DNA of 64,000 nt. Source: a candidate division WWE3 bacterium RIFCSPHIGHO2_01_FULL_40_23 (GTDB taxonomy: Bacteria; Patescibacteriota; WWE3; UBA101185; 2-01-FULL-41-18). Of the stretch, positions 1 through 64,000 are shown piece by piece. The stretch lies in the NCBI GenBank assembly GCA_001772615.1, contig MEUZ01000003.1, positions 350,433 through 414,432 on the forward strand. The letters are read 5' to 3'. A program made the translations under genes and the position numbers. Within the stretch, counting starts at the first letter, position 1, and each line of letters opens with the position of its first letter. The notes under the pieces were generated by a model. It had not been told where the DNA came from. It searched no databases and saw only the letters and a list, made by a program, of their open reading frames with translations.

Positions 1-2040
1 GGCCGCCCTTGCATATCCAATGGAAAGCTTTCTCTGAAGTAAAGAAGCGGATGCCCGATCACTTGCGGAAACTATCTTCACAGCCTCTTCAAAAAGCTCA
101 TCCGAAGACTCCATAATACTATTTTTCGGCGCAACAGGCTTTACCACCTCCTCTTTATATTCAGGCCTTACTCCGCTGCCCTTCAAAAAGGTTACAAGGT
201 TATTTATTTCTTTATCGGATATAAACACGCCCTGGATTCTAACCGGTTTTGAAGTTTCGGGAGGGACATAAAGCATATCTCCTTTTCCAAGAAGCTTCTC
301 GGATCCTATCGTGTCTATGATTATCCTTGATTCAATCTGGCTTGCAACGGAAAAAGCTACTCTTGTTGGTATATTTGCTTTTATAAGTCCAGTAATGACA
401 TCAACCCTAGGGCTTTGAGTGGATAAAATAAGATGAACTCCTGTTGCTCTTGATAATTGTGCCAGTCTGCATATAGCTTTTTCCATTTCACCCGGAGCAA
501 GAGCCATAAGCTCTGCAAGCTCATCAACAATTATCACAATGTAAGGAAGCGCCTGAAAACCCGACAGCTCGTTATATGCCGAAATGTTTCTCACTTTGGC
601 GTTTTCAAAAAGTTTATACCTTCTTTCCATTTCCGAAACTGCCCATTTAAATGCCATCGGAGCTTTTTCAACATCCGTAATTACGGGAACAAGAAGATGG
701 GGGATATCATTGTAATTAACGAGCTCAACCCTCTTTGGATCAACCAGTATAAACTTGCACTCCGCGGGAGAACATCTGTAAAGAAGTGAGAACAAAATTG
801 AATGAAGAAACACTGACTTTCCTGAACCTGTACTACCCGCGATAAGAATATGGGGCATTTTAGAAATATCCGCGATGCAGGGCTGGCCGGCAACATTATG
901 CCCAAGCGTAATCGTAAGTTTTGATTTTGAAGCCTTCATAATATCCGAAGTGACCATGCCCTTAAATGAAACAATGGCGGTTGAGAAGTTTGGGACCTCA
1001 ATACCTATTAAAGACTTTCCGGGGATGGGGGCTTCTATTCTTACAGAACCCGTGGGAGAAGCCAAAGCCAAGGCTATATCATTTTGAAGATTGGTTACTT
1101 TTGCAATTTTGGTAACGGATGTAATTTCAAGCGCATATTGGGTGACTGCTGGACCAAAGTTAGTTTCTGCAACCCTTGTTTTTATACCAAAAGACGCAAG
1201 AGTCTTTTCTATTACCTGCTTTCTTGCATTAACATCGCCCCTATCTGCGGCCATAGATGAGGGCTCCGAAAGAAGCTCAATGGGCGGATACTCCCACACC
1301 TTATCAGTATAAGGAAGGTTTTGGGGAGAAGATCTTCTCCCATTGAAAGAGCCCCCGTCTCTAACATCAAGAGGCTCTGAAGCGCTTGGTATAACTTCCA
1401 GAAAAGGCCCCTTGCGTTTAGGCCTTTCATAAACTTCCCCATTTGAATCCTCATCCTCACTTGAACTATTTCCGATATTTGCACCGCGGGGAAAAACAGA
1501 GGATGACTCTTTCTGAAAGGAGGGTAAAAAACTAAATTTGGTCTTAAAGTTATCTTTGGTTTTTGAAAGAAACCCAAACATCTGCTCAAATGAAACATCA
1601 AATACCAAAACCGCTGAAATAAGAAGAGCGCACAAAAGAAGCAGAACACCCCCGAAAATTGTTACGCTTCCCCTTAGCATTTCGGACACATTCAGTCCCA
1701 CAAAACCCCCCGCCTCTTCCGAGAAAAAGATGGACGAAAGTGAAGAAATAGCAAGAGTAGCAATAAGAAGCCCAAATAAAACCCTGAAGTCAACAAACTT
1801 CCATTTTAAAAACCTAAACAAAAGAAGCGATATCAGAATAAAAATAAATGGGAGGAAAATGGATCCGTACCCCAAAACCGAAAGCTGGATATCATGAACA
1901 ATTGATAAAAGACTGCCGTTATCGGTAACTAGGGAAATAAGGCTTAAACCCGAAGCAGCCAGAAAAATAACACCCAAGACCGATTTCAGGCTGTCACTTT
2001 TTATCTTAAATTTAAGGGATTTCTTGCGTCCTCTAGGCAT
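1..2040 (-). CDS. ftsK: DNA translocase FtsK/SpoIIIE, 3'-partial (C-terminus runs off the window start)
   Basis: The minus-strand reading frame is continuous from the ATG at 2040..2038 to position 1. The N-terminus is MPRGRKKSLKFKIKSDSLKSVLGVIFLAASGL, a multi-TM region. The motor domain contains Walker A LGHNVAGQPCIADISKMPHILIAGSTGSGKSV at about 960..800. No in-frame stops were found in the stretch I translated. Confidence 0.85.
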   Translation of the reverse strand, partial: MPRGRKKSLKFKIKSDSLKSVLGVIFLAASGLSLISLVTDNGSLLSIVHDIQLSVLGYGSIFLPFIFILISLLLFRFLKWKFVDFRVLFGLLIATLAISSLSSIFFSEEAGGFVGLNVSEMLRGSVTIFGGVLLLLCALLISAVLVFDVSFEQMFGFLSKTKDNFKTKFSFLPSFQKESSSVFPRGANIGNSSSEDEDSNGEVYERPKRKGPFLEVIPSASEPLDVRDGGSFNGRRSSPQNLPYTDKVWEYPPIELLSEPSSMAADRGDVNARKQVIEKTLASFGIKTRVAETNFGPAVTQYALEITSVTKIAKVTNLQNDIALALASPTGSVRIEAPIPGKSLIGIEVPNFSTAIVSFKGMVTSDIMKASKSKLTITLGHNVAGQPCIADISKMPHILIAGSTGSGKSVFLHSILFSLLYRCSPAECKFILVDPKRVELVNYNDIPHLLVPVITDVEKAPMAFKWAVSEMERRYKLFENAKVRNISAYNELSGFQALPYIVIIVDELAELMALAPGEMEKAICRLAQLSRATGVHLILSTQSPRVDVITGLIKANIPTRVAFSVASQIESRIIIDTIGSEKLLGKGDMLYVPPETSKPVRIQGVFISDKEINNLVTFLKGSGVRPEYKEEVVKPVAPKNSIMESSDELFEEAVKIVSASDRASASLLQRKLSIGYARAA

Positions 2041-2150
2041 TAGCCCTATATTATCAAAAACACTCCAAATTGTCTTGTGGTGTCTGTTGATTACTGCGTC
2101 AAAAATGTCATTTCCGATTTTGTTAAAATGACTCAAAGATATTTAGTAAG

Positions 2151-3878
2151 ATGAAGATAAACAAATCGCAGAAAAAATTCATTAAGGCAAACTATAAATA
2201 CCTAACCGCAAAAGAGCCCGCGGAAAAAACGGGGTTAACGGAAAAAGAAATAAATGACCACTTTAAAAAGGAAGGCATGAGGGAAAAGCTGGCTGCTTTA
2301 GACGTAGGAAATATTTTCAAACCAACCTCAATTTCAGAAATCAGGGACTTCTTAATTGAAAACTTCGGTACGATTCTGCTTCTTACCATCACAACTTTTC
2401 TGGTCTTTGCAAACTCGCTTTTAGGGCAGTTTGTATCCGATGATATCGGAGGGTACAGAGACCATCCTTCAGTCAGAGAGCCAATACTTTCACCAAACAA
2501 CTTTTACTCACAAATGATTTTTTACAGAATAATGTTTCGGATTTTTAATCTTGACCCTGTACCTCTTCACTTATCGTCGCTTCTTATACATATTGCTGCT
2601 GTAATCCTTACTTTTATCCTCATTTCAGCTATATTCGGAAAGAGGATCGGGGTAATTTCATCGCTTCTTTTTGCTACCCACCCCGTCAACTCGGAGGCCG
2701 TTGCATGGATTTCATCCCTCAACTACCTTATAAACGGAGCCGTGTTTGGTATAACCTCCCTTCTTTACATACTCTATAGAAATTCGCTTAATAAAAAATA
2801 TCTCCTTTTCTCGCTTGGTTTCTTTTCTTTTTCGGTTTTTTTCACAACAATCCCATGGATTATAACTATCCCGCCTCTCCTTCTTATAATTGATCAATTT
2901 TTCCTTGAAAAAAAGTTTTCTTTTAAAAAAGTTCTTACTATTTCTTTATTTGTTATTCCCATAGCACTCTTTTGGGTATTAAAGGCAGGGTGGATAAGCG
3001 ACAGGGTAATACAAGTTAAGAGCTCCAGAGAGAATCCTTACTCAAACACTCCTTATATAGCAGGCGCCGCATATACGGTAGAAAAAAGCCTTGAACTTCT
3101 TGTATTCCCCAGGGACCTCACCCTTTACCATGAAGGCGAAATAATAGAAAAAACCTACCTTTACTTTATGTACTTTGTAACCGGATCCTTGCTTTTCTTA
3201 TCTGTAATTTTGGTGAGGAAAGGAAGAAAAGTGTCGGGGTTGATCTTATTTTTCATTGTTTCTTTAGGACCGGCCTTAAGCCCGATTCACGTAGCATGGT
3301 ACGCTGCCGAAAGATATATTTACATTGGCTCAATTGCATTCACAGCTCTTTTGGCAATGATATTTCTAAAACTTGAGGAAATTTCCGGAAGGAGAAACAC
3401 GGCGCTGATCCTTACAGGAATACTTGTTTTTGCTTACTCTGTTAGAACTATTATGAGAAACGCTGAATGGCAGACCCCGAAAAAACTTTGGCTTGCAACT
3501 GACAGAGTTTCCCCAAGAAGCCCCAAAGTGCATAACAATCTTGGAGATATTTATTCGCAGGAAGGAAACTTGCAAAAATCCGCCGAAGAATTCTCAAAAG
3601 CAATTTTACTTTCTCCCGAATACACAGATGCCATCCATAACCTTGGGGTAACCTATATCAAAGCCCAAAGATATGACCTTGCAAAACAGGCGCTTTTAAG
3701 AGTTGTTCAAATTGACCCGTACATGGCTCCCGCCTGGGTTAAACTTGGGGCGCTAGAATTCGGAGAAGGAAATAACGACAAGGCAATAGAGTATTTTGAG
3801 AACGCTCTTAAAGCAGATCCGAATAACCAGGACGCTAAAAAACTTCTGGAGAGAATCTTAACTCCTAAACTTCAATGA
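2151..3878 (+). CDS. Multi-pass membrane protein with C-terminal TPR repeats; putative GT-C (PMT/ArnT-like) glycosyltransferase
   Basis: 575 aa. The N-terminal roughly 420 aa is hydrophobic with many TM segments. The C-terminus carries TPR-like repeats (NLGDIYSQEGNLQKSAEEFSKAI..., NLGVTYIKAQRYDLAKQAL..., KLGALEFGEGNNDKAIEYFENALKADPNN). Confidence 0.6.
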   Translation: MKINKSQKKFIKANYKYLTAKEPAEKTGLTEKEINDHFKKEGMREKLAALDVGNIFKPTSISEIRDFLIENFGTILLLTITTFLVFANSLLGQFVSDDIGGYRDHPSVREPILSPNNFYSQMIFYRIMFRIFNLDPVPLHLSSLLIHIAAVILTFILISAIFGKRIGVISSLLFATHPVNSEAVAWISSLNYLINGAVFGITSLLYILYRNSLNKKYLLFSLGFFSFSVFFTTIPWIITIPPLLLIIDQFFLEKKFSFKKVLTISLFVIPIALFWVLKAGWISDRVIQVKSSRENPYSNTPYIAGAAYTVEKSLELLVFPRDLTLYHEGEIIEKTYLYFMYFVTGSLLFLSVILVRKGRKVSGLILFFIVSLGPALSPIHVAWYAAERYIYIGSIAFTALLAMIFLKLEEISGRRNTALILTGILVFAYSVRTIMRNAEWQTPKKLWLATDRVSPRSPKVHNNLGDIYSQEGNLQKSAEEFSKAILLSPEYTDAIHNLGVTYIKAQRYDLAKQALLRVVQIDPYMAPAWVKLGALEFGEGNNDKAIEYFENALKADPNNQDAKKLLERILTPKLQ

Positions 3879-5577
3879 TGCTGACAAGGACCAAAGGCTC
3901 TCTTCCCGTCTTTTTATATAAAAACCTTGAAAGGGCTTTTTCAAGGTTTGATCTGAAAAGCCCCTTGTTCCCATAATCTTTTTTATTCTGACTAAACGCA
4001 TTTCTTACAACATTTGAGGCATCACTGATAAGACTTTGGGATTCTTTCACATAAATAAAGCCTCTTGTTAATATATCAACCGCATTTATCTCCTTATCTT
4101 TTTTAACAGTCACTACTGCCGCCATAATCCCATTTGTTGAAAGGACATTTCTGTCTTCAATAACTTTTTCACCCACATCCCCAACAAGTCTCCCGTCAAC
4201 ATATACATTGGATAAACTTAACCTTTCTCCCTTTTTAGAAGTCCCTCCTGAAAGTAAAATAGAATCCCCTTCAAGAAGCTCAAAGATATTTTCCTTTTTT
4301 ACCCCCATATCCGAAATCATATTTGCATAAGCCCTCATATGCCTTACTGTACCTCCTATTGGCATATAATATTTAGGTTTGCATAAAGCGGCCATTAGTT
4401 TAAGATCACCCTTTAAGCCATGTCCTGAAACGTGCAAATTTCCCTGAATTTCAGATTCAATTACAACCGCTCCATTTAAGATTAATCTGTCTATGAGAGT
4501 TTCCACATCATCTCTGACTCCGGGAGGGTTCGGGTCGGCCGAGAAAACAACATAAGCTCCGTCTAAAAGCTCAATATCCTTATGCTCTCCACGTGAAATT
4601 CTGCCAATTGCCGACTCCGGCTGGCCGTAAGCGCCCGCCACAATATACATAAGTTCAGATTGATTAAATCTTCTGCTTTTTTCTTTGGGGATAAAGGTAT
4701 CCTGGGGAAAGTTAAGATACCCAAGTTTTATTGCAACCTCAACAACCTGGTCAATAGCCCGACCGGAAAAAACCACCTTTCTTCCATGCTTTACCGCGCT
4801 TGAAATAGCCTGCTCAAGCCTTGAGACGTTTGAAGAGACTGTAGTCACAAAAAACTGCTTGCCGTGAGCCGCTTCAAGTAAGGAATCAAAGGAGTCTTCT
4901 ATTGTCTTTTCACTTCTTGCATACCCTTCGGTTGTTGCACCCAAACAGTCGGATAAGAGAAGGGTAACCCCGTTTTGACAAAGCCTTGACACTTTTGCTA
5001 CGTCAAAAGGTTTATCCAAGACAGGTGTCCAGTCAAACTTGTAGTCGGCGCAATGAATTACCATTCCCTGCGGGGTATCAATTGAAATACCGCATGAGTC
5101 TGGAACCGAGTGGTTAACCCTGAAATAATCTACTTTAAAAGGACCAACAGCAACCGGACCTCCTTCAGGATCAACCATCCTTAAACTTGTTCCCGAAAGC
5201 ATATCTTTTTCTTTTAACTTTACCTGTATCAAACCCTGAACAAGCCTTGTCGCGAAAACTGGCATTTTAAGGTCTTTTAAAACAAAAGGTATAGCCCCAA
5301 TATGATCGTCATGCCCATGTGTTACAAATAAAGCTTTAACCTTATGGGAATTTTCAAGTAAGTAGGTAATATCAGGAAGAACGACATCAACCCCAAGCAT
5401 TTCAGCATCAGGAAACCCAATCCCGCAGTCAACGATAATTATGTCGTCACCGTATTCATAAACAGTCATGTTTTTGGTGACGCCCGTTGTCCCGCCAAGA
5501 GTTAAAATTTTTAACGGCAGCTTACCCGAGGTGTTTTGTGAAAACTTCTCCCCTTCCTGCAAAAACTTAAATTTCAT
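3865..5577 (-). CDS. rnj: Ribonuclease J (metallo-beta-lactamase / beta-CASP)
   Basis: 570 aa. Contains ILTLGGTTGVTKNMTVYEYGDDIIIVDCG and THGHDDHIGAIPF (the HxHxDH motif); length and domain order match RNase J. Confidence 0.85.
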   Translation of the reverse strand: MKFKFLQEGEKFSQNTSGKLPLKILTLGGTTGVTKNMTVYEYGDDIIIVDCGIGFPDAEMLGVDVVLPDITYLLENSHKVKALFVTHGHDDHIGAIPFVLKDLKMPVFATRLVQGLIQVKLKEKDMLSGTSLRMVDPEGGPVAVGPFKVDYFRVNHSVPDSCGISIDTPQGMVIHCADYKFDWTPVLDKPFDVAKVSRLCQNGVTLLLSDCLGATTEGYARSEKTIEDSFDSLLEAAHGKQFFVTTVSSNVSRLEQAISSAVKHGRKVVFSGRAIDQVVEVAIKLGYLNFPQDTFIPKEKSRRFNQSELMYIVAGAYGQPESAIGRISRGEHKDIELLDGAYVVFSADPNPPGVRDDVETLIDRLILNGAVVIESEIQGNLHVSGHGLKGDLKLMAALCKPKYYMPIGGTVRHMRAYANMISDMGVKKENIFELLEGDSILLSGGTSKKGERLSLSNVYVDGRLVGDVGEKVIEDRNVLSTNGIMAAVVTVKKDKEINAVDILTRGFIYVKESQSLISDASNVVRNAFSQNKKDYGNKGLFRSNLEKALSRFLYKKTGREPLVLVSIIEV

Positions 5578-5592
5578 AAAAGTAGGTTCATT

Positions 5593-6210
5593 TTAAATTA
5601 GGCTCATCTGCTTGTCATCTTTCTTTTTTATCCCTTTGTCTTCAAAATCTTTAAGGCCCATTATCATCACTTCCTTTATTTTCTTAAACTCCGTTCTTAG
5701 AATCTTCTCAACTGCGGGGTTTCGCAAAGCAGCGGCCGGGTGATATAAAGGAAAAATTATTTTATTTCCCACTTTTTTTGGGACCCCGTGGTCTTTAGAT
5801 ATTTTCCCATCCTTGTCAAAAAACTCAAGGGCAAACCTCCCAAGCGGCACAACCACTTTTGGACTGATTGCTCTAAGTTGTGAGTCAAGGTAAGGCGAGC
5901 AAGCCCTGACCTCATCAACCATAGGATCCCTATTTTCTGGAGGTCTATGTTTGATTATGTTTCCAATCCACACATCTTCTCTTTTTAAGCCGATGCTTCT
6001 TAACATTTCCTCAAGCATTTTACCCGCCCTTCCGACAAAAGGTCTTCCCTGCTGATCTTCATTGTATCCAGGAGCCTCGCCTATAAAGGCAATCTGTGAG
6101 TTAGGGTTTCCTTCACCTGGAACGGCGCGAGTAGCTGATTTACATAGTCTGCATTTTTTGCAGGAAACAACAGCTTTTTCAATTTGCCTTAAAACATCTA
6201 CTTTATTCAT
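5593..6210 (-). CDS. Uracil-DNA glycosylase, family 4
   Basis: 205 aa. Contains CKKCRLCKS...GEGNPNSQIAFIGEAPG...GRPFVGRAG, a family-4 UDG Fe-S type signature. Confidence 0.8.
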   Translation of the reverse strand: MNKVDVLRQIEKAVVSCKKCRLCKSATRAVPGEGNPNSQIAFIGEAPGYNEDQQGRPFVGRAGKMLEEMLRSIGLKREDVWIGNIIKHRPPENRDPMVDEVRACSPYLDSQLRAISPKVVVPLGRFALEFFDKDGKISKDHGVPKKVGNKIIFPLYHPAAALRNPAVEKILRTEFKKIKEVMIMGLKDFEDKGIKKKDDKQMSLI

Positions 6211-6297
6211 GAATTTAAGTTAAAGTGTATCATAAGCCATCATTTGAGCGTTGGCTAAGATTAATATAGTATGGGTAAAAACAGAAAGGAGACGGAC

Positions 6298-6564
6298 ATG
6301 AACACCACTTACATATGTTTGTCATCAACTGTAATTGGGATCATCTCGTTTGTGATCTTCAGCTATGGATTCGCAAAACACATGCAGGAAAAAATAGCTG
6401 GCGACCCCGATCTAAGCGATAGCGAAAGAGAGGAATCACTAACTTTCCTAAGAAAGTGGAAATTTGCGGCCCCCATTGGTCTTCTACTCTTTATGGGTGT
6501 GTTTGCATACGGAACATTGTTTGAACCCCCAGAGGCACCGCACCAGCATAAGAAAGGAGTTTAG
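6298..6564 (+). CDS. Small two-TM membrane protein, hypothetical (higher GC)
   Basis: The ATG at 6298 is preceded by aaaggagacggac. Two hydrophobic helices. Locally elevated GC. Confidence 0.5.
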   Translation: MNTTYICLSSTVIGIISFVIFSYGFAKHMQEKIAGDPDLSDSEREESLTFLRKWKFAAPIGLLLFMGVFAYGTLFEPPEAPHQHKKGV

Positions 6565-6565
6565 C

Positions 6566-6853
6566 ATGGCTGCCTGGTGGAACGAACTTTCTGCCATGAC
6601 AAGGGGGGCCATCATTACGGGGAGCATTATCTCCTACATTCTGATGGCCGTTCTGTATTTTCTCCTCTGGCTTGGTGGGGTGCTCGCCGAAGCGGAGAGG
6701 ACAGGGGGCGATACACATGAACCGATGCTCACCTACACTGAAGCTTTCCTGGCCGTAGTTTGCTTTATTCTTGCTCCGGTGGCGGTGTGGCCTCTCTTGC
6801 TCTACTCCCTCTACGTGATTTGGAAAGACGCAAGAAAAATAACCAAAGCTTGA
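6566..6853 (+). CDS. Small multi-TM membrane protein, hypothetical (higher GC)
   Basis: The ATG at 6566 is preceded by agaaaggagtttagc. The start overlaps the stop of the upstream ORF (translational coupling). Followed by the terminator at 6859-6890. Confidence 0.5.
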   Translation: MAAWWNELSAMTRGAIITGSIISYILMAVLYFLLWLGGVLAEAERTGGDTHEPMLTYTEAFLAVVCFILAPVAVWPLLLYSLYVIWKDARKITKA

Positions 6854-6858
6854 CCTCA

Positions 6859-6890
6859 AACCCGCCAGTCTGACACCCGGCGGGTTTTTC
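6859..6890 (+). terminator. Intrinsic terminator
   Basis: Stem cccgcc / ggcggg with a loop, then TTTTT. Confidence 0.6.
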
Positions 6891-6967
6891 AAATACAAAT
6901 GAAGGCATGCTTACTTTCGTACTGGAAGAAGAGGTTTAACTTCCACAGGTCTGTTGCTAAAATAATC

Positions 6968-8122
6968 CTTATGGAAAGCTATACTGCCATAGTTGTAGGA
7001 GGGGGTCCATCAGGTCTTGAATGCGCGCGGGAACTTAGCAAGCTCGGGCACAAAGTTCTGGTTTTAGAAAGATCAAAAATACCTGGAGAGCCAAACTTCT
7101 CTACGGGGGGAACACCTTTAGAAACGATTAATGAATACAACATTCCACTAAGCGTAACAAAAGATTATTTCAATAAAATTTCCCTAATAACTAATATTGA
7201 GAAGGCTGTTTTTACAAATGATTTTCCCGCAGGGTATGTTCTTGATTTCAGAGAGTTTAAAAAGCATCTTGCCGATGAAATTAGAAAAGGTCATGGATGG
7301 ACTGTTTATGGGTCTGACATCACAAATGTAAAGTTTGAAAGAGGCAAGATCAAAAGCCTTTCATTCGTGGTGGACGGACATCAAAAAGAGGTGTCCGCAA
7401 AGTACTTTATTGACGCAACGGCTAAGGAAGGAGCTTTAGTTTCAAAACTTGGATTAAGAAATCATAAAAACCATAAAACTACAACCGGCATTGAATACAT
7501 TGTTAAAGTTAAACTAGACGATTTTTACAAAAACAACCTCTGTATCTTTCTGGGGGGAAAGTACCTTCCCGACGGTTACGCCTGGGTTTTCCCTTTCGGG
7601 ACTGATACTTATAAAATTGGCGTGATTGTGTATGACGGGAAGGAAAGCGACTTTCAAAAACCTGAAGGGGGATACCTTGACTCTTTTTTACAATCAATTT
7701 CGAAGAATGGATTTGAGATACTTGAAAAACATGGAGGAACGCTTATTTTAACAAACGGTTTTAAGAGAAACGTTTGGGGAAACATAATATCTGTCGGCGA
7801 TAACGCGGGTATGTGCAATCCGTTATTCGCCGAAGGGATCAGGCACGCGCTTTTCAGCGGGAGATTAGCCGCAAGAATCATAGATAAAACGGAAAGGGGA
7901 AATTTAGAAATCAACCACCTGCTTAATTACGATGCACAACTAAATAAATACAAAGGAAGCTCATGGGGTATAGGCAGGTTCTTTGCAGACCTCCTATATC
8001 ACACTAAAAACGACAAGCTAAAGGACCTCCTGACAAAAAGGGTTTCCAAGCTTTCATGTAATGACGTGATAGACACCGGCTTTGAATACAATTTCTCCTC
8101 ACTCCTTAAACTCCTCAAATAA
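6968..8122 (+). CDS. FAD-dependent oxidoreductase, geranylgeranyl reductase family
   Basis: MESYTAIVVGGGPSGLECARELSKLGHKVLVLER is a Rossmann dinucleotide-binding N-terminus. About 385 aa. The alternative upstream ATG at 6899 is less likely. Confidence 0.7.
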   Translation, partial: LMESYTAIVVGGGPSGLECARELSKLGHKVLVLERSKIPGEPNFSTGGTPLETINEYNIPLSVTKDYFNKISLITNIEKAVFTNDFPAGYVLDFREFKKHLADEIRKGHGWTVYGSDITNVKFERGKIKSLSFVVDGHQKEVSAKYFIDATAKEGALVSKLGLRNHKNHKTTTGIEYIVKVKLDDFYKNNLCIFLGGKYLPDGYAWVFPFGTDTYKIGVIVYDGKESDFQKPEGGYLDSFLQSISKNGFEILEKHGGTLILTNGFKRNVWGNIISVGDNAGMCNPLFAEGIRHALFSGRLAARIIDKTERGNLEINHLLNYDAQLNKYKGSSWGIGRFFADLLYHTKNDKLKDLLTKRVSKLSCNDVIDTGFEYNFSSLLKLLK

Positions 8123-8160
8123 AAACCGCCCCTTGAGAAACCAAAGAGCGGTCATAGACC

Positions 8161-9171
8161 TTACACAATCATGCTAGCAACACTTTCGAGTGTGCCATCC
8201 GGAAGCGTAAGAGCCTGAATAAACTTTCCTGCAAGCGGTAGGCGTGAAGCTGCAATCTGATGAAAAGGATCAATCAGGCTGTTGACCACACAACCACAAT
8301 GGGAGCAGTCCGCTTCAGGGCCAAAGATACACTGCCCCTTGGGCTTCCCGTGAAAGTCGTAGGATATAACCCTGTTGGCGATTGCACACATTGCAGGCGA
8401 ATACGTAGCAGTATGATCCGGATGCAAAGTGCCAATTTGCGCTTCACTCATATTGATCCTCGCACCCATCTGCCGAAGCTTGAGGAGAAGCTCCACAAAG
8501 TCTGCTCTTTGCGCATCGGTCGGAGCCCAATCGGGAAGGCTTTCCCCAATGGGAGGTGTGGCGGTACTAAATACCATCCCATCAATCCCAGGGAAACCAT
8601 CCAGCTGCCAAATCAACCTTTCCATCTCTCCCGCGTTGGCGCTCATAAGCACCGTGTGGCTGAAGACTGGGAAAACATGGCCTAAAGCACTAGCTTTCTC
8701 ACGCCCTAAAAGTATTTGGCGTCTTGCCCTATCAGCCAAACCTGGAACGCCCCTCAAACGGTTATGCATCTCATCAGGCCCATCAATACTCACAACGTAG
8801 GTCACGGGAGATTGCCTTCCATTCTTTACGAAAGTTCCCATCTCGTAGAAGAAGGTTGTAATAATCCATGTGATCGGCGTGATCCCGACAACATGATGAA
8901 GCTCTTTCCTTCGCGCTCCAGGTTCACCTCCTACTATGGTCAGGTGAACCGCCCCTGCTTTAACTGCATCCGAGATAATCTTTACCCAACCCTCAATGGG
9001 GAGCCCGTGAGGGCCCGATTTAATCACCGGCACGTAGCAATCAGGGCATTCCATAGGGCAAACCTGGGTTATCTCAACCGATAAGCCCATGTACCCATTA
9101 GCCCCAAGTCTTGAAACCGGAGTAGCCAGCCTTGCCAAAGTCATAAAGTTATGCCAGCTTGACATCTTCAC
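8161..9171 (-). CDS. Radical SAM protein with a C-terminal auxiliary Cys cluster (twitch/SPASM-like)
   Basis: CPMECPDCY has CxxxCxxC spacing. The C-terminal cysteines lie in MCAIANRV, GQCIFGP and ADCSHCGC. Markedly higher GC than neighbouring genes. Confidence 0.65.
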   Translation of the reverse strand: MKMSSWHNFMTLARLATPVSRLGANGYMGLSVEITQVCPMECPDCYVPVIKSGPHGLPIEGWVKIISDAVKAGAVHLTIVGGEPGARRKELHHVVGITPITWIITTFFYEMGTFVKNGRQSPVTYVVSIDGPDEMHNRLRGVPGLADRARRQILLGREKASALGHVFPVFSHTVLMSANAGEMERLIWQLDGFPGIDGMVFSTATPPIGESLPDWAPTDAQRADFVELLLKLRQMGARINMSEAQIGTLHPDHTATYSPAMCAIANRVISYDFHGKPKGQCIFGPEADCSHCGCVVNSLIDPFHQIAASRLPLAGKFIQALTLPDGTLESVASMIV

Positions 9172-9306
9172 TCTCCTTTCGCATTTTGGTTTTGGCTAAT
9201 GTTACTATAAATTATCACAATTACAAACTTTGTATAATCACTCGTGAGTTTAATTTAAGGATAATAACAAACCTGATATAATAAGGCTTAGAAAGGAGTG
9301 ACACCC

Positions 9307-9567
9307 GTGGAGATAAACGCACTAACAATTGGTGCAGCTTATGTTGTTATAAACTACATTGTTGTGGGGATAGTCGTCGGTAGCTTACTTTACGAACTCA
9401 TGAAAGAAGTTCGCAAGAAGAAAGCATATAGTGGGGTGGACTGGAGAACACATGCGCCCAGCCGGTGGGAAATGCCAGCTCTTATCACGGCTTTTGCACT
9501 TTCCCCAATTTCATTACCTGCTTCTTTCCTCCTGCTCCTGTTCCTTCTGGAATATGCACCGGGGTAG
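9307..9567 (+). CDS. Small membrane protein, hypothetical (higher GC)
   Basis: GTG start with aaaggag 7 nt upstream. Hydrophobic. Followed by a terminator. Confidence 0.45.
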   Translation: MEINALTIGAAYVVINYIVVGIVVGSLLYELMKEVRKKKAYSGVDWRTHAPSRWEMPALITAFALSPISLPASFLLLLFLLEYAPG

Positions 9568-9585
9568 CAGGAACGCGAGAGTTAA

Positions 9586-9628
9586 AACAGCCCCTAAAAT
9601 CAGGTGAACCAAGAGGGCTGTTTTTTAT
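9586..9628 (+). terminator. Intrinsic terminator
   Basis: Stem cagccc ... gggctg, then TTTTTT. Confidence 0.5.
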
Positions 9629-9648
9629 TCTTCTGTTAAAATGCCTGT

Positions 9649-10938
9649 ATGCTTTCTCTGATAATCGTTAAGGCCGTGCTTATCTGTATCCGCACATTTA
9701 CAAAATATTCCGGTACTGCTCTTCCCGGTCTCATTGTAGAAACCTACTTTCCCAAAACCTTTGAAAAACTTTTAAGAAATATAAAGCACATGGTTCTTGT
9801 TACAGGAACAAACGGCAAAACCACAACTTCAAGAATGCTTTGCCATCTGCTTAAAAAAAATAATGTGGGTTTTATTTCAAATCCGAGTGGTTCCAATTTA
9901 TTAAGAGGGATTGCATCAACTCTAGCCGAAAATTCGGACATTGCAGGAAATATAAAAACTAATCTGGCTGTTTTTGAGATAGAGGAGGCAAGTCTTCCGA
10001 AACTTACAGGTATAATAAGGCCCGACATAATTATCGTAACAAACATTTTCCGGGACCAGCTTGATGCATACGGTGAAATTGACAAAACGTACCAATACCT
10101 AAAAGAGGGCATAGAAAAATCCGATAACCCAAGATTAATCCTAAACGCGGATGATGAAAGGGTGAGAAGCTTAAGAAATTTTTCAAAAAATGAGGTGGAT
10201 CTTATTTCTTTTGAAAAAGCTTACCTAAGGCATATAAAATTTGAGAATAGAGAAAGTAAAAATACTGCCACCAATATTAAAGCATGTGAGATTAGAAATG
10301 TTGAGGTTCATAAGGACTTAGGTATTTCCTTTGATCTTTCTTACGGTGAAGGAAAAATTAAAAAGATTGCAACTTTATCCCCCGGTTTTCATAACGCTTT
10401 TAACGCATCGGCCGCTATTATCAGCTTTGACTCTCTCTCAAAACTTGGGGTAGTTAAAGCTAATAAACCTGATACCAGCTTAAGCGATTTCAAACCCCCA
10501 TTTGGAAGAGGCGAAATTATTAAGGTAGGAAATACTAAATTTCAGATCCTTCTTTTTAAAAATCCTGCCGGAGCAAACCTTAATCTTCATCTTCTTGAAA
10601 GTGTACAGAAGCGTGAAGCGGTATTTTTAATTCTTAATGACAACACGGCAGACGGGAAAGATGTTTCATGGATCTGGGATTGCGATTTCACTCTTTTGAA
10701 AAATCTTAACTTCAAAAACGTTTACATCTCGGGAACAAGAGCCTTTGATCTGGCCTTAAGGCTAAAGTATGAAGGAATTGAAGTTTCCCAAGTAGATGGG
10801 AACGCACATAAAATACTTGATTTAATTCTTAAAGAAAACTTTGATATGGTGTATGTACTTCCAACCTACACAGCAATGCTTTCAGTCAGGGGTTTACTAT
10901 CACAACATACTGGAGTTAAAGAAATTTGGAAACACTAA
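9649..10938 (+). CDS. murT: Lipid II isoglutaminyl synthase subunit MurT (Mur-ligase family with DUF1727-like C-terminus)
   Basis: Contains MVLVTGTNGKTTTSRML, a Mur ligase P-loop. 429 aa. Immediately followed by the GatD partner. Confidence 0.8.
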   Translation: MLSLIIVKAVLICIRTFTKYSGTALPGLIVETYFPKTFEKLLRNIKHMVLVTGTNGKTTTSRMLCHLLKKNNVGFISNPSGSNLLRGIASTLAENSDIAGNIKTNLAVFEIEEASLPKLTGIIRPDIIIVTNIFRDQLDAYGEIDKTYQYLKEGIEKSDNPRLILNADDERVRSLRNFSKNEVDLISFEKAYLRHIKFENRESKNTATNIKACEIRNVEVHKDLGISFDLSYGEGKIKKIATLSPGFHNAFNASAAIISFDSLSKLGVVKANKPDTSLSDFKPPFGRGEIIKVGNTKFQILLFKNPAGANLNLHLLESVQKREAVFLILNDNTADGKDVSWIWDCDFTLLKNLNFKNVYISGTRAFDLALRLKYEGIEVSQVDGNAHKILDLILKENFDMVYVLPTYTAMLSVRGLLSQHTGVKEIWKH

Positions 10939-10951
10939 GGAGAATAAGGGT

Positions 10952-11716
10952 ATGAACCTAAAACTAAACCACTTATATTCCCAAAACCTTAACATTTACG
11001 GAGATCTTGGAAATATTATTGCCTTTAAATACAAGGCAGAAAAAGCGGGGATAAACCTTTATGTGTCTCACACAGAAATCGGTGAAGAAATAAGCGAAGC
11101 CGATATTTACTTTATAGGAGGCGGGCAGGATCAAGACCAAATCCTGGTCTATGAGGATCTTCTTAGACACAAAGGCTTCATCCTAAATGAAGTTGAGAAA
11201 GGCAAAGTTTTTCTTCTTATTTGTGGAGGCTACCAGCTTTTTGGCAAATACTTTGTGGATGGAGAGGGGAATGCGCTAAAGGGGCTTTCCATTCTTGATC
11301 TTGAAACTAACTCACCGGATAGCAAAGTTTCATCCCGCTGCATTGGAAATATTGTTGCTCAATTAAACAGTGGGTTTATTAAACACTGGGACGTTGATGC
11401 ATCTTTTTCAAAATACATAGTTGGTTTTGAAAATCACGGAGGGCAAACTAAACTTCTAACTGACCAGGTTAAACCGATTGGAGAGGTAATCAAGGGCTTT
11501 GGCAATAACTCAACCGACAAAGTTGAAGGCTGTTTTTACAAAAACATCATCGGATCATATATGCATGGGTCCTTCCTTCCCAAAAACCCCCACATCACAA
11601 ACGCCATTTTAAAAAAAGCCCTCTTGCAAAAGTACAATGATGTAACTTTTGAAAACCTCTATGAAGGGGAGGAAAAGAAAGCTCATCAACTGATCCTCAT
11701 GAGATCTGGATTTTAA
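10952..11716 (+). CDS. gatD: Lipid II isoglutaminyl synthase glutaminase subunit GatD (CobQ-like GATase)
   Basis: NIYGDLGNIIAF...IYFIGGGQDQDQ...LICGGYQLFGKYF matches the GatD signature. RBS aaggag lies upstream of the ATG at 10952. Confidence 0.8.
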   Translation: MNLKLNHLYSQNLNIYGDLGNIIAFKYKAEKAGINLYVSHTEIGEEISEADIYFIGGGQDQDQILVYEDLLRHKGFILNEVEKGKVFLLICGGYQLFGKYFVDGEGNALKGLSILDLETNSPDSKVSSRCIGNIVAQLNSGFIKHWDVDASFSKYIVGFENHGGQTKLLTDQVKPIGEVIKGFGNNSTDKVEGCFYKNIIGSYMHGSFLPKNPHITNAILKKALLQKYNDVTFENLYEGEEKKAHQLILMRSGF

Positions 11717-11729
11717 AGCCGTAAGAGAA

Positions 11730-12797
11730 TCAAATAGTTCCTCGGGGCAAGTAATTCTTTAAATTCTGGGCGTTAATATTAACCGATTTGCTTTTACCCT
11801 CCACAATCTCTCTAGCAACTTTTCTTGCTATTGCTTCAAGGGTTCTATTTAAACTTCTGATACCGGAATCAAAACCCAAAGGTCTTATGACCTGCCCCCA
11901 AAGACCGGGATCAATTGTAAGATCCTCCTTTGTCAGTCCCGCGTTAGCTAAAACTTTAGGCAAAAGATAGTCCCTGGCGATAACCTCCTTTTCATAATCC
12001 GTGTATGAAGGCATTTTTATAATCTCCATTCTGTCAAGAAGCGCCGTAGATAAAGTCCCAAGCCCGTTTGCACTGCAGACAAACAAAACTTCAGATAAAT
12101 CAACGGGATAATCAATATAATGATCCCTGAAAGAAGTGTTTTGATTAGGGTCCAAAATTTCAAGAAGGGTTGCCATCACATCCTGTCTTAACCCAGTCTC
12201 ACCGCTTGACTTGTCTATTTCATCAAGAAGGATCAAAGGGTTCATTACACCTGATCTTACCAAAGCTTTTATAATCTGGCCCGGCTCCGCTTCAGGAAAG
12301 ACTTTACTTCTTCCTCTTAACTCCAGTACGGAGCCAATACCTCCCATTGCAATCCTTACAAACTTTCTGCCAAGAGCATCCGCAAGAGATATGGCAAAAG
12401 TAGTTTTCCCGATGCCCTGCAGACCTACAAACAAAAGTATCGGAGATTTTGAAATCGCTTCCTTTACTGATCTTCCCTTAAGTATCGCGGTTGATAAATA
12501 CTCAAGTATTCTATCCTTCACTTCCTCAAGCCCAAAATGATTGGCATCAAGAAGCTTTTTAGTCGCAGAAAGATCAAGATTGTCGGTCGTTCTTTTGCTC
12601 CAGGGGATGCTGACAAGAATATCAATATATCTTGCCAAAGTGTCATACCCTTCGGTATAACCCCCAAGCTTTGCCATCCTGTTAAGACGGTCAAGCATCC
12701 CTTTTACTCTTTTTAAAAGTTCAGGGGGCATCCCGACCGAAGTATTTACCCGATCCGAAAGTTCCTTAAGTTCCTCAAAAACAAATTCTTCTGCCAT
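11730..12797 (-). CDS. Lon-like AAA+ ATPase module without the N-terminal LAN domain or the C-terminal protease domain
   Basis: LDANHFGLEEVKDRILEYL, Walker A GLQGIGKT, Walker B LILLDEIDKSS and the sensor region NTSFRDHYIDYPVDLSEVLFVCSANGLGTLSTALLDRMEIIKM all align with the Lon AAA+ module. The protein ends at 355 aa with no Ser-Lys protease domain. Confidence 0.75.
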   Translation of the reverse strand: MAEEFVFEELKELSDRVNTSVGMPPELLKRVKGMLDRLNRMAKLGGYTEGYDTLARYIDILVSIPWSKRTTDNLDLSATKKLLDANHFGLEEVKDRILEYLSTAILKGRSVKEAISKSPILLFVGLQGIGKTTFAISLADALGRKFVRIAMGGIGSVLELRGRSKVFPEAEPGQIIKALVRSGVMNPLILLDEIDKSSGETGLRQDVMATLLEILDPNQNTSFRDHYIDYPVDLSEVLFVCSANGLGTLSTALLDRMEIIKMPSYTDYEKEVIARDYLLPKVLANAGLTKEDLTIDPGLWGQVIRPLGFDSGIRSLNRTLEAIARKVAREIVEGKSKSVNINAQNLKNYLPRGTI

Positions 12798-12803
12798 AAA
12801 TGC

Positions 12804-13739
12804 CTAATTTAATACGTAACTATTCTTATTTCTTTTAACCATCACATCAACAATTTCCGAAAACCTGGATTTATATAAAGGACTTTTCTTTAACTCTGAA
12901 AGATCCTCGCTTGCCGATTCAGTTAGCAGAAGGATAAGAAGCTTTCCCTGCGAGGGAACGGAGTTTTTTGCGGTTGCGTACTTTGAATTTAATGAAAAAC
13001 TTAAAATGGTCTTGCCCTTTGCTCTTTTTACATCCTCAAAAACTTCCGAGTCATTTGAGACAACCAAATAATCATCAACAAGCCGCGCTGAAAAACTGGA
13101 CTCTTTTGTAGCTTCCGCAAGAACACTTAGCTTTTCATTATTCTTGGCCTTTGATAAAAATCCCCATACTCTTTTTCGGCCGGAGCCATTCTTATCCTTA
13201 ATTCTTGAGAATATTACATACTGTCTATCAAGAAGAGTTTCGACATCAGACAGCTTAAGGTCGGTTTTTGGAACCGATGTGGAAAGCGGTAAATTCGTAA
13301 AAGAAGATAAAAATTTAGAAATATCAAATCCCTCCACATACAAATCAACATCGGGCGGAATCAGAGAAGATAGGGACTGATTGCCAAATGAGGCAAGGGG
13401 AAGATCAGCGTCCGTTTTTAATATCCTCTCATCAACCAAGACCTCTTTAACGGGAGTGCTTCTTTTTTTTGTGATTGCATTAAGCCTTGATAAAAACATA
13501 GCCGAAGCAGTTAAAAGGATAATTACCAAAATGAAAACGATGTAAGAAGTTTTAAGTTTTAAAATATCTTTTGAGAATTCTTCCTTAACAATAAAAAGCG
13601 GGGGTGTTAAATGACCTTTAAGGTAAGTCCTGACATCGGCTGAGGTTAGCTCCTGCGGAAGCTTCGCACCGCATCTGAAACAAAAGTAATTACCGACAAT
13701 TCCAAGTCCTTCTCTGCAAACAGGGCAGGTTCTTTCCAT
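12804..13739 (-). CDS. Zinc-ribbon membrane protein, hypothetical
   Basis: CPVCREG...CFRCG is an N-terminal zinc ribbon, followed by one TM helix and a roughly 230-aa extracytoplasmic region. It sits 7 nt upstream of the Lon-like gene. Confidence 0.55.
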   Translation of the reverse strand: MERTCPVCREGLGIVGNYFCFRCGAKLPQELTSADVRTYLKGHLTPPLFIVKEEFSKDILKLKTSYIVFILVIILLTASAMFLSRLNAITKKRSTPVKEVLVDERILKTDADLPLASFGNQSLSSLIPPDVDLYVEGFDISKFLSSFTNLPLSTSVPKTDLKLSDVETLLDRQYVIFSRIKDKNGSGRKRVWGFLSKAKNNEKLSVLAEATKESSFSARLVDDYLVVSNDSEVFEDVKRAKGKTILSFSLNSKYATAKNSVPSQGKLLILLLTESASEDLSELKKSPLYKSRFSEIVDVMVKRNKNSYVLN

Positions 13740-13798
13740 AAGAGTATTCTAACAAAGACGAAGAGACCAACAAATAGACTTAAGTTACGATCAAAACC

Positions 13799-15988
13799 TC
13801 AGCGCCTTGGAGGCCTTCCGCCAAAACCTCTTCTTCTATTGTCATCAAAGTTTCGCCTTCTTTCAAAACCGCCCTTCGTATTACCTCCATTCTCACTTAA
13901 CGTTTTTTTGGAAAGGCTTATCTTGCCCGAAGAAGGATCAACATCCAAAACCTTTACAGTAACCTTATCTCCTTCCTTTAACACATCTCTTACATTGGTC
14001 ACATACTCATTTGAAAGTTCGCTCACATGAACAAGACCTTCTTTCCCGGGGGAAATCTCCACAACGGCGCCAAAATCAAGGATCTTTTTTACTGTACCCT
14101 CGTAAACTTCACCGGGCATAATAACCCTGGTTAATGCTTCTACCATTGACTTTGCCTTATCCATACCCTCGGATGAAGGAGCGGAAATTGAAATAGTTCC
14201 GTCATCCTCAATCCCAAGCGTTGCACCTGTTTTTGACTCAATATCTCTAATTGTCTTCCCTCCGCTTCCAATGACAAGCCCTATCTGTTCAGGCTTAATT
14301 TTTATGGTGATCATTTTAGGAGCATACTCGCTAAGAGCAGTCCTTGGAGATGGTATAGCCTCATACATTTTGTCAAGAATTTTAAGTCTTGCTCTTTTTG
14401 ACTGCTCAACAATTTTTGGAAGAAGGTCCAAAGGAACTCCTTTAGTCAGCTTGATATCAACCTGAACGGAGGTCACACCTTCTCTTGTACCAGTCATCTT
14501 AAAATCCATAAAACCGTAAGCATCTTCCCTGTACGCTATATCGGTTAAAATCACAAACTCTGTTTCTTCCTCGTTTGCAATAAGTCCTATGGCAATTCCG
14601 GCAACGTGACCTTTTATCGGAACCCCTGCATCCATTAACGCTAAAGAAGAACCGCAGGTGGAGGCCATAGATGACGAACCGCTTTGAGATAACACCTCGC
14701 TTACAAGCCTTACCATATAAGGAAATATGCTCTTATCAGGAAGAACAGGATACATAGCTTTTTCGGCAAGCATCCCATGACCGATTTCACGCCCGCCGGG
14801 CGCTCCTCCAAGCCTTTTGGCAAGCTCCCCGACCGAATATTGAGGCGCGTTGTAATGGTGTATATATCTTTTTGATTCCTCGCCGTACATACTTTGAATT
14901 AACTGTTCCAAAGAAGGAGAGCCAAGCGTGACAACCGTCAAAGCCTGCGTCAGGCCTCTTGTAAATAAGGCACTTCCGTGTGTTCTTGGAAGGACCGAAA
15001 GCTCAACCTGCACATCTCTTATATCCTCAACACCTCTTCCATCAGATCTTTTCTTTTCCTCCAACACAAGATGGCGCATCTCATCGGTTTCAACTTTGTA
15101 AAATGCTCTTGCCATTTCATTTTTCGTATATTTTCCTTCAAAAGCGTTAAAAAGTTCCTCCAAAAGTATCTGCTCTTCAGCCTGCATTTCGGTTTTTTCA
15201 AGATTCTTCTGCATCATCTCCCTAACCCTTTTTCCTATTGTGTTTCTTACATCCGTTACAAGCTCTGAAGGCAAGGCTTTTGACACATACAAATACTTAT
15301 CATTCCCAACCTCACTTGCAAACTCTTTAAGAAAAGAGGAAAGATCTTTTGTATTTTCATTTACAAAATTAACGGCTTCCACAATCTTTTCTTCCGAAAG
15401 ATCGGAACATTGTGCCTCCATCGCAAGAAATTTCTCATTTATTAAGGAGACCACAAGATCCATCGTGGATTCATCCAAAGCCTCAACTGAAGGGTTTAAA
15501 ATAAAGTTTCCCTCTTTATCTATTCCGACTCTTGAGGTGACCATAGGGCCGTTCCAAGGAATATCGGATGAGTGAAGCGCAGCCGAGGTCGCAATCATTG
15601 CGAGGACTTCGGGGTCTGAATCCTTGTCAATTGACAAAACCGTAACCACAACGTTTATTTCATCCTGATAATCCTTAGGGAATAAAGGGCGTATGGCGTG
15701 GTCTATCAGCCTGCCTGCAATTCTTGCTTGATCAGTGGGTGCACCTTCTCTTTTAACCCACCTTGAAGATTTTATTAAACCCCCCGCGTAAAGCTTTTCT
15801 TCATAGTTTACTGTCAAGGGAAGAAAGTCTACCTCGGTTTTAGGGGTTCCTGAAACCACCGCTGCAATGACAACGGTGTCACCCCATCTCGCGTAAACCG
15901 CGCTATTTGCCTGCTTTGCAAGCTTTCCGGTCTCAAGGCTTAAAGACCTTCCCGAAAACATCATTTCTTTTTTTACATATTTATTCAT
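13799..15988 (-). CDS. pnp: Polynucleotide phosphorylase
   Basis: 729 aa with two RNase PH domains, KH and S1 domains, and an Arg/Gly-rich C-terminal tail. Confidence 0.9.
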   Translation of the reverse strand: MNKYVKKEMMFSGRSLSLETGKLAKQANSAVYARWGDTVVIAAVVSGTPKTEVDFLPLTVNYEEKLYAGGLIKSSRWVKREGAPTDQARIAGRLIDHAIRPLFPKDYQDEINVVVTVLSIDKDSDPEVLAMIATSAALHSSDIPWNGPMVTSRVGIDKEGNFILNPSVEALDESTMDLVVSLINEKFLAMEAQCSDLSEEKIVEAVNFVNENTKDLSSFLKEFASEVGNDKYLYVSKALPSELVTDVRNTIGKRVREMMQKNLEKTEMQAEEQILLEELFNAFEGKYTKNEMARAFYKVETDEMRHLVLEEKKRSDGRGVEDIRDVQVELSVLPRTHGSALFTRGLTQALTVVTLGSPSLEQLIQSMYGEESKRYIHHYNAPQYSVGELAKRLGGAPGGREIGHGMLAEKAMYPVLPDKSIFPYMVRLVSEVLSQSGSSSMASTCGSSLALMDAGVPIKGHVAGIAIGLIANEEETEFVILTDIAYREDAYGFMDFKMTGTREGVTSVQVDIKLTKGVPLDLLPKIVEQSKRARLKILDKMYEAIPSPRTALSEYAPKMITIKIKPEQIGLVIGSGGKTIRDIESKTGATLGIEDDGTISISAPSSEGMDKAKSMVEALTRVIMPGEVYEGTVKKILDFGAVVEISPGKEGLVHVSELSNEYVTNVRDVLKEGDKVTVKVLDVDPSSGKISLSKKTLSENGGNTKGGFERRRNFDDNRRRGFGGRPPRR

Positions 15989-16102
15989 TTTTAACTCGGG
16001 AAAATAAAGTTTAGAGTCAAGAGTAAGAGGCCTAAATCCGGATGCAACAAAGTTACATTCAGGTTTGCACCTCCTATCTTAGTAAGTCTTAACGGTAATA
16101 CT

Positions 16103-16372
16103 TTATTTCTCCAGTTTTAACTTTTCTACTATTTTTTTGTATCTCTCCTCATCCTTCTTCTTAAGATAAAGAAGGAGTCTTCTCCTTTTATTGACCATCT
16201 GCAAAAGCCCTCTTCTTGAGTGTACATCTTTTTTATGATCTTTAAGATGGGTTGAAAGGGAGTTTATCCTTTCGGTTAAAAGAGCAACCTGCACCTCTGG
16301 TGATCCCGTATCGCCTTTATGCGTCTTGTAGGATTCTATGATTTTGGTCTTTTTCTCTTTAACAAGCGTCAT
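16103..16372 (-). CDS. rpsO: 30S ribosomal protein S15
   Basis: 89 aa with a typical S15 sequence, positioned upstream of pnp. Confidence 0.9.
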
Positions 16373-16430
16373 ATCTTACTGTTATTGTAGCAACAAAAAC
16401 CTACAATGGCAACCGAAACAAATGGGAAAT

Positions 16431-17093
16431 TTACCTATCTTCCACAGAAGAGGCGTTATAAGTTATACCTGCTAAAAGGGCTTTAGCCGTCTCCTTGTCC
16501 ACTTTATAGTGCCAGGCGGCTAATTTATAAAGAACAAGCTGGCATAAGCCTCCGCTTTCAGGTTCAATCACATTTAAAGTTCCGTAGTTTTCATTCTTTG
16601 TGGAATTATCAATGTTGATTAAAAAAATCTTCTTTATTTCTTCTTTATATTCGTTAAACACTTCCCCGTGATCCGTAAGTTTTGGCGCTCCAATTGAGAT
16701 AACTAGATCATAATCAAAGCCTGCTGTGGAAAAGCCGACTCTTGAAGTGTCAAAATCTTTGGAAACAGGGTGCAGGATAATTTTACAGACATTACCCTCA
16801 ATAACGTAATTTACTTTTTCTATATGAGTTCCTCCATAATCAATGCTGACAACAAGATCCCTTGTCCCCTTAACCGGAGTGACTTCATCTTTAGAAATAA
16901 GATTTACCGCCTCAAACGGAATCGGATAAGGGTACATAAAAGAAACATTTTTCCCGGAGTTTTTCAGCGATCTGTAAAGGGCAATTCCCGCGCATAAACC
17001 GTCCATACCCGAACCTCTGGTGGGAATCACAACAGCGTTTTTAGCCTCATATATTAAATCTGTGACCTGTTTTCCTTCTTTTAGTACAAGCAT
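16431..17093 (-). CDS. DHH-family (NrnA/CnpB-like) domain protein, probably catalytically inactive and lacking the DHHA1 domain
   Basis: Aligns with the NrnA N-terminal domain (VVIPTRGSGMDGLCAGIALY; DLVVSIDYGG). The DHH motif position reads INIDNS. Only 220 aa. Confidence 0.5.
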   Translation of the reverse strand: MLVLKEGKQVTDLIYEAKNAVVIPTRGSGMDGLCAGIALYRSLKNSGKNVSFMYPYPIPFEAVNLISKDEVTPVKGTRDLVVSIDYGGTHIEKVNYVIEGNVCKIILHPVSKDFDTSRVGFSTAGFDYDLVISIGAPKLTDHGEVFNEYKEEIKKIFLINIDNSTKNENYGTLNVIEPESGGLCQLVLYKLAAWHYKVDKETAKALLAGITYNASSVEDR

Positions 17094-17259
17094 AAAATTT
17101 GGGCAAGTAACTCACGGTAATATCAGAAATGACAGGGCGAAGAATGAGTGGGGCTTATTTTACCTTGTAAAGACTATAGGGTCAAGCTTAGCTTTTGACT
17201 GTAATCAAATTAAAAGATAGGATGAACGCAAGAGGGGTAAGTTGAGAGGAGAGTTACGT

Positions 17260-17520
17260 ATGGCAAAAAAAACATGGCCAAGGACGCCTGAAGTAAACGA
17301 AATGTTTGTCGTGGCACTGGATCCGGATGAGGCTTATTCGTTTTTCGTTGAGGGCTCATCTGAAGCTGTTGAGCTGGAAAGGGGCACCCATCTTAAGTTC
17401 GTAGGTATACAGAAAACCCCGGGAAGAGGCACCTATTATGTTTTTGCTAACGGGGGCAGGCGATTGGTGATAGAAGATTTCTTAGCGGAAACACACGTTC
17501 ATCCTGTAAGGGAGCAATAA
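17260..17520 (+). CDS. Hypothetical small protein (higher GC)
   Basis: MAKKTWPRTPE..., about 86 aa, with no recognisable motifs. Followed by a hairpin terminator. Confidence 0.4.
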   Translation: MAKKTWPRTPEVNEMFVVALDPDEAYSFFVEGSSEAVELERGTHLKFVGIQKTPGRGTYYVFANGGRRLVIEDFLAETHVHPVREQ

Positions 17521-17522
17521 AT

Positions 17523-17558
17523 CAGCCGGGAGAGAAATAAAAGACCTACCCGGCTTTT
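17523..17558. terminator. Intrinsic terminator between convergent genes
   Basis: Stem agccggg / cccggct, then TTTT. Confidence 0.5.
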
Positions 17559-17561
17559 AAC

Positions 17562-19034
17562 TTACAAAACCTCAATTATATCTTTCACTTTAATATCTTT
17601 AAAAATAGGATTTAGAAGAACACCGCACTCAACGTCTTTTCCAACAACATTAACCTCTTCTTTTCCACGCCTTAAGTGCTTTATTTTGGCCGTAAAAATA
17701 GGCTCCTCCGCACTCTCCCTGAAGATTGAAATTTTGGCACCCTGCCTTAAAGCCCCGCCTAAAACTTTGCACCCTGCTACAATATCACCCGATTCAAGAG
17801 GGAATACTTTAAGCACTTCAGCCCTTCCTTTTACTTTAACCTCTTCTTTAAACAAAACCTCTTTAAGAAGGCTCTCAACTTCATCCAGAAGCTTATAAAT
17901 AATGGTGTATGCTCTGACTGTCACTTTCATGCTGTCAGCAAGCTCTAAGACCTTTGAGGGAACTTTAGTATTAAAACCAAAAATTAGACCTTTAGATGAA
18001 TGGGCAAGAAGAACATCGGATTCCGATATATCTCCCGTGGCTTTATGTAAAAATTTAAGCCTGGCTTCGGGAGTCTCAAGCTTCTTTAATGAACCTTCAA
18101 GAGCCTCCAAAGATCCGTGTGCGTCCGCTTTCAAGATTAAATTAATGACCTTTGTAGAGTCTAAAACCTTTTCCTCCTCGGGCACGGTTTCTTTTTTTAC
18201 ATCCAAAAGATCTTTATTCTTAACGCTCACAAAGACTTCACCCGCGGGTGGGACTATAGGGAACCCCAAAACCTCAATGGGATCCGATGGAGTAGCGTCT
18301 TTCACCTGTGTTCCGGTAAAATCAAAAAGAGATCTAACCTTGCCGGAAGTTTTATAGGTGTATATCTCATCGCCCACTTTTAAAGTTCCGTTTTTAATAA
18401 TCGCGGTAAAAAGCGGCCCTTTTTTCGCATCAAGCTTAGACTCAATTATTACCCCTTCCAGATCACCCTTTGGGTCGGCTTTAAGCTCAAGTATTTCGGA
18501 TAAAGCGAGGATTGAGTCTAAAAGCTTATCAACACCCAATCCTGTTTTAGCGGAAACAGGAACACAAATTACGTCACCTCCGAATCCTTCAACCAAAACC
18601 TCATTTTCCGCAAGCTGCTGCTTCACTTTATCGGGATTTGCCTGCGGGAGATCCATTTTATTTATAGCAACAATAATTTGGGAGTTTGCCGCTTTCGCGT
18701 GTGAAATAGCCTCTTTAGTTTGAGGCATAACACCGTCATCACCCGAAACTACGAGAATAACAATATCCGAAACCTTCCCCCCTCTTCCCCTCATTTTGGC
18801 AAAAGCCTCATGCCCGGGAGTGTCAATAAAAGTTATTTTCCTATCCTTATATATAACCTGATAAGCGCCTATTTTCTGCGTAATGCCACCGTGCTCGCCC
18901 TCGGCTACTTTTGACTTACGAATATAATCTAAAAGGGAAGTTTTTCCATGGTCAACATGACCCATCACAGCTACAACTGGAGGCCTTATAAAAGGGTATT
19001 CTTTTTTTGAGGTTAAAGCACTTTCTTTTTTCAT
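17562..19034 (-). CDS. infB: Translation initiation factor IF-2 (short form)
   Basis: VVAVMGHVDHGKTSLLD G-domain. 490 aa, lacking the long N-terminal region. Confidence 0.9.
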   Translation of the reverse strand: MKKESALTSKKEYPFIRPPVVAVMGHVDHGKTSLLDYIRKSKVAEGEHGGITQKIGAYQVIYKDRKITFIDTPGHEAFAKMRGRGGKVSDIVILVVSGDDGVMPQTKEAISHAKAANSQIIVAINKMDLPQANPDKVKQQLAENEVLVEGFGGDVICVPVSAKTGLGVDKLLDSILALSEILELKADPKGDLEGVIIESKLDAKKGPLFTAIIKNGTLKVGDEIYTYKTSGKVRSLFDFTGTQVKDATPSDPIEVLGFPIVPPAGEVFVSVKNKDLLDVKKETVPEEEKVLDSTKVINLILKADAHGSLEALEGSLKKLETPEARLKFLHKATGDISESDVLLAHSSKGLIFGFNTKVPSKVLELADSMKVTVRAYTIIYKLLDEVESLLKEVLFKEEVKVKGRAEVLKVFPLESGDIVAGCKVLGGALRQGAKISIFRESAEEPIFTAKIKHLRRGKEEVNVVGKDVECGVLLNPIFKDIKVKDIIEVL

Positions 19035-19045
19035 TTGCTTTCTTT

Positions 19046-20155
19046 CTATTCATTGCCGTTTTTTTCTTGATCTTTTACTTCTTCTGACTCGGGCGTTTCT
19101 TGCGCGCTATCTTCACTGACCTTCTCTTTTTTATCTTCTTCCACCTCTGTTTTTTCCTCCACAGGACTCTCAACTGCGGGTTCCTCCTCACTTAAGGAAT
19201 CTACTTCAGGCTTGGCTGTATCGTTTAATCCCTTTATATCTATTCTCCACCCCGTAAGTTTTGCCGCAAGCCTTACATTCTGGCCTTCTTTTCCTATGGC
19301 GAGGCTTAACTGATCATCAGGAACTATAACCTTCGCTTCTTTATTGTCCCTATCTGCGATCACATCCGCAACCTTGGCGGGGGAAAGGCTTGCCGCAATA
19401 AACCTGTCAATTTCAGGGTTATATGGAATTATATCTATTTTCTCACCGTTTAACTCTGCAATAATAGCCTGAACCCTGACACCCTTCTGCCCGACACAGC
19501 TTCCAACCGGATCAACATTGGATTCTTTGGATGAAACTGCGATTTTTGTCCTGCTTCCAGGCTCCCTTGAGATAGCTTCAACCCTCACAACTCCCTGCGC
19601 GACTTCAGGGACTTCCATTGCAAAAAGATTACTAACAAAAAGGGGATCGGCTCTTGAGACGATTATTTCAAGGCCTCTTCCACCTTCTCTTATATCTTTT
19701 ACCAAAACTTTAAGCTTCTGGTTTAAAGAGTATTTTTCGGTTTGAATCTGCTCCGACTGCGGAAGGATACCTTGCGCCTTTCCAAGATCAACAATCACAA
19801 CTCCCTTTTCCATTCTGAAAATATGCGCATTAACAATTGTCCCGATTTTTTTCTTGAAGTCGGCAAACACAGTTTCCTTTTCACTTTCTCTTATTTTTTG
19901 CAAAATTACCTGTTTTGCGGTTTGAGCTGCAATCCTTCCAAAACCGGAAGGGGTTACATCCTCACCACCTTTATAAATTTTTGCTTCGCCCGTGTCGGAA
20001 TCAACGGTTGCCGTAATATCCTCGGTAGTTGAACCGTAATCTTTTTTATAAGCGGATACAAGCGCCGCTCTTATTGTTTCCAGAACCGACTCAACAGGAA
20101 TGCCCCTTTCGGTCGCAACCTGATTTAAAGCTGCATTAAATTCCGATATTGCCAT
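19046..20155 (-). CDS. nusA: Transcription termination/antitermination factor NusA
   Basis: N-terminal domain, S1 and two KH domains, plus an acidic C-terminal tail. Lies upstream of infB. Confidence 0.9.
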   Translation of the reverse strand: MAISEFNAALNQVATERGIPVESVLETIRAALVSAYKKDYGSTTEDITATVDSDTGEAKIYKGGEDVTPSGFGRIAAQTAKQVILQKIRESEKETVFADFKKKIGTIVNAHIFRMEKGVVIVDLGKAQGILPQSEQIQTEKYSLNQKLKVLVKDIREGGRGLEIIVSRADPLFVSNLFAMEVPEVAQGVVRVEAISREPGSRTKIAVSSKESNVDPVGSCVGQKGVRVQAIIAELNGEKIDIIPYNPEIDRFIAASLSPAKVADVIADRDNKEAKVIVPDDQLSLAIGKEGQNVRLAAKLTGWRIDIKGLNDTAKPEVDSLSEEEPAVESPVEEKTEVEEDKKEKVSEDSAQETPESEEVKDQEKNGNE

Positions 20156-20304
20156 AAAAAGAAAGGTGGGATTTTAGCCCACCATTATCAAAAATACTTC
20201 CTGTAAGTTATCACAAAGAGGGCGCCAAATCAAGAAGCAGCGGATATAAAATGGCTTTCAAAAGGAAAAGCCAAAGGCGTAAGCTAAATGTATAATAATG
20301 GAAT

Positions 20305-20700
20305 ATGGTTTCTACCCTTGAACAAACCTTCCCAGCAACTTACGAAAGAGATTCCGACAATGTGATAGCGCAGATAAAATCCCTTGAAGAAGAGATGATG
20401 AAAGAACACAAACTATCAGTAACGGCTCAAAAGCCAAATCCTCTACTGGAGTTTGCTGGGGGGGATAATAGTAACGGCCTAAGCGACAGAGTTGACATAT
20501 CCCTATCCTCAAGAGAAAAGAATCTTGATGCTATAGATATCTTGAAAGCGGTGAGACAAATTGAAGTATTGGTTACCAGAAACAGAGGGCATATTGACAA
20601 AAGTGCCTTCAATTCTCTTAACGATCTTGTGTATCAAAAATTAACGGAGGCCTTAACGGAAGGTGTTGACTTTAATCTCAAATTTACAGCAGAGTTTTAA
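20305..20700 (+). CDS. Hypothetical protein
   Basis: 131 aa. A TATAAT box ends about 7 nt before the ATG, so the transcript may be leaderless. Confidence 0.4.
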   Translation: MVSTLEQTFPATYERDSDNVIAQIKSLEEEMMKEHKLSVTAQKPNPLLEFAGGDNSNGLSDRVDISLSSREKNLDAIDILKAVRQIEVLVTRNRGHIDKSAFNSLNDLVYQKLTEALTEGVDFNLKFTAEF

Positions 20701-20744
20701 TATCTCCATTGACACCATACTGAAACCATGGCTATGATTTATTA

Positions 20745-21182
20745 ATGGCTTTACTGGATAAGATTAGGGAATTTGCAAAAACTATTCCGGCCGAAGTTAA
20801 AGAGAGTAAGGATACATACACACTGGAGTTTGTCCTCGCGGAAAGAAAAGCCTTCCTTACAAAACAGAAACTCACATATACGGCGAAATTTAAAATTGAT
20901 GAAAGTAGTAAGGAACTAAGATTTACGGAAATGTTAAAAGAGACAGGCATTGGTCTCTCAAGCGGGGATTCGGATATGAGTCCCGGCTTTGGCTTTAAAG
21001 CCGAGAGTTACAACACATCTTCAGGAGCAAGGGAGGGCACAATCGAAGAGCAGTCTAAAATCTTTGGCGAAAAATATTCTTATAACTTTGATTACTCTTC
21101 CGTCAGAAAAAAACTGGAGGAGCTATCAAAAGAAGAAAGCTATAATTTTAAATACGTATTAACCGGTTCAGGTCTACAGTAA
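20745..21182 (+). CDS. Hypothetical protein
   Basis: 145 aa with no motifs. Confidence 0.4.
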   Translation: MALLDKIREFAKTIPAEVKESKDTYTLEFVLAERKAFLTKQKLTYTAKFKIDESSKELRFTEMLKETGIGLSSGDSDMSPGFGFKAESYNTSSGAREGTIEEQSKIFGEKYSYNFDYSSVRKKLEELSKEESYNFKYVLTGSGLQ

Positions 21183-21200
21183 AGACCAAGGAAAGGATTT

Positions 21201-21680
21201 ATGCTTAACTCAAAAGGCATCGCGGGAAAAGTTATTTTAATAACATGCGGGGGCCTCCTTGTTCTGTTTGTTTTATTTATAGCCCTCGTATTTGGCCTTG
21301 CATCTAAAGGCAATGAAGGGCCCATTAAAGCCGCGGAAGAATTCTTAGACACAATGTCTTCAAGAGAGCTTGAAAAAGCTTATTACTCAACTTCCGGTGC
21401 ATTTCAGAAAGAAGTTTCAAAAGATCAGTTTATGGTATTTGCAGAGCAGTATCCCATCCTTGTTAAAAAAGAAAAAGTTTCTTTTTCGCAAAGGTCAACG
21501 AACAATGATACAGCAGTTCTTAGCGGGACAATCACGGGCGACGGAGGCAAAAAATCCCCCATTACCATAAACCTTGTGAAAGAAGGGGAGGTATGGAAAG
21601 TACTTAACTTAAGCCTAAGAGAAGAAGACGTGCCTAAGGACGATTTAGACACCGATTCATTTGACACTTCTTTGGACTAA
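21201..21680 (+). CDS. Membrane-anchored hypothetical protein
   Basis: N-terminal TM anchor followed by a soluble domain. Confidence 0.45.
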   Translation: MLNSKGIAGKVILITCGGLLVLFVLFIALVFGLASKGNEGPIKAAEEFLDTMSSRELEKAYYSTSGAFQKEVSKDQFMVFAEQYPILVKKEKVSFSQRSTNNDTAVLSGTITGDGGKKSPITINLVKEGEVWKVLNLSLREEDVPKDDLDTDSFDTSLD

Positions 21681-22618
21681 AGTAGCTTTCTATATTCCTC
21701 CAAAAGCTTCTTTTGTTCCTTTGAAAGCTTTTGAGGAATAATAACAAACAATCTCACAAACATGTCACCTCTCTGTGTGCTTCTTAATCTTGGCATGCCT
21801 TTTCCTTTAATTCTAAATTCGGTGCCGGGCTGTGTGCCTTGCGGAACTCTCATCCTCGTTACGGATTCTCCTGCTCCTGAAAGGGGATCAACAACGGGTA
21901 TTTCAACCTCATCCCCAAGGATTGCCTGAACAAATGAAACTTCCTTGGTCACATAAATGTCATCACCGTGCCTTTGAAAAACTTTATGGGGATAAATTCT
22001 TATCGTTATATGAAGATCTCCTGGAGGAAGCCCACTAGGACCTTCTTCACCGTAGCCCTCAAACCTTAATTCATTTCCATCCCTTATTCCCGCGGGAATT
22101 TTAATCTTTAACCTCTTGCCGTTAATATTTATTTCTTCCTCCCTTCCCCTAACCGAATCGGCAAAAGATATTGTCATCTCATAATCAAGATTTTTGCCTT
22201 TTCTTGGCCTCCTTGAACCCCCAAATCCCCTAAACCCAAAAACCTGCTCAAAAATGTCAAAGGGATCAAAGTCCTCCCCAAAGCCTTCAAAACCTTGACC
22301 GCCTGTTGAATAAGTATAGGTAAATGGACCCCACTGCCCGGCTCGCTGCCCCCCGAAACCGCCAAATGGACCCTCTCCGGGAAATCCTCCGTAACCCGGT
22401 TGAGCCGTGCCATAGGTATCATACATTTTTCTTTTTTGCGGATCTGACAAAACCTGATACGCTTCGTTTATCTCTTTAAACTTGGCCTCCGCTGCCGTTT
22501 TATCTTTTGCAACATCGGGATGGTGCTCTTTTGCCAGCCTTTTATAAGCGGCTTTGATTTCTTCTCCCGAAGCGTTTTTTGAAATTCCTAAAATTTCATA
22601 ATAATCTCTTTGAGCCAT
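21677..22618 (-). CDS. dnaJ: J-domain chaperone DnaJ (type II, no CxxCxGxG zinc-finger repeats)
   Basis: J domain with HPD (YYEILGISKNASGEEIKAAYKRLAKEHHPD), a G/F-rich linker and C-terminal substrate-binding domains. Confidence 0.85.
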   Translation of the reverse strand: MAQRDYYEILGISKNASGEEIKAAYKRLAKEHHPDVAKDKTAAEAKFKEINEAYQVLSDPQKRKMYDTYGTAQPGYGGFPGEGPFGGFGGQRAGQWGPFTYTYSTGGQGFEGFGEDFDPFDIFEQVFGFRGFGGSRRPRKGKNLDYEMTISFADSVRGREEEININGKRLKIKIPAGIRDGNELRFEGYGEEGPSGLPPGDLHITIRIYPHKVFQRHGDDIYVTKEVSFVQAILGDEVEIPVVDPLSGAGESVTRMRVPQGTQPGTEFRIKGKGMPRLRSTQRGDMFVRLFVIIPQKLSKEQKKLLEEYRKLL

Positions 22619-22640
22619 AGTAAAATGTATTTTACATCAA

Positions 22641-22678
22641 AAATAAAAAAGGGCGTCCGACTTAAAGCCAAACGCCCC
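22641..22678 (-). terminator. Intrinsic terminator downstream of the small membrane ORF
   Basis: Reads ggggcgt..acgccc followed by TTTTTTATTTTT on the minus strand. Confidence 0.55.
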
Positions 22679-22703
22679 AAAGTTTCGGGTGCACACTTTC
22701 CTC

Positions 22704-22922
22704 TCAAGGTGCTACCGGGGCTTTTGGAAAAATAAAAGCCGCCAAAGAAAGGGCGAGCGAAAAAAGTAGGGGTGCAATGAGGGCCCTCACTATTTCTTCA
22801 AAATCCCAGCTATGCCCCGTTATCCAATCGGCAGTAAAGCTTCCAAGCATTACAAAAGAGAGGAAAACGAATGTGACTATAAAGCCAAACGCCGCTCCCG
22901 TGAACCGAAGTCTAAGGTTCAT
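22704..22922 (-). CDS. Small membrane protein, hypothetical
   Basis: 72 aa with two TM helices. Confidence 0.4.
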   Translation of the reverse strand: MNLRLRFTGAAFGFIVTFVFLSFVMLGSFTADWITGHSWDFEEIVRALIAPLLFSLALSLAAFIFPKAPVAP

Positions 22923-23103
22923 CTTAAATCTCCTTTCTTCTCTACGCCGATTGTAGCAGATAACGTTTACTAATTCATTTTTCCATTATGGGAATGTAAA
23001 AAGTGCTAAATTCGGCACCTGCATTTTTGCAATTTATAGATAGGAAATGTTAACATTTACCAACGCACAGGAGAAGCTAACCAAACTAAAGAGGAGAGGA
23101 AAG

Positions 23104-23475
23104 ATGCTAACCCTTTTGATTTTCAATTTCCCAAATCAGATAAGAATTCAAGGAGAAGTGGTAGAAACTCTATTCAAAGCACTCGCCGGTCTGTGTCAAA
23201 TAAGCGAGAGAGATATCAGGCCGCATATTCTAAATACTGCCTGCTGTTTACTTGAGCCGAATGGGAGGCTGGCCCAGCCCTACAGACACGGTGTGCATGT
23301 TCTAGTTGAATGGCAGGAAAAGCGCGATGATCTTACCGTAATCGCTGGCATCGCTTTTGCCATACAAGCCTTTCTGGATGCACATGGATTTGGCGACTAC
23401 TCCGATATCCTTTTCCTTGGCACACAGGCGCATTTCCACCATGGGGAACTGGTTTTGGCTACGCCCCAAGCATGA
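23104..23475 (+). CDS. Hypothetical protein (higher GC)
   Basis: Start MLTLLIFNF... downstream of aggagaggaaag. About 123 aa. Confidence 0.4.
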   Translation: MLTLLIFNFPNQIRIQGEVVETLFKALAGLCQISERDIRPHILNTACCLLEPNGRLAQPYRHGVHVLVEWQEKRDDLTVIAGIAFAIQAFLDAHGFGDYSDILFLGTQAHFHHGELVLATPQA

Positions 23476-23592
23476 ACTACACACAAGCCCTGTCTTTTAA
23501 AAGCGGGGCTTTTGTCCCCCATTTAAACTCCCATTGATGACGGTAAAGGCATTATGATAAAATAGGGATTAGATAAACGAAAGGAGAAGGCT

Positions 23593-23895
23593 ATGATTTC
23601 AGTAAAGGTCACAACCGATGGGGTGCCACTAGTTCCTTTCATGGAAAGACTCCAGATCGCGATCAAAAGGTTCATCGCAGGGTACACCTCAATTCCTGAA
23701 AGGGATATTGAAGTAAATTGGTGTTTTGGAACAGCCCCGCAAGCCCGAAACCTCAGTGTAGCTCTTGAAGTTCAAGGCACGACACAGGAAACACTCGGAA
23801 CCAGGCTTTTACAACTCCTGACGGGGAATCGAGTGCTTCCCGAATCTGTGAGGGATGTTTCGGTAACCGTAAATGGAGTCACAAACCGCTTATGA
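23593..23895 (+). CDS. Hypothetical protein (higher GC)
   Basis: RBS aaaggagaagg upstream. 100 aa. Followed by the terminator at 23925-23953. Confidence 0.45.
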   Translation: MISVKVTTDGVPLVPFMERLQIAIKRFIAGYTSIPERDIEVNWCFGTAPQARNLSVALEVQGTTQETLGTRLLQLLTGNRVLPESVRDVSVTVNGVTNRL

Positions 23896-23924
23896 CACCT
23901 TCAACGGCTACCGACAAGAAATTC

Positions 23925-23953
23925 AACCCTGATATCAAACGTCAGGGTTTTTT
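23925..23953 (+). terminator. Intrinsic terminator
   Basis: Stem ccctga / tcaggg, then TTTTTT. Confidence 0.6.
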
Positions 23954-23975
23954 ATTCCTACAATTTCAAACGGAT

Positions 23976-24052
23976 TGTCATTCCGGCGCCTGTCCACCTA
24001 TGGCGGGAAAGCCAGAATCTATTATGAGATCCTGGATCAAGTCCAGGATGAC
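23976..24052. repeat. Palindromic repeat family copy R7
   Basis: tgtcattccggc...gcgggaaagccagaatct...atcctggatcaagtccaggatgaca shares core and ends with the other copies. Confidence 0.6.
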
Positions 24053-24078
24053 AAACACCTTTATGCAGCAATAAAAGC

Positions 24079-26004
24079 CTACTCAACAACCTCACCTTCA
24101 ACCGGGCCTTGACTGTCTGAATCAGAAGGCCCTCCTCCCGAACCACTTCCTCCTGATGGACCGGAAGAACCCGGACCTTCGGGACCCGTAGATGTTCCCG
24201 CCCCGGTCTGTCCCTGGCCGTACATGTACTGACCAATCTTTTGAAGGCTCGCAGACAAATCTGAAGTCTTATTTTTAAGCTCCGTTGCGTCAGCCGTTGA
24301 TAAAACATCCCGTATCCCTTTCACCTTATCTTCAATTTCCTTTTTTAAGTCGGCAGGAACTTTGTCTCCTGCATCCCTTAAAGACTTCTCCGCCGTATAG
24401 CAAAGGTTATCAGCCGTATTTCTGGCTTCTGCCAGTTCTTTTCTCTTTCTATCTTCTTCGGCGTGCGCCCCTGCTTCCTTTACCATCCTGTCAACCTCTT
24501 CTTTTGACAAACCCGTCCCTCCCTGTATCGTAATATGCTGTTCCTTATTGGTAGCCTTATCTTTTGCCTTCACGTTTAAAATCCCATTAGCGTCTATATC
24601 AAACGCAACCTCAACCTGCGGAACTCCACGCGGTGCGGGTGGAATCCCGTCAAGAATAAATCTTCCAAGACTTTTATTATCCGAAGCCATCTCTCGCTCT
24701 CCCTGCAAAACATTAACCTCAACCGAAGTCTGATTATCGGCAGCCGTTGAAAACACCTGTGAAGCAGACGTAGGAATGGTTGTGTTTCGCTTTATTAGAG
24801 GCGTCATTACACCTCCGAGTGTCTCAAGCCCAAGAGTCAGAGGCGTAACATCAAGAAGAAGGATATCTTTAACTTCTCCACCTAAAACACCCCCCTGAAT
24901 GGCGGCGCCAACGGCCACAACTTCATCAGGATTAACTCCCATGTGGGGCTCCTTTCCAAAAAAGTTTCTGACCGTCTCAACAACTTTAGGCATTCTTGTC
25001 ATACCCCCGACAAGAACAACTTCATCTATATCCTTAACCGTAACTCCTGCATCAGAAAGTGCACGTTCAATAGGAGAAACGGTTCTTTGAATGAGCCCAT
25101 CCATAAGCTGTTCCAGCTTAGCCCTGGTAAGCTTAACCTGAAGGTGCTTGGGGCCTGAAGAATCGGCAGTAATAAAAGGTATATTAATTTCAGTTTCCAT
25201 TACGGATGAAAGTTCTATTTTTGCCTTCTCCGCCGCATCCTTTAATCTTTGCAATGCCTGCCTGTCTTTTGACAAATCAATTCCATTCTCTTTTTTAAAC
25301 TCGGAGGTTAAAAAGTTAATTAAAACGTTGTCAAAATCATCACCTCCAAGGTGCGTGTCTCCATTGGTCGACTTAACTTCAAAGACCCCGTCTCCTATTT
25401 CAAGAACCGAAACGTCAAAAGTCCCCCCGCCAAGGTCATAAACACATATCCTCTCGTTTTTCTTTTTATCAAGGCCGTAAGCAAGGGATGCGGCCGTCGG
25501 CTCATTAATAATTCTTTTCACATCAAGCCCTGCAATCTGCCCCGCTTCCTTGGTCGCATTTCTTTGAGAGTCGTCAAAATAAGCGGGGACTGTAATAACT
25601 GCTTCAGTTACCACTTGACCAAGAAACGCTTCCGCATCCGCCTTTAATTTAGATAAAATTTTTGCTGAAATTTCTTGAGGAGTATAAATTGTGCCTTCTA
25701 TCTCAACGCAGGCAAGTCCCCCTTTCCCCTCAACAATGTTATACGGAAGCGCTTTAATAAGATTTTGAACTTCGGGGTCTGAAAACCTTCTTCCCATAAG
25801 TCTTTTGATAGAAAAAATAGTGTTTTTTGGATTTACTATCTGCTGTCTTTTAGCGGGCACACCAACCAGATTTTTGGAAGGATCAACAATTGAGGGTGTT
25901 GTATTCATCCCTTCTCTGTTTGGCATAACTTTAGGGGAACCTGCTTCCATAACGGCCATGCATGAATTTGTTGTTCCAAGATCAATTCCTATAATTTTTC
26001 CCAT
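24079..26004 (-). CDS. dnaK: Chaperone DnaK (Hsp70)
   Basis: [18 protein letters not shown], 641 aa, Gly-rich C-terminus. Confidence 0.95.
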
Positions 26005-26078
26005 ATAAAATCCTCCTTTAAGTAAAAGATAACTTCATTATAGAGTTGATATTCATTCTCCCTCTTCAAGAACAAATA

Positions 26079-26534
26079 TCAGCTTCCAATGGCTTTCCCT
26101 ACCTTAACTCTGGCGGGGCGGATAACTTTATCACGTATTTTATAGCCTTTTAATACCACCTCTATAACTTTATTATCTTCGCCTTCAACAATTTCCGAAG
26201 CTTCCATTGACGAAGGGTCAAAATCTTTTCCTAAAGCTTCTATTTCTTCCGCACCCTCATCCTTTATAATATCCGAAAGCTGTTTTGTAATAAGAGCCAA
26301 CCCCTGATCTGAAAGATGCTCGCAGAGGTTTTCAAGATTATCAAGAACGGGTATAAGCCTTTCAAGAAGAATAAAATTTGAAAATGCGACCACCGCTTCT
26401 TTTTCTTCATTAAATCTTCTCTCAAGATTTTTATAATCAGCCAAGGCTCTTTTCCAGCTTTCTTCGAGCTCTTTTACCTTTAAATCTTTTTCATTTTGTT
26501 TTTGATCGTTCTGATCTGAAATATTATTATCCAT
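26079..26534 (-). CDS. grpE: Nucleotide exchange factor GrpE
   Basis: 151 aa with a coiled-coil and beta domain. Located between hrcA and dnaK. Confidence 0.8.
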   Translation of the reverse strand: MDNNISDQNDQKQNEKDLKVKELEESWKRALADYKNLERRFNEEKEAVVAFSNFILLERLIPVLDNLENLCEHLSDQGLALITKQLSDIIKDEGAEEIEALGKDFDPSSMEASEIVEGEDNKVIEVVLKGYKIRDKVIRPARVKVGKAIGS

Positions 26535-27259
26535 TACCAGCTTGCACCTAACTCCTCAAGTAAACTTTTTACATATCTTACCGAAGGAACAATAGTTCCA
26601 TATGGCATTCTCGCAGGCCCTAAAACGGCGACCACGCCCGAATGCCTGCCAGATGAATAAGGCGCAAATACAATACAGCATGGTTTAAGATTTGTTAACC
26701 CCGTTTCCTCTCCAATTATAGTTTTTACGTCCTTATCCGAATGAGCTCTTTCAAAAATCTGATGCAAAATCTCATGGTTATCAAGAAGATGCAACGCAGC
26801 TTTAGCAACATCAATTTCCCAAAACTCTTTTTCATCCAAAACATTTACGCTTCCCGCATAAAATACATGCCCATCATAAGTTGTGGTTATTGCAAGTTTT
26901 TTAGTAAATTCAGAAAGGGCTATAGCCGCCTGTCTTAAAAGTTTTTCAAATTCAAATCTTACAGGCCAGAGCTTTTGCTTCATGGCTACTTCCTGAAGGA
27001 TTGGAAGCTCGGATTCATCAAGGAGCTGATCAACGTAAAATCTAAACCCCATAGTAGTTGGAGTTCTGCCTGCTGAAGTATGCCTCATTTCAAGAAAACC
27101 CTTTTTAATAAGATCCACCATTTCATTTCTTACGGTTGCGGCTGAAACTTTAAGCTTATACTTTTCAACAAGCTTCTGCGACCCAACGGCATCGGACGAA
27201 TCTATATACTCCTGAATAATGGCTTTTAGAAGACCTACCTGCCTTTCCGAAAGATCCAT
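26534..27259 (-). CDS. hrcA: Heat-inducible transcription repressor HrcA
   Basis: The N-terminal wHTH MDLSERQVGLLKAIIQEYIDSSDAVGSQKLV is typical of HrcA. Heads the hrcA-grpE-dnaK operon. Confidence 0.8.
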   Translation of the reverse strand: MDLSERQVGLLKAIIQEYIDSSDAVGSQKLVEKYKLKVSAATVRNEMVDLIKKGFLEMRHTSAGRTPTTMGFRFYVDQLLDESELPILQEVAMKQKLWPVRFEFEKLLRQAAIALSEFTKKLAITTTYDGHVFYAGSVNVLDEKEFWEIDVAKAALHLLDNHEILHQIFERAHSDKDVKTIIGEETGLTNLKPCCIVFAPYSSGRHSGVVAVLGPARMPYGTIVPSVRYVKSLLEELGASW

Positions 27260-27426
27260 AAGTGTGTATGTTGCACGGCGCTTGAGCAGTAAACCCCCGG
27301 CAAAATAAAATTTAATAAATTAAGTTTTCACTTATCAGTATTATATTTAGAGTGCCAACTTGTCAAGAGCTAAGTTTGAGGATGTTGTTGATTTAAAGCT
27401 TATAGTAAACTATGATTGTTTGTAAC

Positions 27427-28116
27427 ATGAATTTTCACATCATCACGCTCTTTCCTGAAATGTTTGAGGGGGTATTTGAGCGCTCGCTTATAAAAAGAGC
27501 CAGAGAGAAAGGGATCATTAACATAAACCTTATCCAGCTAAGAGATTTTGCTATTGATAGGCATGGGACGGTTGACGACAAACCATACGGCGGCGGTGTT
27601 GGGATGCTCCTTATAGCAAAACCTATTTTTGATGCCGTCAGATCTGTTTATCCAAGTGCCGGTAACCCTTCCGAAAAATCAACAAATAAGAGAGTGATAC
27701 TTCTTTCACCAAGAGGAGAAAAGCTTTCACAGGAAAAGGTTAAAAAGCTTTCAAAGCTTTCAGAAATAATTTTAATTTGCGGAAGGTATGAAGGCGTTGA
27801 TGATAGGGTTCACAGCCTTTGCGATGAAGAGATTTCAATCGGGGACTATGTGCTATCCGGAGGTGAGATACCGGCAATGGTTTTAGTGGACTCTGTATCA
27901 AGACTTATTAAAGGCGTTTTAATAAAAGAGGAAGCTTTAAAAACTGAATCATTTACAAACGGCGTAATTGAATTTCCCCAGTATACAAGGCCAGAAAATT
28001 TTGAGGGTATGAAAGTCCCTGAAATTTTATTATCGGGAGATCATAAAAAAATTGAGGACTGGAAAAAAGAGCAGGCAAGAAAACTTACAAAAGATAAAAG
28101 ACCCGACCTTTTATAG
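27427..28116 (+). CDS. trmD: tRNA (guanine37-N1)-methyltransferase TrmD
   Basis: MNFHIITLFPEMFEG... is the SPOUT TrmD signature. Start taken at the second ATG. Confidence 0.85.
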   Translation: MNFHIITLFPEMFEGVFERSLIKRAREKGIININLIQLRDFAIDRHGTVDDKPYGGGVGMLLIAKPIFDAVRSVYPSAGNPSEKSTNKRVILLSPRGEKLSQEKVKKLSKLSEIILICGRYEGVDDRVHSLCDEEISIGDYVLSGGEIPAMVLVDSVSRLIKGVLIKEEALKTESFTNGVIEFPQYTRPENFEGMKVPEILLSGDHKKIEDWKKEQARKLTKDKRPDLL

Positions 28117-28215
28117 AGATTGCTTCGCTACGCTCGCAATGACTTTGTTAACATTCCCGTCATTGCGAGGACCCGCCTCTCAAGCGAGGCGAGAGGGCGG
28201 GGACGAAGCAATCTA
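28117..28215. repeat. Nested GC-rich palindromic element R1
   Basis: The outer inverted repeat is gattgcttcg...cgaagcaatc. Inner inverted repeats are ctcgcaatgac/gtcattgcgag and ccgcctctc/gagagggcgg. Confidence 0.6.
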
Positions 28216-28280
28216 GCCCATTTATCTGATTTGAAAAAATTTCCTGTTGTTGTAGACTAAAACTCCAAAGGAGACGACCA

Positions 28281-28640
28281 ATGAACGGCAAACCAAAGGC
28301 AGTTCTGTTTTTGGATTCGAACGAGTCTTACTTGCGTTTTTGGAAGTATGAGCTAAGAAGCGTATTACATGTCCTCACCGCCCAAACCACGAGGCAAGCT
28401 AAAGAGGTTTTCAACCAAAACAACGGCAAGTACAACATTATTGCCATTGTAATTGACGTGGGGGTGGACAAATTTCCAGAGTTCCTAGCGTTCATTAAAA
28501 AAAGTGCAGGGTACATAGGCGAAATAATCGCCACAGCTAGCACCTTCAATGAATATCAACGCTTTTTAAGGCTTGATTTCACCGTGGGTGTTATTAAGAC
28601 TGACGCAGCCGACAAGATCCGAGAGCTTGCACACAAGTAA
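28281..28640 (+). CDS. Hypothetical protein, possibly receiver-domain-like (higher GC)
   Basis: 119 aa. The VLFLDSNESY...IIAIVIDVG pattern resembles a CheY-like fold. Weak call. Confidence 0.35.
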   Translation: MNGKPKAVLFLDSNESYLRFWKYELRSVLHVLTAQTTRQAKEVFNQNNGKYNIIAIVIDVGVDKFPEFLAFIKKSAGYIGEIIATASTFNEYQRFLRLDFTVGVIKTDAADKIRELAHK

Positions 28641-28649
28641 CTCTCTATC

Positions 28650-28682
28650 ACCCGTTTGCCACCAAAAGCAAGCGGGTTTTTT
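28650..28682 (+). terminator. Intrinsic terminator
   Basis: Stem acccgtttgc/gcaagcgggt, then TTTTTT. Confidence 0.6.
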
Positions 28683-28721
28683 AATTTGACACTAAAATAC
28701 ATAGTAGTATCATTAACCGCA

Positions 28722-30308
28722 ATGGAGATAAAAAGATCAGCGCTTTACCTCTTTTTCTTATCCTTATTTTTTTTAGTCTTTATATACGGTAACAAAGCTT
28801 TTGGGATGGCTATCATTTATCCGGAACCTTACCCCGTTTTTACCAATGAACAAAAAGCCGTAATTTACTATGACGAAAAAACCGGAATGGAAACTCTTGT
28901 TGCGTCAACAACCTTCAGAGGTGAAGCTAAAGATTTCGGTTGGATTATCCCAACACCTTCAAAACCAGAGGTTACCGCAGTTAAAGATGATATCTTCACG
29001 GCGCTTGATGCCCTCACGCAACCTAAGTATGATTACCCGGCACCTGTTATGCCCTTGTATTCACTATCAGGTCTTTCTGTATCCGAAAGGGCGGTAGATA
29101 CCGTTAAAGTTTTAGAAACCAAAAACGTTGATGTTTATACCACAACTATAGTTGAAGCCAACGATAAAGAATCTCTTTTAAAATGGCTTGAAGAAAATAA
29201 TTACAAAGTTTCAAAAAGTATGGAGTTTGTTCTTAATGATTATGTTAATAAAAACTATTACTTCGTTCTTGCCAAAATTAATACTGAAGCCTTAGGAGCT
29301 TTTGTTTCAGGCCAGCTTAAAGAAGGTCATATTAATCCCCTTAAAGTAACTTTTGCAACCAAAAATATTATTTATCCATTAAGACTAACGGGCGCGGGAT
29401 CATATCAGGAAGCAGGGAGAAAAATTGCGGCATACTCCTTTGAGCAAGGTATGGAAGGCTGGTGGATTGACTACGCAACCTACAAACCCTCATCTCAACC
29501 GGGGGCATCTTCAGAACCCGTACAGGTTGCCCCTAATACTGCGCTATCAACAGATTTCTCCAAACACGGCACTTACTCACTAAAGATCACAGGACAAAAT
29601 GCAACAAGCCTTAAAACTACTGTGTCAGATCTGACGCCCGGGACTCAATATGTACTATCGGCATATGTCAGAAGCAAAAACCCTGTATCGGGAAATGCCT
29701 TGCTAAGAGTAGAGGGCGGAAATTTATACCTTAAATCAGCGCCTCTTTCCTTAAGAGAGTTGGCAGATTGGAAAAAGTTGGAGCTTCCTTTTGCCGCAAC
29801 TTCAACCTATCACGAGCTTTACCTTACCGTAAGCGATATGAGTACGGAAGGAGAAATATATTTTGATGTGATACAGCTTGAGGAAGGCAGCGTCTCAACC
29901 GAATTCACGCAGGAAAAACTTCCTAACCAGGGAAAGTATCAAAACTATTATTCAAACTCGGCAACTGTTTTATTGTATGTAATTGCCAATCACAAAAAAG
30001 ATGTTCCGGGTTTTACAACAGCATACGCGGGCTGGGTTAAGGAAGATAAGCTTGAAAAACTTTCAACTCTTGACAGCGGGGAGCCGTGGATGAATTTCAC
30101 GGGAAGGAAGTATCTTACAAAACTTTCAAGGTACATGCCCTATTCACAAATGAATAATGATCTTGTTATTAATAATGCCGAGAACAATAATCCTGTCGGA
30201 ACCGGTGAGGTTTATCTTCAGAAGCCTTTTAGATTTTTATTCGTTATCATTCTTCCTATAGCGCTTGAAGTTGCATTAATTGTATACTTTATTAAAAGGA
30301 GGAAATAA
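28722..30308 (+). CDS. Secreted/membrane-anchored protein, DUF2330-like N-terminal domain with a carbohydrate-binding-module-like region and a C-terminal TM anchor
   Basis: Signal peptide MEIKRSALYLFFLSLFFLVFIYG. A GWIIPTP motif. A beta-rich region SLKITGQNATSLKTTVSDLTPGTQYVLSAYV... A C-terminal hydrophobic helix followed by KRRK. Confidence 0.5.
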   Translation: MEIKRSALYLFFLSLFFLVFIYGNKAFGMAIIYPEPYPVFTNEQKAVIYYDEKTGMETLVASTTFRGEAKDFGWIIPTPSKPEVTAVKDDIFTALDALTQPKYDYPAPVMPLYSLSGLSVSERAVDTVKVLETKNVDVYTTTIVEANDKESLLKWLEENNYKVSKSMEFVLNDYVNKNYYFVLAKINTEALGAFVSGQLKEGHINPLKVTFATKNIIYPLRLTGAGSYQEAGRKIAAYSFEQGMEGWWIDYATYKPSSQPGASSEPVQVAPNTALSTDFSKHGTYSLKITGQNATSLKTTVSDLTPGTQYVLSAYVRSKNPVSGNALLRVEGGNLYLKSAPLSLRELADWKKLELPFAATSTYHELYLTVSDMSTEGEIYFDVIQLEEGSVSTEFTQEKLPNQGKYQNYYSNSATVLLYVIANHKKDVPGFTTAYAGWVKEDKLEKLSTLDSGEPWMNFTGRKYLTKLSRYMPYSQMNNDLVINNAENNNPVGTGEVYLQKPFRFLFVIILPIALEVALIVYFIKRRK

Positions 30309-30934
30309 TGGCTCTTGCTACGGTGGCGCCCTATACATACATGAATCCCTATGATTTTATCGGCCCGGTAATAGTTCTTGGAGCATTAATACTCTTGGTT
30401 GGAGCAGGATACCTTATTCTTAAATTTATACTTGGCGGTGGGACCGTCTCATCTAAAATTGAATCCGCTAAAAGAGGCTATTATTATCTACTTTCTTTTA
30501 TCACTCTTTCAATCCTCTACTTTGCGGCATCGGACACCTTGAGTCTTTTACTCTCAACCATTACAGGGTCTAATTACTACGGGTACTCATATGAAAATTT
30601 CGCAAGGGGAATTGCCTTAAGAGCGGCAGTACTCATTGTTGTCCTCCCGGTTTATATTTACCACTGGTTTGCCGCCTCAAAACAGGTTCTCTCGCCAGAT
30701 GAAGAGGTAAGAAGCTTTGCGCAAAGGGAAAGAAAAGGGTACGTCCAAATAGTTCTTACTTTTTCAACAATAATACTTATTATTACAGGTGTCAGATTTA
30801 TTTATCTTCTATTGCTTCTTGGCCTTGGTGTTTCGGGAGTTGAACTGTCAAGTTTTACCATGCCGTTTTCATATTCTCTTGGGATTCTTGCCATCTGGCT
30901 TTACCATTTAAAGATCCTAAAAGAAAATTCCTGA
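30308..30934 (+). CDS. Multi-pass membrane protein, hypothetical
   Basis: Its ATG overlaps the stop of the previous ORF (taATGg). About 6 TM helices. Confidence 0.5.
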   Translation: MALATVAPYTYMNPYDFIGPVIVLGALILLVGAGYLILKFILGGGTVSSKIESAKRGYYYLLSFITLSILYFAASDTLSLLLSTITGSNYYGYSYENFARGIALRAAVLIVVLPVYIYHWFAASKQVLSPDEEVRSFAQRERKGYVQIVLTFSTIILIITGVRFIYLLLLLGLGVSGVELSSFTMPFSYSLGILAIWLYHLKILKENS

Positions 30935-30978
30935 AATCTTTCCGAAAGACTTGTTTTTTCATCCACCTTTAAAACCGT

Positions 30979-31007
30979 TTGACATTTAAACTATGCGTTG
31001 ATATATA
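30979..31007 (+). promoter_or_regulatory. Sigma70-type promoter (TTGACA, 17-nt spacer, TATATA)
   Basis: ttgaca 30979-30984, a 17-nt spacer, tatata 31002-31007. Confidence 0.6.
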
Positions 31008-31014
31008 TAAATCA

Positions 31015-31223
31015 CACGGCACCTCCTTGCCGGAGTCAATGTCGATTGGGTGGTTGCTCCCAAAGTAACCACCCAAACTAATAACCCACAGATCCGACTT
31101 CAAAAAGAAGGATCTGTTTACAGTGCGGCCCACCAGGTTTTGCTGTCCGCGAGAGGCCCGCAAAACCTGACACCGAAGAGGGGACCTATGAGTGCTTTCG
31201 CATCCAGGGTCCCCTATTTTGTA
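31015..31223 (+). ncRNA. Candidate small non-coding RNA (about 210 nt), family unassigned
   Basis: Bounded by a consensus promoter and an intrinsic terminator (ggggacc...ggtcccc plus TATTTTGT at 31178-31223). Contains internal hairpins gggtggtt/aaccaccc, agatcc/ggatct and ggttttgc/gcaaaacc. No convincing ORF. It lies in a convergent intergenic region. Confidence 0.45.
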
Positions 31224-31224
31224 C

Positions 31225-31290
31225 GTCATTCCTGCGAAAGCAGGAATCTGGAGATCCCAGGTCATCCGCCAGCTGGCGGACGGGATGACA
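31225..31290. repeat. Palindromic repeat family copy R2
   Basis: gtcattcctgcgaaagcaggaatctggagatcccaggtcatccgccagctggcggacgggatgaca. Confidence 0.65.
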
Positions 31291-31300
31291 TAAAGTCAGT

Positions 31301-33139
31301 TTAAGAAGACAAAACACTTCTAAAAGCTTCTTGCGGGATGTCAACTTTTCCAAATCTCTTTAAACGTTTTTTTCCTTCTTTTTGCTTTTCAAGAAGTTTA
31401 TCCTTTCTTTCCCTATGTCCACCTGACATTTTCTTTAAAACATCCTTTCTTACTGCGGGAATATTTTCCCTTGCAATAATCTTTCCCGAAATTGCCGCCT
31501 GGAGAGATATTTCAAACTGGTGCTTTGGAATTACATTTTTTAACTTTTCCAGAACGCTCCTTCCATACTTTTGCGCGCTCTCCGCGACAACAATTTGAGA
31601 AAGGGGACCAACAATTTCTCCATGAACCAAAATATCAAGCTTTACGGCGTTAACAGGGCGATAATCCAAAAAGTCATAATCAAGACTTCCAAATCCCGAG
31701 GATACTGACTTAAGCTCATCAAAAAAGTTTAATATAAGCTCTGAAAGCGGAAGTTCGTATGCAAGTGTCACCTTTTTTTCAGAGAGGTAATCCATCCTTT
31801 TTAAAACACCTCTATGATTTTCGCAAAGCTCTATAACTCTTCCGAGAAAATCGGTCGGGACAAAAATTGATATTTTAATCCAAGGCTCATAAATTTCCTT
31901 GATCTCCGAAATAGATGGCATTTGAGACGGGGAATCCACTTCAACTTCGGATCCCTCATTAAGTTTGACTTTATATGAAACGTTAGGTATTGAGGAAATA
32001 AGATTTAAATTGTACTCGCGCTCAAGTCTTTCCTGCACTACTTCGGCGTGAAGTAAACCAAGAAAGCCGCATCTGAATCCAAAGCCAAGGGCTGATGAAG
32101 ACTCCGGCTCAAAAGAAAGGGAAGAATCTGACAGGCTTAATTTCAAAAGAGCTTCCCGCAGTGCCGGGAATTTATCATTTTCTGTAGGGTAGAGTGATAG
32201 AAATACAAAAGGCTTTACTTCCTTGTAACCCGGTAGGGCTTCTGAAGTAGTTTCGGTTTTGAGGGGAATGTCCCTGTCTAAAACTACAGTATCTCCAACC
32301 CTCACCTTTTTTATTTCCTTTAAACCTGTTGCAATATACCCAACTTCGCCTGCAGAAAGAATTGAAGCCTTTTTCCTTTGCGGAGAGAAAAATCCAATCT
32401 CTTCAGGAAAAGAGCCAACTCCCGTCGCAAGAAATCTAATTTTCTCTTTCTTTAAAGTATCCTCTTGTGAGATCTTCCCATCAACCACTCTCACTAGTGC
32501 AACAACCCCGAGGTATTCATCAAAAAAGGAATCAAAGATCAAAGCCCTGAATGGACCGTCCTCCTTTCCTGAAGGCGGTGGAACTCTTTTAATTATCTCC
32601 CTTAAAAGATTTTCCGTATTCTGCCCGGTTTTTGCGGAGACAAAAACAATATCTTCTTTTTTAAAACCTAAAGTTGAAACTAAATCTTTCGCAACTTTTT
32701 CAGGCTCGGATGAAGGAAGGTCAATTTTATTTACAACCGGAATTATCGTTAAACCTGCTTCCATTGCCTTATAAACATTTGACAAGGTTTGGGCTTCTAT
32801 ACCCTGCGTTGCGTCCACAACCAAGACCGTGCCTTCGCACGCGGCAAGTGACCTTGAAACTTCATATGAGAAGTCAACGTGCCCCGGTGTGTCAATAAGG
32901 TTAAGTTCGTAGGTCTCCGACTTTTCGGGGGTGTAAAACATCCTAACGGCCTTCAACTTTATTGTGATGCCCTTCTCCCTCTCAAGGTCCATGCTGTCAA
33001 GAGTCTGCTCACGCATCTCCCTTTTATCTAAAGTTTTAGTAATCTCAAGAAAGCGGTCCGCCAAAGTTGACTTCCCATGGTCAATATGGGCAATAATGCA
33101 AAAATTCCTTATATTCTTTGGAGAAATACCTTCCCGCAT
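31301..33139 (-). CDS. lepA: Elongation factor 4 (LepA)
   Basis: NIRNFCIIAHIDHGKSTLADRFL. Start placed at MREGISPKNIRNF. The ORF track extends further 5'. Confidence 0.9.
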   Translation of the reverse strand: MREGISPKNIRNFCIIAHIDHGKSTLADRFLEITKTLDKREMREQTLDSMDLEREKGITIKLKAVRMFYTPEKSETYELNLIDTPGHVDFSYEVSRSLAACEGTVLVVDATQGIEAQTLSNVYKAMEAGLTIIPVVNKIDLPSSEPEKVAKDLVSTLGFKKEDIVFVSAKTGQNTENLLREIIKRVPPPSGKEDGPFRALIFDSFFDEYLGVVALVRVVDGKISQEDTLKKEKIRFLATGVGSFPEEIGFFSPQRKKASILSAGEVGYIATGLKEIKKVRVGDTVVLDRDIPLKTETTSEALPGYKEVKPFVFLSLYPTENDKFPALREALLKLSLSDSSLSFEPESSSALGFGFRCGFLGLLHAEVVQERLEREYNLNLISSIPNVSYKVKLNEGSEVEVDSPSQMPSISEIKEIYEPWIKISIFVPTDFLGRVIELCENHRGVLKRMDYLSEKKVTLAYELPLSELILNFFDELKSVSSGFGSLDYDFLDYRPVNAVKLDILVHGEIVGPLSQIVVAESAQKYGRSVLEKLKNVIPKHQFEISLQAAISGKIIARENIPAVRKDVLKKMSGGHRERKDKLLEKQKEGKKRLKRFGKVDIPQEAFRSVLSS

Positions 33140-33197
33140 GGGGAGAATTGTAGCATATAAAAATCCCCGTCTAGTTGAACCTAAGACGGGGAACAAA

Positions 33198-33539
33198 CTA
33201 CTTCTTTCTGAAGGGAAACGCAAACCTTAACGGGAGGAAAAAATGAATTCCCGCAAGAGTCATAACCACGGCATTGGCGACCGAAAGCGTGAAGCCGGGT
33301 TTATACTCAACATAATTAAGCGTAAAAGTCGGAAGGATTGCCCCCCAAAGAAAAATCTTGGAGATAAACCTTGCCGCTTTTCCGCTATTCTGACTGGCCC
33401 AGATCCCAATCGCTCCTAAAACATAAGCTATGGGGCGATAGTCTGAAAATGACCTGGCTACGAGCACCCCAGCAAAAAACATCAGAACTCCAAGTAGAAC
33501 AGGACCTAAAAGGTCCCTGTCAAATGAGGTCCTCTTCAT
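33198..33539 (-). CDS. Small membrane protein, hypothetical
   Basis: 113 aa, about 3 TM helices, slightly higher GC. Confidence 0.4.
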   Translation of the reverse strand: MKRTSFDRDLLGPVLLGVLMFFAGVLVARSFSDYRPIAYVLGAIGIWASQNSGKAARFISKIFLWGAILPTFTLNYVEYKPGFTLSVANAVVMTLAGIHFFLPLRFAFPFRKK

Positions 33540-33586
33540 CTTCGTCTTCGTCTCCTTTCAATTTGGATAGAATTAATTATATCATA

Positions 33587-35269
33587 CTATAGGCTCTGAT
33601 CTTGAACTCCTCCTGGAACGTCCCCGCTTGCTACTGATGCAACACTAGTAGCTGCTTCCACTCCCGATTTAAACCCAATCCTTCTTATAAGCCTGTACAA
33701 TAACTCCACCTCCCTGACTGAAAACACCTTAGTAAAAAGCAAATAAGATAAAAATCCAAAGAGGCAAGCCGTAAGAGTCAAAATCAAAAGCGGAACGGTT
33801 CTTGTTGTATCAAAGATAAACTTTTCAAGAAGCTTCATCGGCGCATATAAAGATATTCCCATAAATAAAGCGGCATAGCTGATCTTAACAAAAGGATTAA
33901 ATAAGGATTCAAGGTTAAAACCCGAAACTTTTTTATGAAGAAGAAACATTAATATAAGAAAGTCAAAAATACTGCTGACCGAATAAGAAAAGGCAATTGA
34001 CCAGACACCGTAATTCAAAACCTTAACAAGATAATACGAAAACGCAACATCAAAAGGTATTGTAAAAAGCATTACTTTAAGAGGAGTTTTTGTATCATGA
34101 AGCGCGTAAAAGGCTCTTGTAACAAGATAAACCGCGCTTTGGGAAAAAATTGACAAACTAAAGAAGGCAACCGCGTAAGAAGTGGCAAGCGTCGCAAACC
34201 ATGAAAACTTTGACGTTCCATAAACAAGCCTTACAACAGGCACTCTTAAAACAAGGAGAACAATCGCCGCAGGAATCACAAGAAAAAGCATCTGGTGCAA
34301 TGAAGTTGTAAATGTTTCTTTAAATTTTTCAAATTTCTGATCATCTGATTCATAAGCGAGGGTTGGAAGCGCTGCGTTTGCGATAGAAACACCGAAAAGA
34401 TTAATCGGAAAGCTTTGAAGCTGCTCCGCAAATTTAAACACAACTACGGAGGACGAAGAAATAAGTATGGCCAAAGATGTGTCAATTAAAGCTGAAACCT
34501 GATTTATGGCTGAAGCGAGAAGCCTTGAAGGAGTAAGTTTTAAAATTTCCCTCACACCCTTTTCCTTAAAATCAAGACTAAAGGAATGAGAAAAATTAAC
34601 CCTCTTAAGGAGGGGAAGCTGGATCAGAAGATGAAGAATGGCCCCGATTACGACGCCGTAAGCGGCGCTTCTTACACCCATAAAGGGGGCAAGAAAAACC
34701 ACACCCAAAATCATCCCGACATTGTATAAAACGGGGGCAAGAGATGGGACAAGAAAGTACCTGAAAGACTGAAGGATGCTTGTCACAAAGCTTGAAACTA
34801 TAAGGATAATTTGAGCAACAACCATAATCCTCATAAGTTCTTCACCAAGCAAAAGCTCTGACTCCGTGAAGTTCCCAAGAGACATTGCAAACATAAGTTT
34901 CTTCGCAAAAATAAAAGCTAAAATACCAAGAAGCAGGAAAGCAAAAAGCGAAATATTAATAATAGATGAGGATATGTGCCAGGCTTCCCCCTCATCTTTT
35001 TTCATATATGAAGTAAAAATAGGGATAAAAACGGAAGAAAAAGTCCCAACAACAAGGATGCTGAAAATAAAAGAGGGTATCCGATCAGCGGTAAAAAAGA
35101 CTCCAAGATCCGATGAATCCCCAAAGTAAGAAGATAAAACCCTAGTCCTTACAAAAGAAAGAAGAGCCGCTAAAGCGTAGGTTATACTGATTATTGAAGC
35201 GGCCGAAATTATGGTTTTTTGCGTCTGAAAGAGAAATGAAGTCCCGTTTTTAAGCACTGACTTGACCAT
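33587..35269 (-). CDS. murJ: Lipid II flippase MurJ (MviN)
   Basis: 560 aa with about 14 TM helices. The N-terminal pattern is typical of MurJ. Confidence 0.8.
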   Translation of the reverse strand: MVKSVLKNGTSFLFQTQKTIISAASIISITYALAALLSFVRTRVLSSYFGDSSDLGVFFTADRIPSFIFSILVVGTFSSVFIPIFTSYMKKDEGEAWHISSSIINISLFAFLLLGILAFIFAKKLMFAMSLGNFTESELLLGEELMRIMVVAQIILIVSSFVTSILQSFRYFLVPSLAPVLYNVGMILGVVFLAPFMGVRSAAYGVVIGAILHLLIQLPLLKRVNFSHSFSLDFKEKGVREILKLTPSRLLASAINQVSALIDTSLAILISSSSVVVFKFAEQLQSFPINLFGVSIANAALPTLAYESDDQKFEKFKETFTTSLHQMLFLVIPAAIVLLVLRVPVVRLVYGTSKFSWFATLATSYAVAFFSLSIFSQSAVYLVTRAFYALHDTKTPLKVMLFTIPFDVAFSYYLVKVLNYGVWSIAFSYSVSSIFDFLILMFLLHKKVSGFNLESLFNPFVKISYAALFMGISLYAPMKLLEKFIFDTTRTVPLLILTLTACLFGFLSYLLFTKVFSVREVELLYRLIRRIGFKSGVEAATSVASVASGDVPGGVQDQSL

Positions 35270-35300
35270 AATGACTCATATGCTATCATAGGCTTCGTCT

Positions 35301-35612
35301 ATGGCAAACACAAAATCAGCCCTAAAGGCGTTAAGACAATCAAAAAAGAGGGCAAGCGAAAATCTGTTCTGGAAAGAAAGGGTAAGGTCCTTAGTGAGAG
35401 AAATAAAGACGCCTACTTCAAATCCTGATATACTTAATGAACAATTCAGTAAGTTGCAAAGCTACCTGGACAAAGCGGTTAAAAACAAAGTTATTCACAA
35501 AAATAAAGCCGCCAGACTTAAGTCCAGAGTGCTTAAAGCTGCCCATGCCAAATCAACAAAACCCAAACCCTCCAAAGGATCAAAGCCCCATAAGTCCGAA
35601 CCTGATAAGTGA
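35301..35612 (+). CDS. rpsT: 30S ribosomal protein S20
   Basis: MANTKSALKALRQSKKRASEN... Confidence 0.9.
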   Translation: MANTKSALKALRQSKKRASENLFWKERVRSLVREIKTPTSNPDILNEQFSKLQSYLDKAVKNKVIHKNKAARLKSRVLKAAHAKSTKPKPSKGSKPHKSEPDK

Positions 35613-36126
35613 AATTGAAAGACCTTATTCCAAAACCATTGTACAGCGATCAAATACTCTTTTAATCATAGCGGGGTATTTACTTCTTATTGCCGAGATA
35701 ATTTCAGCGAGTCTTATAGCTTTTAATGTGAAGATTACAAATGACCTTAAAGAGATAGATGCTACCTTTAAAGAAAAAGCAACTCTACTAAATGACTACA
35801 AGGACTTTGAGGCAAAAGCCATCCGTGTATCAAAAAAAATTGACTCGTTCTATAGAATCAAAGCACTAAATGACAAAAAACAGCAGAAAATAAAAATAAT
35901 TTATGATTCAACTCCCGCGGACGTACAGGTCTCAAGCTTTTCACTTTCCGAAGGGATTTTATCTCTTGGTTTAAGAGCATCGGAGGGAGTTTCCTTTGCA
36001 AAATTTATAGCATCATATCTTTCAAATAGTATTGTAAAAGAGATCTCTTTAAGTTCGGCGGTTTACGACCCTGTATCACAAGGCTATGAATTCCGGGTTG
36101 ATGTTTACATTACGGAGGGGAAATGA
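35545..36126 (+). CDS. PilN-like bitopic membrane protein (start uncertain; overlaps the rpsT 3' end in another frame)
   Basis: TM helix TLLIIAGYLLLIAEIISASLIAF, followed by a coiled-coil and an alpha/beta domain. There is no in-frame ATG/GTG/TTG after the rpsT stop, so the only ATG (35545) lies inside rpsT. Confidence 0.45.
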   Translation: MPNQQNPNPPKDQSPISPNLISEIERPYSKTIVQRSNTLLIIAGYLLLIAEIISASLIAFNVKITNDLKEIDATFKEKATLLNDYKDFEAKAIRVSKKIDSFYRIKALNDKKQQKIKIIYDSTPADVQVSSFSLSEGILSLGLRASEGVSFAKFIASYLSNSIVKEISLSSAVYDPVSQGYEFRVDVYITEGK

Positions 36127-36713
36127 GCCCGCTTCAATTTAGATTCTGGAACAGATATCAAAGACAATATCTTTATGAGCCAAAGAAAAAAGCAACTTTG
36201 CTTCTTGCAACCATTACCGTTTTACTAGTTCTCATTTATCTTTTTGGCATCAGAAATCAAATTACTCTAATTAAAGAAAGATTAGCCTTTATAAAAGAAA
36301 AGGAAACTAAAATTAAAACCATGAATGAAAATCTGGAAATTTTATCCACAATCAGACCGGTATACAGCCAGTCCGCAGGCTCAATCAGAAAGCTTGAAGA
36401 TTACATACCCGATGAAGAAGCCCTCCCTGACCTTCTTGAGTATATGTCAATTTCTGCTCCCAATTACGGCTTTCAGTTAATAGGCCTCTTCCCAAGAGAA
36501 GAACCCTCGGACGATCCAAATCTCAAAGCTACAAGGCTTGACATCAGATTTTCTGGGAGTCCTCAAAGAGTCTTTGATTTAATAAAGGAGTTAGAAAACT
36601 ACAAGCGCTTTATTGGAGTAAATTCAATAGTAATAGGGAGCGGGCAAGTTTACGGATACGAGGAAACCAGGCTTGATGTAACGGTTTACTCCCTTAAGGA
36701 GGCCAATGAATAA
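36123..36713 (+). CDS. PilO-like type IV pilus assembly protein
   Basis: An N-terminal TM helix, a coiled-coil, and a C-terminal region LPDLLEYMSISAPNYGFQLIGLFPREE...IRFSGSPQRVFDLIKELENYKRFIGVNSIVI that fits the PilO family. Confidence 0.55.
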   Translation: MSPLQFRFWNRYQRQYLYEPKKKATLLLATITVLLVLIYLFGIRNQITLIKERLAFIKEKETKIKTMNENLEILSTIRPVYSQSAGSIRKLEDYIPDEEALPDLLEYMSISAPNYGFQLIGLFPREEPSDDPNLKATRLDIRFSGSPQRVFDLIKELENYKRFIGVNSIVIGSGQVYGYEETRLDVTVYSLKEANE

Positions 36714-36879
36714 AAGAGCTTTCTTTTTAGTATGTACAACTTTAATAACCGTAGTATTATTAATATGGATAAACTTTTACTTTGAATATATTTACGAAGG
36801 AAGTGCCAATGTGGTATCCTTAAGAGAGACAGGGTTAAGTGTAGAAAAGTTTGAAGGTCTTAAAAACCTTGTCAGGTAA
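36706..36879 (+). CDS. Small TM protein (57 aa), hypothetical
   Basis: Its ATG overlaps the PilO-like stop. It has a single TM helix. It falls below the ORF-track length cutoff. Confidence 0.3.
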   Translation: MNKRAFFLVCTTLITVVLLIWINFYFEYIYEGSANVVSLRETGLSVEKFEGLKNLVR

Positions 36880-36887
36880 GCCTGCCT

Positions 36888-37445
36888 ATGAATTCTACAG
36901 AAGCCAAACAGGGATTTATAACTTTTGTAATAACACTCGTTGTTGCAAGTGGAGTTTTTGCCGCTTTGTATCTTGCCGTAAATAAACTTAATACAAAAGC
37001 GGAGGTTGAAGTCGCAGTCAGTGACCAGACCGTTGTAAGCGCGCCTACCCCCGCACCAAGAGAAACTGCGAAGGAAGAAAAACAGAAGGAAAATGTATTT
37101 GCAGCGCTTGTCAAACCTGAAACCCCAACAGAAGGGAGTGCTAAAGATGATGTGAAAAAGGAAGAGGTAAAAGGAGATACGACAACCCTTGCAACAGACA
37201 CACCCAAACAGGAAACAAAGCAGGAGTTAAAAAAGCTTCCCGAGAAAAGTTCCAAAGTCCTCGGAGCCGCGGATAACGCACCGCAAACTACACCAGGCGC
37301 CGTACCGACAACCGGCACAGGATCTTTCACATCTCTTATTCTTATTTCAGCTATTTTTATAATTTACGGAACTTACTTTGGGCTAAAGAGGGCAAGACCC
37401 CTTGCAATAAGAAACTTTGAAAGAAGGATAACTAAAGGACTCTAA
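36888..37445 (+). CDS. Low-complexity surface protein with a prepilin-like N-terminus and a sortase-type C-terminal sorting signal (VPTTG + TM + KRAR)
   Basis: The N-terminus reads MNSTEAKQGFITFVITLVVASGV. The middle is T/P/K/E-rich. The C-terminus is AVPTTGTGSFTSLILISAIFIIYGTYFGLKRARP. Confidence 0.55.
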   Translation: MNSTEAKQGFITFVITLVVASGVFAALYLAVNKLNTKAEVEVAVSDQTVVSAPTPAPRETAKEEKQKENVFAALVKPETPTEGSAKDDVKKEEVKGDTTTLATDTPKQETKQELKKLPEKSSKVLGAADNAPQTTPGAVPTTGTGSFTSLILISAIFIIYGTYFGLKRARPLAIRNFERRITKGL

Positions 37446-38128
37446 CTCACAAGTTCTCCCACTACAAGAAGTCTTAATGTTTTTGAACCAGGCGGGACGC
37501 AAGTCATAAGAATTGCCGTCTTACCGACTCTTGGCTTTTTCAATGGGTTCATATCAAAAACATCCACCTCCGAAGGCTTTAAAACAATTCTTTGAGAAAC
37601 TTTGTAAGTGTAGTCTTTCCCATCGTAGTTCATAGTAAAAGTGTCTCCCTTTGAAAGTTTAGTGAGAGTAGAAAATATAGTTTTATAATCCTTTGGATTA
37701 AAAAAGATCGGAAGAGCGGAATGACCGTATATAAAAACATTTCCCTCTTCCCCGGGCAGCGAAGTACCTTTGTAATGCCCAAGAAAGTTATCGGGAGCAA
37801 GGTTTACCGAATTAGTCTCAACTTTAGCTCCCTTTATCCCAAGCTTTGGAACCGAAAGTGTAAAAACCGCAGGCACATTTTTCACCGAAATTTCTCTTTT
37901 ATCCTCTCTTGAAAGCTCCGAAAAACTAAATTCACTAAATCCTGTCTCCTCCTTTACAACACCTGGAACAATAGGACTAGTAAAAACAGTGCTTAACTTA
38001 AGATTTAAAAAAGGAGATATAATAAAAGTTGCGATAAGCGTTACTCCAAAACCGATTAAAATTAAAGGAAAAATAAAAGAGATAACGAAAAAATGTGTGT
38101 TCGCCCCTGAAAGAAACTTCATAGTCAA
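37442..38128 (-). CDS. Sortase family transpeptidase
   Basis: An N-terminal TM helix, the His motif FIYGHS, the catalytic Cys in ILMTCVP (TLxTC-like), and a downstream Arg. Confidence 0.75.
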   Translation of the reverse strand: MTMKFLSGANTHFFVISFIFPLILIGFGVTLIATFIISPFLNLKLSTVFTSPIVPGVVKEETGFSEFSFSELSREDKREISVKNVPAVFTLSVPKLGIKGAKVETNSVNLAPDNFLGHYKGTSLPGEEGNVFIYGHSALPIFFNPKDYKTIFSTLTKLSKGDTFTMNYDGKDYTYKVSQRIVLKPSEVDVFDMNPLKKPRVGKTAILMTCVPPGSKTLRLLVVGELVS

Positions 38129-38820
38129 ACTGCGATCTTTTCTATAATTAGCGGTATGGCAAGATCGGCTTCCATCTTCCCGCTTTTAAGATTAAGATCC
38201 GTCTCGTAAAAAAGACGGTAAAGCTTTCTCACGTCTTCTTTAGAAAACTTTCCTGCTTGGGATTTTACTTTACTCTTAACAAAGGGATGAAGTTTTTCAA
38301 AAGCTTTTGATTCAAAGAGACAAAAAGCCAAATTTCTGATGGCATAAACACACATCCCCAAAATCTCAAACTCATCATCTCCCTTTTCAAGAAGGACATT
38401 AAGCTCTTTATAAGCCTCTCGTTTATTCTTCCCCATTAGAGAATCAAGAAAATTAAAAACATTTACTTTTATCTCTTTCTTAAACTCTTTTACATTAAAT
38501 TTAAACTTTGAAGCCTCTTTAATAAGGTAATGGGTTTTAGGAAGCGTACTCATTGAATAAAAAATCAGATCATTTCCGGATTTTTTATCAGTTAAAAGGC
38601 CAAAAAGGCCCGGGAAGTCAAAAGCTTTATCCTTAGTTACATCAACCGAGACTACAGACTTCTGTCCGAAAATATCCATAGTCAGGTATCGTGAGGCAAT
38701 TTCGGACGGCGCCAAGTCAGTAGACTTTAAGTCGGTCAATGAAGCACCGCCTGAATTTTTAATATCCAAAATGCTCTGTCTTAAAAGAACAGGGTCGTCT
38801 CCATGGAAAACGTAAATCAT
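38125..38820 (-). CDS. holA: DNA polymerase III delta subunit (HolA), short form
   Basis: The MIYVFHGDDPVLL start and the C-terminal ...LYRLFYETDLNLKSG..DLAIPLIIEKIA are typical of HolA. Confidence 0.6.
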   Translation of the reverse strand: MIYVFHGDDPVLLRQSILDIKNSGGASLTDLKSTDLAPSEIASRYLTMDIFGQKSVVSVDVTKDKAFDFPGLFGLLTDKKSGNDLIFYSMSTLPKTHYLIKEASKFKFNVKEFKKEIKVNVFNFLDSLMGKNKREAYKELNVLLEKGDDEFEILGMCVYAIRNLAFCLFESKAFEKLHPFVKSKVKSQAGKFSKEDVRKLYRLFYETDLNLKSGKMEADLAIPLIIEKIAV

Positions 38821-39884
38821 TAATCTCCGAATAAAAATTTAGAAACGTAAGCATGTATCTGCGAATAGTTTCCCGCTTTTGGTATTAGTACATACGCACC
38901 TCCGTAAAGCGTTGTGTCCTCGGGAGCGTATAATAAACCGCCTTCATCTTGCGAGCTTCTGTCATCAAGCACAATGGATTTGATTTCGGAAAAACCGACA
39001 CTCCTTGCAATATCATAAAGTCCTTGAACTTCAGAAAGCTTTAAATCAGTCTCCACATAAGTATTGTATGTGTCATATAATTCTTTGATTTTAACGGGAT
39101 TTGAGAGAGTTTCCAAAGAGAGCACCTTGTCTCTTATTGCAAGAATGACCTTCTGCTGTCTTTTGGCTCTTGCAAAATCAGTGCCTTCATCATTACCACC
39201 CTTTCTTGATCTTGAAAAGATAAGAGCTGTTTCCGAATCCATCCTCTGAAGACCCGCGTCAAAATGCACATGCTTATATCTACTTTCCTCCGGAAGCGCA
39301 TCCTCCATTCCCTCAATGGGATAAAAGTAATCATCAAAAGAGCGATCAACATTTACGTCAATTCCGCCAAGTATGTCAACCATCTTTTTAAAAGCATTAA
39401 AATCGATGACCGCATAATAATGAATTGGGACGCCAAGAATACCTCCCACAAGCTCGTCCATATCGGACACACCATTTACGGCATAAACGGCGTTAAGCTT
39501 TAGGTAACCTCCGTTTGGAGAATTAACAATAAGATCGCGCGGAAGAGAAATCATAACAATATCTTTTGAAGCTCTTCCAACCGAGGCCACAAGTATCGTA
39601 TCCGTCAGGCCCCCATCTGCCACCCCCTGCCTTCTGTCAAGACCTAAAATCAACACGTTTGTTCTCCCGTCAGTTTCCTTTAGTTCCCTTGGGGAAACAA
39701 AACTTGAAACTAAGGAAACAGAACTTAAAAGAGCGGAGAAACCCTCGCGGTTAAATACAACAAAAACTGCTAAAAGAACAAAGACAAAAAGCAAAACCAA
39801 AAAAGGCTTTAAAAAAGAACCTTTCTTATTCTCCTCTTTGTTTTTTTCCTGCAGATTTACCGCGCCGAGATCTATATACCTCAT
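38820..39884 (-). CDS. LytR-CpsA-Psr (LCP) family cell-wall polymer transferase
   Basis: An N-terminal TM helix and NVLILGLDRR...TDTILVASV...LPRDL, which are LCP signatures. Confidence 0.8.
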   Translation of the reverse strand: MRYIDLGAVNLQEKNKEENKKGSFLKPFLVLLFVFVLLAVFVVFNREGFSALLSSVSLVSSFVSPRELKETDGRTNVLILGLDRRQGVADGGLTDTILVASVGRASKDIVMISLPRDLIVNSPNGGYLKLNAVYAVNGVSDMDELVGGILGVPIHYYAVIDFNAFKKMVDILGGIDVNVDRSFDDYFYPIEGMEDALPEESRYKHVHFDAGLQRMDSETALIFSRSRKGGNDEGTDFARAKRQQKVILAIRDKVLSLETLSNPVKIKELYDTYNTYVETDLKLSEVQGLYDIARSVGFSEIKSIVLDDRSSQDEGGLLYAPEDTTLYGGAYVLIPKAGNYSQIHAYVSKFLFGD

Positions 39885-39933
39885 AAGAACACAAATAATT
39901 AAATATAAACTTTTTTATACTAATCCTTTTTCC

Positions 39934-40608
39934 TCACAAAGATTTTACTATTGAATTATGAAGAAAAACAAAAGAATCGGGGGAAAGACTTGCCTGCCCG
40001 ACCAAAAACCCCGTAAGGCCGAAATCTTTATCAAGTAGCTGATCTATATTTTTTTCATTTACTGAACCTCCGTACAAAAGATCCCTGCTTCCTATAACTT
40101 CTCTTATTTTACTTATGGCTTCGGCCACTGCATCAGGGGGTGTTTCTTTATAACTTTCACCTGAAATATTCAGTGGATCCTCCCATACCAAAACTATCCT
40201 TTCATCAAAATCTTTCCTGAAATCTCTTGGAGACCTTAGGCAAAGTATTGGCATAACTCCTAAAGAAAGGCAGTTTTCAACTTTAAGCAAAACTTTATCA
40301 AAACTCTCCCTGCGCTCGCTATGCCCAACAATAGAATATCTGCAAAAATCTTTGACTTGAAACGCAGAGACCTCCCCCGTATGTGCACCTCCGGGGAATT
40401 CGGACACATCCTGCGCAGAGACGAATACGTTTGAGAGACCATATTTTTCAATTAAATTAAATACATCTGAAAGATAAGCAAGCGAAGGCGATATCGCAAC
40501 ATTAACATTGTCATTAGCCTTGTATTTACCGGCAAAGGAGTCAAACCAGGATTTAATTTCACTTAAATTTTTATTCTGTTTCCAGTTTGCTATCAGAAGC
40601 TTTTTCAT
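39934..40608 (-). CDS. tpiA: Triosephosphate isomerase
   Basis: IANWKQN, IVGHSERR, YGGSVN. Start placed at MKKLLIANWK. Confidence 0.85.
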   Translation of the reverse strand: MKKLLIANWKQNKNLSEIKSWFDSFAGKYKANDNVNVAISPSLAYLSDVFNLIEKYGLSNVFVSAQDVSEFPGGAHTGEVSAFQVKDFCRYSIVGHSERRESFDKVLLKVENCLSLGVMPILCLRSPRDFRKDFDERIVLVWEDPLNISGESYKETPPDAVAEAISKIREVIGSRDLLYGGSVNEKNIDQLLDKDFGLTGFLVGQASLSPDSFVFLHNSIVKSL

Positions 40609-41449
40609 AAATCTTATTAATGTTTGTGTATACAAGATCCGGAAGAGCTTCCAGATCTTCATGCACATAATCGTATCCAAGAGAATTTAAACATGCAAAT
40701 GCGAGAGGAATACTGCTGTAGATTGACTCCGAAAACACACACGAGACCAGCGAGTGAATAAAAACGTTTCCTCCGTTTTCTCCAAGATTTGAACGTGCAC
40801 ACCCCATAGGACATCCCGAACAGGAAGGATTACTACCAGCTTCAATAAGCATTTCGCCAACCTTCCCAAGCATCTCATTATACTGCCTGTCATATCTTTC
40901 CCGATTTTCAATCTGAAAACCGGACGTCGCCGAAACGACAATACCTTTAATACCAGCTTCTCCCAGCTTCTTAGAAAGCCTCTGATCACCAAATGCAAAA
41001 TACCCATCAATCAAAACCGATCCATCTAAAACCTCCACTCCGCACCGTCTTCCTGGAATACCAAGAGATTCCACAGCTGTATCCGCGGGAACCAAAACGG
41101 CGCCAGAGCCGTCAAGAACAAGAACACAAGGTTCCCTTGCCTTTTTTTCCAGTATAAAGGCGTCAACACCGGTATATTTAAGCCTTGTTGAAAGCCTGCC
41201 CCCTCCATAAGTATCCACAAACTTGCCTTCATCTAAAAAAGCCACACAGGTTTTTGATGCATAAGGGAAAAATCCATTTAAAGGACCTATGGAAAAGACA
41301 ATAGGATCCAGATTCTGATAATCAAGTACGAGTTTTGAGGCTGTCCCCACGCCACCAACATATGCTCTTAAATCAGGGTATGACTTCTTTGCCGATTCCC
41401 CCTTTTCCAAATCTACATGAACTACTGTAATACTATCCTCTCTAGACAT
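40571..41449 (-). CDS. Aldehyde:ferredoxin oxidoreductase (AOR) family protein, truncated (N-terminal domain plus CxxCxxxC segment only)
   Basis: AYVGGVGTASKLVLD...IVFSIGPLNGFFPYASKTCVAF aligns with the AOR N-domain. SNPSCSGCPMGCARS matches the AOR 4Fe-4S ligand motif. About 250 residues of the pterin-binding C-terminal domains are absent. Confidence 0.6.
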   Translation of the reverse strand: MSREDSITVVHVDLEKGESAKKSYPDLRAYVGGVGTASKLVLDYQNLDPIVFSIGPLNGFFPYASKTCVAFLDEGKFVDTYGGGRLSTRLKYTGVDAFILEKKAREPCVLVLDGSGAVLVPADTAVESLGIPGRRCGVEVLDGSVLIDGYFAFGDQRLSKKLGEAGIKGIVVSATSGFQIENRERYDRQYNEMLGKVGEMLIEAGSNPSCSGCPMGCARSNLGENGGNVFIHSLVSCVFSESIYSSIPLAFACLNSLGYDYVHEDLEALPDLVYTNINKIYEKASDSKLETE

Positions 41450-41717
41450 CTTCCTCCGCTTTAAACTCAAGCCCCTCTTCCTGGCCACCTTCCTCAACAC
41501 TAAAACATCCCTTGGGGCAGATCTCCGAAATTTTATTTACATCAAGATCATTTACCGACGGATCAAGATGAATATCATACCCTTTTTTTCCTCCCATAAT
41601 CCTTATCGGAGAGCCTTCAAAAGAAGCTTTTCCAACCTGTCTCTGCGCCGCCAAAACGCAAAGCTCACATCCGATACATTTTTCGGGAAAGGAAACCTTT
41701 AGTATTTTTTTATTCAT
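41442..41717 (-). CDS. 4Fe-4S ferredoxin
   Basis: CIGCELC...ICPKGC. 91 aa. Confidence 0.7.
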   Translation of the reverse strand: MNKKILKVSFPEKCIGCELCVLAAQRQVGKASFEGSPIRIMGGKKGYDIHLDPSVNDLDVNKISEICPKGCFSVEEGGQEEGLEFKAEEDV

Positions 41718-42747
41718 AAAAATTAAGGGCTAAAAGGCCTGGAAGCTTGTTTCCTGAAATATACTCAAGCATTGCCCCGCCGCCCATCGAAACAAAGCTC
41801 ATTTTATCTGTAATTTTAAGTTTATTCAAAGCCTCTATTGTATCGCCTCCTCCAACAAGACTAAACGCCTTGCTGTTAATAATCGCCTCCGCTATTTCCT
41901 TTGTACCTGATAAATAAGCGTCATCTTCTATTTTCCCCATAGGCCCGTTCCAAATAACAGTTTTTGCGGTATCAATTACATTGCTAAACATTTTAACTGT
42001 TTTAGGACCTATGTCCTCTTTGTCCCCAAGATAATCAATGGGAACAAGGATTTTGTAATTATTGTCAGTTTCATAGTTAATTCCAAGCCTTCCACCAAGA
42101 AGGACAAAGTCCGAAATCTTTAAAAATTTTGAGATAACGGGAAGCTTGGTTTCAAGCTTAATGCCTCCAAAAACCGCAACAAGTGGAGTTTCATAATTTG
42201 AGATAACTTTATTTATATTTTCAATTTCCCTTTCAAGCCTAAAGCCAGAGTAAGCATCTAAAAATTTCGGAACCTGTGAGATTGAAGCGTGCTCCCTGTG
42301 AGAAGTTGCAAAACACTCATTTACGTAAAGGTCCCCAAAGGAAGCTATGTCCTTGGCAAAGTTCTCATCATTTTTTTCCTCCCTTGGATCAAACCTTAAA
42401 TTCTCAAGAAGAAGAATGGTCCCGTCTTCCATCACTTTTAAAGTCTGATATAACTCTGTGCCTAAAGCTACATTTAGTTTTATAACGTCGTAACCTAAAG
42501 AAGTAAGGTACTCGGCAATAGGTGTAAGCCTTAACTCTTCTACAATTTTCCCTTCGGGCCTCCCAAGATGCCCCATCAAGATAACCTTCACGTTTCTTAA
42601 GACAAGGTAGTCAAGCGTCTCTCTCATTGCCTCAAGTCTTGAAGGATCGGTAATTACCCCATCTTGCACAGGCACATCAAGATCTCCTCGTACTAAAACG
42701 CGCTTTCCCTGAAGAAGAATTTTATTGAGCTTGTTTAGAGAGTCCAT
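41710..42747 (-). CDS. pgk: Phosphoglycerate kinase
   Basis: RVLVRGDLDVPV, 345 aa (somewhat short). Confidence 0.85.
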   Translation of the reverse strand: MDSLNKLNKILLQGKRVLVRGDLDVPVQDGVITDPSRLEAMRETLDYLVLRNVKVILMGHLGRPEGKIVEELRLTPIAEYLTSLGYDVIKLNVALGTELYQTLKVMEDGTILLLENLRFDPREEKNDENFAKDIASFGDLYVNECFATSHREHASISQVPKFLDAYSGFRLEREIENINKVISNYETPLVAVFGGIKLETKLPVISKFLKISDFVLLGGRLGINYETDNNYKILVPIDYLGDKEDIGPKTVKMFSNVIDTAKTVIWNGPMGKIEDDAYLSGTKEIAEAIINSKAFSLVGGGDTIEALNKLKITDKMSFVSMGGGAMLEYISGNKLPGLLALNFYE

Positions 42748-42930
42748 AGCAGGATAAATTCCTTTAAAACTGTGCCTTTAATTATAGTCCAAACCTTGAC
42801 CAAGTACATAAACCTATAGTGCAAATGAGAATTCCTTAACTGTAGGTTGACCCACTATCCAATCAATATTACAATATATATTGTACATACAGCTTCTACC
42901 AAATCAACAACCCCCAATAAATGCACCTAG

Positions 42931-43264
42931 ATGGTTTATGAAATTGATCAATCGGGAAAAATTGAGGACACTTCGAAGGATACTGTCCTTTGCATATCAA
43001 ATGGCTATTACTTATCAGTTAAATTAAAGGCGAAGACTAAAAGGCAGTTACAGAAAATATTTAGAAAAAACGGCCAAACTAGAAATTAAGAACGAATGCG
43101 ACCCGGATATTCATTTTAACTCAATAGGTAAGAAGTCAAGAGCACACCTGCGAGCTAAGGAAGTAGCAAAAGGAAAAATTAAACCTAAAAAAATTGTAAG
43201 CCTTAAGGATATTTTAAGAGAGCTTAATGTGACCGAGGTCGGTAAACGACTTGCGAATGCTTAA
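42931..43264 (+). pseudogene. Possible frameshifted small ORF (two adjacent reading frames of about 52 and about 60 codons)
   Basis: MVYEIDQSGKIEDTSKDTVLCISNGYYLSVKLKAKTKRQLQKIFRKNGQTRN* is followed in the +1 frame by ...KLEIKNECDPDIHFNSIGKKSRAHLRAKEVAKGKIKPKKIVSLKDILRELNVTEVGKRLANA*. Promoter-like TTGACC..TATAGT boxes lie upstream. Confidence 0.3.
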
Positions 43265-43358
43265 GCCAGAGCTGATTTTGCAACAAGTGCAAACTACACC
43301 TTCTGTGGGTCGGCATCCACTCGGTCAAGAAACAATATAGCAATATCCGTTGCTTCAG

Positions 43359-44462
43359 TCAAGACTTGACAACTTCGCTAACCATTTCAACAAGCCTGTT
43401 GGAGTAGCCCCATTCGTTGTCATACCAAGCAACAACTTTAAGAAGATCCCCGTCAATAACTTTAGTTAAAGACAAATCAACAATTGCCGAATATGGTGAG
43501 CCTATAACATCCGATGACACAAACGGCTCATAAGTTGCATCAATTACGTTTTTATACAGGGGATTTTTCTTAGCTTCCAAAAACGCTTCATTTACTTCCT
43601 CAACCGTCACTTCCCTTTTAACAAGCATTGTGAAATCCGATAAAGAACCGGTCATGACGGGAGCCCTAACTGAAAGCCCGTCAAACAAACCTTTCAGCTC
43701 CGGAATAACTTCAGTAGTAGAAACCGCGGCACCGGTTGTTGTTGGAACCAGATTAAATCCCGCTGCTCTTGCTCTTCTTAAATCATGGTGTAGAGGGGGC
43801 GGAGGCCCGTCCACAATCATCTGCTCTGCGGTAATAGCGTGAATTGTAGTCATGGAAGCTTTTAAAATCCCAAACTTTGAGTGAATTATTCCCGCAACCG
43901 GTGAAATGCAGTTTGTGGTGCAGGAAGCGTTTGATACAACTTCCTCGCCCAGGTATTTGTCAGAATTTACTCCAAGAAGATAAGTCTGAACTGAACCGCC
44001 CTTGGCGGGAGCCGAGATTATAACCTTTTTAGCACCGGCCTTAACATGTACCGCGGCATCATTATTGTTTGTATATCTTCCGGTGCACTCAAGCACAACA
44101 TCAATACTTAAATTTTTCCATGGAAGAAGCGCGGGATCCTTCTGCGATAAAACCAGAGTTTTTTTACCGTTAACTAAAAGGTGCGCCTCACCTCCTGAAG
44201 CAGCCTCAAAATGCTTTTTCTCGGGAGTGTTTCCTTCAACGTGGAATGTACTTCCTCCCTCTTCAACTTTCACTTCTTTATCATAAATGCCATAAACCGT
44301 GTCATATTTTAAAAGATGAGCTAAAACTTTGGCATCTGTAAGATCATTAACCGCTACAATTTCTATATCGGGTTTATCAAAGGCAATTTTAAAGGCGGCC
44401 CGGCCGATTCTGCCAAAGCCGTTAATAGCTACTCTTATGGGCATAGGTATTTTTCCCATCAT
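43359..44462 (-). CDS. gap: Glyceraldehyde-3-phosphate dehydrogenase
   Basis: VAINGFGRIGR and the catalytic SCTTNC. The start may be the internal MPIRVAING (44444). Confidence 0.9.
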   Translation of the reverse strand: MMGKIPMPIRVAINGFGRIGRAAFKIAFDKPDIEIVAVNDLTDAKVLAHLLKYDTVYGIYDKEVKVEEGGSTFHVEGNTPEKKHFEAASGGEAHLLVNGKKTLVLSQKDPALLPWKNLSIDVVLECTGRYTNNNDAAVHVKAGAKKVIISAPAKGGSVQTYLLGVNSDKYLGEEVVSNASCTTNCISPVAGIIHSKFGILKASMTTIHAITAEQMIVDGPPPPLHHDLRRARAAGFNLVPTTTGAAVSTTEVIPELKGLFDGLSVRAPVMTGSLSDFTMLVKREVTVEEVNEAFLEAKKNPLYKNVIDATYEPFVSSDVIGSPYSAIVDLSLTKVIDGDLLKVVAWYDNEWGYSNRLVEMVSEVVKS

Positions 44463-44475
44463 CCAGGACCCAGCA

Positions 44476-44590
44476 TGTCATTCTGGCGAAAGCCAGAATC
44501 TAAAATGGTCATCGCGAGTCCACCAGCCGGCGGACGTGGCGATCTCTAGAGATTGCTATTCGAACTTCGTTCGAACGCTCGCAAAGACAA
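44476..44590. repeat. Palindromic repeat family copy R3 (compound)
   Basis: tgtcattctggcgaaagccagaatct...gattgctattcgaacttcgttcgaacgctcgcaaag. The second half resembles R1. Confidence 0.6.
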
Positions 44591-44629
44591 GATGCGTATC
44601 AGGAGTCTGAACTCTTACCTTTCCACCAA

Positions 44630-44899
44630 CTATTTGGCAAGAACTGAATCCAGCCAGTTTTTAAACATATCTCTTGTCATCGCGCCAATCTTTCTGTCAA
44701 TCTCCTTCTCGTCTTTAAGAATTACATAAGTCGGGATACTCATAACACCGTACTTTCCAGCCGCTTCCCCATTTGTATCAACGTCAATTTTACTAAACTT
44801 GATTTTACCCGCGTAAAGCTTTTCCGCTTCTTCAATTATCGGCTTCATTGCATGACACGGCCCGCACCAATCTGCAAAAAAATCAATAAATTCAAACAT
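44630..44899 (-). CDS. trxA: Thioredoxin (short, 89 aa)
   Basis: The WCGPC active site, with a strong AGGAGG RBS upstream. Confidence 0.8.
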   Translation of the reverse strand: MFEFIDFFADWCGPCHAMKPIIEEAEKLYAGKIKFSKIDVDTNGEAAGKYGVMSIPTYVILKDEKEIDRKIGAMTRDMFKNWLDSVLAK

Positions 44900-44941
44900 A
44901 TTTTATTCCTCCTAGGTGTGTATGATAACATACAATTTACC

Positions 44942-45946
44942 ATGCATAACAGTTTTAAAATCCCGGCTTTGTTAACTGTGCTTGCCGCTATCATATTTTC
45001 CGTCCTTGCCACCTTTAAAATTTACAGAGAAGGGAAACTCCCAAACATACTTGCCAAAGCTTCAAAGGAAGAATCGGTACTCGCTAACACAAAGACAAAT
45101 AGTGACCTGTACAGAAAAACTTTAAGAAAATTTTACGTTTTGGATAAGGACCTTAAATTTAACGAACCGACCGAATCGGCTTACCCGATAGAAATAAAGG
45201 CCAACAATGCTCTTGTCCTTGATCTTTCAGAAGGAGAGATCCTTTTTGAAAAAGATCTGAAAGAAAGGGTTCCTATAGCTTCCCTGGTTAAAATAATGAC
45301 TACCATTATTGCCCTTGAGCACAAAGACACTGAAGATGAAATGACCGTAAGCGAAAAAGCCGGTTTGACAGGAGAAAACTCAATGGAGATCACCGCCGGT
45401 GAAACCTACACTTTAAGGGAGCTCCTTTACGGGTTAATCTTGCATTCAGGAAATGACGCGGCCGTAGCAATTGCAGAAAACACAGCCGAAAGTGAAGAAA
45501 ACTTTGTTGAATGGATGAACATTAAGGCGGGAGAGCTTGGGCTTTCAGATACAAAATTTTATGATGCAAGCGGTTTAAATGATAATAGCTACAGCACCGC
45601 GTATGATCTAGCCAAACTTACAAGATACGCAATGAAAAACCCCGACTTTAAAGAGGTAGTTAAAACTCTTGAATATGAAATCCTGCCGACTGAAAAACAC
45701 AAATATATTTACCTTTACAACCAGACAAACCTGTTAAGATCGTACCCGGGTGTTGAAGGTGTTAAAACCGGCTTTACCGAAGAGGCGGGGCTTTGCCTTG
45801 TGACATATGTAAAGTATGGGGATAAAGAGCTTATAGGAGTGGTTCTTGGAAGCTCCGACAGAAAATACGACATGGTTTTAATGCTTGACTACGCCTTTGA
45901 GAAGCTTGGGATTAAGGCAGACCACCCGCTTATTACGGTTCAATAG
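44942..45946 (+). CDS. D-alanyl-D-alanine carboxypeptidase (serine-type, PBP5-like)
   Basis: The SxxK motif (ASLVKIM), SGN (HSGNDAA), KTG (KTGFT), and an N-terminal TM anchor. Confidence 0.75.
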   Translation: MHNSFKIPALLTVLAAIIFSVLATFKIYREGKLPNILAKASKEESVLANTKTNSDLYRKTLRKFYVLDKDLKFNEPTESAYPIEIKANNALVLDLSEGEILFEKDLKERVPIASLVKIMTTIIALEHKDTEDEMTVSEKAGLTGENSMEITAGETYTLRELLYGLILHSGNDAAVAIAENTAESEENFVEWMNIKAGELGLSDTKFYDASGLNDNSYSTAYDLAKLTRYAMKNPDFKEVVKTLEYEILPTEKHKYIYLYNQTNLLRSYPGVEGVKTGFTEEAGLCLVTYVKYGDKELIGVVLGSSDRKYDMVLMLDYAFEKLGIKADHPLITVQ

Positions 45947-46195
45947 CGGAAAAGAAATCGCTTGAAATAAGCGCCCAGCCCCATTTTTTACAAAACTCAC
46001 CCGCGGAGATGTAAGGAGCACTTTGGCAACGGCCTCGGCCCGCCTCAGAGCCAGAGATCTGCCCGGAAGCATATCCCACTTCCAAAGCCAGATAAGGGGC
46101 CTAAGCACCAGCTCGTAAAAGGCTCCGAAAGACAAGAACATCAAAGCCAAAATGCCAAGGGGGTTATAGAAAACCCCGAGAATTTGGTCAAACAT
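45878..46195 (-). CDS. Small membrane protein, hypothetical (higher GC; 3' end overlaps the dacA-like gene)
   Basis: A strong RBS aaggagagaaac lies upstream of the ATG at 46195. Hydrophobic N-terminus. Confidence 0.35.
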   Translation of the reverse strand: MFDQILGVFYNPLGILALMFLSFGAFYELVLRPLIWLWKWDMLPGRSLALRRAEAVAKVLLTSPRVSFVKNGAGRLFQAISFPLLNRNKRVVCLNPKLLKGVVKH

Positions 46196-46333
46196 GGTTT
46201 CTCTCCTTCTGTTTGTTTGAGTGCCGGTTTTCAGAGATTATACCCTATAGTTATATACGCGTGCAAGTACCCCACTCCGCCGACAACTTTTAGGTGAGTC
46301 GAAAAGCCCAATTGTGCTAAACTTTTACACGCA

Positions 46334-48259
46334 ATGGAACTTTTTCAAAACCTAAACAAAGAACAGACCGAAGCGGCAATGCACCTTGAAGGGCCAGCTC
46401 TGGTAGTTGCCGGTCCAGGGTCAGGAAAAACAAGGGTGTTAACTCACAGGGTTGCCTATCTTATCAACGAACAAAAGATCCATGAGTCAAACATTTTAGT
46501 TGTAACTTTCACAAACAAAGCCGCGAATGAGATAAAAGAGAGGCTTAAAAACTTACTGCAGGAGGATGTTAAGCTCCCCTGGGCCGGAACATTTCATTCA
46601 ATCTGCTCAAAAATTTTAAGAAGAGACGGTTATCTTATCGGCATCAGCCCTTCATTTGCCATTTATGACGAAGATGACCAAAGAGCTCTAATAAAAGGTG
46701 TTCTTAAAGATTTAAATTTACCTCCAACAAAAATTAATCCTTATGCAGTACTCTCAAAAATTTCAGGTGCGAAAAACGAGTTGATTGATGAACACGAATA
46801 TCCCAAATACGCTTTTGGGTACTTCGCGGAAGTGGTTGCAAGGGTGTATCCGATATATCAAAAACGTTTGCGTGAGAACAATGCTTTGGATTTTGATGAT
46901 TTGATAATGGAGACAGTGAGGCTTTTCGAAAACGGGCAGGTTCTTGAAAAATACCAAAACCAACTCCAATTTATCCTCATTGACGAATACCAAGACACAA
47001 ACAAAGCCCAGTACATTTTATCAAAGCTCCTTGCCCAAAAACACGGAAACATTTTCGTTGTCGGGGACATGTCTCAAGCAATTTATTCATTCAGAGGCGC
47101 AGATTTTAGAAACATCCTTAACTTTGAAAAAGATTATAAAGACGCAAAGATTTATAACCTTGAAGAAAACTACAGATCAACTAAAACAATCATTGAAGCC
47201 GCAAGAAACTTAATCACAAAAAATTCAACCCATGTGCCTTTAAATCTCTGGACCAAAAACAAAGAGGGGCAAAAGGTAAAAGTGTATGAAGCTTTTGACC
47301 ACATAGACGAAGCTTTATTTATCGCACAGGAAATAAAAAACGAAATAATAAAAGGGGGGCTTTCATTTGCTGACATTGCAGTACTTTACCGCACAAACGC
47401 GCAGTCAAGAAACATTGAAGAAATGCTTTTAAAAGAGGGCATCCCTTATAAACTCGTTGGTGGCGTGAGATTTTATTCAAGAAAGGAAATTAAAGATTTA
47501 ATTTCTTATTTAAGAGTTATTCATAACCCTTCGGATTCAATTTCCTGGGAAAGAATTATTAACACACCACCAAGAGGACTTGGCAAAAAAGCTGTGGAAA
47601 AGCTCAAGGAAGAAAAATGGGACATAGATAAGATTTCACAAGTTACAAAACTGCCTTTTAAAGAATGGGTTTCACAAATAGAAACTCACACCACTCCTGA
47701 GCTTCTTGAGGATGTTATTTCTAAAACAAGATATATTGAATGGCTAAATGACGGAACCGAGGAAAACCTATACCGAATAGAAAACATAAAAGAGCTTAAA
47801 TCAGTTGCCTCGCTTTTTTCAAATCTGTCCGACTTTCTGGAAAATGTGTCTCTTATTGAAAGTACCGACAAACCGCGCTCTGAAGAAAAAGATGCGGTAA
47901 CTCTTATGACTGTGCACGCGGCAAAAGGCCTTGAATTTCCGGTAGTCTTTATTATGGGGATGGAGGAAGGGCTTTTTCCACATTCAAGAAGCTATCTTGA
48001 CTTAAACGAACTTGAAGAAGAAAGGCGCCTTTGTTACGTAGCAATAACACGGGCAAAAGAGAAGCTTTTTTTAACGCATGCAAAATCGCGTTTGTATTTT
48101 GGAAGCACGCAGTCAAATATAATTTCAAGGTTTATCATTGAAATCCCGCAGGAACTTTTAGAATCAAATCATGTACTTAATAAACACGGCTCATCTAATT
48201 TTGAAATTGAGGAGTTTTTAGATAAACTTCAGAGTGAGAGAGAACTTGAAATAAGATAA
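46334..48259 (+). CDS. pcrA: ATP-dependent DNA helicase PcrA/UvrD
   Basis: GPGSGKTRVLTHRVAYLI and the UvrD motifs. 641 aa. Confidence 0.85.
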   Translation: MELFQNLNKEQTEAAMHLEGPALVVAGPGSGKTRVLTHRVAYLINEQKIHESNILVVTFTNKAANEIKERLKNLLQEDVKLPWAGTFHSICSKILRRDGYLIGISPSFAIYDEDDQRALIKGVLKDLNLPPTKINPYAVLSKISGAKNELIDEHEYPKYAFGYFAEVVARVYPIYQKRLRENNALDFDDLIMETVRLFENGQVLEKYQNQLQFILIDEYQDTNKAQYILSKLLAQKHGNIFVVGDMSQAIYSFRGADFRNILNFEKDYKDAKIYNLEENYRSTKTIIEAARNLITKNSTHVPLNLWTKNKEGQKVKVYEAFDHIDEALFIAQEIKNEIIKGGLSFADIAVLYRTNAQSRNIEEMLLKEGIPYKLVGGVRFYSRKEIKDLISYLRVIHNPSDSISWERIINTPPRGLGKKAVEKLKEEKWDIDKISQVTKLPFKEWVSQIETHTTPELLEDVISKTRYIEWLNDGTEENLYRIENIKELKSVASLFSNLSDFLENVSLIESTDKPRSEEKDAVTLMTVHAAKGLEFPVVFIMGMEEGLFPHSRSYLDLNELEEERRLCYVAITRAKEKLFLTHAKSRLYFGSTQSNIISRFIIEIPQELLESNHVLNKHGSSNFEIEEFLDKLQSERELEIR

Positions 48260-48271
48260 GGAGACGGCAAG

Positions 48272-48439
48272 ATGAAAAGGTTGAGGAGAAAAAATCAAAC
48301 CAAGGCCGGTATGAATGTAGAAGTTCGACCGATTGGGGCATCCAGGAGAAAATCCAAAAGCGTATTTAGAAGCGTTCTTGCCAACTTAAAGGGTCCAGTC
48401 AACCTTGTGCTGAGGCTCGTGCAGAATATTTTTTATTGA
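48272..48439 (+). CDS. Small basic ORF (55 aa), hypothetical
   Basis: RBS aaggagacggcaag, then ATG. MKRLRRKNQTKAGMNVEVRPIGASRRKSKSVF... It falls below the ORF-track cutoff. Confidence 0.25.
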   Translation: MKRLRRKNQTKAGMNVEVRPIGASRRKSKSVFRSVLANLKGPVNLVLRLVQNIFY

Positions 48440-48526
48440 TCCTAAGGGCTCTTATGAACGGTAGATAAGGGCCCTATAGTATTTTAAAGTTGGGGAGTTG
48501 GTTTATAATATTCCCTATCCAGATAT

Positions 48527-49267
48527 ATGAGTAAAATAGCTTCAATTTTAGCATCCATTGCTTTAACCCTATCTCCTCAAGTAGACAAAAGTTTTGATGT
48601 GGCAAAGGAGAAAACATACATCAACGAACAAACGTTAGTTAAAACCGAAACAAGGTTTTCACAAAAAGAGATAGCGGAGTCAGATCCAATTGGATATGAA
48701 ACTTCATACCGCGACGATGAAAATCTTGAATTTGGCGAAACTAAAATCTTAAATAAAGGCGAAAACGGCGAGGAAGTTAAAGCATATAGAATAACTTACT
48801 ATGATGAAGAAATTTTGGATAAAGAGCTCATCAACACAGAGATTAAAGAGCCAAAAAATGAGGTAGTTCTAAAGGGAACTAAAATTTCCTGGAAAAAAGA
48901 AGACGCCAACAGATGCGGGGAGTTTAAATACTGGCATAAATATGAAAATGTTTATATGACTACCTACACTCCCCAATGCCTGGGATGTAATGCCTGGACG
49001 TCCATTGGGCTCAAGGCTGGGTATGGAATAGTAGCTGTTGATCCAAAGAAAATTCCATACTGGACAAAAGTTTGCATTCCAGGTTATGGAATAGCGGTAG
49101 CGGGAGATACGGGAGGGGCAATGAGAAGTTATCCCGGACTTCTTATTGACCTTGGCTTTCCTTCCCTTGCACCGCAGGATAAATGGCTGACAACCGGAAG
49201 GTATGATATGTATATTTTAAACAACGAGGATAAAAGAGACAGGTTTTTTGTTGGTGATTTAAGATGA
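48527..49267 (+). CDS. G5 and 3D domain-containing cell-wall protein
   Basis: The C-terminal 3D-domain pattern IAVDPKKIPYWTKVCIPGYGIAVAGDTGGAMRSYPGLLID. A signal/anchor at the N-terminus. Confidence 0.7.
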   Translation: MSKIASILASIALTLSPQVDKSFDVAKEKTYINEQTLVKTETRFSQKEIAESDPIGYETSYRDDENLEFGETKILNKGENGEEVKAYRITYYDEEILDKELINTEIKEPKNEVVLKGTKISWKKEDANRCGEFKYWHKYENVYMTTYTPQCLGCNAWTSIGLKAGYGIVAVDPKKIPYWTKVCIPGYGIAVAGDTGGAMRSYPGLLIDLGFPSLAPQDKWLTTGRYDMYILNNEDKRDRFFVGDLR

Positions 49268-49270
49268 GGG

Positions 49271-50035
49271 ATGAAAGCAAAGAAAGAACTGGGGCAAAAT
49301 TTTTTAATTGACGAGCACATTGTAAACATTCTGATCCAGGAAGGAGAGGTAAATAACACAGATAAAGTTCTTGATATCGGATCCGGAAAAGGGTTTGTAA
49401 CCAAGGCTCTTTCTGAAAAAGCCGGGAATGTGCTGGGTGTTGAACTGGATAAAGATTTAATCCCTGTACTTACTTCAAACTTATCACAGTTTAAAAATGT
49501 TGAGATTGAAAACGGCGATATTCTGACTTTTTTAGAGGATAAATCTAATCACAAAAGGTTCAACAAGATAGTTTCTTCCATCCCATTTCAGATAACCTCT
49601 CCCCTTTTGCACAAAATCATAAATATCAGAAGCACAATAGATATTTGCGTCCTACTCATTCAAAAAGAGGTTGCCGAAAGGGTAACTGCAAAACCGCCAA
49701 AAGCAAATTACTTATCCATATTTCTTCAGACCTTTTTTAAGGTGGAGCTAATCACTGTTGTTAGTAAAGAATCATTTTATCCAAAATCTGAAGTTGACGG
49801 CGCAATTATAAAACTCACACCGCTAAAAAAATCTCTTGTAAAAGACGACGTCAAATATTCAAAATTCCTCCACCACGGGTTCACACAGCAAAGAAAGATG
49901 CTATATAAAAGGTTTAAAAAGGAAGTTTTAGAGAAGGCTGGTATAGATACAACAAGGAGAGCCGAAACTTTAAGCGTTGAAGAGTGGGTAAAGATATTCA
50001 AGAATTCATCCCTGATCTGGCCCATGTCATCCTGA
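49271..50035 (+). CDS. rsmA: 16S rRNA (adenine1518/1519-N6)-dimethyltransferase RsmA/KsgA
   Basis: KELGQNFLIDEHIV...LDIGSGKGFVT. Confidence 0.85.
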   Translation: MKAKKELGQNFLIDEHIVNILIQEGEVNNTDKVLDIGSGKGFVTKALSEKAGNVLGVELDKDLIPVLTSNLSQFKNVEIENGDILTFLEDKSNHKRFNKIVSSIPFQITSPLLHKIINIRSTIDICVLLIQKEVAERVTAKPPKANYLSIFLQTFFKVELITVVSKESFYPKSEVDGAIIKLTPLKKSLVKDDVKYSKFLHHGFTQQRKMLYKRFKKEVLEKAGIDTTRRAETLSVEEWVKIFKNSSLIWPMSS

Positions 50036-50039
50036 ATTT

Positions 50040-50085
50040 AATTCAGGATCTACAGTGAGATACCTGCTTTCGCAGGAATGGCAGA
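50040..50085. repeat. Palindromic repeat family copy R4 (reverse orientation)
   Basis: cctgctttcgcaggaatggcag is the reverse complement of the cattcctgcgaaagcagg core. Confidence 0.6.
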
Positions 50086-50090
50086 AAATT

Positions 50091-50852
50091 TCAGTCTTCC
50101 AAAATCTCAACAGAGTTAACGGTGACGTTTTCTAATGGATCGGATTTTTCCCTAAAAGCATTTTCCTTAACAGGTGTATCGGCAATTTTATCAACCACAT
50201 CCATCCCCTCTGCTACCTCACCGAAAATTACATAATTTTTCGGTAGTGGGTAATCGGCGTGCATTATAAAAAATTGGCTTCCGTTAGTATTCGGACCGGA
50301 GTTAGCCATAGCCAAAATACCTCTTGTGTAATCCCGTGTAATAGGTTCATCAGAAAATTTATAACCCGGGTCTCCTGTTCCATTTCCAAGCGGATCACCG
50401 CCCTGAATCATAAAACCTTTCATAATTCTGTGAAATCTTGTATTGCTATAAAAACCTTCTTTAGAAAGGAATACAAAATTATTTACCGTAACGGGAGTTT
50501 CTTTTTCAAAAAGGTCAACGGTTACATCCCCTTTTGATGTTTTTAGAACCGCTTTATAATCCTTGCCCTTTTTAAGAATCATCTCTGGAGGATTTTTATA
50601 TCTTCTAAAAGAAGCCACATTGCTTTGGGAAGATTCCTCTTCCTCATCTTTTTTCAGCCGGTCATCAGAAACTACAGAAGCAGCTTCTTCAGGTCTTTTT
50701 GACAGGGCGCTGAAAATAACAATTACAACAAGAACTCCTAAAACTATAGCAAGTACCTGGGTTTTTTGCATGATGGGGATTTTATCACACGGACGATACT
50801 CCTGTATATAAAACCCTCCCACAACTATGTATGGGAGGGTAGAGTAAATCAT
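50091..50852 (-). CDS. Cyclophilin-type peptidyl-prolyl isomerase with an N-terminal membrane anchor
   Basis: FHRIMKGFMIQGGDP...GILAMANSGPNTNGSQFFI. The start is ambiguous between 50852 and 50771. Confidence 0.85.
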   Translation of the reverse strand: MIYSTLPYIVVGGFYIQEYRPCDKIPIMQKTQVLAIVLGVLVVIVIFSALSKRPEEAASVVSDDRLKKDEEEESSQSNVASFRRYKNPPEMILKKGKDYKAVLKTSKGDVTVDLFEKETPVTVNNFVFLSKEGFYSNTRFHRIMKGFMIQGGDPLGNGTGDPGYKFSDEPITRDYTRGILAMANSGPNTNGSQFFIMHADYPLPKNYVIFGEVAEGMDVVDKIADTPVKENAFREKSDPLENVTVNSVEILED

Positions 50853-51169
50853 GCAAGAGGAGGAAATTTCCCCAGAAGGTAGGTTTCAATTTCAGACAGA
50901 AATTTCTCCTCATCTAGATTCCTCTCCCGGCAGGCCTTTTGAAGTGAAGCTATACCTTCTTGGGTAAGAGAGTATCCGTCTATCGAATAAACCGCCACGC
51001 CTCCCTGCACTAAAGGAATATATCCCTTAGGCTGGTCTGAACGGTCAGGGTTCATAAGCAGATAGGCGCTGAAATTCACAACTTTCGGGAATTCACCTCT
51101 TGTAGAAAGGTTTCCGCCGCTGATAAAGAGCTCGTAGTACCCTATCTTCGCAATTCTTGTGTATCTCAT
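50849..51169 (-). CDS. Hypothetical protein
   Basis: AGGAGG lies 8 nt upstream of the ATG at 51169. 106 aa. Confidence 0.4.
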   Translation of the reverse strand: MRYTRIAKIGYYELFISGGNLSTRGEFPKVVNFSAYLLMNPDRSDQPKGYIPLVQGGVAVYSIDGYSLTQEGIASLQKACRERNLDEEKFLSEIETYLLGKFPPLA

Positions 51170-51255
51170 CTCCCATTCCTCCTGTCTTTTGGGTTTGACC
51201 AAGTTTTACCACAACTTTAGGGCATCTCAAAACCGCTTCTTGCTATAATGGCTTT

Positions 51256-52953
51256 GTGAAGGTAAGAATTCCAAAATTCATAGCTATATCCACAATCTTT
51301 CTGTTTCTGTCTACAAGCCTCGCTCACGCCTCGGGAGAAATCATTAAAAAATTTAACTCCGAAGTATCAATATATAAAAATGGTGTCGTAAATGTTAGAG
51401 AAACCATAGTTTATGATTTCTCCACCCTGCAAAGACACGGGATATTTAGAGACATTCCATACACTCTAAAAAATTCGGAAGGCAAAGAATTTGAAATGCC
51501 CATAACTGTTCTTTCAGTCAAAAACGAATACGGACAGGACTATAAATACACACAGTCCAGAACAGGCGGAAACGTCTCGTTAAAAATCGGAGATCCCAAT
51601 AAAACAATCACCGGTGCTCACACCTACGTTATTACTTACGAGGTAGAAGGGACCTTGGAGGAGTTTTCGGACCATGACGAGCTCTACTGGAACGTAACAG
51701 GGAATGAGTGGAAAGTCCCTATAGAAACTTCTTCCGTCAGGCTGTTGTTTCCATCCGACGTGCCCGTCTCAAATCTGAAAATCGCTTGTTTTACAGGGCC
51801 CTTTGGATCTAAAGAAGTAAACTGCTCTCAAGTTTACGACCTTCTGCCAAGCCTTTTTGTAACAACCACAAAATATCTTAATCCAAACGAAGGCTTTACG
51901 ATCGTTGCGGGCTTTGACAAAGGTTACATAACCGTAATACCTAAAAAAGAAGTAAGCAAACTCCCGGAATATTTAGTTCTTGCAGGACTGTTCATCTGGT
52001 ATTTCCTTCTTCCCTTATCGGTTATTCTCATGTATCTAAAATACGGGAGAGACCCAAAAATAAATACCGCAATACCGGCATTGTTTGAGCCGCCTCTTGA
52101 TGGCAAAAGAAGACTAACACCAGCCGAGTCGGGAACTATTGTGGACGAATCTGCGGACGACAAAGACATTACCGCAACAATCGTGGACCTTGCAATAAGA
52201 GGTTACCTGAAAATAACGGAAAAGGATCAGAAGTCTCTTGGAGGATTGCTCTCCTCAAAAGATTACATCCTTACCAGAGAGGAAACGTATAAAAACAAAG
52301 AAGGAGAAGTAAAACTGGAAAAACATGAGGAAGCCTTAATTAATTCTTTGTTCAAGGACGGGGATGAGGTATCAACAGCGGATCTTTTAGACTCATTCAG
52401 TAAAGATGCTCAAAATATTAAAGATAATTTATATAAAAACGCTATCTCAAACGGATTTTTTCCGCATAATCCTAAAACAGTAAGAGACATCTGGCTTATT
52501 GTCGGATTTTTGTCTTTATTTACAATTAACGTTCCTCTTGGAGTTGTATGCATTGTATTTTCAAGGGTCATGCCAAGAAAGACTCTTAAAGGAGCTAAAA
52601 GCAAAGTTGATATTTTAGGCCTTAAGAGGTTTGTTTCTTCCCAGGAAAGACAGCTTAAGTTTCAAGAGGAGAACTGGTATTTATTTGAAAAGCTTCTCCC
52701 TTATGCTATAGCCTTGGGTGTGGCAGATGTATGGGCAAAAAGGTTTGAAAAACTTGGGGAAATACCTCAAAGAACCTGGTATACAGGAAACTCAAGTTTT
52801 AATTCATATACTTTCGCTAATTCGTTAGGCTCTCTTGGAACTTCTGTAGCGAGAGCGGCCACACCGACAAGCTCTTCTTCAGGTTTCTCAAGCGGATTTT
52901 CTGGAGGATCTTCCGGCGGTGGAGGCGGAGGCGGTGGCGGTGGGTCATGGTAA
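51256..52953 (+). CDS. DUF2207-like membrane protein with a Gly-rich C-terminal tail
   Basis: A signal peptide, an N-terminal beta-rich domain (DELYWNVTGNEW), internal TM helices, and a C-terminal SSGFSSGFSGGSSGGGGGGGGGGSW. Confidence 0.55.
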   Translation: MKVRIPKFIAISTIFLFLSTSLAHASGEIIKKFNSEVSIYKNGVVNVRETIVYDFSTLQRHGIFRDIPYTLKNSEGKEFEMPITVLSVKNEYGQDYKYTQSRTGGNVSLKIGDPNKTITGAHTYVITYEVEGTLEEFSDHDELYWNVTGNEWKVPIETSSVRLLFPSDVPVSNLKIACFTGPFGSKEVNCSQVYDLLPSLFVTTTKYLNPNEGFTIVAGFDKGYITVIPKKEVSKLPEYLVLAGLFIWYFLLPLSVILMYLKYGRDPKINTAIPALFEPPLDGKRRLTPAESGTIVDESADDKDITATIVDLAIRGYLKITEKDQKSLGGLLSSKDYILTREETYKNKEGEVKLEKHEEALINSLFKDGDEVSTADLLDSFSKDAQNIKDNLYKNAISNGFFPHNPKTVRDIWLIVGFLSLFTINVPLGVVCIVFSRVMPRKTLKGAKSKVDILGLKRFVSSQERQLKFQEENWYLFEKLLPYAIALGVADVWAKRFEKLGEIPQRTWYTGNSSFNSYTFANSLGSLGTSVARAATPTSSSSGFSSGFSGGSSGGGGGGGGGGSW

Positions 52954-52982
52954 ATAACTAGAAATTACTGAAATTAATGTTC

Positions 52983-53102
52983 TGTCATCCTGAACTGACT
53001 TTATGTCATGCCGGACCTGATCCGGCATCTATAATCCTAGATTCCCGCTTTCGCGGGAATGACACTTGATTCGTGTTGGAGCTTAGACCCTGCTTTCGCA
53101 GG
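52983..53102. repeat. Palindromic repeat family copy R5 (compound, TIR-bounded)
   Basis: tgtcatcc...catgccggacctgatccggcat...ctagattcccgctttcgcgggaatgaca, then cctgctttcgcagg. Confidence 0.65.
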
Positions 53103-53143
53103 AACAGACCTAACAAACCACCAACAAAAAAGGCCAGCTGTAA

Positions 53144-53440
53144 TTACTCAACTGGCCCAAGGTTTCTACCGCAACCGGGACAAATCCAATTCCCATGCTT
53201 ATTTACAGGAAGGGAAAAGCAATCCAGTCCAGAGCACATCGGCCGCAACTTCCTCCTAACTTCAGCCGGGGCAAGCCTTATCCCTGCTGCAGGTGTTTCC
53301 ACAGCGAAAACCCTTTTCGCAGCTTTAGTTGGCACACGCATTCTGCTTTGGTGATGTTCACCCCGATCACAGTCAGTACAAAATTCGCCATTATCTGCGA
53401 CCTTGTTTCTGCAACCGCACGAACAAGCGCAAGTTGCCAT
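53144..53440 (-). CDS. Cys-rich small protein (zinc-ribbon-like), hypothetical, higher GC
   Basis: MATCACSCGCRNKV...CTDCDRGEHH...CPGCGRN. A strong RBS gaaggaaggagaaagatc precedes the ATG. Confidence 0.5.
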   Translation of the reverse strand: MATCACSCGCRNKVADNGEFCTDCDRGEHHQSRMRVPTKAAKRVFAVETPAAGIRLAPAEVRRKLRPMCSGLDCFSLPVNKHGNWICPGCGRNLGPVE

Positions 53441-53530
53441 GATCTTTCTCCTTCCTTCGTATAGTATTTTTAAAATTATAAAACTCTTATCCGTTTTAGC
53501 AAGTCAATTCTAGATGCTATACTTTTGCGG

Positions 53531-54475
53531 ATGACAGAAAGATCAAGGCACATTGTTCAATCCCAAGAATGGGGCGAAATAAAGACAAAATATGGCACCA
53601 AGGCAGCCAAGGCCGGAAGTGTTCAATTCACAAAGCACAGGATCCCGTTCACCTCTTACTTTTACGGATATTCTCCCAAAGTAAACCCAAAAGAGATAAA
53701 CTTCAAAATCCTAGAGGAGATTTTGTTAAAAGAAAACGTTATCGCAATTAACTTTGACTGTCCGAATGTTACAACTGACGAAGAAGACTTTAAAGAAAAT
53801 GAAGACATTTTAAAAAAAGCCTGCACACCGTCAAAAAGAAACACTTTTTCAAAATATAACATCCTCTTTGACATCATCCCCACAGAAGACGTGCTTTTAT
53901 CAAACATGCACCCAAAAACAAGATACAACATAAAATACGCCGAAAAAAACGGCATTAAAGTACGGGAAGGAGGAGATAAAGATATAACTCTTTTTAATAA
54001 ACTTCAAAACGAAACAGCAAAAAGACAAAAATTTTATATACATCCCGACAGATATTACGGACTGATATGGGAAGTTTTATCAAAAAAAGGTATGGCAAAG
54101 CTTTTAGTTGCAGAGTATCAAGGAAAGCCAGTCTCATGCTGGATGCTTTTTCTGTATAAGGGCGTGCTTTATTACCCTTATGGAGCGTGGAGCGGTGAGC
54201 ATCAAAACCTCTTTCCAAATAACCTTTTGTGCTTTGAGGCTATAAAACAAGGCAAAAAGGAAGGATGCAAAACATTTGATATGTGGGGAGCGTCAAAAGA
54301 TCCCGAAAATAAAAATGATCCGTGGTATGGCTTCACTAAATTTAAACTTGGATTCGGCGGAAAGCATGTTGAATATATAAACTCGTACGACTTTGTTTTA
54401 AATCAACCCCTTTATCAAAGCTTCAATCTGATTAACGGTGTTAGGTGGGCTGTATTAAAGATGCTTAAAGGCTAA
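53531..54475 (+). CDS. FemAB-family peptidoglycan interpeptide-bridge aminoacyltransferase
   Basis: HIVQSQEWGEIK is FemX-like. Confidence 0.65.
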   Translation: MTERSRHIVQSQEWGEIKTKYGTKAAKAGSVQFTKHRIPFTSYFYGYSPKVNPKEINFKILEEILLKENVIAINFDCPNVTTDEEDFKENEDILKKACTPSKRNTFSKYNILFDIIPTEDVLLSNMHPKTRYNIKYAEKNGIKVREGGDKDITLFNKLQNETAKRQKFYIHPDRYYGLIWEVLSKKGMAKLLVAEYQGKPVSCWMLFLYKGVLYYPYGAWSGEHQNLFPNNLLCFEAIKQGKKEGCKTFDMWGASKDPENKNDPWYGFTKFKLGFGGKHVEYINSYDFVLNQPLYQSFNLINGVRWAVLKMLKG

Positions 54476-54481
54476 GCGAAA

Positions 54482-55375
54482 ATGAAGGATATAAGGCAGT
54501 CTGAAAACTGGGCCAAATATCTTTCGGGACTTGGATGGGAGTTTCAAAACATAAACGGAACTTTGATTTATCTAAAAAGGATAGGCCCATCTTCCGTAAC
54601 AAAGGTTCAAAGGCCTCAAAGTCTATCGGAGGGTAAGCTTAAAAAAATAGAGGACTCGGCCATTAAAAACAAAACCCTTTTTATTAAAATAGAACCATTG
54701 GACTCCAAAGGTGAAAAAAATCTTAAGAAAGCAGGCTTTGAGAGAAGCTTTTTTCCTCTTTTAACCCCAAGCTCAATTTTTATTGACTTAACTAAAAGTA
54801 AGGAAGACTTATGGAAAAATCTCAAAAAAGACGCGAAATATTCAATCAGAAAAGCGCAAAAAATCAACTTAAAAACCGATTTCTATGTAAACCCCAATCT
54901 CCAAACTTGCGAAAAGTTTTTTAAAATCCTTTTTGAAACAGGGAAACAGAAAAAATTTTATGTCCAGCCCTTCTCCGATCTTAAGACTAAAATAAATTCC
55001 TTTAAGGACTTATCAATAGTCACCCTTACCAAAAAAGACACAGAAATATTATCAGGAAGCCTTATACTTGCCTTTGAAGGAAACGCCTTTTACACCCACG
55101 CCGCATCAAGTAATGAAGGACGAAAATTTGGTTCATCATACTTTGAATTGTGGAGCACAATATTACACCTAAAGAAAAAAGGTATTAAAACTTTTGATCT
55201 TGAGGGAATTGCAGACGAAAGATTTCCAAGCTTTACCAAAAACTGGATGGGCTTCTCCTTTTTTAAAAAGAAATTCGGCGGGGAAATAATAAAATTTCCG
55301 CCTCCTTATATTAAATATTACAACAAAATTCTAACAACACTTAGAAAATTAATGAGAGCCCCCCTGCCGCTATAA
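54482..55375 (+). CDS. FemAB-family protein (tandem paralogue)
   Basis: IRQSENWAKYLSGLGW...TFDLEGIAD...FKKKFGG. The architecture parallels the previous ORF. Confidence 0.6.
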   Translation: MKDIRQSENWAKYLSGLGWEFQNINGTLIYLKRIGPSSVTKVQRPQSLSEGKLKKIEDSAIKNKTLFIKIEPLDSKGEKNLKKAGFERSFFPLLTPSSIFIDLTKSKEDLWKNLKKDAKYSIRKAQKINLKTDFYVNPNLQTCEKFFKILFETGKQKKFYVQPFSDLKTKINSFKDLSIVTLTKKDTEILSGSLILAFEGNAFYTHAASSNEGRKFGSSYFELWSTILHLKKKGIKTFDLEGIADERFPSFTKNWMGFSFFKKKFGGEIIKFPPPYIKYYNKILTTLRKLMRAPLPL

Positions 55376-55452
55376 AAACATACGTTTTGACTATATCTAA
55401 GATAGCGATTATCATTTCCGCACTAACTCGCACTGAAAAAAGGAGAAAGAGA

Positions 55453-55662
55453 ATGGAAGTCTATCTTAGGCCGTTGAAGGATGCCGATGATCAGATCGTC
55501 GGCTACGCCCTGGTTGATGAGAATTTTTGGTACGTCACCAATGCGGGGGAATTCACACCAAAGAGGGAGAATGCCAAAGTCTTTCGGCCAGGCAGCCCGC
55601 TTACATTGGTGGTTAACTTTTGCAAGCCGTACAACCTGAAAGTACTCCTTAGCCCCAATTAA
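55453..55662 (+). CDS. Hypothetical small protein (higher GC)
   Basis: RBS aaaaaggagaaagagaATG. 69 aa. A terminator follows. Confidence 0.4.
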   Translation: MEVYLRPLKDADDQIVGYALVDENFWYVTNAGEFTPKRENAKVFRPGSPLTLVVNFCKPYNLKVLLSPN

Positions 55663-55684
55663 GTACTGATCTTTAACCCCCATT

Positions 55685-55717
55685 ACCGCGGGACAAGAGC
55701 ACCCCGCGGTTTTTTCT
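55685..55717 (+). terminator. Intrinsic terminator
   Basis: accgcggg..ccccgcggt, then TTTTTT. Confidence 0.65.
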
Positions 55718-55811
55718 CGCCACTAAAAGGACCCTGTTATACAAACTTGCTCAAGTTTGCCACATTAACTCATTTGTTGCCGGGACAGATTTAGGTTACT
55801 ATCTGGTTGTA

Positions 55812-57608
55812 ATGACGGCAGATAGCACCCTTGTGCTTCTTGAAAAAACAGTTAGAAGGTTTCCTTTAACTCTAGCCTCTTCAACAGCATTCGTAATTTT
55901 AATGATTTACTTGATTGAGAAGCAATTTAATCCCAATGATGGCATCCTTAAATTGCTAATCATCTTGTCAATGGGAGTGCCGCTTTTTACCGCTCTTCAC
56001 CTTATTACAGAAGCAAAAGCAATTAAGAGAGTCCATAAAATCCTGCTGAATGGTCTTGGAGTGCTCGCCCTGGCAGTTTACTTTTTCTTGTACCTCCCAA
56101 AAAATATTGACCTGTTTACCGGAGGTCACATCAACAACATTGTCCTTCACCAGGTAGTTCTGTATCTCATTGCATTCTCATCACCATATTTAGTCAGAAA
56201 CAGTGAGGGCAACTTTAGAACCTACCTAAGGAAAATGGTTTTAAGGTTTGCCTTGAGCTTCATATTCTCCGCAATAGTTTACATGGGTATAACAGTGATA
56301 TTGAGTACTATAAACTATTTGTTTACCGTTAATATAAAGCCTGAACTTAACCTTCAATTATGGTTCGTAACGGCTAACTTTGTCGGTCTTTTCTACTTTC
56401 TTGCAGGTGTTCCCGCAAATTTTGATGATCTGGGGCAGGACCAGAAATGGCTGGATATTCTAAAAATTGCAACAGAATATATTCTCATACCTTTAAATTA
56501 TGCCTATCTGGTAATCTTGTATCTTTACCTTCTAAAAATCCTTATCACTCGAACTTGGCCTGAAGACGGTGTAAGTAATATTATTCTCGGGTATTCCATA
56601 TTTAGTATTTTCACCTGGGCTCTAGTACCAAACGGCGAGGATAAAATAAACTTAATCACGAAGTATTTTAAAAAACTGGTTTTTGCATCCCTCATACCTC
56701 TTGCCATAACTCTTCTTATTGCTATCGGTATAAGGATATCGGCTTATGGATATACCGAAAGACGGTACCTTCTTTTAATTCTTGGGATCTGGCTTCTTTT
56801 AAGTTCTGTGTATTTCGCATTAACAAAGACCCAATCGCTAAAATACATTTTCACGTCGTTAGTAATAATTGTGTTTGTATCCTCAATAGGTCCGCAAAGC
56901 GCGGTAAACGTGTCGCGAGTTAGCCAGCTGACAAGATTTAAGGACATTCTGGCAAAAAACGGGATGCTTATTGACGGTGTGGCTATCCCTCCCAAACAAG
57001 CAATCTCTGTACAAGATGCATACGAATTAAGATCAATAATCAGCTATCTCGGACACATTCATAACTTTTCAGGCATTGAAAACTCTTTTCCTAACATGCA
57101 GTTTGATAACTCAAACAAACTAGTATCGGAAAAGGAGACCTCCATACTAACTTTCTTAAACTTGCCCGATGCAAGACCTCATGAGCAATCGGATTATCTT
57201 TATCTGTCAACAAAAGACATTAATATTATGGATATTTCAGGGTATGACGTGATGCTCAAGATGTGCGGGGCATACCAGTTTGGAACCGTGTCATGCTCTT
57301 ATGAAGGAACTGACATAAAAGTATTAAGAACAAATGATGTAATTCAGATAGTCGCTGCAAATGAATCAATAAACTTTAATCTTAACGACATTGTCAAAAA
57401 TGCAAACCTTAACCCAAATAACTATAACTATGAGATAGATCCTAAAGACATGGATCTCGTTGAAGCCGGTTCAAATTATCGTGTAAAACTTTATATAACA
57501 TCACTATCGGGATACCTGACACCGGATGGAACCAGTATAAAAAGCGTGAACAGCGTGGACGGTTACGTACTCATTAAAAATCTTGCAGACAAACCCTTGC
57601 CAAATTAA
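55812..57608 (+). CDS. Polytopic membrane protein with a C-terminal extracytoplasmic domain, hypothetical (DUF4153-like)
   Basis: About 10 TM helices in the first 330 aa, then a soluble C-terminal region of about 260 aa. Confidence 0.5.
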   Translation: MTADSTLVLLEKTVRRFPLTLASSTAFVILMIYLIEKQFNPNDGILKLLIILSMGVPLFTALHLITEAKAIKRVHKILLNGLGVLALAVYFFLYLPKNIDLFTGGHINNIVLHQVVLYLIAFSSPYLVRNSEGNFRTYLRKMVLRFALSFIFSAIVYMGITVILSTINYLFTVNIKPELNLQLWFVTANFVGLFYFLAGVPANFDDLGQDQKWLDILKIATEYILIPLNYAYLVILYLYLLKILITRTWPEDGVSNIILGYSIFSIFTWALVPNGEDKINLITKYFKKLVFASLIPLAITLLIAIGIRISAYGYTERRYLLLILGIWLLLSSVYFALTKTQSLKYIFTSLVIIVFVSSIGPQSAVNVSRVSQLTRFKDILAKNGMLIDGVAIPPKQAISVQDAYELRSIISYLGHIHNFSGIENSFPNMQFDNSNKLVSEKETSILTFLNLPDARPHEQSDYLYLSTKDINIMDISGYDVMLKMCGAYQFGTVSCSYEGTDIKVLRTNDVIQIVAANESINFNLNDIVKNANLNPNNYNYEIDPKDMDLVEAGSNYRVKLYITSLSGYLTPDGTSIKSVNSVDGYVLIKNLADKPLPN

Positions 57609-57632
57609 ATCCATTGGTTAAACTTAGTTCTT

Positions 57633-58004
57633 ATGGAAAACGGATCAATACAAAAACGGATTGAAATCATTGAGACTTTGAGTAAAGAATTAAAATCGCT
57701 TAATGAAATGCTGAAAGAATCGCTTGAGAAAGATCCGACGTATATGAAAAGTGAAGAGGAGAAATCAAAAATCAGAGAGGAAGTAAAAGTTGCGAAGAAC
57801 AAAGCCGAGGAGAAAAGCGATGTTAAAAATATTCTTATGGAGATAAAAGAAAAAAGGGATGAAATTAAAGAGGCGAAAGAAACTCTTTCATTGGAGCTTG
57901 TTGAGTATTACAGGCAAAACAGTATATTAACGATAGAAGATGGGGAGGGAAGAGTAAGAGAAATGAAAATATCCGTAAGACTTTCAAACCCCAAACCACA
58001 ATGA
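57633..58004 (+). CDS. Coiled-coil protein, hypothetical
   Basis: 123 aa. Lys/Glu-rich with heptad repeats. Confidence 0.4.
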   Translation: MENGSIQKRIEIIETLSKELKSLNEMLKESLEKDPTYMKSEEEKSKIREEVKVAKNKAEEKSDVKNILMEIKEKRDEIKEAKETLSLELVEYYRQNSILTIEDGEGRVREMKISVRLSNPKPQ

Positions 58005-58076
58005 CATATCTAGAAATGCTTTTGAATTAATAGTGCGATATAATCCATTTTAGAACTTTGAGAGCATAAAAAAGGA

Positions 58077-58427
58077 GTGGAGATGAAGACTTTGTTTCAG
58101 GCTATTGTAGTAGCCGCCATGCCACTGTTTTTCCTGATCATCGGAATTTTAACCGGCGTACTGACGAAACTTGAGCTAGAGATTATTCTTTACGCGGCTC
58201 TGGTAATTTTGCTGGTTGTGCTTTCCGGATACGGGTTCTTCACCCTGCTGGGAGCCTCGTGGGATAAAAGCAAAAACGGGGTAGTCTGCCTTTTTGCCAG
58301 CCTGTTCATTTCGGTGGCAGCAGTACACGTCCCAAACGGTACTGTGCTTCCGTTCATCACATACATGCTTTTCCTAACGGGTGTGGGGCTTGGGCACTTC
58401 GTCCCATTTCCGAAAGCAAAGAAGTAA
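58077..58427 (+). CDS. Small polytopic membrane protein, hypothetical (higher GC)
   Basis: 116 aa with 4 TM helices. A terminator follows. Confidence 0.45.
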   Translation: MEMKTLFQAIVVAAMPLFFLIIGILTGVLTKLELEIILYAALVILLVVLSGYGFFTLLGASWDKSKNGVVCLFASLFISVAAVHVPNGTVLPFITYMLFLTGVGLGHFVPFPKAKK

Positions 58428-58430
58428 ACT

Positions 58431-58462
58431 TACCCCCGTAACAAATTTGCGGGGGCTTTTTA
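58431..58462 (+). terminator. Intrinsic terminator
   Basis: cccccg..cggggg, then CTTTTT. Confidence 0.6.
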
Positions 58463-61400
58463 TACCTCAAGTTCAAGCTGACTGTCCTCACCACCGCCTT
58501 TTGGAATACCGTTTGGCCAGCAATGAGCCCTGTAATCACAATTCACGCAGGTTTTGTAATTTGTAGTTCTTTCAAACTTTAGCTCTCTGATTTTTTTCAT
58601 CACATCTTTGATAGTAAGCTTAAGCTCCTCCAGCTCCCCCAAGGATATATTAAAAGAGTGCCTAGAAAACTTTCCATTTTTATCAGGCTCCACAAAATCG
58701 AGCTCTGCGTCAGTCACCGTAAAGTTAAATGTCCGGTCTAAATCGGCAAGAAGTTTATAAAAAACAAGCTGTCTTTTATATCCGCCGTTTGAGTACTTAG
58801 TCTTGCCCTCAACGTCATTCCTTGACTTTGCCTTCCCCGTTTTATAATCAATAACCTTCACATACTTTCGCGAGACGTCAACATAATCAATCTTGTCAAC
58901 TTTCCCATTAAGAGGAATGTTATCAAGATAAACTTTGGAGTTCCCATACCCAAAAAACTTTTCGGTAAAAAGAGGCTTTTGAAACTCTTTGTTATAAGAA
59001 CCAAAATAAGCTTTCAGGATTAAACTTCCTTTTGCCCTCGTTTCCAAAAAATCTCTTTCCGTTAAAATCTCCTCGCTAATTGCTTTTTCAAACTCTGATA
59101 AAAGATACGGCAGGTCGGGAAGCTTTCCCGTATTTTTAAACTCCCTGAAAAATATCTCCAAAGCCTTGTGAACGGCGGTTCCAAGCGCAAGATACTTATC
59201 CTTGGCCCTCGGGGTCCTAAGTAGATTATTAAGTTTAAATTTATAAGGGCATTCAAGATATGTATTTAACGCCGTAACCGAAAGGCTGAAATTTTTAAGA
59301 ACGCTTTTTAAGAAATCTTTTTCTTCTATTGAAACATTTTCAGAAGTAACCGGCTTTAAAATGTCTTTTAAAATTTCTTTGACGGAAGATTCATACTTTG
59401 AAACTTCGATCTCCTCCGTTTTGTCTTTTGAAATCTCGGAAATAAACATTGATGGAACTGCTTCTCTTAAAGACCCTTCGGTAAAATATGAATCCGCGTA
59501 TGTAACAAAAAGCCCTTTTTTTGCTCTCGTCATTGCAACGTAAAAAAGTCTTCTTTCATCCTCATTCTTTTCTTTTGACGCATCCAACGTCCCGGCTTTG
59601 TCTTTAACGCCAAGAGAAGCCCCGACAAGGCCTTCCGGAAGTTTTATTAAATCCCTGACTTTATTATTACCCCACTTTCCGTCAAAGCATTTAACTAAAA
59701 AGACATACTCAAACTCAAGGCCCTTTGACCTGTGAGCCGTCGTTAACAAAACAGAGTTATTTCTGATATTTAAAGCCTCCTCATTTATGGGAATTCCGCT
59801 TTCCTTAAGAATTAAAACATCCTCCATAAATTTCTTAAGGTTAAGAGAATGATCGGCTGTATTTAGCTTTTTAATTTCGGCAAACAAAGAATTTAATCTG
59901 TTTAATTTTTCTATGGAATCTCGGGAAGAAATCACCCAGTTTAAAAATCCCGATTCCTCTAAAACTCTTTCAAAAAAAGCGGTGAAAGTAAGATTAGAGT
60001 CTAGACTTTGCCACTCATAAAGCTTATCCAGAAACTTTTCAAAATTTAGGGCATTTAAAACCCCTGAAGATTTCTTAAAATCGGGATGATTTATTGCTTC
60101 AACAAAATTTATTTTCTTCTCACTAGCAAAGCGGGAAAGCTTAAGGGTGTCAACATAATCAAAGTCCAAAAACTCGTAATTAAAAATGGTGAAAAGATCA
60201 AGGTCCTCCTCTTTGCTTCTGACTTTTAAAATCACGTCAAGAAGCTTTAGGAGTTTATTAATGTCATAATCCTCTAAAACATTTTCCCCGCCTATAAGAT
60301 TAAACGGAATTCCCATCCTCCCAAACATGTCCGAGAAGTCTTTTGAATCCGCATTGTTCCTATAAATTACCGCAATTTCAGAAGGCAAGACCCCATCTTC
60401 CACAAGTTTTTTGATTTGTGTAGAAACAAAAAAGCTCTCCGTAATTCCAGAAGAAAAATGCCCGAGCTCTATCCTCTTATCTTCATATGTAACCGCACTT
60501 TCCTGCCTTTTTTCAACGTTTAGAAAATCCGTTAATTTAAGCTCATTATTTTTTATTAAATCCTCCGACGCGCCAATAATAACTTTCTGGCTTCTGTAAT
60601 TTTCCTTAAGGGTAATTATTTTTGCCTTCGGATAATTTTTTGTGAAAAAGAGTATGTTATCTAGTGAAGCTCCCTGAAATCTGTATATGGACTGTGAGTC
60701 ATCGCCCACCACAAACACATTTGCTTCGTCACCCCAGTAGCTTGCAAGAAGATGGGCAACTTTGTTCTGCGGAGAGTTTGTGTCCTGATATTCATCAACA
60801 AGAAAATACAAATATCTTTCCTGATAATCCCTAAGAAGATTTGCGTCGTTATCAAATCTTTCGGTAACAAGATTAATCATGTCTTCAAAGTCATACCGGT
60901 TTTTCTCTTTCAATTTTTGTAAATATCTTGAGTAAACATCCAAAACCTCCGAGAGTTTTTCAAAGTTTTCGCTTTTTTCTATAAACTTCTCAAAATCTTT
61001 TTCCGAGATACCCTCCCTTTTCAAATCCTGTATTGTTCTAATCAAAGATCTTACATAGTAGTACCTGCCTCCAAACGGTCTAATATTTTTATAACCTCCC
61101 TCGTCAAGAATTTCCCTGAATATCTGAACCCTTTCAAGATCAGATAAAGGCTCAAGATCTTCCGAAAGGACAAACCTGTCGGGGTTACTTCTTAAAATGT
61201 CTGAACAGAAGGAATGAAAGGTATAAATGTTCACGTAATAAGCTTCCGAACCTATTATTGATAAAAGCCTTTCCCTCATGGCTTTAACACCGGAGTCGGT
61301 AAAGGTGAGAGCCAAAATTGCAGATGAGGGTGTATCGGTCTTTTTGAGAATGTTTGCAATTCTCATAGTGAGAACCTGCGTCTTTCCCGTTCCGGGTCCC

Positions 61401-61519
61401 GCGATAACTAAAACGGGGCCTTCTATAGTGTCAACCGCTTCTTTCTGCTTTGGGTTTAGCTCTTTGTATAAAGATTCAAATGTTTCTGTATGGGCCTTCT
61501 TGGACATACTCATCAGCAT
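58460..61519 (-). CDS. UvrD/PcrA-like SF1 helicase fused to a C-terminal PD-(D/E)XK (RecB/Cas4-like, Cys-cluster) nuclease; AddA/AdnB-like
   Basis: The N-terminal VLVIAGPGTGKTQVL and the UvrD motifs. The C-terminal VIDYKTGK...FVEPDKNGK...CVNCDYRAHC. About 1015 aa. The start may be the internal MSKKAH. Confidence 0.75.
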   Translation of the reverse strand: MLMSMSKKAHTETFESLYKELNPKQKEAVDTIEGPVLVIAGPGTGKTQVLTMRIANILKKTDTPSSAILALTFTDSGVKAMRERLLSIIGSEAYYVNIYTFHSFCSDILRSNPDRFVLSEDLEPLSDLERVQIFREILDEGGYKNIRPFGGRYYYVRSLIRTIQDLKREGISEKDFEKFIEKSENFEKLSEVLDVYSRYLQKLKEKNRYDFEDMINLVTERFDNDANLLRDYQERYLYFLVDEYQDTNSPQNKVAHLLASYWGDEANVFVVGDDSQSIYRFQGASLDNILFFTKNYPKAKIITLKENYRSQKVIIGASEDLIKNNELKLTDFLNVEKRQESAVTYEDKRIELGHFSSGITESFFVSTQIKKLVEDGVLPSEIAVIYRNNADSKDFSDMFGRMGIPFNLIGGENVLEDYDINKLLKLLDVILKVRSKEEDLDLFTIFNYEFLDFDYVDTLKLSRFASEKKINFVEAINHPDFKKSSGVLNALNFEKFLDKLYEWQSLDSNLTFTAFFERVLEESGFLNWVISSRDSIEKLNRLNSLFAEIKKLNTADHSLNLKKFMEDVLILKESGIPINEEALNIRNNSVLLTTAHRSKGLEFEYVFLVKCFDGKWGNNKVRDLIKLPEGLVGASLGVKDKAGTLDASKEKNEDERRLFYVAMTRAKKGLFVTYADSYFTEGSLREAVPSMFISEISKDKTEEIEVSKYESSVKEILKDILKPVTSENVSIEEKDFLKSVLKNFSLSVTALNTYLECPYKFKLNNLLRTPRAKDKYLALGTAVHKALEIFFREFKNTGKLPDLPYLLSEFEKAISEEILTERDFLETRAKGSLILKAYFGSYNKEFQKPLFTEKFFGYGNSKVYLDNIPLNGKVDKIDYVDVSRKYVKVIDYKTGKAKSRNDVEGKTKYSNGGYKRQLVFYKLLADLDRTFNFTVTDAELDFVEPDKNGKFSRHSFNISLGELEELKLTIKDVMKKIRELKFERTTNYKTCVNCDYRAHCWPNGIPKGGGEDSQLELEV

Positions 61520-61567
61520 GAATTATAACGGATTGACACACAGAAAAGCTTAAACTAAAGTTGTCCC

Positions 61568-62002
61568 ATGGATGAGGAAAGAAAGCTGGTTTTTGAACTT
61601 TTAAAAGCGGCGGGCATTCCCGATAACGAAATTGAAAGCTATTACTCCAAGATGATTACATTGTCTCTTACCTACCTTGTAGCCTTCACACTTTCGGCCC
61701 TTAACGAGGATGAAAAAGAAAAGCTGACAAAAGAGCTTAAAGATTCTTCAAAACAGGCGGATATAATTATTCAAAAACTAAAAGAAGCTTGTGAGTCTTC
61801 GCAGAACAAGCCTGACATAAGGGACATAGCCGCCCTTGCAAAAATAAAAGCCTCTTCAGAATTTTTCGGGTCGGTTTACGACAAAGCAGACGAGGGGCAT
61901 AAGACAAAACTTATTGAAGTTTACAGAGGTATAATTACCTCAAACCCCACACATAAAGAAAATATTGAGAATGTGATTAATGCGTTCGGGAAGGAGGACT
62001 AG
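61568..62002 (+). CDS. Hypothetical protein
   Basis: 144 aa, helical. Confidence 0.4.
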   Translation: MDEERKLVFELLKAAGIPDNEIESYYSKMITLSLTYLVAFTLSALNEDEKEKLTKELKDSSKQADIIIQKLKEACESSQNKPDIRDIAALAKIKASSEFFGSVYDKADEGHKTKLIEVYRGIITSNPTHKENIENVINAFGKED

Positions 62003-62003
62003 T

Positions 62004-62555
62004 ATGAGAGAAGGACCACCTTTGGAAATGCCCCATGAGGAAGTTTCTACCGCCGGTTCTGAAGCTGCAAAACCGGACGAGGGGTTTACGATTAGAATAC
62101 TAGGGATTGATGTCCCTGAACCTGTAGCTACAAAAGCCGCGGTTGTATTAGTTGCAACCGCAACAGCTTTTGCACAGGCTAAGGAAGCTCTTGGATCTAA
62201 TTTTGAGGTACCCACTACACCCGAGGAAGGAGCGAAAGAGGCAATGAAGCTATTAATCGGGGTAGGAGGCGGCGCAGTCCTACTCGGAGCCGGGCTTGCA
62301 GTGGGAATGCGAATTAAAAGGGCTTGGGAGGAGGGCGATACTCACCAACAGCCTTCGGAAGAACCACGGCCTAGAGGCCAAGGATATAAAGACTCCCGCG
62401 AGGAGGCACTAGATCGGGGTATTGGGCAGGCTCAAGCCTCGGCTCCATTTGTTTCCAGAATGAGGGGTGCTTCACCAGTCGAAAGGTTAGAAGCTCTAAG
62501 AGACTTAGAAAACCCTACCAGGGGATCAAGAAAATCTCTATCAGAACTAACATAA
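62004..62555 (+). CDS. Membrane-anchored hypothetical protein (higher GC)
   Basis: ATG 1 nt after the upstream stop. A TM helix LLIGVGGGAVLLGAGLAVGM. Low-complexity charged regions. Confidence 0.4.
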   Translation: MREGPPLEMPHEEVSTAGSEAAKPDEGFTIRILGIDVPEPVATKAAVVLVATATAFAQAKEALGSNFEVPTTPEEGAKEAMKLLIGVGGGAVLLGAGLAVGMRIKRAWEEGDTHQQPSEEPRPRGQGYKDSREEALDRGIGQAQASAPFVSRMRGASPVERLEALRDLENPTRGSRKSLSELT

Positions 62556-62571
62556 CAAAGGGTAATCTAAA

Positions 62572-64000
62572 CTACGGAGTCCCTTTTTTATACACATTCA
62601 AAATCTTCACACCATCAGCCCAAACAGAATGTACCTCCTCAAAACTCTCGGGAACTACTACTTCACCCCTAAAATTAGTCACATAATAATCCGGCTCTTT
62701 GGTTTTCTGGCTTACATCAAGCCTTTTTCTGTCCGGCTCCGGAAGGATCAGGGTGTTATTTTTCCCCGGGTAATTCGCCACTTTAACTTTTATCTTATCC
62801 CTGTCATCGGTTCTCACTATATATTCAAGACCCTTTCTGTAGGAAAGCCCCCAATAATCAAGATCAAACCTTTGCCCGATTGTGCTTTTTTCACCCGCAA
62901 AAACATTAAAGTACATATTCTCAAAAGGGTGATTTCTGTACATAAAACCTAAAGCTAAAAGCGCGTTAACCAACACCGCAAGAATAAGAGCTCGTTTTAA
63001 GAAAAAGCCAGAAGCATTAACCGCGAAAGTCAGAATATACACAAAAGCCGGGTATATAAAAAAGAGCTGGCGCCATTCATCATATAAAACAGACTTTAAA
63101 AGTATTACTGAAAGAAGAGGAACAAAAAACCAAAGCAAGATAAGCATGTCTTCTTTTCTTAAAGAACTTCGTTTATAGACAAAATAAAAAAGCCCTAGAC
63201 AGAAAACAAAAATATAAGCTGGTGGGATGGTAACAAGCATCCATCCGGGAGCATAATAAAAAGGCAAATTTACGCTTTCTATCTTCTTTCCGTAAAAAAG
63301 CATTTCAGTTGGCTGCGGGTAATATTTAAAAGCTTTAATAAAGTTTCCGACAGGGTTTTCCCAAAGAGTGGGCCAGAATAAAACGGTAAAAATAGCTGTA
63401 ACCAAGACATAGACAACCAACGGTTTTAATTCCTGCTTTAGCAAGGATAAACTTAAGCCTGAATCTATAATTGTCATCCCGGGCTTGACCCGGGATCTAG
63501 ATTCCCGCTTTCGCAGGAATGACAGTGTATACGGTAATAAAACCCCGCTTGAGATAAAGAGGGCAACAAAAAAGGGGATTAAAACGCCAAGAATCCTTGT
63601 GTCAATTAAAACAGCAGAAGTAAAAGCCAGAATAAACGCGCTAAAGTAACTTCTCTTATCCAAAAACTGTAGTACAAAATAAACGTTTATTATAAAAAAC
63701 GACAAAAAAACCATATCTTTTGAGTTATAAAAAGAGTGGGCAAAAAGCCTTGGAGTTAAAACCAAAACCGCGCTTCCAAGAAGTGAAAGCCACGTGCCAA
63801 ACCTTTTTCTTAATAACAAAAAGAAGAACAAAACACCGGCATATTGCGTCATAAAAGTTAGAAAGTGCCTTGAAAAATAAATTTCCCGTGAGTCGCTTAA
63901 ATTAAATATTTTTTGAGCACCTACCAGAAAAACTTCAAAAACGGGGCCGTAAAATTTATCTATTTTATCAAGAGGTTTCTTGTCTCTTAGAAAAACATGA
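62572..64000 (-). CDS. GT-C fold (PMT/ArnT-like) membrane glycosyltransferase, 5'-partial; contains an in-frame repeat insertion
   Basis: The reading frame is open through 64000 upstream of the listed Met. It is multi-TM. An 18-aa insert LSFLRKRESRSRVKPGMT is encoded by repeat R6. Confidence 0.6.
   Translation of the reverse strand, partial: HVFLRDKKPLDKIDKFYGPVFEVFLVGAQKIFNLSDSREIYFSRHFLTFMTQYAGVLFFFLLLRKRFGTWLSLLGSAVLVLTPRLFAHSFYNSKDMVFLSFFIINVYFVLQFLDKRSYFSAFILAFTSAVLIDTRILGVLIPFFVALFISSGVLLPYTLSFLRKRESRSRVKPGMTIIDSGLSLSLLKQELKPLVVYVLVTAIFTVLFWPTLWENPVGNFIKAFKYYPQPTEMLFYGKKIESVNLPFYYAPGWMLVTIPPAYIFVFCLGLFYFVYKRSSLRKEDMLILLWFFVPLLSVILLKSVLYDEWRQLFFIYPAFVYILTFAVNASGFFLKRALILAVLVNALLALGFMYRNHPFENMYFNVFAGEKSTIGQRFDLDYWGLSYRKGLEYIVRTDDRDKIKVKVANYPGKNNTLILPEPDRKRLDVSQKTKEPDYYVTNFRGEVVVPESFEEVHSVWADGVKILNVYKKGTP
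63472..63525. repeat. Palindromic repeat family copy R6, 54 nt, inserted in-frame in a CDS
   Basis: tgtcatcccgggcttgacccgggatctagattcccgctttcgcaggaatgacag; near-identical to the right half of R5. Confidence 0.7.

Follow-up and report, generated by a model that had tools for sequence, protein, structure and literature searches.

Small GC-rich gene cassettes with their own expression signals among the housekeeping genes of a candidate division WWE3 bacterium

A stretch of 64,000 nt from the uncultured groundwater bacterium RIFCSPHIGHO2_01_FULL_40_23 (candidate division WWE3), analysed here as a whole and called the window, carries among its housekeeping genes a set of small gene cassettes. They share an expression architecture and a GC-rich compositional class, and they are absent or replaced in related genomes. 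Our main reading, to which we give a probability of about 0.55, is that these loci are autonomous, moron-like accessory gene cassettes inserted between the genes of a conserved housekeeping backbone. Upstream of its small ORF, every cassette would have a -10 box of the sigma-70 type and a leader of some 17-35 nt that carries a strong Shine-Dalgarno (SD) sequence; downstream, an intrinsic terminator would insulate the neighboring genes. About half of the ORFs may encode 2-TM hairpin membrane proteins, and the others small soluble proteins. Related genomes would gain and lose cassettes or have one in place of another, and the GC-rich codon usage of the cassettes would be their own and mostly shared. 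The pattern would be that of phage morons, with roughly one cassette every 4-5 kb of bacterial chromosome.

The original prediction had listed eleven loci in this window. Its observation was confirmed and its interpretation was partly supported. The loci, including those added in this study, are the following.

6298..6885, + strand: bicistronic cassette (GC 0.438 and 0.524) whose ORFs share the terminator 6860-6885
6298-6564, + strand: ORF of 88 aa, 2 TM, AAAGGAG SD
6566-6853, + strand: ORF of 95 aa, 2 TM, AAAGGAG SD
8124..9165, - strand: radical-SAM gene, divergent, encoding 334 aa (start codon ATG at 9165), AAAGGAG SD, terminator 8124-8153
9307..9623, + strand: 2-TM ORF of 86 aa with an AAAGGAG SD and a GTG start at 9307 (or else the GTG at 9298), terminator 9585-9623
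17260..17555, + strand: soluble ORF of 86 aa, AGGAG SD, bidirectional terminator 17524-17555
22650..22922, - strand: 2-TM ORF of 72 aa, AAAGGAG SD, terminator 22650-22678, absent from the original list
23104..23509, + strand: soluble ORF of 123 aa in the DnaK/DnaJ slot, AGGAG SD, terminator 23487-23509
23593..23949, + strand: tautomerase-like (predicted fold) ORF of 100 aa, AAAGGAG SD, terminator 23925-23949
28281..28677, + strand: alpha/beta ORF of 119 aa, AAAGGAG SD, terminator 28650-28677
33164..33539, - strand: membrane ORF of 113 aa, AAAGGAG SD, terminator 33164-33192
45878..46195, - strand: ORF of 105 aa, 1 TM, AAGGAG SD, no terminator
48272-48439: borderline locus, missed by the original prediction
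50814..51169, - strand: borderline ORF of 106 aa whose start follows AGGAGG, terminator 50814-50839
53131..53440, - strand: Cys-rich ORF of 98 aa (CxCxCxC...CxxC...CxxC), AAGGAG SD, hairpin 53131-53158 spanning the stop codon
55453..55710, + strand: ORF of 69 aa, GC3 0.61, AAAGGAG SD, terminator 55685-55710
58083..58455, + strand: membrane ORF of 114 aa with three TM-like segments, AAAGGAG SD, terminator 58433-58455
62004..62555, + strand: ORF of 183 aa, one TM, acidic disordered-looking ends, on the original list

Ten of the eleven predicted loci fit the class. The exception, 62004-62555, abuts 61568-62002 as the second gene of an operon. Its GC3 was 0.357, its codon log-likelihood was core-like and it was GC-rich at codon positions 1 and 2 only. 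It was rejected as a class member because its codon usage is native and its GC richness comes through amino-acid composition only. The prediction had missed one member (22704-22922) and two borderline loci, 48272-48439 and 50849-51169; the latter had a GC of 0.458 and a codon log-likelihood of about 0. The weakest coding case was 53131..53440, with inconsistent gene calls and an ORF length that gave P = 0.11 against shuffles. The ORF at 45878..46195 was called by just one annotation pipeline, and the D-Ala-D-Ala carboxypeptidase gene, which is convergent with it, overlaps it at the 3' ends of both.

The GC of the eleven predicted loci was 0.436-0.507 (95th percentile of 300-nt windows, 0.483), and that of the cassettes was 0.44-0.52, compared with 0.405 for the whole 64,000 nt. 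GC3 was 0.42-0.61 in the small ORFs and 0.29-0.42 in the core genes. Pooled over 13 small ORFs (1,255 codons), GC3 reached 0.496, while 0.373 was expected from their own amino acids and the core codon usage; by our own binomial estimate, this excess is about 9 SD. About 60% of the GC excess of the small ORFs came from codon choice and about 40% from amino-acid composition. Most amino acids shared the shift toward GC (Leu CTG/CTC, Arg CGN, Phe TTC, Lys AAG). A leave-one-out codon log-likelihood was positive for 10 of 14 cassettes, about 0 for three and negative for one. Among the non-cassette genes, all values were negative except those of two borderline loci, which were about 0. The ORF at 33164..33539 had a GC3 of 0.49, yet its leave-one-out log-likelihood was core-like. 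The radical-SAM gene, with a GC of 0.51 and a GC3 of 0.505 (0.404 expected), fell into the codon class of the small ORFs. GC and codon statistics were not uniform over the window, and the claim that the loci have a higher GC and G/C-ending codons was borne out by GC, GC3 and codon log-likelihood alike.

A -10 box, a leader, a small ORF with shifted codons, and a hairpin plus T-tract made up the common architecture of ten of the eleven predicted loci and of 22704-22922. The leader was 17-35 nt long and contained AAAGGAG. As had been claimed, canonical SD sequences (AAAGGAG or AAGGAG) were found 5-10 nt ahead of the ATG at almost all of the listed ORFs. An SD match of at least 5 nt was absent from 43 of the 67 genes of the window. 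SD-positive genes had a higher GC3 (0.443 versus 0.370; Mann-Whitney p = 3e-4) and a shorter median length (116 aa versus 311 aa; p = 3e-5). The core genes lacked the SD almost wholly, and intrinsic terminators were nearly absent from them too. The distance from the -10 box to the start was mostly 24-41 nt in cassettes and mostly 0-19 nt in core genes where the box was detectable. We defined a strong terminator as a hairpin plus T-tract with a stem of at least 8 bp and at least 5 G-C pairs. There were 20 of them in the window and about 15 belonged to small genes. Twelve lay directly 3' of a cassette ORF on the same strand, two were the reverse reading of cassette sites and one spanned the stop codon of 53144-53440. 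At the sequence level, 12-13 of the roughly 15 cassettes ended in a strong hairpin and T-tract. The claim of private terminators held for most loci but failed for 45878-46195.

We compared one region, 3.8-26 kb of the window, with six related WWE3 genomes. The backbone HrcA-GrpE-DnaK-DnaJ-NusA-IF2-DHH-S15-PNPase-AAA...UDG-RNaseJ-FtsK was kept in relatives whose PNPase is 57-73% identical. S15 was 83-92% identical in these genomes, whereas all eight cassette ORFs of the region lacked a tblastn match at E<0.01 there. The cassettes were extra DNA relative to these genomes in the IF2/DHH and DnaK/DnaJ slots and at the AAA/UDG junction. At the IF2/DHH slot, the ORF of 17260..17555 is antisense and is flanked by the IF2 stop codon on one side and on the other by the DHH promoter, which is conserved immediately after the insertion. 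The slot was empty in L089, L091, L093, L100 and L104, and in L094 it held an unrelated 123-aa TM ORF with a GC of 0.511 and an AAAGGAG SD. At the UDG/GGR slot, L091 had two other SD-positive, GC-richer 2-TM ORFs. L091, L093 and L094 had GC-rich small ORFs (GC 0.41-0.51; genomes 0.37-0.39), and an SD preceded most of these. In a more distant WWE3 genome, 22 kb had no such cassettes. The cassettes were not kept at the same positions, and as they are missing or replaced in relatives, they look like fast-turnover accessory add-ons.

The nearest relative of the DUF4153 neighbor was only 28% identical and gave no synteny anchor. A genome search with UvrD/PcrA was useless for synteny: among the matches listed, identity was about 50%, in Firmicutes and Saccharibacteria. 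When metagenomes were scanned for an S15 DNA pattern specific to the clade, they yielded two contigs only, from the L091 and L092 organisms. The Rifle contigs were 99.9-100% identical, and population variation was too low for dN/dS.

The neighbors of the cassettes are RNase J, UDG, PNPase, IF2, DnaK/J, LepA, MurJ, UvrD, KsgA and FemAB. No phage or mobile-element genes were found near the cassettes, and PHROG gave no matches. Relatives of the radical-SAM gene or of 23593-23895 were not found in viral_contigs, and a BFVD fold search was empty. We identified no flanking target duplications and no insertion machinery. The ORF 58083-58427, the sole small ORF searched that deeply, fell in its own cluster only among 5.8 billion proteins, and ten further ORFs clustered only with variants from the same population. 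Since a donor or second copy was found for none of the ORFs, composition and patchy presence are the sole grounds on which we infer mobility or a horizontal origin; the source would be a GC-richer, non-core gene pool. The moron-like or mobile reading of the original prediction agreed with the architecture, the composition and the extra DNA relative to other genomes, but not with the missing phage context and the missing donor or second copy. Several loci had also been said to lie beside repeats. The locus 53144-53440 adjoins a palindromic repeat (TCCYGC-N4-GCRGGA), with REP-like repeats at 53037-53103, and the locus that starts at 28281 has a repeat of 56 bp upstream.

A vertical origin is the strongest alternative, and we consider it possible, although less probable than acquisition. 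In this case the cassettes would be native to the lineage and particular to it, encoding small proteins that evolve fast and belong mostly to the envelope, with GC-rich codons kept by selection (for example for mRNA stability or translation kinetics). They would have an SD and terminators because they stand alone and are separately regulated. The missing donor is consistent with this explanation, and about 14 cassettes in 64 kb would be a high density for recent transfers. The upstream promoter regions of the cassettes look native, being as AT-rich as the remaining genome. DnaK is preceded by AAAGGAGG both in the window and in L089, which shows clearly that the SD functions in this organism. 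The same features also recur in the UDG/GGR slot of L091, a genome with 69% PNPase identity. Among 327 window ORFs, the ORF of 9307..9623 was the best match when a profile was built from the two small L091 proteins, although marginally (E = 0.018). There is also a weak shared motif, G..H.P ... (A/S)P(I/V). If the ORFs of this slot are orthologous, their high GC has persisted without drift to the genome composition, which would favor selection over recent transfer. Against a native class, none of the eight cassettes in the compared region had a detectable orthologue, and their slots were empty in most relatives. The lack of cassettes in 22 kb of the more distant genome also speaks against it. 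Highly expressed core genes (DnaK, S15, GAPDH, PGK) had no GC3 shift, and neither had the large native membrane proteins MurJ and DUF4153. Moreover, the shift in the cassettes was broad across amino acids, as a different mutational background would give.

We also considered, as a rather doubtful extension, that this WWE3 clade has two expression regimes in one genome. Core genes would be largely leaderless and would lack both SD and intrinsic terminators. A large and quickly changing population of small accessory genes, with strong SD, GC-rich codons and terminators, would come from an unsampled CPR-specific pool (phages, plasmids, new gene birth), and its translation could be controlled as a group through SD/anti-SD pairing, separately from the core genes. 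A literature search on SD and leaderless usage in CPR gave no directly relevant report.

None of the small ORFs matched Pfam, NCBIfam, PHROG or PADLOC, and TM-like segments were present in 8 of 17. The description of the products as small membrane or orphan proteins without recognisable motifs agreed with this. The other suggestion, a lineage-specific small-protein family set, was not upheld. No paralogy emerged when the small ORFs were compared with one another by BLASTP, so the idea of a single family was dropped; at most there is a marginal 2-TM subfamily around the GGR-like gene. The ORFs 23104..23509 and 23593..23949 have a common I(S/P)ERDI motif. Our guess is that the cassettes encode accessory proteins of the envelope or the host interface.

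For the ORF 23593-23895, single-sequence AlphaFold2 gave a pLDDT of 85.9 and a pTM of 0.75. Foldseek against PDB returned 22 matches at E<=1e-3 (TM 0.6-0.7), nearly all of them to tautomerase/MIF/cis-CaaD structures. A tautomerase/MIF-like fold of beta-alpha-beta repeats is predicted from this model. The protein begins with M-I-S-V, without the catalytic Pro1 of the tautomerase/MIF superfamily, and its lack of Pfam and NCBIfam matches means that the family sequence profiles were not matched. The model of 28281-28640 was too poor for use (pLDDT 44). The radical-SAM ORF 8161-9165, divergently transcribed from the ORF 9307..9623, carries CPMECPDC (a CxxxCxxC cluster). It was compared with radical-SAM/SPASM peptide maturases: its Pfam Radical_SAM score of 25.3 bits was under the 29.5-bit cut-off, and its top NCBIfam matches (PqqE, StsB, SkfB) were far under theirs. 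The family is rare, with 51 representatives at E<=1e-10.

It is unlikely that the ORFs are surviving fragments of larger acquired, GC-richer genes or islands that have decayed. In the CPR-like genome L097, GC-rich short ORFs beside a radical-SAM homologue do include glutamine-synthetase fragments. Similarly, the weak gene calls of 53144-53440 and 45878-46195 and the AAA/UDG junction, which is a 5.5-kb variable island, would fit with decay. However, the ORFs start at ATG or GTG with a well-placed SD and stop just before a terminator, which is unexpected of fragments. None of them matches a known family even weakly, and one (23593-23895) gives a complete, compact and confident fold.

Least likely of all are structured non-coding RNAs or elements whose ORFs would be chance open frames in GC-rich DNA of an AT-rich genome. 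The ORFs were longer than in shuffled sequence in most slots, but the significance was marginal per slot (P 0.007-0.17). Overlapping ORFs occur on both strands at several loci, and the ORF 30969-31265, rejected as spurious since it runs across a REP-like repeat cluster, is an artefact of this kind. We rejected the structured-RNA reading on three results: no Rfam match at the gathering threshold, no tRNA or tmRNA, and fold z-scores against dinucleotide shuffles of -1.9 to +0.6 (mean -0.64, compared with -0.31 for core-gene controls). In addition, about ten loci had AAAGGAG properly spaced ahead of the start codon of their longest ORF, which is beyond chance. The hydrophobic 2-TM patterns were coherent, and one ORF had a confident protein fold. 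The cassette ORFs appear to be genuine genes rather than RNAs.

The moron-like cassettes that we favor do not look like a new kind of system. [quoted passage not shown] Like the morons, the cassettes would be independent transcription units; they appear as extra DNA between conserved syntenic genes, and many encode small membrane or orphan proteins. The cassettes differ in lying between CPR chromosomal housekeeping genes and not in a phage or prophage; also, the same cassette was not found in a second genome by tblastn of the fetched relatives or in protein clusters, searches of limited sensitivity. They resemble ORFans and genomic islets in being short, homologue-less, atypical in composition, patchy among relatives and annotated as hypothetical. 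ORFans are usually AT-richer than the host genome, whereas the cassettes are GC-richer and have a uniform SD and terminator architecture that is absent from core genes. Integron cassettes are also small, mostly orphan ORFs, each with an imperfect palindrome at its 3' side. They are usually promoterless, with attC ends, in tandem arrays beside an integrase. In contrast, the cassettes in this study are single or paired, spread over 56 kb, each with a -10 box and leader, and a T-tract comes after the palindrome at their 3' side, the usual layout of an intrinsic terminator. No integrase domain was found among the Pfam matches of the large window ORFs that were scanned. Type I toxin-antitoxin proteins are likewise small, hydrophobic and intergenic, with strong translation signals. 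Type I toxins are usually shorter than 60 aa and have one TM, whereas the cassette ORFs have 69-123 aa and often two TM, and about half of them are soluble.

CPR/Patescibacteria have small genomes rich in hypothetical proteins, and their acquisition of accessory functions is poorly understood. If the cassettes come from outside the core genome, one per 4-5 kb means a gene flux much more active in these reduced genomes than is usually assumed. The combination of SD, terminator and codon class split accessory from core genes almost perfectly and could serve as a cheap, annotation-free finder of flexible genes. The practical importance of the cassettes is moderate. Gene callers trained on core genes will handle the two classes differently, and gene calls for several cassette ORFs already differ among pipelines. 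Directly after the locus 33164..33539, a -10-like TACAAT is followed by an ATG, which is probably the true start of LepA.

The small ORFs stood apart from the neighboring genes in composition. The GC content was 0.405 for the whole window and 0.436-0.507 for the 11 loci that the original prediction had described as GC-richer than their surroundings. Neither GC nor codon usage was uniform along the window, and GC3 (third-position GC) was 0.42-0.61 in the small ORFs compared with 0.29-0.42 in core genes. Thirteen small ORFs taken together (1,255 codons) had a GC3 of 0.496, whereas core codon usage applied to the same amino acids would give 0.373. Codon choice accounted for about 60% of the GC excess and amino-acid composition for about 40% (A, L, V, P, R and W were enriched; K, D, E, N and S were depleted). 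The codon shift spanned most amino acids, including Leu CTG+CTC (0.36 in small ORFs, 0.14 in core genes), Arg CGN (0.32 and 0.13), Phe TTC (0.43 and 0.18) and Lys AAG (0.48 and 0.32). In a leave-one-out log-likelihood test of a cassette codon model against a core model, 10 of 14 cassettes were positive, three were near zero and 33198-33539 was negative; all non-cassette genes were negative, except two borderline loci near zero. The radical-SAM gene 8161-9165 shared the codon class of the small ORFs. The predicted preference for G/C-ending codons thus held for the small ORFs but failed at 62004-62555 (GC3 0.357, core-like log-likelihood). This locus, whose start abuts the stop of 61568-62002, was rejected as a member of the class, and is GC-rich solely because its sequence is rich in Ala, Gly, Glu, Pro and Arg.

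The expression signals also differed. As had been predicted, almost all listed ORFs had AAAGGAG or AAGGAG 5-10 nt upstream of the start. A Shine-Dalgarno (SD) match of at least 5 nt was absent from 43 of the 67 genes. Genes with an SD had higher GC3 (0.443 vs 0.370, p=3e-4) and encoded shorter proteins (median length 116 vs 311 aa, p=3e-5). DnaK and 30308-30934 have a strong SD yet normal codon usage; therefore, the SD is functional in this organism. Core genes were without SD in all WWE3 relatives compared and almost never had one in the window genome, where they likewise wanted intrinsic terminators. Many had a predicted TAnAAT box just 0-19 nt upstream of ATG, which suggests that core mRNAs may be leaderless or near-leaderless. 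Examples of core starts without SD or with a near TAnAAT box are:
9649, core start
12804-13739, minus strand, core gene
20745, core start
27412, core start
51256, core start
58460-61519, minus strand, core gene

In cassettes the predicted -10 box lay mostly 24-41 nt upstream of the start. Among 20 predicted strong hairpin and T-tract sites, 12 were directly 3′ of cassette ORFs, as expected if the terminators are private to them; two were opposite-strand readings of those, one spanned the stop of 53144-53440 and about five lay elsewhere. With SD and terminator, each cassette would therefore be a complete expression unit among core genes having neither signal, although cassette promoters, terminators and leaderless core starts are all predictions from sequence. 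A literature search found no paper reporting SD-less, TAnAAT-proximal core genes for WWE3 or CPR. The annotated, longest-ORF starts of DUF2330 (28656), LepA (33223) and cyclophilin (50852) overlapped the terminators of upstream cassettes; their true starts probably lie further downstream; in LepA, a TACAAT box and then ATG immediately follow the terminator 33164-33192.

Six related WWE3 genomes, reached through PNPase homologues at 57-73% identity, allowed comparison of about one third of the window. They shared the backbone HrcA-GrpE-DnaK-[slot]-DnaJ-[slot]-NusA-IF2-[slot]-DHH-S15-PNPase-311aa-AAA-[junction]-UDG-RNaseJ-FtsK, with S15 identity of 83-92%. The window has eight cassette ORFs in this region (at 6298, 6566, 8161, 9307, 17260, 22704, 23104 and 23593), and tblastn matched none of them in the relatives at E<0.01. 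The IF2/DHH slot, occupied by 17260-17520 in the window, was empty (64-97 bp) in contigs L089, L091 and L093 and unoccupied in L100 and L104. In L094 it held an unrelated 123-aa membrane ORF in the same orientation, with an AAAGGAG SD, GC 0.511 and GC3 0.581 (locus GC 0.393). In both occupied slots the cassette has the IF2 stop on one side and the conserved DHH promoter, cTTGACCctatagt...TAAAAT, on the other. The DnaK/DnaJ slot contained three cassettes in the window. In L089 it was taken up by 3 kb of different genes, and in L093 by other small ORFs, one of 128 aa with GC 0.504 and GC3 0.589. The AAA/UDG junction (6899-11716) was a variable island, 5.5 kb in the window, with GatD-MurT, 9307-9567, the radical-SAM gene, a GGR-like gene and 6298-6853; in the more distant L100 the flanking genes were 4 bp apart, and no cassette was found within 22 kb. 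The GGR-like gene belongs to the geranylgeranyl-reductase family, and the radical-SAM gene is divergent. L089 and L091 had asparagine synthase and an F420-ligase-like gene at this junction. The UDG/GGR slot of L091 held two 2-TM (transmembrane) ORFs with SD AAGGAGG/AAAGGAG, GC 0.41/0.48 and GC3 0.44/0.55, next to a GGR-like gene with GC3 0.30.

We consider, with a probability of roughly 0.55, that these are accessory, non-core cassettes of moron-like architecture. A moron is extra DNA lying between syntenic genes that brings a promoter and terminator of its own and differs in GC from its neighbors (PMC3594210). The cassettes resemble phage morons in these respects, with predicted promoters and terminators, but sit in the chromosome between housekeeping genes. 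Fast turnover and an origin from outside the core gene set are favored, because the codon shift is broad, orthologues are missing and slot occupancy is patchy. A native, fast-evolving class with selected composition is a tentative alternative. Against simple recent transfer, neither a donor nor a second copy turned up, the cassette promoter regions are AT-rich as in the host, and the UDG/GGR slot may hold far-diverged orthologues, with high GC and SD kept in both lineages. Of the predicted 'moron'-like mobile genes, then, the architecture, codon shift and patchy slots stood, but no phage link was found in viral contigs (for two ORFs), PHROGs or a viral structure search.

ORFs were longer than in dinucleotide shuffles in most slots (P 0.007-0.17 each). 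Non-coding elements are unlikely: the loci had no Rfam or tRNA match, and their mean RNA-fold z-score was -0.64 vs -0.31 for core-gene controls. Decayed gene fragments are also unlikely. The weakest coding cases were 53144-53440 and 45878-46195, with inconsistent gene calls.

The description of small membrane or orphan proteins was confirmed: 8 of 17 small ORFs had TM-like segments, mainly 2-TM hairpins, and none matched Pfam, NCBIfam, PHROGs or PADLOC. Envelope roles for the excess of small 2-TM proteins are a guess. A single small-protein family was not supported; all-against-all BLASTP gave no significant similarity, and by this measure the small ORFs are not one family. The deep homology search covered the radical-SAM gene and a single small ORF; among 5.8 billion proteins, 58083-58427 matched nothing beyond its own cluster. 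Only same-population variants, all named 'hypothetical protein', were present in the 90% clusters of a further ten ORFs. The 2-TM ORFs 6566-6853 and 9307-9567, around the GGR-like gene, may be a related subset: they have a loop and TM2 motif in common with the two L091 ORFs, whose profile ranked 9298-9567 first among 327 window ORFs (marginal E=0.018). Adjacent genes 23104-23475 and 23593-23895 share an I(S/P)ERDI motif. A tautomerase/MIF fold was predicted with confidence for 23593-23895 (single-sequence AlphaFold2, pLDDT 85.9, pTM 0.75; structure matches at TM score 0.6-0.7), which lacks the catalytic Pro1 and had no profile match.

The radical-SAM gene carries CxxxCxxC and is weakly similar to the maturases PqqE, StsB and SkfB, with scores well under the family cut-offs. 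Its family is rare, with one representative at 63% identity (GC 0.473, GC3 0.401) and all others at most 38%. A different CPR-like genome has a homologue (about 30% identity by tblastn) of native GC (0.394; GC3 0.304). Beside it, three short ORFs (L097:8387-9438) are glutamine synthetase fragments, one of them at GC 0.537 where the genome has 0.40, and look like a foreign gene in decay.

Five intergenic-type copies of a REP-like palindromic repeat, GTCATTCCYGCGAAAGCRGGAATC (core TCCYGC-N4-GCRGGA), were present where 0.23 would be expected; one copy is inside the PMT_2 glycosyltransferase gene:
31225-31252, REP-like repeat
50056-50092, REP-like repeat
53037-53103, REP-like repeat
63497-63533, REP-like repeat

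The L094 DHH leader has similar repeats. The ORF 30969-31265 (...IPAFAGMT...) was rejected as spurious, as it spans the repeat cluster 30935-31300. A 56-bp inverted repeat pair (98% identity) has one copy at 28158-28213, just 5′ of the 28281 cassette, and the other at L001:19061-19116, ~0.9 kb past the window end.

The organism is a CPR/Patescibacteria genome of candidate division WWE3. Contigs of eight samples matched at 99.99-100% identity across the overlap, and the sample labels ANAN16 and RIFCSP suggest that they come from the Rifle aquifer dataset. The large ORFs are core genes of the ordinary kind: RNase J, UDG, MurT/GatD, PNPase, S15, IF2, NusA, DnaJ/DnaK/GrpE/HrcA, TrmD, LepA, MurJ, PGK, GAPDH, UvrD, KsgA, cyclophilin, FemAB and an AddA-like helicase. 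The 611-bp PGK/GAPDH gap (42748-43358) is unusually long for a compact genome, with ORFs all of at most 52 aa and no meaningful Rfam match. Near NusA, L091:1-6043 (L101 is from the same organism) has genes for UbiA, a CDP-alcohol phosphatidyltransferase, a CarS-like protein (CDP-archaeol synthase family), an epimerase and an acyltransferase, and a GGR-like gene lies at another position on this contig; in a CPR bacterium, such a putative gene set brings to mind the synthesis of isoprenoids or archaeal-type lipids.

Follow-up and report, generated by a model that had tools for sequence, protein, structure and literature searches.

Lon is by definition one chain with an ATPase and a protease. According to a 2022 review-type paper on Lon (PMC9569914), every Lon chain contains an A domain with a P domain after it, and the published classes LonA, LonB, LonC and LonBA all keep the protease. 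Is there any natural Lon motor that has no protease? The question is raised by a gene on the reverse strand (11730..12797) of the window, by which we mean the whole 64-kb stretch of DNA that was analysed. The gene starts with ATG and encodes an ATPase of 355 aa, made up of a three-helix bundle, an alpha/beta subdomain and a Lon lid. A sequence-only reading of the same DNA had described this product as the Lon AAA+ module end to end, with no LAN domain before it and with its end at the point where the protease would begin, and it had paired the ATPase with a zinc-ribbon membrane protein encoded next to it.

The description of the ATPase is confirmed by profile and structure comparison. In Pfam, the protein matches AAA (2e-16) and Lon_lid (1e-10, residues 285-338), while neither Lon_C nor LON_substr_bdg (PF02190) gives a match. 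The profile TIGR00763, 'endopeptidase La', aligns to it with an E value of 3e-99, but only over profile positions 254-574 of 795: the late start agrees with a missing LAN domain, and the stop at 574 agrees with a missing protease. Its score is 333.6 bits, lower than the curated equivalog cutoff of 608.05 bits, and the score for NF008053 is 252.5 against a cutoff of 891. Among the Lon chains in the PDB, B. subtilis Lon (3m6a) aligns to residues 9-351 with an E value of 2e-77. ClpA, ClpB and others show generic AAA similarity only (E 1e-3 to 1e-7). With a pLDDT of 83.5, the AF2 model of the ATPase fits onto LonA along about 345 residues, and Foldseek gives TMq values of 0.79-0.86 against LonA structures. 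At its N-terminus, DSSP assigns three helices to the model, residues 8-19, 25-44 and 48-63 (together residues 8-63; 12609..12776, reverse strand). They are the counterpart of the LonA helical bundle in front of the AAA+ module, and the 3m6a alignment begins at residue 9 of the ATPase. Residues 82-100 read LDANHFGLEEVKDRILEYL, and an LDxxHxGL motif lies in helices 76-86 and 91-110 of the model, with the first beta-strand and the P-loop coming directly after them. The Lon lid, or alpha subdomain, takes up residues 263-352 (11742..12011, reverse strand) and includes the sensor-2 residue Arg314. The C-terminus itself is a conserved NLKxYLP tail, in which N345, Y/F349 and P351 are conserved. The 355-aa product is thus a true Lon AAA+ module that stands alone.

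Could such a protein simply be a broken one, a canonical lon gene cut short by a frameshift, a misassembly or recent decay? Its unusual length would fit this explanation, and nothing more does. Identical copies of the ATPase gene were assembled from three independent samples, so the assembly is reproducible. Relatives of the ATPase occur in at least 422 species genomes, and every one of the best 120 homologues has a length of 352-416 aa. In 206 proteins of the family the AAA+ module is preceded by fewer than 60 residues and followed by fewer than 40, and more than 200 homologues terminate at one shared position, ...NLKxYLPx. A hidden protease was looked for by tblastn, with S16 domains and LonA N-terminal regions as queries, in the 64-kb window and in 80-83 related loci (for 80 of them, with both flanks of about 6 kb), and the best E value was 0.035. 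Nor is there space for a protease domain downstream of the ATPase in the window: the convergent murT-gatD genes (9649..11716, forward strand) leave only 13 nt between the gatD stop and the ATPase stop, one less than the 14 nt given earlier. A frameshift that hides a protease, which the sequence-only reading had also thought unlikely, is therefore ruled out by the blank tblastn search, the 13-nt gap and the uniform architecture of the homologues.

The history of the family leads to the same answer. In a neighbour-joining tree, the truncated sequences, 56 after dereplication, group in a single pure clade apart from 71 LonA sequences. Over 41 genome pairs the ATPase has a mean identity of 63.4%, against 52.5% for PNPase and 68.9% for S15. 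That hundreds of same-length orthologues are monophyletic, and that the ATPase is conserved more than PNPase, stands against an artefact or pseudogene, to which we give a negligible probability. These results show that the truncated Lon family is monophyletic, inherited vertically and derived from LonA, and that the LAN and the Ser-Lys protease domains were both lost in an ancestor shared by WWE3, Dojkabacteria and related Patescibacteria. There are also C-truncated relatives with long N-termini. Of ten that were scanned, five have LON_substr_bdg and are taken to be fragments of canonical Lon, and the extensions of the others have no Pfam match. One further relative, P0157, has a C-terminal extension of 193 aa without annotation. 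Several proteins of the family are named 'Lon protease' or 'ATP-dependent Lon protease' in databases, names which the missing protease domain corrects. No description of the family was found in the literature on Lon in CPR, Patescibacteria or Saccharibacteria or on protease-less Lon, nor in the WWE3 genome paper (PMC3812714).

What is left of the LonA machinery in this module? One of the nearest known systems is the LonA protease (MEROPS S16), represented by E. coli Lon, B. subtilis LonA, M. taiwanensis LonA and human LONP1. The bundle, the AAA+ module and the lid are shared with LonA at an identity of about 38-45%, with 52 near-invariant positions in common, including all ATPase catalytic residues. 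The Walker A motif or P-loop, GLQGIGKTT, occupies residues 125-133 (12399..12425, reverse strand). Across 204 truncated members, its G125, G128, G130, K131 and T132 never vary (100%), and neither does the sensor-2 residue R314. The Walker B motif LILLDEIDK (residues 188-196; 12210..12236, reverse strand) has D192 and E193 at 100%, and sensor-1 Asn244 and the arginine finger Arg256 (12030..12068, reverse strand) are at 100% in both the truncated family and LonA. Judged by these residues, the ATP-hydrolysis site of the family is shown to be fully intact. The truncated family differs from LonA in the lack of the LAN and Ser-Lys protease domains, in a P-loop signature of GLQG instead of GPPG (L126 99% and Q127 97%, against P 93% and P 99% in LonA), and in its pore loops.

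The change in the pore loops is considerable. Pore loop 1, GRSKVFPEAEPG (residues 162-173; 12279..12314, reverse strand), is altered from GHRRTY[VI]GAMPG of LonA. At position 167, where LonA has Tyr in 100%, the ATPase in the window has Phe, and the dereplicated family has F 41%, Y 15%, L 11%, N 10% and E 7%, so that 56% of its members are aromatic there. Conserved acidic residues have been gained in the pore, namely D/E169 and E171, the latter 98% conserved in the truncated family and M or L in LonA. The pore loop 2 region (residues 197-211; 12165..12209, reverse strand) has a 2-residue insertion, and position 203 is Leu (82% in the truncated family) instead of F/Y/W in LonA. In LonA, translocation depends on the pore-loop aromatic residues, and Trp431 in pore loop 2 of MtaLonA touches the substrate and is needed for degradation (PMC8503904). 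Hence both substrate-gripping loops of LonA are shown to be rebuilt in the truncated family, with near-invariant acidic residues present. The weak conservation of the pore-loop aromatic residue argues against a classical processive unfoldase, and since the Tyr of pore loop 1 is relaxed and the aromatic residue of pore loop 2 has become Leu, the label 'unfoldase' for this ATPase is uncertain.

If the protease is not in the chain, might it be supplied by another gene? ClpX and HslU, of the HCLR clade, are AAA+ unfoldases paired with a separate peptidase, and like the truncated family they have a single AAA+ module without an intrinsic peptidase. By analogy with ClpX-ClpP or HslU-HslV, an S16 or other self-compartmentalised peptidase encoded elsewhere would dock in trans beneath the AAA+ ring, which would leave the system an ATP-dependent protease. 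The strongly conserved NLKxYLP tail could be the docking element of such a split Lon, but the tail is largely common to LonA (Y/F349, L350), where it is merely the end of the lid. The gene content gives no help to this explanation either. A search of the genome for a separate Lon protease gene had been suggested with the sequence-only reading; within the window and the roughly 6-kb flanks of 80 related loci, which is the part covered, no S16 domain was found. No Lon_C, ClpP or HslV appears in the Pfam gene lists spanning nearly the whole window. In most relatives the gene downstream of the ATPase encodes about 175-215 aa after a gap of 1-7 nt; considered as a split protease, this neighbour proved to be a uracil-DNA glycosylase or a Nudix-like protein, not S16. 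No conserved peptidase stands nearby, the neighbours being pnp, rpsO, udg, nudix, ftsK and sufS. What is more, a protease partner would need the translocating residues of the pore loops, and these are relaxed. A split Lon is thus considered unlikely.

It is helpful to place the module, read as a stand-alone motor, among the other known Lon forms. Very close in extent is the engineered AAA+ domain of E. coli Lon, 6n2i, with 338 residues against 355, 39% identity and Foldseek TMq 0.85 / TMt 0.89; the two are near co-extensive, but 6n2i is a laboratory fragment, while the 355-aa ATPase comes from a conserved gene found in nature and bears a sequence signature of its own. LonBA and LonC are likewise Lon variants in which a canonical module is lost or altered: in LonBA the long N-terminal region is missing (PMC9569914), and LonC keeps the protease but has no ATPase activity (PMC13069640). 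Both keep the protease domain, unlike the truncated family, which is the mirror image of LonC in that the ATPase is kept and the protease lost. Where LonC combines degenerate ATPase motifs with a protease, the ATPase in the window has intact motifs and no protease. It does not belong to archaeal LonB either, a membrane Lon with an anchoring insertion inside the AAA+ module and a B-type protease domain: its alignment with LonA is continuous, the AF2 model has no inserted transmembrane region, and there is no protease domain. FtsH and archaeal LonB, both membrane-anchored proteases, would be alike in concept only if the zinc-ribbon protein tethers the ring. Their anchor lies within the ATPase chain, together with a protease, and the 355-aa ATPase has neither.

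What, then, is the neighbouring protein? Its gene (12804..13739, reverse strand; ATG) encodes 311 aa and is separated from the ATPase ATG by a spacer of 6 nt (12798..12803, reverse strand), not 7 nt as first given. The product is predicted to be a single-pass membrane protein, is fast-evolving and is found in the WWE3 lineage only. A zinc ribbon and one transmembrane helix had been noticed in it, and both hold. The former is CPVC-x11-CFRC at residues 5-23 (13671..13727, reverse strand), predicted to be cytoplasmic, and its C5, C8, C20 and C23 are invariant in 30 homologues with a mean identity of 24%. With two conserved CxxC knuckles, the protein has the pattern of a C4 zinc ribbon with putative metal binding. 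Pfam zinc-ribbon models match 12-17 of the 30 homologues, all under the gathering score, and the sub-threshold zinc-ribbon match to DZR_2 (E 0.005) is the only Pfam match of the 311-aa protein. The predicted transmembrane helix is at residues about 58-89 (13473..13568, reverse strand), with a Kyte-Doolittle window peak of 2.58 and an AF2 helix at 57-89. The remaining residues, about 90-311 (12807..13472, reverse strand), form a predicted extracytoplasmic domain with no fold match. The AF2 model of the whole protein, built from 9 sequences, has a pLDDT of 49.9 and is unusable for this domain; Foldseek against the PDB returned nothing better than E 0.039 and TM 0.17, and a profile search against PDB sequences gave no significant match. 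A sequence search with the 311-aa protein matched only itself, and a profile from the 30 locus-derived homologues recovered only 8 further. Two relatives reach DUF3352 (PF11832), P0276 with 28.5 and P0279 with 27.1 bits against a gathering score of 26.8, with matches covering only about 80 of 536 positions (about 172-256); the 311-aa protein of the window itself has no Pfam match to DUF3352.

Do the two proteins work as a pair? In 33 of 41 WWE3-level loci the zinc-ribbon gene stands directly upstream of the ATPase gene on the same strand, and in 29 resolved loci the gap ranges from -35 to +22 nt, a spacing consistent with co-translation. One explanation is an obligate membrane-tethered pair: the zinc ribbon would draw the ring to the membrane in the manner of FtsH or LonB, for the extraction or remodelling of envelope proteins, and the ecto-domain may act as a sensor. 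The adjacency in most WWE3-level loci, the 6-nt spacer in the window, the invariance of the four Cys in proteins of 24% mean identity and a predicted topology that puts the zinc ribbon in the cytoplasm are all in favour of it. However, the partner is missing in 8 of the 41 WWE3-level loci, and no zinc-ribbon homologue lies within 6 kb in any of 38 loci whose ATPase is less than 58% identical (Dojkabacteria, Microgenomates and others). The absence from all 38 distant loci makes the zinc-ribbon protein a lineage-specific accessory, not an obligate partner. Furthermore, no partner-specific constraint was detected on the ATPase, whose conservation pattern is the same with and without a zinc-ribbon neighbour, and the two proteins evolve at very different rates (63% against 24.5% identity). 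An obligate pair is thus improbable. The earlier pairing of the two genes survives as an adjacency kept in most WWE3-level loci, and fails as an obligate cassette of the wider family. A zinc ribbon beside an AAA+ motor is known from ClpX, whose C4 zinc-binding domain binds adaptors and substrates, but that domain belongs to the ClpX chain, whereas in WWE3 the zinc ribbon is part of another protein, one in the membrane. What that protein is proposed to do is drawn only from adjacency and coupling-like spacing.

The wider neighbourhood consists of housekeeping genes, nusA-infB-rpsO-pnp and murT-gatD. On the same strand as the ATPase and upstream of it lie rpsO (16103-16372, reverse strand) and pnp (13799-15988, reverse strand). 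The latter stands 59 nt before the zinc-ribbon gene, so a common transcription unit is probable. The strongest promoter-like site in a scan of 11400-16600 (10/12 matches, not statistically enriched) is upstream of rpsO. In 43 related loci, from WWE3 and some Dojkabacteria, pnp is at most two genes upstream of the ATPase on the same strand. Might the ATPase then be a non-threading ATP switch in RNA metabolism, a ring or monomer that acts on PNPase, S15 or ribosome-associated clients? The conserved place after rpsO-pnp would fit, and the acidic pore (D/E169, E171) would suit basic RNA-binding proteins. On the other side, the linkage may be no more than synteny inherited with a housekeeping block, and in many distant loci the upstream place is taken by sufS or other genes. 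We hold such a switch to be very improbable. A component of anti-phage defence, for example BREX BrxL, was considered as well and is ruled out by the housekeeping context and by the PADLOC models, which give short matches in the P-loop region only (DolB 5e-07 at residues 69-151, others above 1e-3).

Taken in this way, the ATPase is most likely a stand-alone ATP-driven protein remodeller. The reading we prefer, with a probability of roughly 0.55, is a motor derived from LonA and stripped of its other domains that remodels clients without degrading them, with the zinc-ribbon protein added in WWE3. The truncated ATPase would assemble into a Lon-like ring and use ATP to remodel, unfold or extract its clients with no degradation of its own, as a chaperone or segregase-type motor and not as a protease. 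In fragments from limited proteolysis of E. coli Lon, the isolated AAA+ part reportedly oligomerises poorly and has low ATP hydrolysis without the protease ring, and for this reason ring formation is an assumption here. The WWE3 lineage would have gained, upstream and in the same transcript, a zinc-ribbon membrane protein whose cytoplasmic zinc ribbon could be a membrane anchor, an adaptor or a client; across the family the ATPase would not depend on it. A bolder version, quite unlikely in our judgement, is that in WWE3, Dojkabacteria and related Patescibacteria the ancestral Lon protease was turned into a pure ATP-driven remodelling motor without any peptidase partner, with an acidic pore for new clients, and was in WWE3 coupled through the cytoplasmic zinc ribbon to a surface-exposed, fast-evolving membrane protein. 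If true, this would be a transmembrane link from the cell surface of an episymbiont to cytoplasmic protein remodelling.

What does the family mean for the biology of these bacteria? It is a natural Lon motor without N-domain or protease, conserved about as well as a ribosomal protein. Its carriers, hundreds of species, belong to a large branch of the ultra-small CPR bacteria, a major uncultivated radiation. The family offers a natural experiment in which the abilities of the Lon AAA+ ring by itself, for instance as chaperone or segregase, may be seen, and a test of the re-purposing of pore loops. It also hints at how protein quality control may work in CPR bacteria with reduced genomes.

The ATPase gene (11730..12797, minus strand) and the zinc-ribbon gene (12804..13739, minus strand) are separated by 6 nt and encode 355 aa and 311 aa, respectively. 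In Pfam the 355-aa protein matches AAA and Lon_lid only. It covers positions 254-574 of 795 in the NCBIfam equivalog for endopeptidase La (E 3e-99), and its 333.6 bits are far below the trusted cutoff of 608 bits. PDB Lon chains align to residues 9-351 (3m6a, E 2e-77). The AF2 model, built from an alignment of 40 sequences (pLDDT 83.5), begins with three helices, followed by an alpha/beta core of Rossmann type and a lid made of helices. In Foldseek, about 345 columns superpose on structures of LonA and LONP1 (TMq 0.79-0.86), and the model has the same extent as 6n2i, an engineered construct of the E. coli Lon AAA+ domain (TMq 0.85, TMt 0.89). The ORFs, domain matches, PDB alignment and superposition thus confirm the factual claims of the sequence-only reading, namely two adjacent minus-strand genes, one of them encoding a Lon AAA+ module without protease or LAN domain.

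Is the short protein an artefact, with a downstream protease hidden by a frameshift, as that reading had itself considered? None was found. A tblastn search with S16 protease domains and LonA N-terminal regions against the window and all 83 related loci gave no match (best E 0.035), and between the stop codons of the ATPase gene and the convergent murT-gatD pair there are 13 nt. Three datasets, independent of one another, yielded the same locus on assembly; the databases list an identical protein under candidate division WWE3 bacterium RIFCSPHIGHO2_01_FULL_40_23; and the best 120 database homologues (64-90% identity) are every one 352-416 aa long. These assemblies, the same-length homologues and the lack of any S16 or LAN remnant by tblastn rule out an artefact. 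Relatives were found in at least 422 species genomes (one genome scanned per species), the best 80 of which belong to WWE3, Dojkabacteria/WS6, Microgenomates and unclassified Patescibacteria; in 206 collected sequences the AAA+ module is preceded by fewer than 60 residues and followed by fewer than 40.

In a neighbor-joining tree of the AAA+ module, 56 dereplicated truncated sequences, including the window protein, formed one pure clade apart from 71 full-length LonA sequences. Over 41 genome pairs, the mean identity to the window orthologues was 63.4% for the ATPase, compared with 68.9% for ribosomal protein S15, 52.5% for PNPase, 36.7% for the DHH protein and 24.5% for the zinc-ribbon protein. 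The truncated family is old and goes back to one event of domain loss, after which purifying selection has been strong.

What has changed in the module itself? We set 204 truncated members of the family against 71 sequences of LonA. The Walker A G/K/T, Walker B D-E, sensor-1 Asn244, arginine finger Arg256 and sensor-2 Arg314 are 100% conserved. There are 52 positions near-invariant in both groups and 14 family-specific ones, which are concentrated in functional loops. The P-loop is GLQGxGKTT in the family and GPPGVGKTS in LonA, while pore loop 1 reads G[RK]SK[AV]xPEAEPG instead of GHRRTY[VI]GAMPG, and pore loop 2 has a two-residue insertion. In pore loop 1, LonA always has Tyr (100%) at a site where the dereplicated family has F41/Y15/L11/N10/E7; the same loop carries E171, with 98% conservation, and an acidic residue (D or E) at position 169 in 83%. 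The aromatic position of pore loop 2 is Leu in 82%. In MtaLonA, Tyr397 and Trp431 at these positions contact substrate and are needed for degradation (PMC8503904). With the catalytic residues conserved and the pore-loop residues replaced, the motor is, judged by sequence, intact and catalytically competent, and the substrate-gripping surface is rebuilt, with relaxed constraint on the classical aromatic paddle. The main rival explanation is a split system, in which the peptidase is encoded elsewhere in the genome. The relaxed pore-loop aromatic argues mildly against it, as does the lack of a conserved peptidase neighbour; Lon_C, ClpP and HslV are absent from the Pfam-annotated gene lists spanning nearly the whole 64-kb window. 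Outside the window, the relative P0157 (548 aa) combines a P-loop like that of the family, GVQGAGKTS, with a C-terminal extension of 193 aa that has no Pfam match and is possibly an alternative C-terminal domain in place of the protease.

The sequence-only reading had also suggested that the ATPase and its neighbour form a membrane-tethered pair. In the 311-aa protein, CPVC-x11-CFRC (residues 5-23) is followed by one hydrophobic helix at about 58-89 and a predicted ecto-domain of about 220 residues, for which AF2 gave no usable structure (pLDDT 49.9) and a fold search no match. A direct search with it returned only itself. When the gene upstream of the ATPase was inspected in related loci, it proved to belong to a homologous zinc-ribbon family, highly divergent (30 sequences, 24% mean identity) and invariant only in the four Cys; three relatives touch Pfam DUF3352 at about the gathering score, over some 80 of 536 positions. 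For a census, every ORF in the six frames of the loci was searched with an HMM, with manual checks. A zinc-ribbon gene lies immediately upstream on the same strand in 33 of the 41 loci with an ATPase at least 58% identical, and in 0 of the 38 below 58%, where none occurs anywhere within 6 kb. Gaps between the two genes, resolved in 29 loci, are -35 to +22 nt, a range typical of translational coupling. Among WWE3 ATPases, the conservation pattern does not differ between those with the neighbour and those without. It follows that the cassette is real and conserved, though confined to the WWE3 lineage, and that the partner is accessory, not a defining feature of the family. In WWE3 a tethered pair is possible; it cannot account for the whole family. 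At one locus (L039, 5691-5942) a short zinc-ribbon remnant (E 7e-13) lies between pnp and the ATPase gene, which may be partner-gene loss in progress.

The conserved block reads DHH-rpsO-pnp-[ZnR-TM]-ATPase-[nudix]-udg-ftsK. In most relatives (L010, L009, L012, L015 and other WWE3 loci), a family-4 uracil-DNA glycosylase gene, a Nudix-like gene or both lie directly 3' of the ATPase gene, with gaps of 1-7 nt. In the window these are displaced, a glycosylase gene lying near 5.6-6.2 kb, and murT-gatD converges on the ATPase gene in their place. Upstream, hrcA-grpE-dnaK, dnaJ, nusA-infB, the DHH protein gene and rpsO-pnp share one strand with the cassette (16431-26004, minus strand, on toward about 27.3 kb), so the ATPase gene stands at the end of a long run of co-directional housekeeping and heat-shock genes. 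A promoter scan, whose matches show no statistical enrichment, found no promoter-like site in the 59-nt gap between pnp and the zinc-ribbon gene, a weak one (9/12) inside the pnp 3' end, 99 nt before the start codon of the zinc-ribbon gene, and the strongest of the scanned region (10/12) upstream of rpsO. The rpsO-pnp position and the acidic pore suggest a link to RNA metabolism, which is speculative. PADLOC models gave only generic P-loop matches to the ATPase. Elsewhere in the window, beside murT-gatD, are a GGR_cat geranylgeranyl-reductase-like FAD protein (6899-8122, plus strand) and a faint radical-SAM-like protein (8161-9171, minus strand), a pair suggestive of lipid or isoprenoid-type chemistry and unusual for a reduced-genome bacterium. 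In a row of glycolytic genes, a 309-aa gene flanked by pgk and tpiA (40571-41500, minus strand) matches only the aldehyde:ferredoxin oxidoreductase N-terminal domain (AFOR_N). Two tandem FemAB-family genes and two UvrD-type helicases, one with an AddB-like PD-(D/E)xK/Cas4-like nuclease domain, were also seen (53525-55375, plus; 46334-48259, plus; 58460-61519, minus).

How does the family relate to known systems? LonA is the closest, and the ATPase falls short of it in three defining features, the protease domain, the N-domain and the curated score; it is therefore a LonA derivative, not a member. According to a 2022 paper from the Lon structural community (PMC9569914), every Lon chain has an A domain and, after it, a P domain. 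LonC keeps the protease with an inactive ATPase (PMC13069640), and the truncated family is its mirror image. ClpX and HslU are likewise stand-alone motors of the same AAA+ clade. Full-text searches on Lon topics and the WWE3 genome paper (PMC3812714) gave no description of the family, whose proteins are named in databases 'AAA family ATPase', 'hypothetical protein' or, misleadingly, 'Lon protease'. The top-scoring representatives, outside the window, are multi-AAA Lon proteins of 900-1700 aa (P0122, P0123, P0124, P0128 and others), in which two or three Lon-type AAA+ modules in tandem precede a single Lon_C protease domain; Pfam AAA is matched in three stretches and Lon_C once in P0122 and P0128, and Lon_lid in three stretches in P0122 only.

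Taken together, the ATPase is a monophyletic, strongly selected LonA derivative without protease and LAN domains and with remodelled pore loops, and in these lineages its gene belongs to the core set. It would assemble as a Lon-like ring in which ATP drives the remodelling, unfolding or extraction of clients, with no degradation in cis.

What the first reader, a model, noticed from the sequence alone, without database searches (positions are those of the whole stretch)
23976..63525. Family of GC-rich nested-palindrome repeats with MITE-like terminal inverted repeats, at least 7 copies
Seven loci share a core hairpin CATTCC(T/C)GC-GAAA-GC(A/G)GGAATC or its reverse complement CCTGC-TTTC-GCAGG. 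They also share flanking hairpins. They are 28117-28215, 31225-31290, 44476-44590, 50040-50085, 52983-53102, 63472-63525 and 23976-24052. Copies R5 and R6 are bounded by TGTCAT(T)CC ... GGAATGACA inverted termini and share a near-identical 29-nt block, (t)ctagattcccgctttcg(c/a)gggaatgaca. Most copies sit in convergent intergenic gaps, and three abut the higher-GC small ORFs. The GAAA/TTTC tetraloop stems would be very stable in RNA. The pattern is compatible with a non-autonomous mobile element (MITE/REP-like) that may double as a transcript-end stabiliser or terminator.
Basis: seen in the sequence. Interest (0 to 1): 0.7.

Follow-up and report, generated by a model that had tools for sequence, protein, structure and literature searches.

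The report
Ssn-nuclease target hairpin repeats in WWE3
The repeats are real and belong to a recently described class of DNA hairpins (NTS/SRM) that small GIY-YIG "Ssn" nucleases recognise on single-stranded DNA; here they occur as gene-less paired copies scattered through a candidate-phyla-radiation (WWE3) genome, one of them inserted in frame inside a gene.

Summary
About 18 hairpin units sit in 7 clusters between 23977 and 63523. Each unit is GTC + AT-stem(8 bp)-loop-stem-AT + C(T). The flanks are invariant and the stems covary.

They match the Neisseria NTS and the wider "Ssn-related motif" (SRM) of Chenal et al. 2025. Three units lie within 2 mismatches of the 28-nt NTS consensus (0 expected by chance).

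Five clusters share one composite doublet: type II unit(+), a 0-10 nt spacer, then an inverted type I unit. The same doublet occurs in 25 genome loci, about 10 of them CPR, and in 105 metagenome loci.

In other CPR genomes the same two units flank a 95-104 aa GIY-YIG (ssn-like) gene. The window doublets therefore look like ssn-less miniatures of that cassette.

Four related WWE3-lineage genomes have no units at the syntenic sites. One cluster is a 96-nt in-frame insertion in a GT39 glycosyltransferase gene.

I found no ssn gene and no transposase in the window or within 10 kb of it. The rest of the genome could not be reached.

The units lack U-tails, so a terminator role is not supported.

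Verdict: a new member of a known kind, in a new lineage. Moderate interest.

The parts
23977..24019 (+). u1: type I-like unit (GTCATTCCGGCG...GCCAGAATC) with about 19 nt inserted in the loop. It is one half of doublet A.
24028..24052 (-). u2: type II unit GTCATCCTGGACTTGATCCAGGATC. It is the other half of doublet A.
   Evidence: (38.9 bits)
28118..28143 (-). u3: type III unit GTCATTGCGAGCGTAGCGAAGCAATC. It starts 2 nt after the trmD stop codon.
   Evidence: weak hit, 12.2 bits
28159..28213 (+). u4: type III unit with a nested GC-rich hairpin in its loop. It lies head-to-head with u3.
31225..31248 (+). u5: type I unit, 2 mismatches from the 28-nt Neisseria NTS consensus. It is one half of doublet C.
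31253..31289 (-). u6: type II-like unit with a nested hairpin in the loop. It is the other half of doublet C and ends 11 nt from the lepA stop codon.
   Evidence: 17.9 bits
44477..44500 (+). u7: type I variant GTCATTCTGGCGAAAGCCAGAATC.
   Evidence: 42.4 bits
44508..44544 (+). u8: long unit GTCATCGCGAG...GGCGATC with a nested hairpin.
44551..44588 (-). u9: degenerate type III unit (head GTCTT) with a nested hairpin. It lies tail-to-tail with u8.
50026..50050 (+). u10: type II unit. The ksgA/rsmA stop codon (50033-50035) lies inside it. It is one half of doublet E.
50059..50082 (-). u11: degenerate type I unit (head GCCAT). It is the other half of doublet E.
   Evidence: 19.3 bits
52984..53004 (+). 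u12: truncated unit GTCATCCTGAACTGAC... . The same AACTGAC module precedes doublet C, and a close variant (CATCCTGAACTGAC) precedes a doublet in L146.
53005..53029 (+). u13: type II unit. It is one half of doublet F.
53040..53063 (-). u14: type I unit. With its flanks it matches the Neisseria NTS consensus at 27 of 28 positions. It is an exact dRS3 (ATTCCC-N8-GGGAAT) and an exact match to the SRM pattern.
53085..53109 (-). u15: degenerate type I unit (GTCTGTTCCTGCGAAAGCAGGGTCT).
63429..63452 (-). u16: degenerate type I unit, translated in frame as part of the GT39 protein.
63473..63497 (+). u17: type II unit and an exact SRM match. It is one half of doublet G and lies inside the GT39 coding sequence.
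63500..63523 (-). u18: type I unit, 2 mismatches from the NTS consensus. It is the other half of doublet G and is read as ...SFLRKRES... in the GT39 protein.

Best explanation
The repeats are NTS/SRM-type DNA hairpins, the class of motif that Ssn (single-domain GIY-YIG) nucleases bind and cut on single-stranded DNA.

**Unit and doublet.**
- Each unit is a 24-25 nt orientation-specific site. It has an unpaired GTC, an 8-bp hairpin that begins with AT and ends with AT, and an unpaired C (usually followed by T).
- In this WWE3 genome the units occur mostly as tail-to-tail doublets: type II(+), a short spacer, then inverted type I. Each DNA strand therefore carries one correctly oriented site.
- In other CPR genomes the same two units directly flank a 95-104 aa GIY-YIG gene.

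**Inference.**
- The window doublets are miniature, ssn-less derivatives of that cassette, or possibly its landing sites.
- They were gained by insertion in this lineage. They decay, nest and cluster into mosaics.
- I infer that an Ssn encoded elsewhere in the genome, or one formerly present, acts on them whenever the DNA is single-stranded (replication, repair, DNA uptake).

**What is shown and what is inferred.**
- Shown: the motif identity, the covariation, the doublet architecture, the ssn association in other CPR genomes, the empty sites in relatives and the in-frame insertion.
- Inferred: cleavage by an Ssn in this organism, the way the units spread, and any role in controlling recombination or uptake of DNA.
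For: **Motif identity.**
- Three units lie within 2 mismatches of the 28-nt NTS consensus CGTCATTCCCGCGMAVGCGGGAATCYRG, with 0 expected by chance.
- Two units match the published SRM pattern exactly, against 0.17 expected.
- The invariant positions among 39 units are the GTC 5' of the hairpin and the C 3' of it. These are the same positions that PMC11893778 found critical for cleavage and for binding.
- Four or five stem positions covary.
- The units fold as 8-bp ssDNA hairpins with z-scores of -3.2 to -5.2.

**Doublet.**
- Five of the seven clusters align as one composite.
- The same composite occurs in 25 genome loci and 105 metagenome loci.

**Partner gene in other genomes.**
- In the Shapirobacteria locus L126 a doublet flanks each side of a 99-aa GIY-YIG gene, inserted between atpG and atpA.
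- Three CPR ssn genes chosen by protein homology alone each have a unit(+) just 5' of the ATG and a unit(-) at the stop codon.

**Insertion.**
- There are no units in the syntenic DNA of four relatives.
- A 96-nt in-frame insert in the GT39 gene is absent from 11 homologs.
Against: - No GIY-YIG gene lies in the window or in the 18 kb of flanking sequence that could be fetched (and the gene tables). The remaining roughly 350 kb of the contig and the other contigs of GCA_001772695.1 could not be searched.
- Only 2 of about 18 units fit the published SRM pattern exactly. Type III units (ATTGCGAG stems) and units with nested loops may not be Ssn substrates. In Neisseria, changing the stem sequence while keeping the structure abolished activity.
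- The ssn-like identity of the CPR proteins rests on Pfam GIY-YIG, their size, and the flanking units. Membership of cd10448 and similarity to N. meningitidis SsnA itself were not tested.
- Among the 130 doublet loci only 7 carry an ssn-like gene, and 4 of those are one and the same element.
Confidence: 0.72

Rival explanations
1. REP/REPIN elements mobilised by a REP-associated tyrosine transposase (RAYT, IS200/IS605 Y1 family). The doublets would be REPINs.
For: The units are short hairpins with an orientation-giving head. They occur as inverted doublets and in mosaic clusters, as REPINs and BIMEs do.
Against: - The head is GTCAT, not the GT[AG]G that, from my own knowledge of the REP/RAYT literature, is typical of RAYT-associated REPs.
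- No Y1_Tnp or other transposase appears in the gene tables that cover the window and 10 kb on each side.
- In other genomes the gene flanked by these units is a GIY-YIG gene.
Confidence: 0.05
2. Classical MITEs derived from a DDE transposon, with terminal inverted repeats TGTCAT...ATGACA.
For: The doublets have sharp ends with inverted 5-9 nt termini, are small, and lack a coding sequence.
Against: - The 29 doublets aligned with their flanks show no target-site duplication.
- The 'TIRs' are the heads of two different hairpin units.
- Spacer length varies from 0 to 10 nt, and the units also occur singly, in tandem and head-to-head.
- No DDE transposase is nearby.
Confidence: 0.04
3. Functional RNA hairpins: intrinsic terminators or 3'-end stabilisers selected in place at gene ends.
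For: - Four clusters lie in convergent gaps directly after stop codons.
- The GNRA-like GAAA loops would make stable RNA stems.
Against: - No unit has a T-run, and none is called by the terminator scan. Separate canonical terminators lie at 23925-23949(+) and 53158-53131(-).
- The units occur in both orientations at each site.
- One cluster is inside a coding sequence.
- The sites are empty in four relatives.
- No Rfam family matches.
Confidence: 0.08
4. Orphan relics. The units were deposited by an ssn element that has since been lost, and they now have no partner and no activity in this genome.
For: - No ssn gene lies in 82 kb.
- Many units are degenerate, truncated or interrupted: u1, u6, u9, u11, u12, u15 and u16.
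- In PMC11893778, 19% of genomes with more than 200 SRMs lack an ssnA homolog.
Against: Eight units are still perfect 8-bp hairpins with intact GTC and C flanks, scoring 35-42 bits. That argues for recent gain or ongoing constraint. The rest of the genome was not searched.
Confidence: 0.25

Closest known systems
NTS (Neisseria Transformation Sequence) and Ssn-related motifs (SRM), targets of SsnA/Ssn GIY-YIG single-strand DNases (Chenal et al., Nat Commun 2025, PMC11893778)
   Same: - The sequence frame is the same: (C/T)GTCAT-stem-loop-stem-ATC-YRG.
- u14 matches the NTS consensus at 27 of 28 positions.
- The unpaired GTC and the 3' C are invariant.
- The units are orientation-specific hairpins found in multiple clustered copies.
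- In other CPR genomes the units flank a gene of about 95 aa encoding a single-domain GIY-YIG protein.
   Different: - The host is a CPR (WWE3) genome. This group is not mentioned in the paper, which used RefSeq reference genomes.
- The partner gene was not found in the 82 kb examined.
- Most units deviate from the published SRM pattern by one or more positions.
- The dominant form is a fixed two-type doublet (type II plus inverted type I). Long units with nested hairpins and a third stem type also occur.
Neisseria dRS3 repeats and neisserial intergenic mosaic elements (NIMEs)
   Same: The ATTCCC-N8-GGGAAT core is present exactly in u14 and with one mismatch in u18. Different repeat modules form mosaic clusters in intergenic gaps.
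   Different: There are no RS elements between the repeats, and the phylum is different. No link to a phage integrase was examined here.
REP / BIME / REPIN with RAYT transposases
   Same: Both are short hairpins with a conserved 5' head, found as inverted doublets and mosaic clusters, with a small gene flanked by the repeats.
   Different: The head sequence differs. The partner enzyme is a GIY-YIG nuclease, not a Y1 HUH transposase.
Rickettsia palindromic elements (RPEs)
   Same: Palindromic repeat DNA is inserted in frame into a protein-coding gene and read through as extra peptide (cluster G; the RPE behaviour is summarised in PMC10969869).
   Different: RPEs are about 100-150 bp units of their own families. 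Sequence relatedness was not tested. Rickettsia is, however, listed among the SRM-rich genera in PMC11893778.

Membership tests
NTS/SRM (Ssn-related motif) | Hairpin of about 8 bp with a 4-5 nt loop, formed by a semi-palindrome | tested here: met
   (ssDNA folds, -7.2 to -9.3 kcal/mol, z -3.2 to -5.2). Covariation at 4-5 stem pairs. The units were pre-selected for pairing.
NTS/SRM (Ssn-related motif) | A conserved non-palindromic GTC directly 5' of the hairpin and a C directly 3' of it, which give the unit its orientation | tested here: met
   G5, T6, C7 and C29 are invariant in 39 distinct units from the window and 25 genome loci. The same positions are critical in the mutagenesis of PMC11893778.
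NTS/SRM (Ssn-related motif) | Match to the published consensus (28-nt NTS; degenerate SRM pattern) | tested here: met
   NTS: three units have 1, 2 and 2 mismatches, with 0 expected by chance. SRM pattern: 2 exact matches against 0.17 expected, and 2 more with one substitution. The other units fit the frame but not every degenerate position.
NTS/SRM (Ssn-related motif) | An ssn (GIY-YIG, cd10448) gene in the same genome, typically flanked by the motif | tested here: inconclusive
   None in the window or within 10 kb of it (gene tables). The rest of GCA_001772695.1 could not be reached. The feature is met in other CPR genomes: L126, L262, L264/265 and L266/267. The cd10448 assignment itself was not testable here.
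NTS/SRM (Ssn-related motif) | Binding and cleavage by Ssn on single-stranded DNA only, a few nucleotides 5' of the motif | not testable with these tools
   This needs a biochemical assay.
REP/REPIN-RAYT | A conserved GT[AG]G head 5' of the palindrome, and a RAYT (Y1 transposase) gene flanked by the repeats | tested here: not met
   The head is GTCAT. No Y1_Tnp appears in the gene tables covering the window and 10 kb on each side. The head rule comes from my own knowledge of the REP/RAYT literature.
Classical MITE | Terminal inverted repeats plus a target-site duplication, with copies of uniform length | tested here: not met
   The flanks of 29 doublets show no duplication. The spacer varies from 0 to 10 nt, and the clusters are mosaic.
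Intrinsic terminator | A GC-rich hairpin followed by a T/U run | tested here: not met
   No unit appears in the terminator scans. The units are followed by CTAG, CTAT and similar sequences.
dRS3 (Neisseria) | ATTCCC-N8-GGGAAT | tested here: met
   u14 matches exactly and u18 has 1 mismatch. The other units do not match.
Rfam RNA families | A match to a curated covariance model | tested here: not met
   There are no hits at the gathering threshold. No unit region has a hit at E<=0.5.

The most novel reading that the evidence does not exclude
The roughly 350-bp unit 'type II hairpin - ssn - inverted type I hairpin' is an autonomous, minimal mobile element driven by a GIY-YIG single-strand nuclease. 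The ssn-less doublets in this window are its MITE-like derivatives.

The element would spread across phyla, including the reduced genomes of the CPR. It would insert at gene ends, inside operons (atpG/atpA, thyA/folA) and even in frame inside genes.

This would be a transposition or homing mode distinct from the DDE, HUH/Y1, serine and tyrosine systems.
Probability: 0.3. Interest if true: 0.75.

Novelty: new member of a known kind. Interest (0 to 1): 0.45.

Why it matters
Ssn nucleases and their hairpin motifs were described only in 2025, and their biology outside Neisseria is open. This window adds three things.

1. **New host group.** The motif, nearly identical in sequence to the Neisseria NTS, occurs in a WWE3 genome and in many other CPR phyla. 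These organisms have very small genomes and are thought to depend on imported DNA and nucleotides.
2. **A fixed two-hairpin doublet.** Its two units are the same types that flank ssn genes. This gives a concrete autonomous versus miniature pair on which the mobility of the system can be tested.
3. **Tolerated insertions.** The doublets can insert in frame into a conserved membrane glycosyltransferase and can supply stop codons to housekeeping genes.

There is also a practical point for annotation. These units generate spurious small ORFs and extra peptide segments such as SFLRKRES and VKPGMT.

Tried and rejected
- **Rfam**, at the gathering threshold and at E<=0.5: nothing at the repeats.
- **tRNA scan:** none found.
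- **Generic inverted-repeat finder:** dominated by AT-rich palindromes and not useful.
- **GIY-YIG in the window:** a six-frame motif scan and tblastn with 42 Ssn queries found none. The small ORFs next to the clusters have no Pfam or NCBIfam hit even at E<=1.
- **Reaching the rest of the source genome:**
  - The doublet pattern scans of genome contigs and metagenome contigs returned other organisms but not this MAG.
  - Contig look-ups can extend only 10 kb beyond the window.
- **Paper supplements** (taxon lists) are not held. A 2026 preprint that mentions SsnA could not be opened.
- **PDB sequence search** with the CPR Ssn: no relative found.
- **Literature search** for the peptide strings encoded by the units: nothing found.
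- **Target-site duplications:** none seen.

Full report
**1. What is in the sequence**

Read in one orientation, the repeats break down into about 18 units in 7 clusters. The clusters are:
- A, 23977-24052
- B, 28118-28213
- C, 31225-31289
- D, 44477-44588
- E, 50026-50082
- F, 52984-53109
- G, 63429-63523

Each unit has the frame (T)GTC | AT-stem ... stem-AT | C(T). The stem is 8 bp and the loop 4-5 nt in the canonical 24-25 nt units. Some longer units carry a second hairpin nested in the loop (u1, u4, u6, u8, u9).

Three stem types recur:
- Type I: ATTCCYGC-GAAA-GCRGGAAT
- Type II: ATNCYGGR-CTTGA-type loop
- Type III: ATTGCGAG...GCAAT

The family is far above chance. The pattern GTCATNC...GNATC gives 14 matches against 1.45 expected, and none of 100 shuffles reaches 14.

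I built a covariance model (R1) from 39 distinct units taken from the window and from other genomes. It finds 8 strong and 3 weaker hits in the window. All lie inside the seven clusters. There are none in the other roughly 60 kb, and none in a further 18 kb of the same contig on either side.

The stems covary while the flanks do not. Among the window units, 4 of 7 pairs show changes on both sides. Among the 39 units, 5 of 8 pairs do, while GTC, the closing A-T and T-A pairs, one C-G pair and the 3' C are invariant. The 100% pairing reported is partly circular, because I selected those units for pairing. The informative result is which columns vary and which never do.

As single-stranded DNA each unit folds into the 8-bp hairpin, leaving the GTC and the C unpaired.

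**2. Where the window comes from**

- The GT39-like protein and LepA are 100% identical to proteins of 'candidate division WWE3 bacterium RIFCSPHIGHO2_01_FULL_40_23'.
- The window corresponds to about 350.4-414.4 kb of contig MEVI01000003.1 of GCA_001772695.1.
- This is a candidate-phyla-radiation (Patescibacteria) genome.
- Copies of the region from other samples are identical across the repeats, so they give no information on polymorphism.

**3. What the units are**

A full-text search for the core sequence led to Chenal et al. 2025 (PMC11893778).

That paper defines the Neisseria Transformation Sequence, CGTCATTCCCGCGMAVGCGGGAATCYRG, which contains the older dRS3 repeat. It also defines a degenerate 'Ssn-related motif' (SRM) found across phyla. 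It shows that SsnA, a 94-aa single-domain GIY-YIG protein, binds the motif only as single-stranded DNA. SsnA cuts a few nucleotides upstream of the motif, and only on one strand.

Mutagenesis in that paper found that the three bases 5' of the palindrome matter most for cleavage. The C just 3' of the palindrome mattered most for binding. Those are the positions that are invariant here.

Direct comparisons with the window:
- Three units lie within 1, 2 and 2 mismatches of the 28-nt NTS consensus, with 0 expected by chance.
- u14 is an exact dRS3.
- Two units match the published SRM pattern exactly, against 0.17 expected, and two more match with one substitution.
- The remaining units fit the frame but miss one or more degenerate positions of a pattern that was built from 29 genomes.

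**4. A composite doublet**

Five of the seven clusters (A, C, E, F, G) align as one composite. It consists of a type II unit, a spacer of 0-10 nt, and an inverted type I unit. The outer ends therefore read TGTCAT...ATGACA.

The two halves differ in stem sequence, so each folds on its own. Each DNA strand carries one unit in the GTCAT orientation.

I searched public collections with a pattern for this doublet:
- Viral contigs: 0 matches.
- One-genome-per-species collection: 25 stretches. About 10 of these are from CPR lineages (Doudna-, Magasanik-, Shapiro-, Collier-, Roizman-, Berkel- and Wolfebacteria, and 'Patescibacteria group'). The rest come from Ignavibacteriales, Rickettsiales, Omnitrophota, Chitinophagales, Gammaproteobacteria and a Lacinutrix isolate, among others.
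- Metagenome contigs: 105 stretches.

The ends of the doublet are sharp. The flanking sequence is unrelated between copies, and there is no target-site duplication.

**5. The partner gene**

*In this genome.* The window has no GIY-YIG gene and no transposase. This rests on a six-frame motif scan, tblastn with 42 Ssn queries, and precomputed Pfam tables that cover the whole window plus 10 kb on each side. The small unannotated ORFs beside the clusters have no family hit.

*In other genomes.*
- In a Shapirobacteria contig (L126), a 99-aa GIY-YIG gene (Pfam E = 5e-12) has one copy of the doublet on each side. The whole element sits between atpG and atpA.
- Searching with that protein found more than 4,800 homologs. 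Those named by NCBI include Doudnabacteria and 'Patescibacteria group'.
- I then took three CPR homologs chosen only by protein similarity and name. Each gene has a unit in the + orientation ending a few bases before its ATG, and a unit in the - orientation at or just after its stop codon. In two Doudnabacteria loci these are type II upstream and type I downstream. In one case the cassette lies between thyA and folA.

So the window doublet has the same two ends as the ssn cassette, with the ORF missing.

*Strength of the association.* Among the 130 doublet loci, 7 carry an ssn-like gene, and 4 of those are the same Shapirobacteria element. The association is clear when seen from the gene side and only modest when seen from the doublet side. 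This is as expected if ssn-less copies outnumber full ones.

**6. Evidence for insertion**

*Relatives.* The nearest relatives available have LepA at 73-75% identity (L148, L151) and about 65% identity (L268, L269). They keep the gene order gapdh...murJ-lepA and hrcA-grpE-dnaK. None contains a single unit in 12-22 kb of syntenic DNA each.

In L148:
- lepA and the DUF5671 gene overlap. The window has a 366-nt gap there, which holds cluster C.
- dnaJ follows dnaK after 176 nt. The window has 1.46 kb there, which holds cluster A.

*Cluster G.* It lies inside a conserved GT39/ArnT-like gene. The three units (96 nt) are read through in frame as LSFLRKRESRSRVKPGMTIIDSGLSLSLLKQEL. Eleven homologs lack about 25-29 residues exactly there, and conservation resumes on both sides.

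*Stop codons.* The ksgA/rsmA stop codon lies inside u10. The trmD stop codon abuts u3.

**7. Function**

*Terminator idea.* It is not supported.
- No unit is followed by a T-run, and none is picked up by the terminator scan.
- Proper terminators lie beside clusters A and F.
- The units occur in both orientations.
- One cluster is in a coding sequence.
- Neisseria SsnA does not bind the RNA form of the motif.

*Most likely reading.* These are Ssn target hairpins, spread as ssn-less doublets derived from the type II-ssn-type I cassette. They would be acted on by an Ssn when the DNA is single-stranded. In Neisseria this lowers the integration of transforming DNA that carries the motif.

Whether a similar role exists in a CPR cell is inference only. 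How the doublets move is unknown. The original authors noted that the cassette looks like an insertion sequence but did not show mobility.

**8. Limits**

- I could not search the rest of the source genome for ssn.
- I could not test cd10448 membership, or similarity to N. meningitidis SsnA itself.
- Type III units and units with nested loops may not be Ssn substrates.

**9. Verdict**

The interpretation as a non-autonomous REP/MITE-like family is right in spirit, but wrong about the partner enzyme and about termination.

The thing itself is a known kind (NTS/SRM with Ssn, 2025) found in a new lineage. The new details are the conserved doublet, its relation to the cassette, and the in-frame insertion.

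Noticed in passing
window 63429-63523, inside the gene ending at 62572 (- strand; full gene 522 aa, P0001): Three hairpin units (96 nt) are inserted in frame in a conserved GT39/PMT_2-like membrane glycosyltransferase gene. They are read through as a 32-residue segment. About 25-29 residues at that spot are absent from 11 homologs. This resembles RPE behaviour in Rickettsia.
   Followed up: yes
window 50033-50035 and 28114-28116: The stop codon of ksgA/rsmA lies inside unit u10. The trmD stop codon directly abuts unit u3. The insertions seem to have reshaped the gene 3' ends.
   Followed up: partly
window 22619-24078: Between dnaJ and dnaK there are 1.46 kb with three small ORFs of no known family (72 aa on the - strand; 142 and 100 aa on the + strand) with somewhat higher GC, plus cluster A. 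In the relative L148, dnaJ follows dnaK after only 176 nt. The stretch may be an inserted islet bounded by the hairpin doublet.
   Followed up: partly
window 30990-31222: A unique 233-nt stretch beside cluster C consists of four strong independent hairpins (RNA fold z = -7.7 on the + strand). In L148 the two flanking genes overlap, so the stretch is absent there. Its nature is unexplained.
   Followed up: partly
window 53144-53440 (-): A cysteine-rich 98-aa ORF (several CxxC pairs) has its own strong terminator at 53158-53131. It has no family hit. NCBI annotates it in L153.
   Followed up: no
window 47993-48083 (+) and 59493-59584 (-): There are sub-threshold Rfam hits to RF03531, a 'C. difficile sRNA included into helicase gene'. 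Both lie inside the two UvrD-type helicase genes, so they probably reflect conserved coding sequence rather than an RNA.
   Followed up: no
L126 2605-3085; L264 2965-3319: The ssn cassettes sit inside housekeeping gene clusters: between atpG and atpA in a Shapirobacteria genome, and between thyA and folA in Doudnabacteria.
   Followed up: partly
L123 and L139 (one Ignavibacteriales contig, CAVSWT010000023.1): The arrays are very dense: 25 and 15 hairpin units in 8 kb each. They include a further unit type (GTCATTCTGATGAnnATCAGAATC) and a degraded ssn gene at L139 4638-4817.
   Followed up: no
L266 3121-3215: Directly after the ssn stop codon there is a tandem repeat of about 22 nt (gggatgacgagggggaggtgct, three to four copies), followed by the next hairpin unit.
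   Followed up: no
Two of those loci (L010, L036) have a GIY-YIG gene flanked on both sides by the unit, and a third (L103) carries a GIY-YIG gene whose flanks were not examined. The composite doublet is absent from that collection.
   Followed up: partly

Follow-up and report, generated by a model that had tools for sequence, protein, structure and literature searches.

A hairpin-rich, species-specific insertion between the converging DUF5671 and lepA genes of a candidate division WWE3 bacterium may encode a small RNA

The genes for a DUF5671 membrane protein and for LepA converge on an intergenic spacer in the 64-kb stretch of DNA analysed here (the window, to which all positions refer; Table 1), as the initial annotation of this stretch had described. 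The LepA protein shows 100% identity to the elongation factor 4 recorded for candidate division WWE3 bacterium RIFCSPHIGHO2_01_FULL_40_23. The same protein is also on record from RIFCSPLOWO2_01_FULL_41_18, and the contigs that carry the region stem from Rifle groundwater assemblies (ENA, JGI, Logan). The region is identical in at least five independent assemblies from these three sources, hence the sequence is real and an assembly artefact is excluded. Two further assemblies (L086, L087) are identical apart from a population SNP, T31210C, which turns an A-U pair of the last hairpin described below (H5) into A.C on the plus strand and would yield G.U on the minus strand. Two independent short assemblies of the organism (L088, L089) stop within the second hairpin (H2), at window positions 31071 and 31080; low coverage is one possible cause, a co-occurring strain with a different sequence beyond this point another. 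The NCBI locus tags in this neighbourhood are A2716_05020 (DUF2330), A2716_05025 (DUF5671) and A2716_05035 (113-aa protein), a numbering that leaves room for lepA only, so that the spacer is without an annotated feature. The G+C content of the candidate stretch is 0.50-0.55 versus approximately 0.38-0.40 in the flanks, a rise of about 12-15 points. The GC skew has no switch near 31 kb, for which reason a replication origin or terminus was rejected, and no CRISPR or tandem array is present.

The spacer contains a highly structured segment, an observation that is real and statistically striking. The plus strand of 31010-31225 folds with a minimum free energy (MFE) of -87.9 kcal/mol (z = -7.69), an energy that not one of 200 dinucleotide shuffles reached. 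The minus strand reaches -87.3 to -88.9 kcal/mol (z = -4.65), making the total folding energy about equal on both strands. When all 200-nt segments of the 64 kb were scanned with correction for G+C content, the locus ranked first on the plus and second on the minus strand. Hairpins with a perfect stem, defined by at least eight perfect pairs including at least four G-C pairs, number about 17 in 64 kb, and four of them lie within 31046-31247. Both the MFE and the centroid structure consist of five consecutive local stem-loops, H1-H5, in agreement with the several internal hairpins noted earlier; long-range pairing is marginal and absent from the centroid. The terminal loops on the plus strand read CCUCCU, CCCAA, CAAA, GCGAGA and UUUC from H1 to H5 and measure 4-6 nt, while the whole apical regions span 5-19 nt. 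The starts of H2 to H5 and of the next repeat (31046, 31088, 31134, 31180 and 31225 for this count) follow each other at a regular distance of 42-46 nt. G.U pairs give H2 and H5 an extra 2-4 kcal/mol of stability on the plus strand over the minus strand, an asymmetry that does not settle which strand is used.

Table 1. Features of the DUF5671-lepA spacer and related sites of the window. Hairpin energies are given in kcal/mol for the plus / minus strand.
Feature	Position	Strand	Description
DUF5671 membrane-protein gene	30308-30934	+	last of the row trmD, 119-aa, DUF2330, DUF5671
Spacer between the DUF5671 and lepA stops	30935-31300		366 nt; contains the candidate RNA
ORF, 98 aa	30969-31265	-	runs through the hairpins and the neighbouring repeat
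-35-like hexamer	30979-30984	+	TTGACA, exact consensus
Extended -10-like element	30999-31007	+	TG-A-TATATA (TG 30999-31000, TATATA 31002-31007); 17 nt past the -35
Predicted transcript	31014-31223	+	about 209 nt; start at about A31014-A31016, judged from the -10 position
H1	31017-31032	+	5-bp stem CGGCA/UGCCG, loop CCUCCU; -7.6 / -7.1
Mini-ORF, 9 codons	31039-31068		GGAG 3 nt ahead of the ATG at 31039
H2	31046-31076	+	13-bp stem (one G.U), loop CCCAA, perfect 10-bp core; -20.7 / -16.9
ORF, 84 aa	31050-31304	+	runs through hairpins, terminator and dispersed repeat
H3	31088-31117	+	8-bp stem, 2x2 internal loop, 3-bp tip; -13.5 / -13.4
H4	31134-31169	+	perfect 10-bp stem, 16-nt apical region; -18.6 / -18.6
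H5	31179-31215	+	GC-rich stem-loop, then the U-rich tail; -23.0 / -20.8
U-rich tail	31215-31222	+	TATTTTGT / UAUUUUGU; begins with the last base of H5
Copy of the dispersed palindromic repeat	31225-31316	-	composite, about 93 nt; aligns to 52977-53063 and 63485-63523
lepA	31301-33139	-	converges on the DUF5671 gene
Further copies of the repeat family	52977-53063, 63485-63523	+	
Related palindromes	28117-28215, 44480-44499, 50058-50080		
Sites combining -35 and TG (-35 starts)	30979 (+), 35262 (+), 43362 (-), 16412 (-)		four in the window
-10 hexamers of these sites	31002, 35284, 43339, 16389		31002 belongs to the candidate

The segment carries signals at both ends. At its 3' end, the GC-rich stem plus TATTTTGT that the initial annotation had pointed out was recovered as H5 and its tail, a sequence that has the features of an intrinsic terminator, namely a stable hairpin followed by UAUUUUGU. 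H5 with its U-tail is therefore probably an intrinsic terminator, predicted to be bidirectional because the tail on the minus strand is UCUUCGGUGU. A simple terminator scanner did not list H5, owing to its loop limit of 3-8 nt; the scanner did list H1 on the minus strand plus TGTGATTTAT as terminator-like. Between the DUF5671 stop codon and the promoter-like site, a single hairpin worth only -2.1 kcal/mol was found. As there is no convincing terminator after DUF5671, the upstream mRNA probably reads into the element, and H5 probably serves as terminator of the DUF5671 mRNA, of any promoter-derived RNA and of the converging lepA transcript.

At the 5' end, TTGACA, the 17-nt spacer and TATATA all lie where they had been placed before, and a TG was found in addition, which makes this an extended -10 element. 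TATATA agrees with TATAAT in four of six positions and is without the final T, the reason why the scanner did not list the promoter; the site is a consensus-level prediction. In the 64-kb window, 36 matches of at least 10/12 were counted, versus 29.3 +/- 5.6 in shuffles, hence they are barely enriched, and the promoter match taken alone constitutes weak evidence. A -35 of at least 5/6 combined with TG was found at only four sites, all of them intergenic and upstream of transcripts (the -10 scan used a cut-off of 5/6, under which the candidate's -10 at 31002 fell). The site at 16412 directly precedes rpsO. Since all four sites are intergenic and one lies before rpsO, this promoter class is credible in this genome. 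The candidate, with a 10/12 consensus match plus TG, belongs to this intergenic-only class, yet its grade is near chance level. As a side observation, a 611-nt gene-free spacer between gap (GAPDH) and pgk (window 42748-43358, minus strand) starts with a TTGACT-17-TATATT promoter-like site (43362-43334) that is preceded by TG. This spacer lacks any ORF above 52 aa as well as an Rfam match, and could be a long leader or a further non-coding transcript.

We traced synteny through LepA homologues and their contigs and obtained six WWE3 loci, three near and three more distant ones. The three nearest relatives (LepA 73-75% identical) retain the MurJ-LepA gene order, and the gene that converges on lepA is DUF5671 in two of them and trmD in the third. 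In L090 and L092, this gene and lepA overlap by 12-34 nt, and in L093 they are 11 nt apart. In the three more distant WWE3 loci (L169-L171), hrcA-grpE-dnaK follow lepA on the same strand after a gap of 42-67 nt. Thus, none of the six loci has a comparable spacer after lepA (at most 67 nt, or an overlap), indicating that the 366-nt spacer is a species-specific insertion. Approximately 290 nt of it, the promoter region and the RNA, are unique, and the last approximately 76 nt are repeat. This comparison with relatives is the main new result of our analysis. In the near relatives and in the source genome, an inverted block (trmD to DUF2330-DUF5671, window 24079-30934) sits between lepA and hrcA-grpE-dnaK, a rearrangement that made the 3' end of lepA convergent. 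In L092, murJ and lepA are separated by 490 nt (3511-4000) in which no gene was called but which, by eye, contain an open frame of about 100 codons; the matching place in the window holds the gene of the 113-aa membrane protein (33198-33539).

A LepA search of genome contigs gave only cross-phylum matches of 52-55% identity, of no use for synteny, and for a LepA fragment with 83% identity (P0003) no contig is recorded. Clustering at 90% placed only start-codon variants from this organism, and no closer strain, with LepA, DUF5671, DUF2330 and the 113-aa protein. When the element was used as query, short-word BLAST and a covariance model built from the candidate sequence and its five hairpins (R1) recovered only the element itself in the window and the six related loci. 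Within the 64 kb, 31014-31223 is single-copy according to a repeat finder, BLAST with word size 7 and the covariance model. A two-loop pattern gave 33 matches in a metagenome contig scan, none with extended similarity, which we read as chance; the source sequence is absent from that collection. In viral contigs, the H4 pattern found no match and the H2 pattern 40, all of them unrelated hairpins, and blastn against phage GenBank returned no relative. Conservation and covariation, as expected of an independent sRNA gene, were thus found neither at the six related loci nor in any search, and with no homologue a covariation test is not possible.

The insertion adjoins a dispersed repeat, whose copy at 31225-31316 overlaps the final 16 nt of lepA. 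Similarity to the other copies breaks off precisely at GGAATGAC, which is two bases away from the U-tail. Judged from these sequence boundaries, the repeat is distinct from, and no part of, the candidate RNA. The repeat family consists of short GC-rich palindromes with GTCAT...ATGAC-type ends that lie after gene ends and are partly joined into the ~93-nt unit. H1-H4 are without these ends and have no counterpart in the window, and H5 shares only a 10-nt apical core, TGCTTTCGCA, with the family. Related copies thus exist for 31225-31316, while 31014-31223 has no second copy within 64 kb. The copy at 52977 starts with 16 nt that resemble the last codons and stop of lepA (TGTTYTGTCWTCYTRA), which suggests either a duplication of one copy that took part of lepA along or a repeat origin of the lepA stop. 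Beside these repeat copies, in the spacer 52954-53524, we noticed a small cysteine-rich ORF starting MATCACSCGCRNKVADNGEFCTDCDRGEHHQSRMRVPT at about 53140-53441 (minus strand), where no gene is listed.

We tentatively favour the view that the segment is an orphan, species-specific non-coding RNA of about 209 nt on the plus strand. It would arise from a promoter of its own, by processing of the 3' end of the DUF5671 mRNA, or in both ways, with a terminator probably shared with lepA; we rate this reading at somewhat less than an even chance. The analysis shows the sequence signals, the exceptional fold, a single copy in the window, absence from relatives and no sign of coding, whereas transcription, strand, ends and pairing mechanism of this RNA are inferred. 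Transcription would start near 31014 from the TTGACA and TG-extended -10, just past the DUF5671 stop codon. Because the DUF5671 gene lacks a convincing terminator of its own, the same segment would probably double as the 3' end of the DUF2330-DUF5671 mRNA, a layout like that of sRNAs that are embedded in a 3' UTR and have a promoter of their own. The RNA is predicted to fold into the five consecutive stem-loops, of which H5 with UAUUUUGU would terminate it and probably also stop the converging lepA transcript. Its most likely activity would be base-pairing regulation by the exposed C-rich loops CCUCCU of H1 and CCCAA of H2 (within CUCCCAAAG), which could pair with G-rich ribosome-binding sites. 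Positions 31020-31028 of H1 (CACCUCCUU) are identical over 9 nt to the anti-Shine-Dalgarno sequence, the universal tail at the 3' end of 16S rRNA. This match was noticed after the fact, and the 9-mer CACCTCCTT occurs only here in the window when both strands are counted, with 0.57 occurrences expected in 128 kb. We consider it improbable that this anti-Shine-Dalgarno copy in the 5' hairpin, together with the second C-rich loop, competes with ribosomes for Shine-Dalgarno sites and acts as a broad translational brake in this ultra-small, host-dependent bacterium, and so represents the first regulatory sRNA described in CPR/Patescibacteria. The best complementarity to other genes of the window, 15 nt between the H3 stem and the murT coding region, was judged to be chance.

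Several observations argue for a plus-strand sRNA. The promoter class is exclusively intergenic in the window, and only the hairpin of -2.1 kcal/mol lies between the DUF5671 stop and the promoter. The fold (z = -7.69) is top-ranked in 64 kb, and four of the approximately 17 perfect hairpins cluster here. H1-H4 and CACCTCCTT are unique in the window, and the element is distinct from the adjoining repeat. The G+C content is raised, and the long ORFs have neither a Pfam match nor a credible homologue. The plus strand in particular is favoured by the U-tail after H5, by the greater stability of H2 and H5, and by the position of H1-H4 beyond the terminator that the lepA transcript meets first. On the other hand, the sRNA reading is weakened because no homologue exists anywhere we searched, and hence neither covariation nor conservation; because promoter-grade matches are barely more frequent than in shuffles and the -10 lacks its final T; and because the apical core of H5 is common to selfish-looking palindromic repeats. 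The assignment to the plus strand suffers from folding energies that are about equal on both strands and from T31210C, which weakens H5 on the plus but not on the minus strand. The interpretation as a lineage-specific sRNA is thus reasonable but unproven. Of this suggestion, made in the initial annotation, lineage specificity holds, given the absence from six related WWE3 loci and the lack of a homologue in our searches; the sRNA part is the best single reading, while a passive cluster of hairpins would account for the sequence almost equally well.

Such a passive cluster would be a REP/BIME-like palindromic insertion that provides structured mRNA 3' ends and acts at most as a bidirectional terminator, exonuclease block or insulator, with a fortuitous promoter match. 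This main rival is quite possible, although on balance we doubt it. The candidate region lies where REP/BIME-like repeats are expected, at a gene 3' end and in a convergent spacer. The spacer is a species-specific insertion at a site where the converging genes of the three nearest relatives overlap or lie 11 nt apart, it ends in a bona fide dispersed palindromic repeat, and H5 bears the family core TGCTTTCGCA. Tandem palindromes also occur in other intergenic regions, for example at 28117-28215, 52975-53130 and 63476-63523. The stems are perfect, and H3 and H4 fold equally well on both strands, as expected of young DNA palindromes; moreover, promoter-like matches are common and conservation is wholly absent. 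However, H1-H4 have no second copy or family resemblance in 64 kb and are without GTCAT...ATGAC ends. Five different strong hairpins exceed the needs of termination, relatives manage with overlapping gene ends, and the promoter-like site belongs to a class that is found only at upstream positions here.

Alternatively, the minus strand could be the functional one. The element would then form an extended, structured lepA 3' UTR with its end at H1(-) plus UGUGAUUUAUAUAUAU, and its G-rich, SD-like or GGA loops (AGGAGG, UUGGG, GGGAG) could titrate a CsrA-type RNA-binding protein or ribosomes. The minus-strand fold is about as stable in energy (-87.3 to -88.9 kcal/mol), if with a weaker z of -4.65, H1(-) is listed as terminator-like, T31210C keeps its pairing (G.U) on this strand only, and lepA has no U-tailed terminator ahead of H5. 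We nevertheless regard this as unlikely, since H5(-) with its tail UCUUCGGUGU would halt lepA transcripts before H4-H1 are reached. In addition, H2 and H5 are weaker on the minus strand, no minus-strand promoter was found besides lepA's own, and the six GGA triplets compare with about four expected from composition, only two of them being in terminal loops. A sponge of the CsrB/RsmZ type was rejected for either strand: the plus-strand loops are without repeated GGA, and on the minus strand GGA/GGGA occurs in only two terminal loops.

It is very unlikely that the locus encodes a small protein, be it the 84-aa plus-strand ORF, the 98-aa minus-strand ORF or the 9-codon mini-ORF. Open frames are present, and GGAG stands 3 nt before the ATG at 31039, but for an SD-like motif this spacing is too short. 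The plus-strand ORF 31050..31304 does exist and, as had been remarked, crosses both terminator and repeat; the two long ORFs run through hairpins, terminator and dispersed repeat alike. Neither has a Pfam match, and searches against 5.8 billion clusters and 1.84 billion representatives gave no credible homologue. The minus-frame ORF has zero protein matches, and the one match of the plus-frame ORF, P0121, is a tandem-repeat artefact, a junk protein. Gene callers called nothing in the spacer in any assembly. The earlier statement that the stretch has no credible ORF is therefore well founded.

That the element is a divergent 6S RNA or one of the other housekeeping RNAs (SRP, tmRNA, RNase P) is similarly hard to credit, even though a length of about 200 nt and a stand-alone layout of promoter and terminator would fit 6S RNA. 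No Rfam family reached its gathering score in the whole 64-kb window, and a search of 30850-31400 on both strands at E <= 10 with permissive filters gave only noise, without 6S, SRP, tmRNA or RNase P RNA. ARAGORN found no tmRNA. The initial failure to match the element to these four RNAs was thus reproduced, whereas its description as possibly 6S-like was not upheld: there is no Rfam family at E <= 10, and the fold is made of five independent hairpins, with neither an end-to-end closing stem nor a rod with a central bubble. Furthermore, relatives would be expected to share a housekeeping RNA, and they do not share the candidate.

We also consider very unlikely a TIGR-like guide-RNA array, in which variable stem-loops are processed into guides for a Nop-domain Tas protein. 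TIGR arrays have been described in phages and CPR bacteria, their stem-loops have non-repeated palindromic arms, and the hairpin of each unit encloses a pair of 8-12-nt spacers, both bordered by box C/D motifs (Faure et al. 2025, PMC12045711). The candidate does show variable palindromes at a regular spacing of 42-46 nt and ends in a terminator. Still, this reading is refuted in practice, because no Nop-domain/Tas protein was seen in the gene tables and Pfam scans, which extend over most of the 64 kb, and because terminal loops of 4-6 nt and apical regions of 5-19 nt are too small for two spacers plus box C/D; the units also share no short motifs.

We found no sRNA or 6S RNA described for WWE3 or CPR in the literature, and to our knowledge RNA-based regulation in CPR bacteria is almost unexplored. 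CPR genomes are tiny and encode few transcription factors, hence a bona fide sRNA, if true, would be a useful first example there. An anti-Shine-Dalgarno loop would be a concrete, testable mechanism. The candidate is confined to one uncultured species, and the locus illustrates how palindromic insertions remodel convergent gene ends.

Compared with known systems, the candidate resembles TIGR arrays (PMC12045711) in its tandem, non-identical palindromic units, their regular spacing, the terminator at the end and the occurrence of such arrays in CPR; it differs in the absence of a Tas (Nop-domain) gene from the scans and in hairpins too small to hold two spacers and box C/D. With 6S RNA (RF00013) it shares a length of about 200 nt and the layout of a candidate stand-alone transcription unit. 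Unlike 6S RNA, it has no covariance-model match and no rod-with-bubble structure and is not kept in relatives. Clusters of REP/BIME-type palindromic units are found at gene 3' ends in Enterobacteria. The candidate is similar to these and to the organism's own GTCAT...ATGAC repeats in its tandem GC-rich palindromes, its convergent spacer, the true repeat that adjoins it and the common core of H5. In contrast, H1-H4 are single-copy in 64 kb and have no consensus among themselves or with the family. Gram-positive base-pairing sRNAs such as RNAIII and RsaE of S. aureus and RoxS of B. subtilis aim C-rich loops at Shine-Dalgarno regions, and 3'-UTR-embedded sRNAs have their own promoter and share the terminator of the mRNA. 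sRNAs of these kinds measure 100-500 nt, contain several independent stem-loops and have their promoter just after or inside the upstream gene. We know of no RNA chaperone context in CPR bacteria. The candidate has no sequence or Rfam relationship to these sRNAs and no conservation, and its loops beyond H1 and H2 are not C-rich. By analogy, however, its size, its independent stem-loops, the C-rich loops CCUCCU and CCCAA, the placement of the putative promoter and the probably shared terminator would all be in line with this group of regulators.
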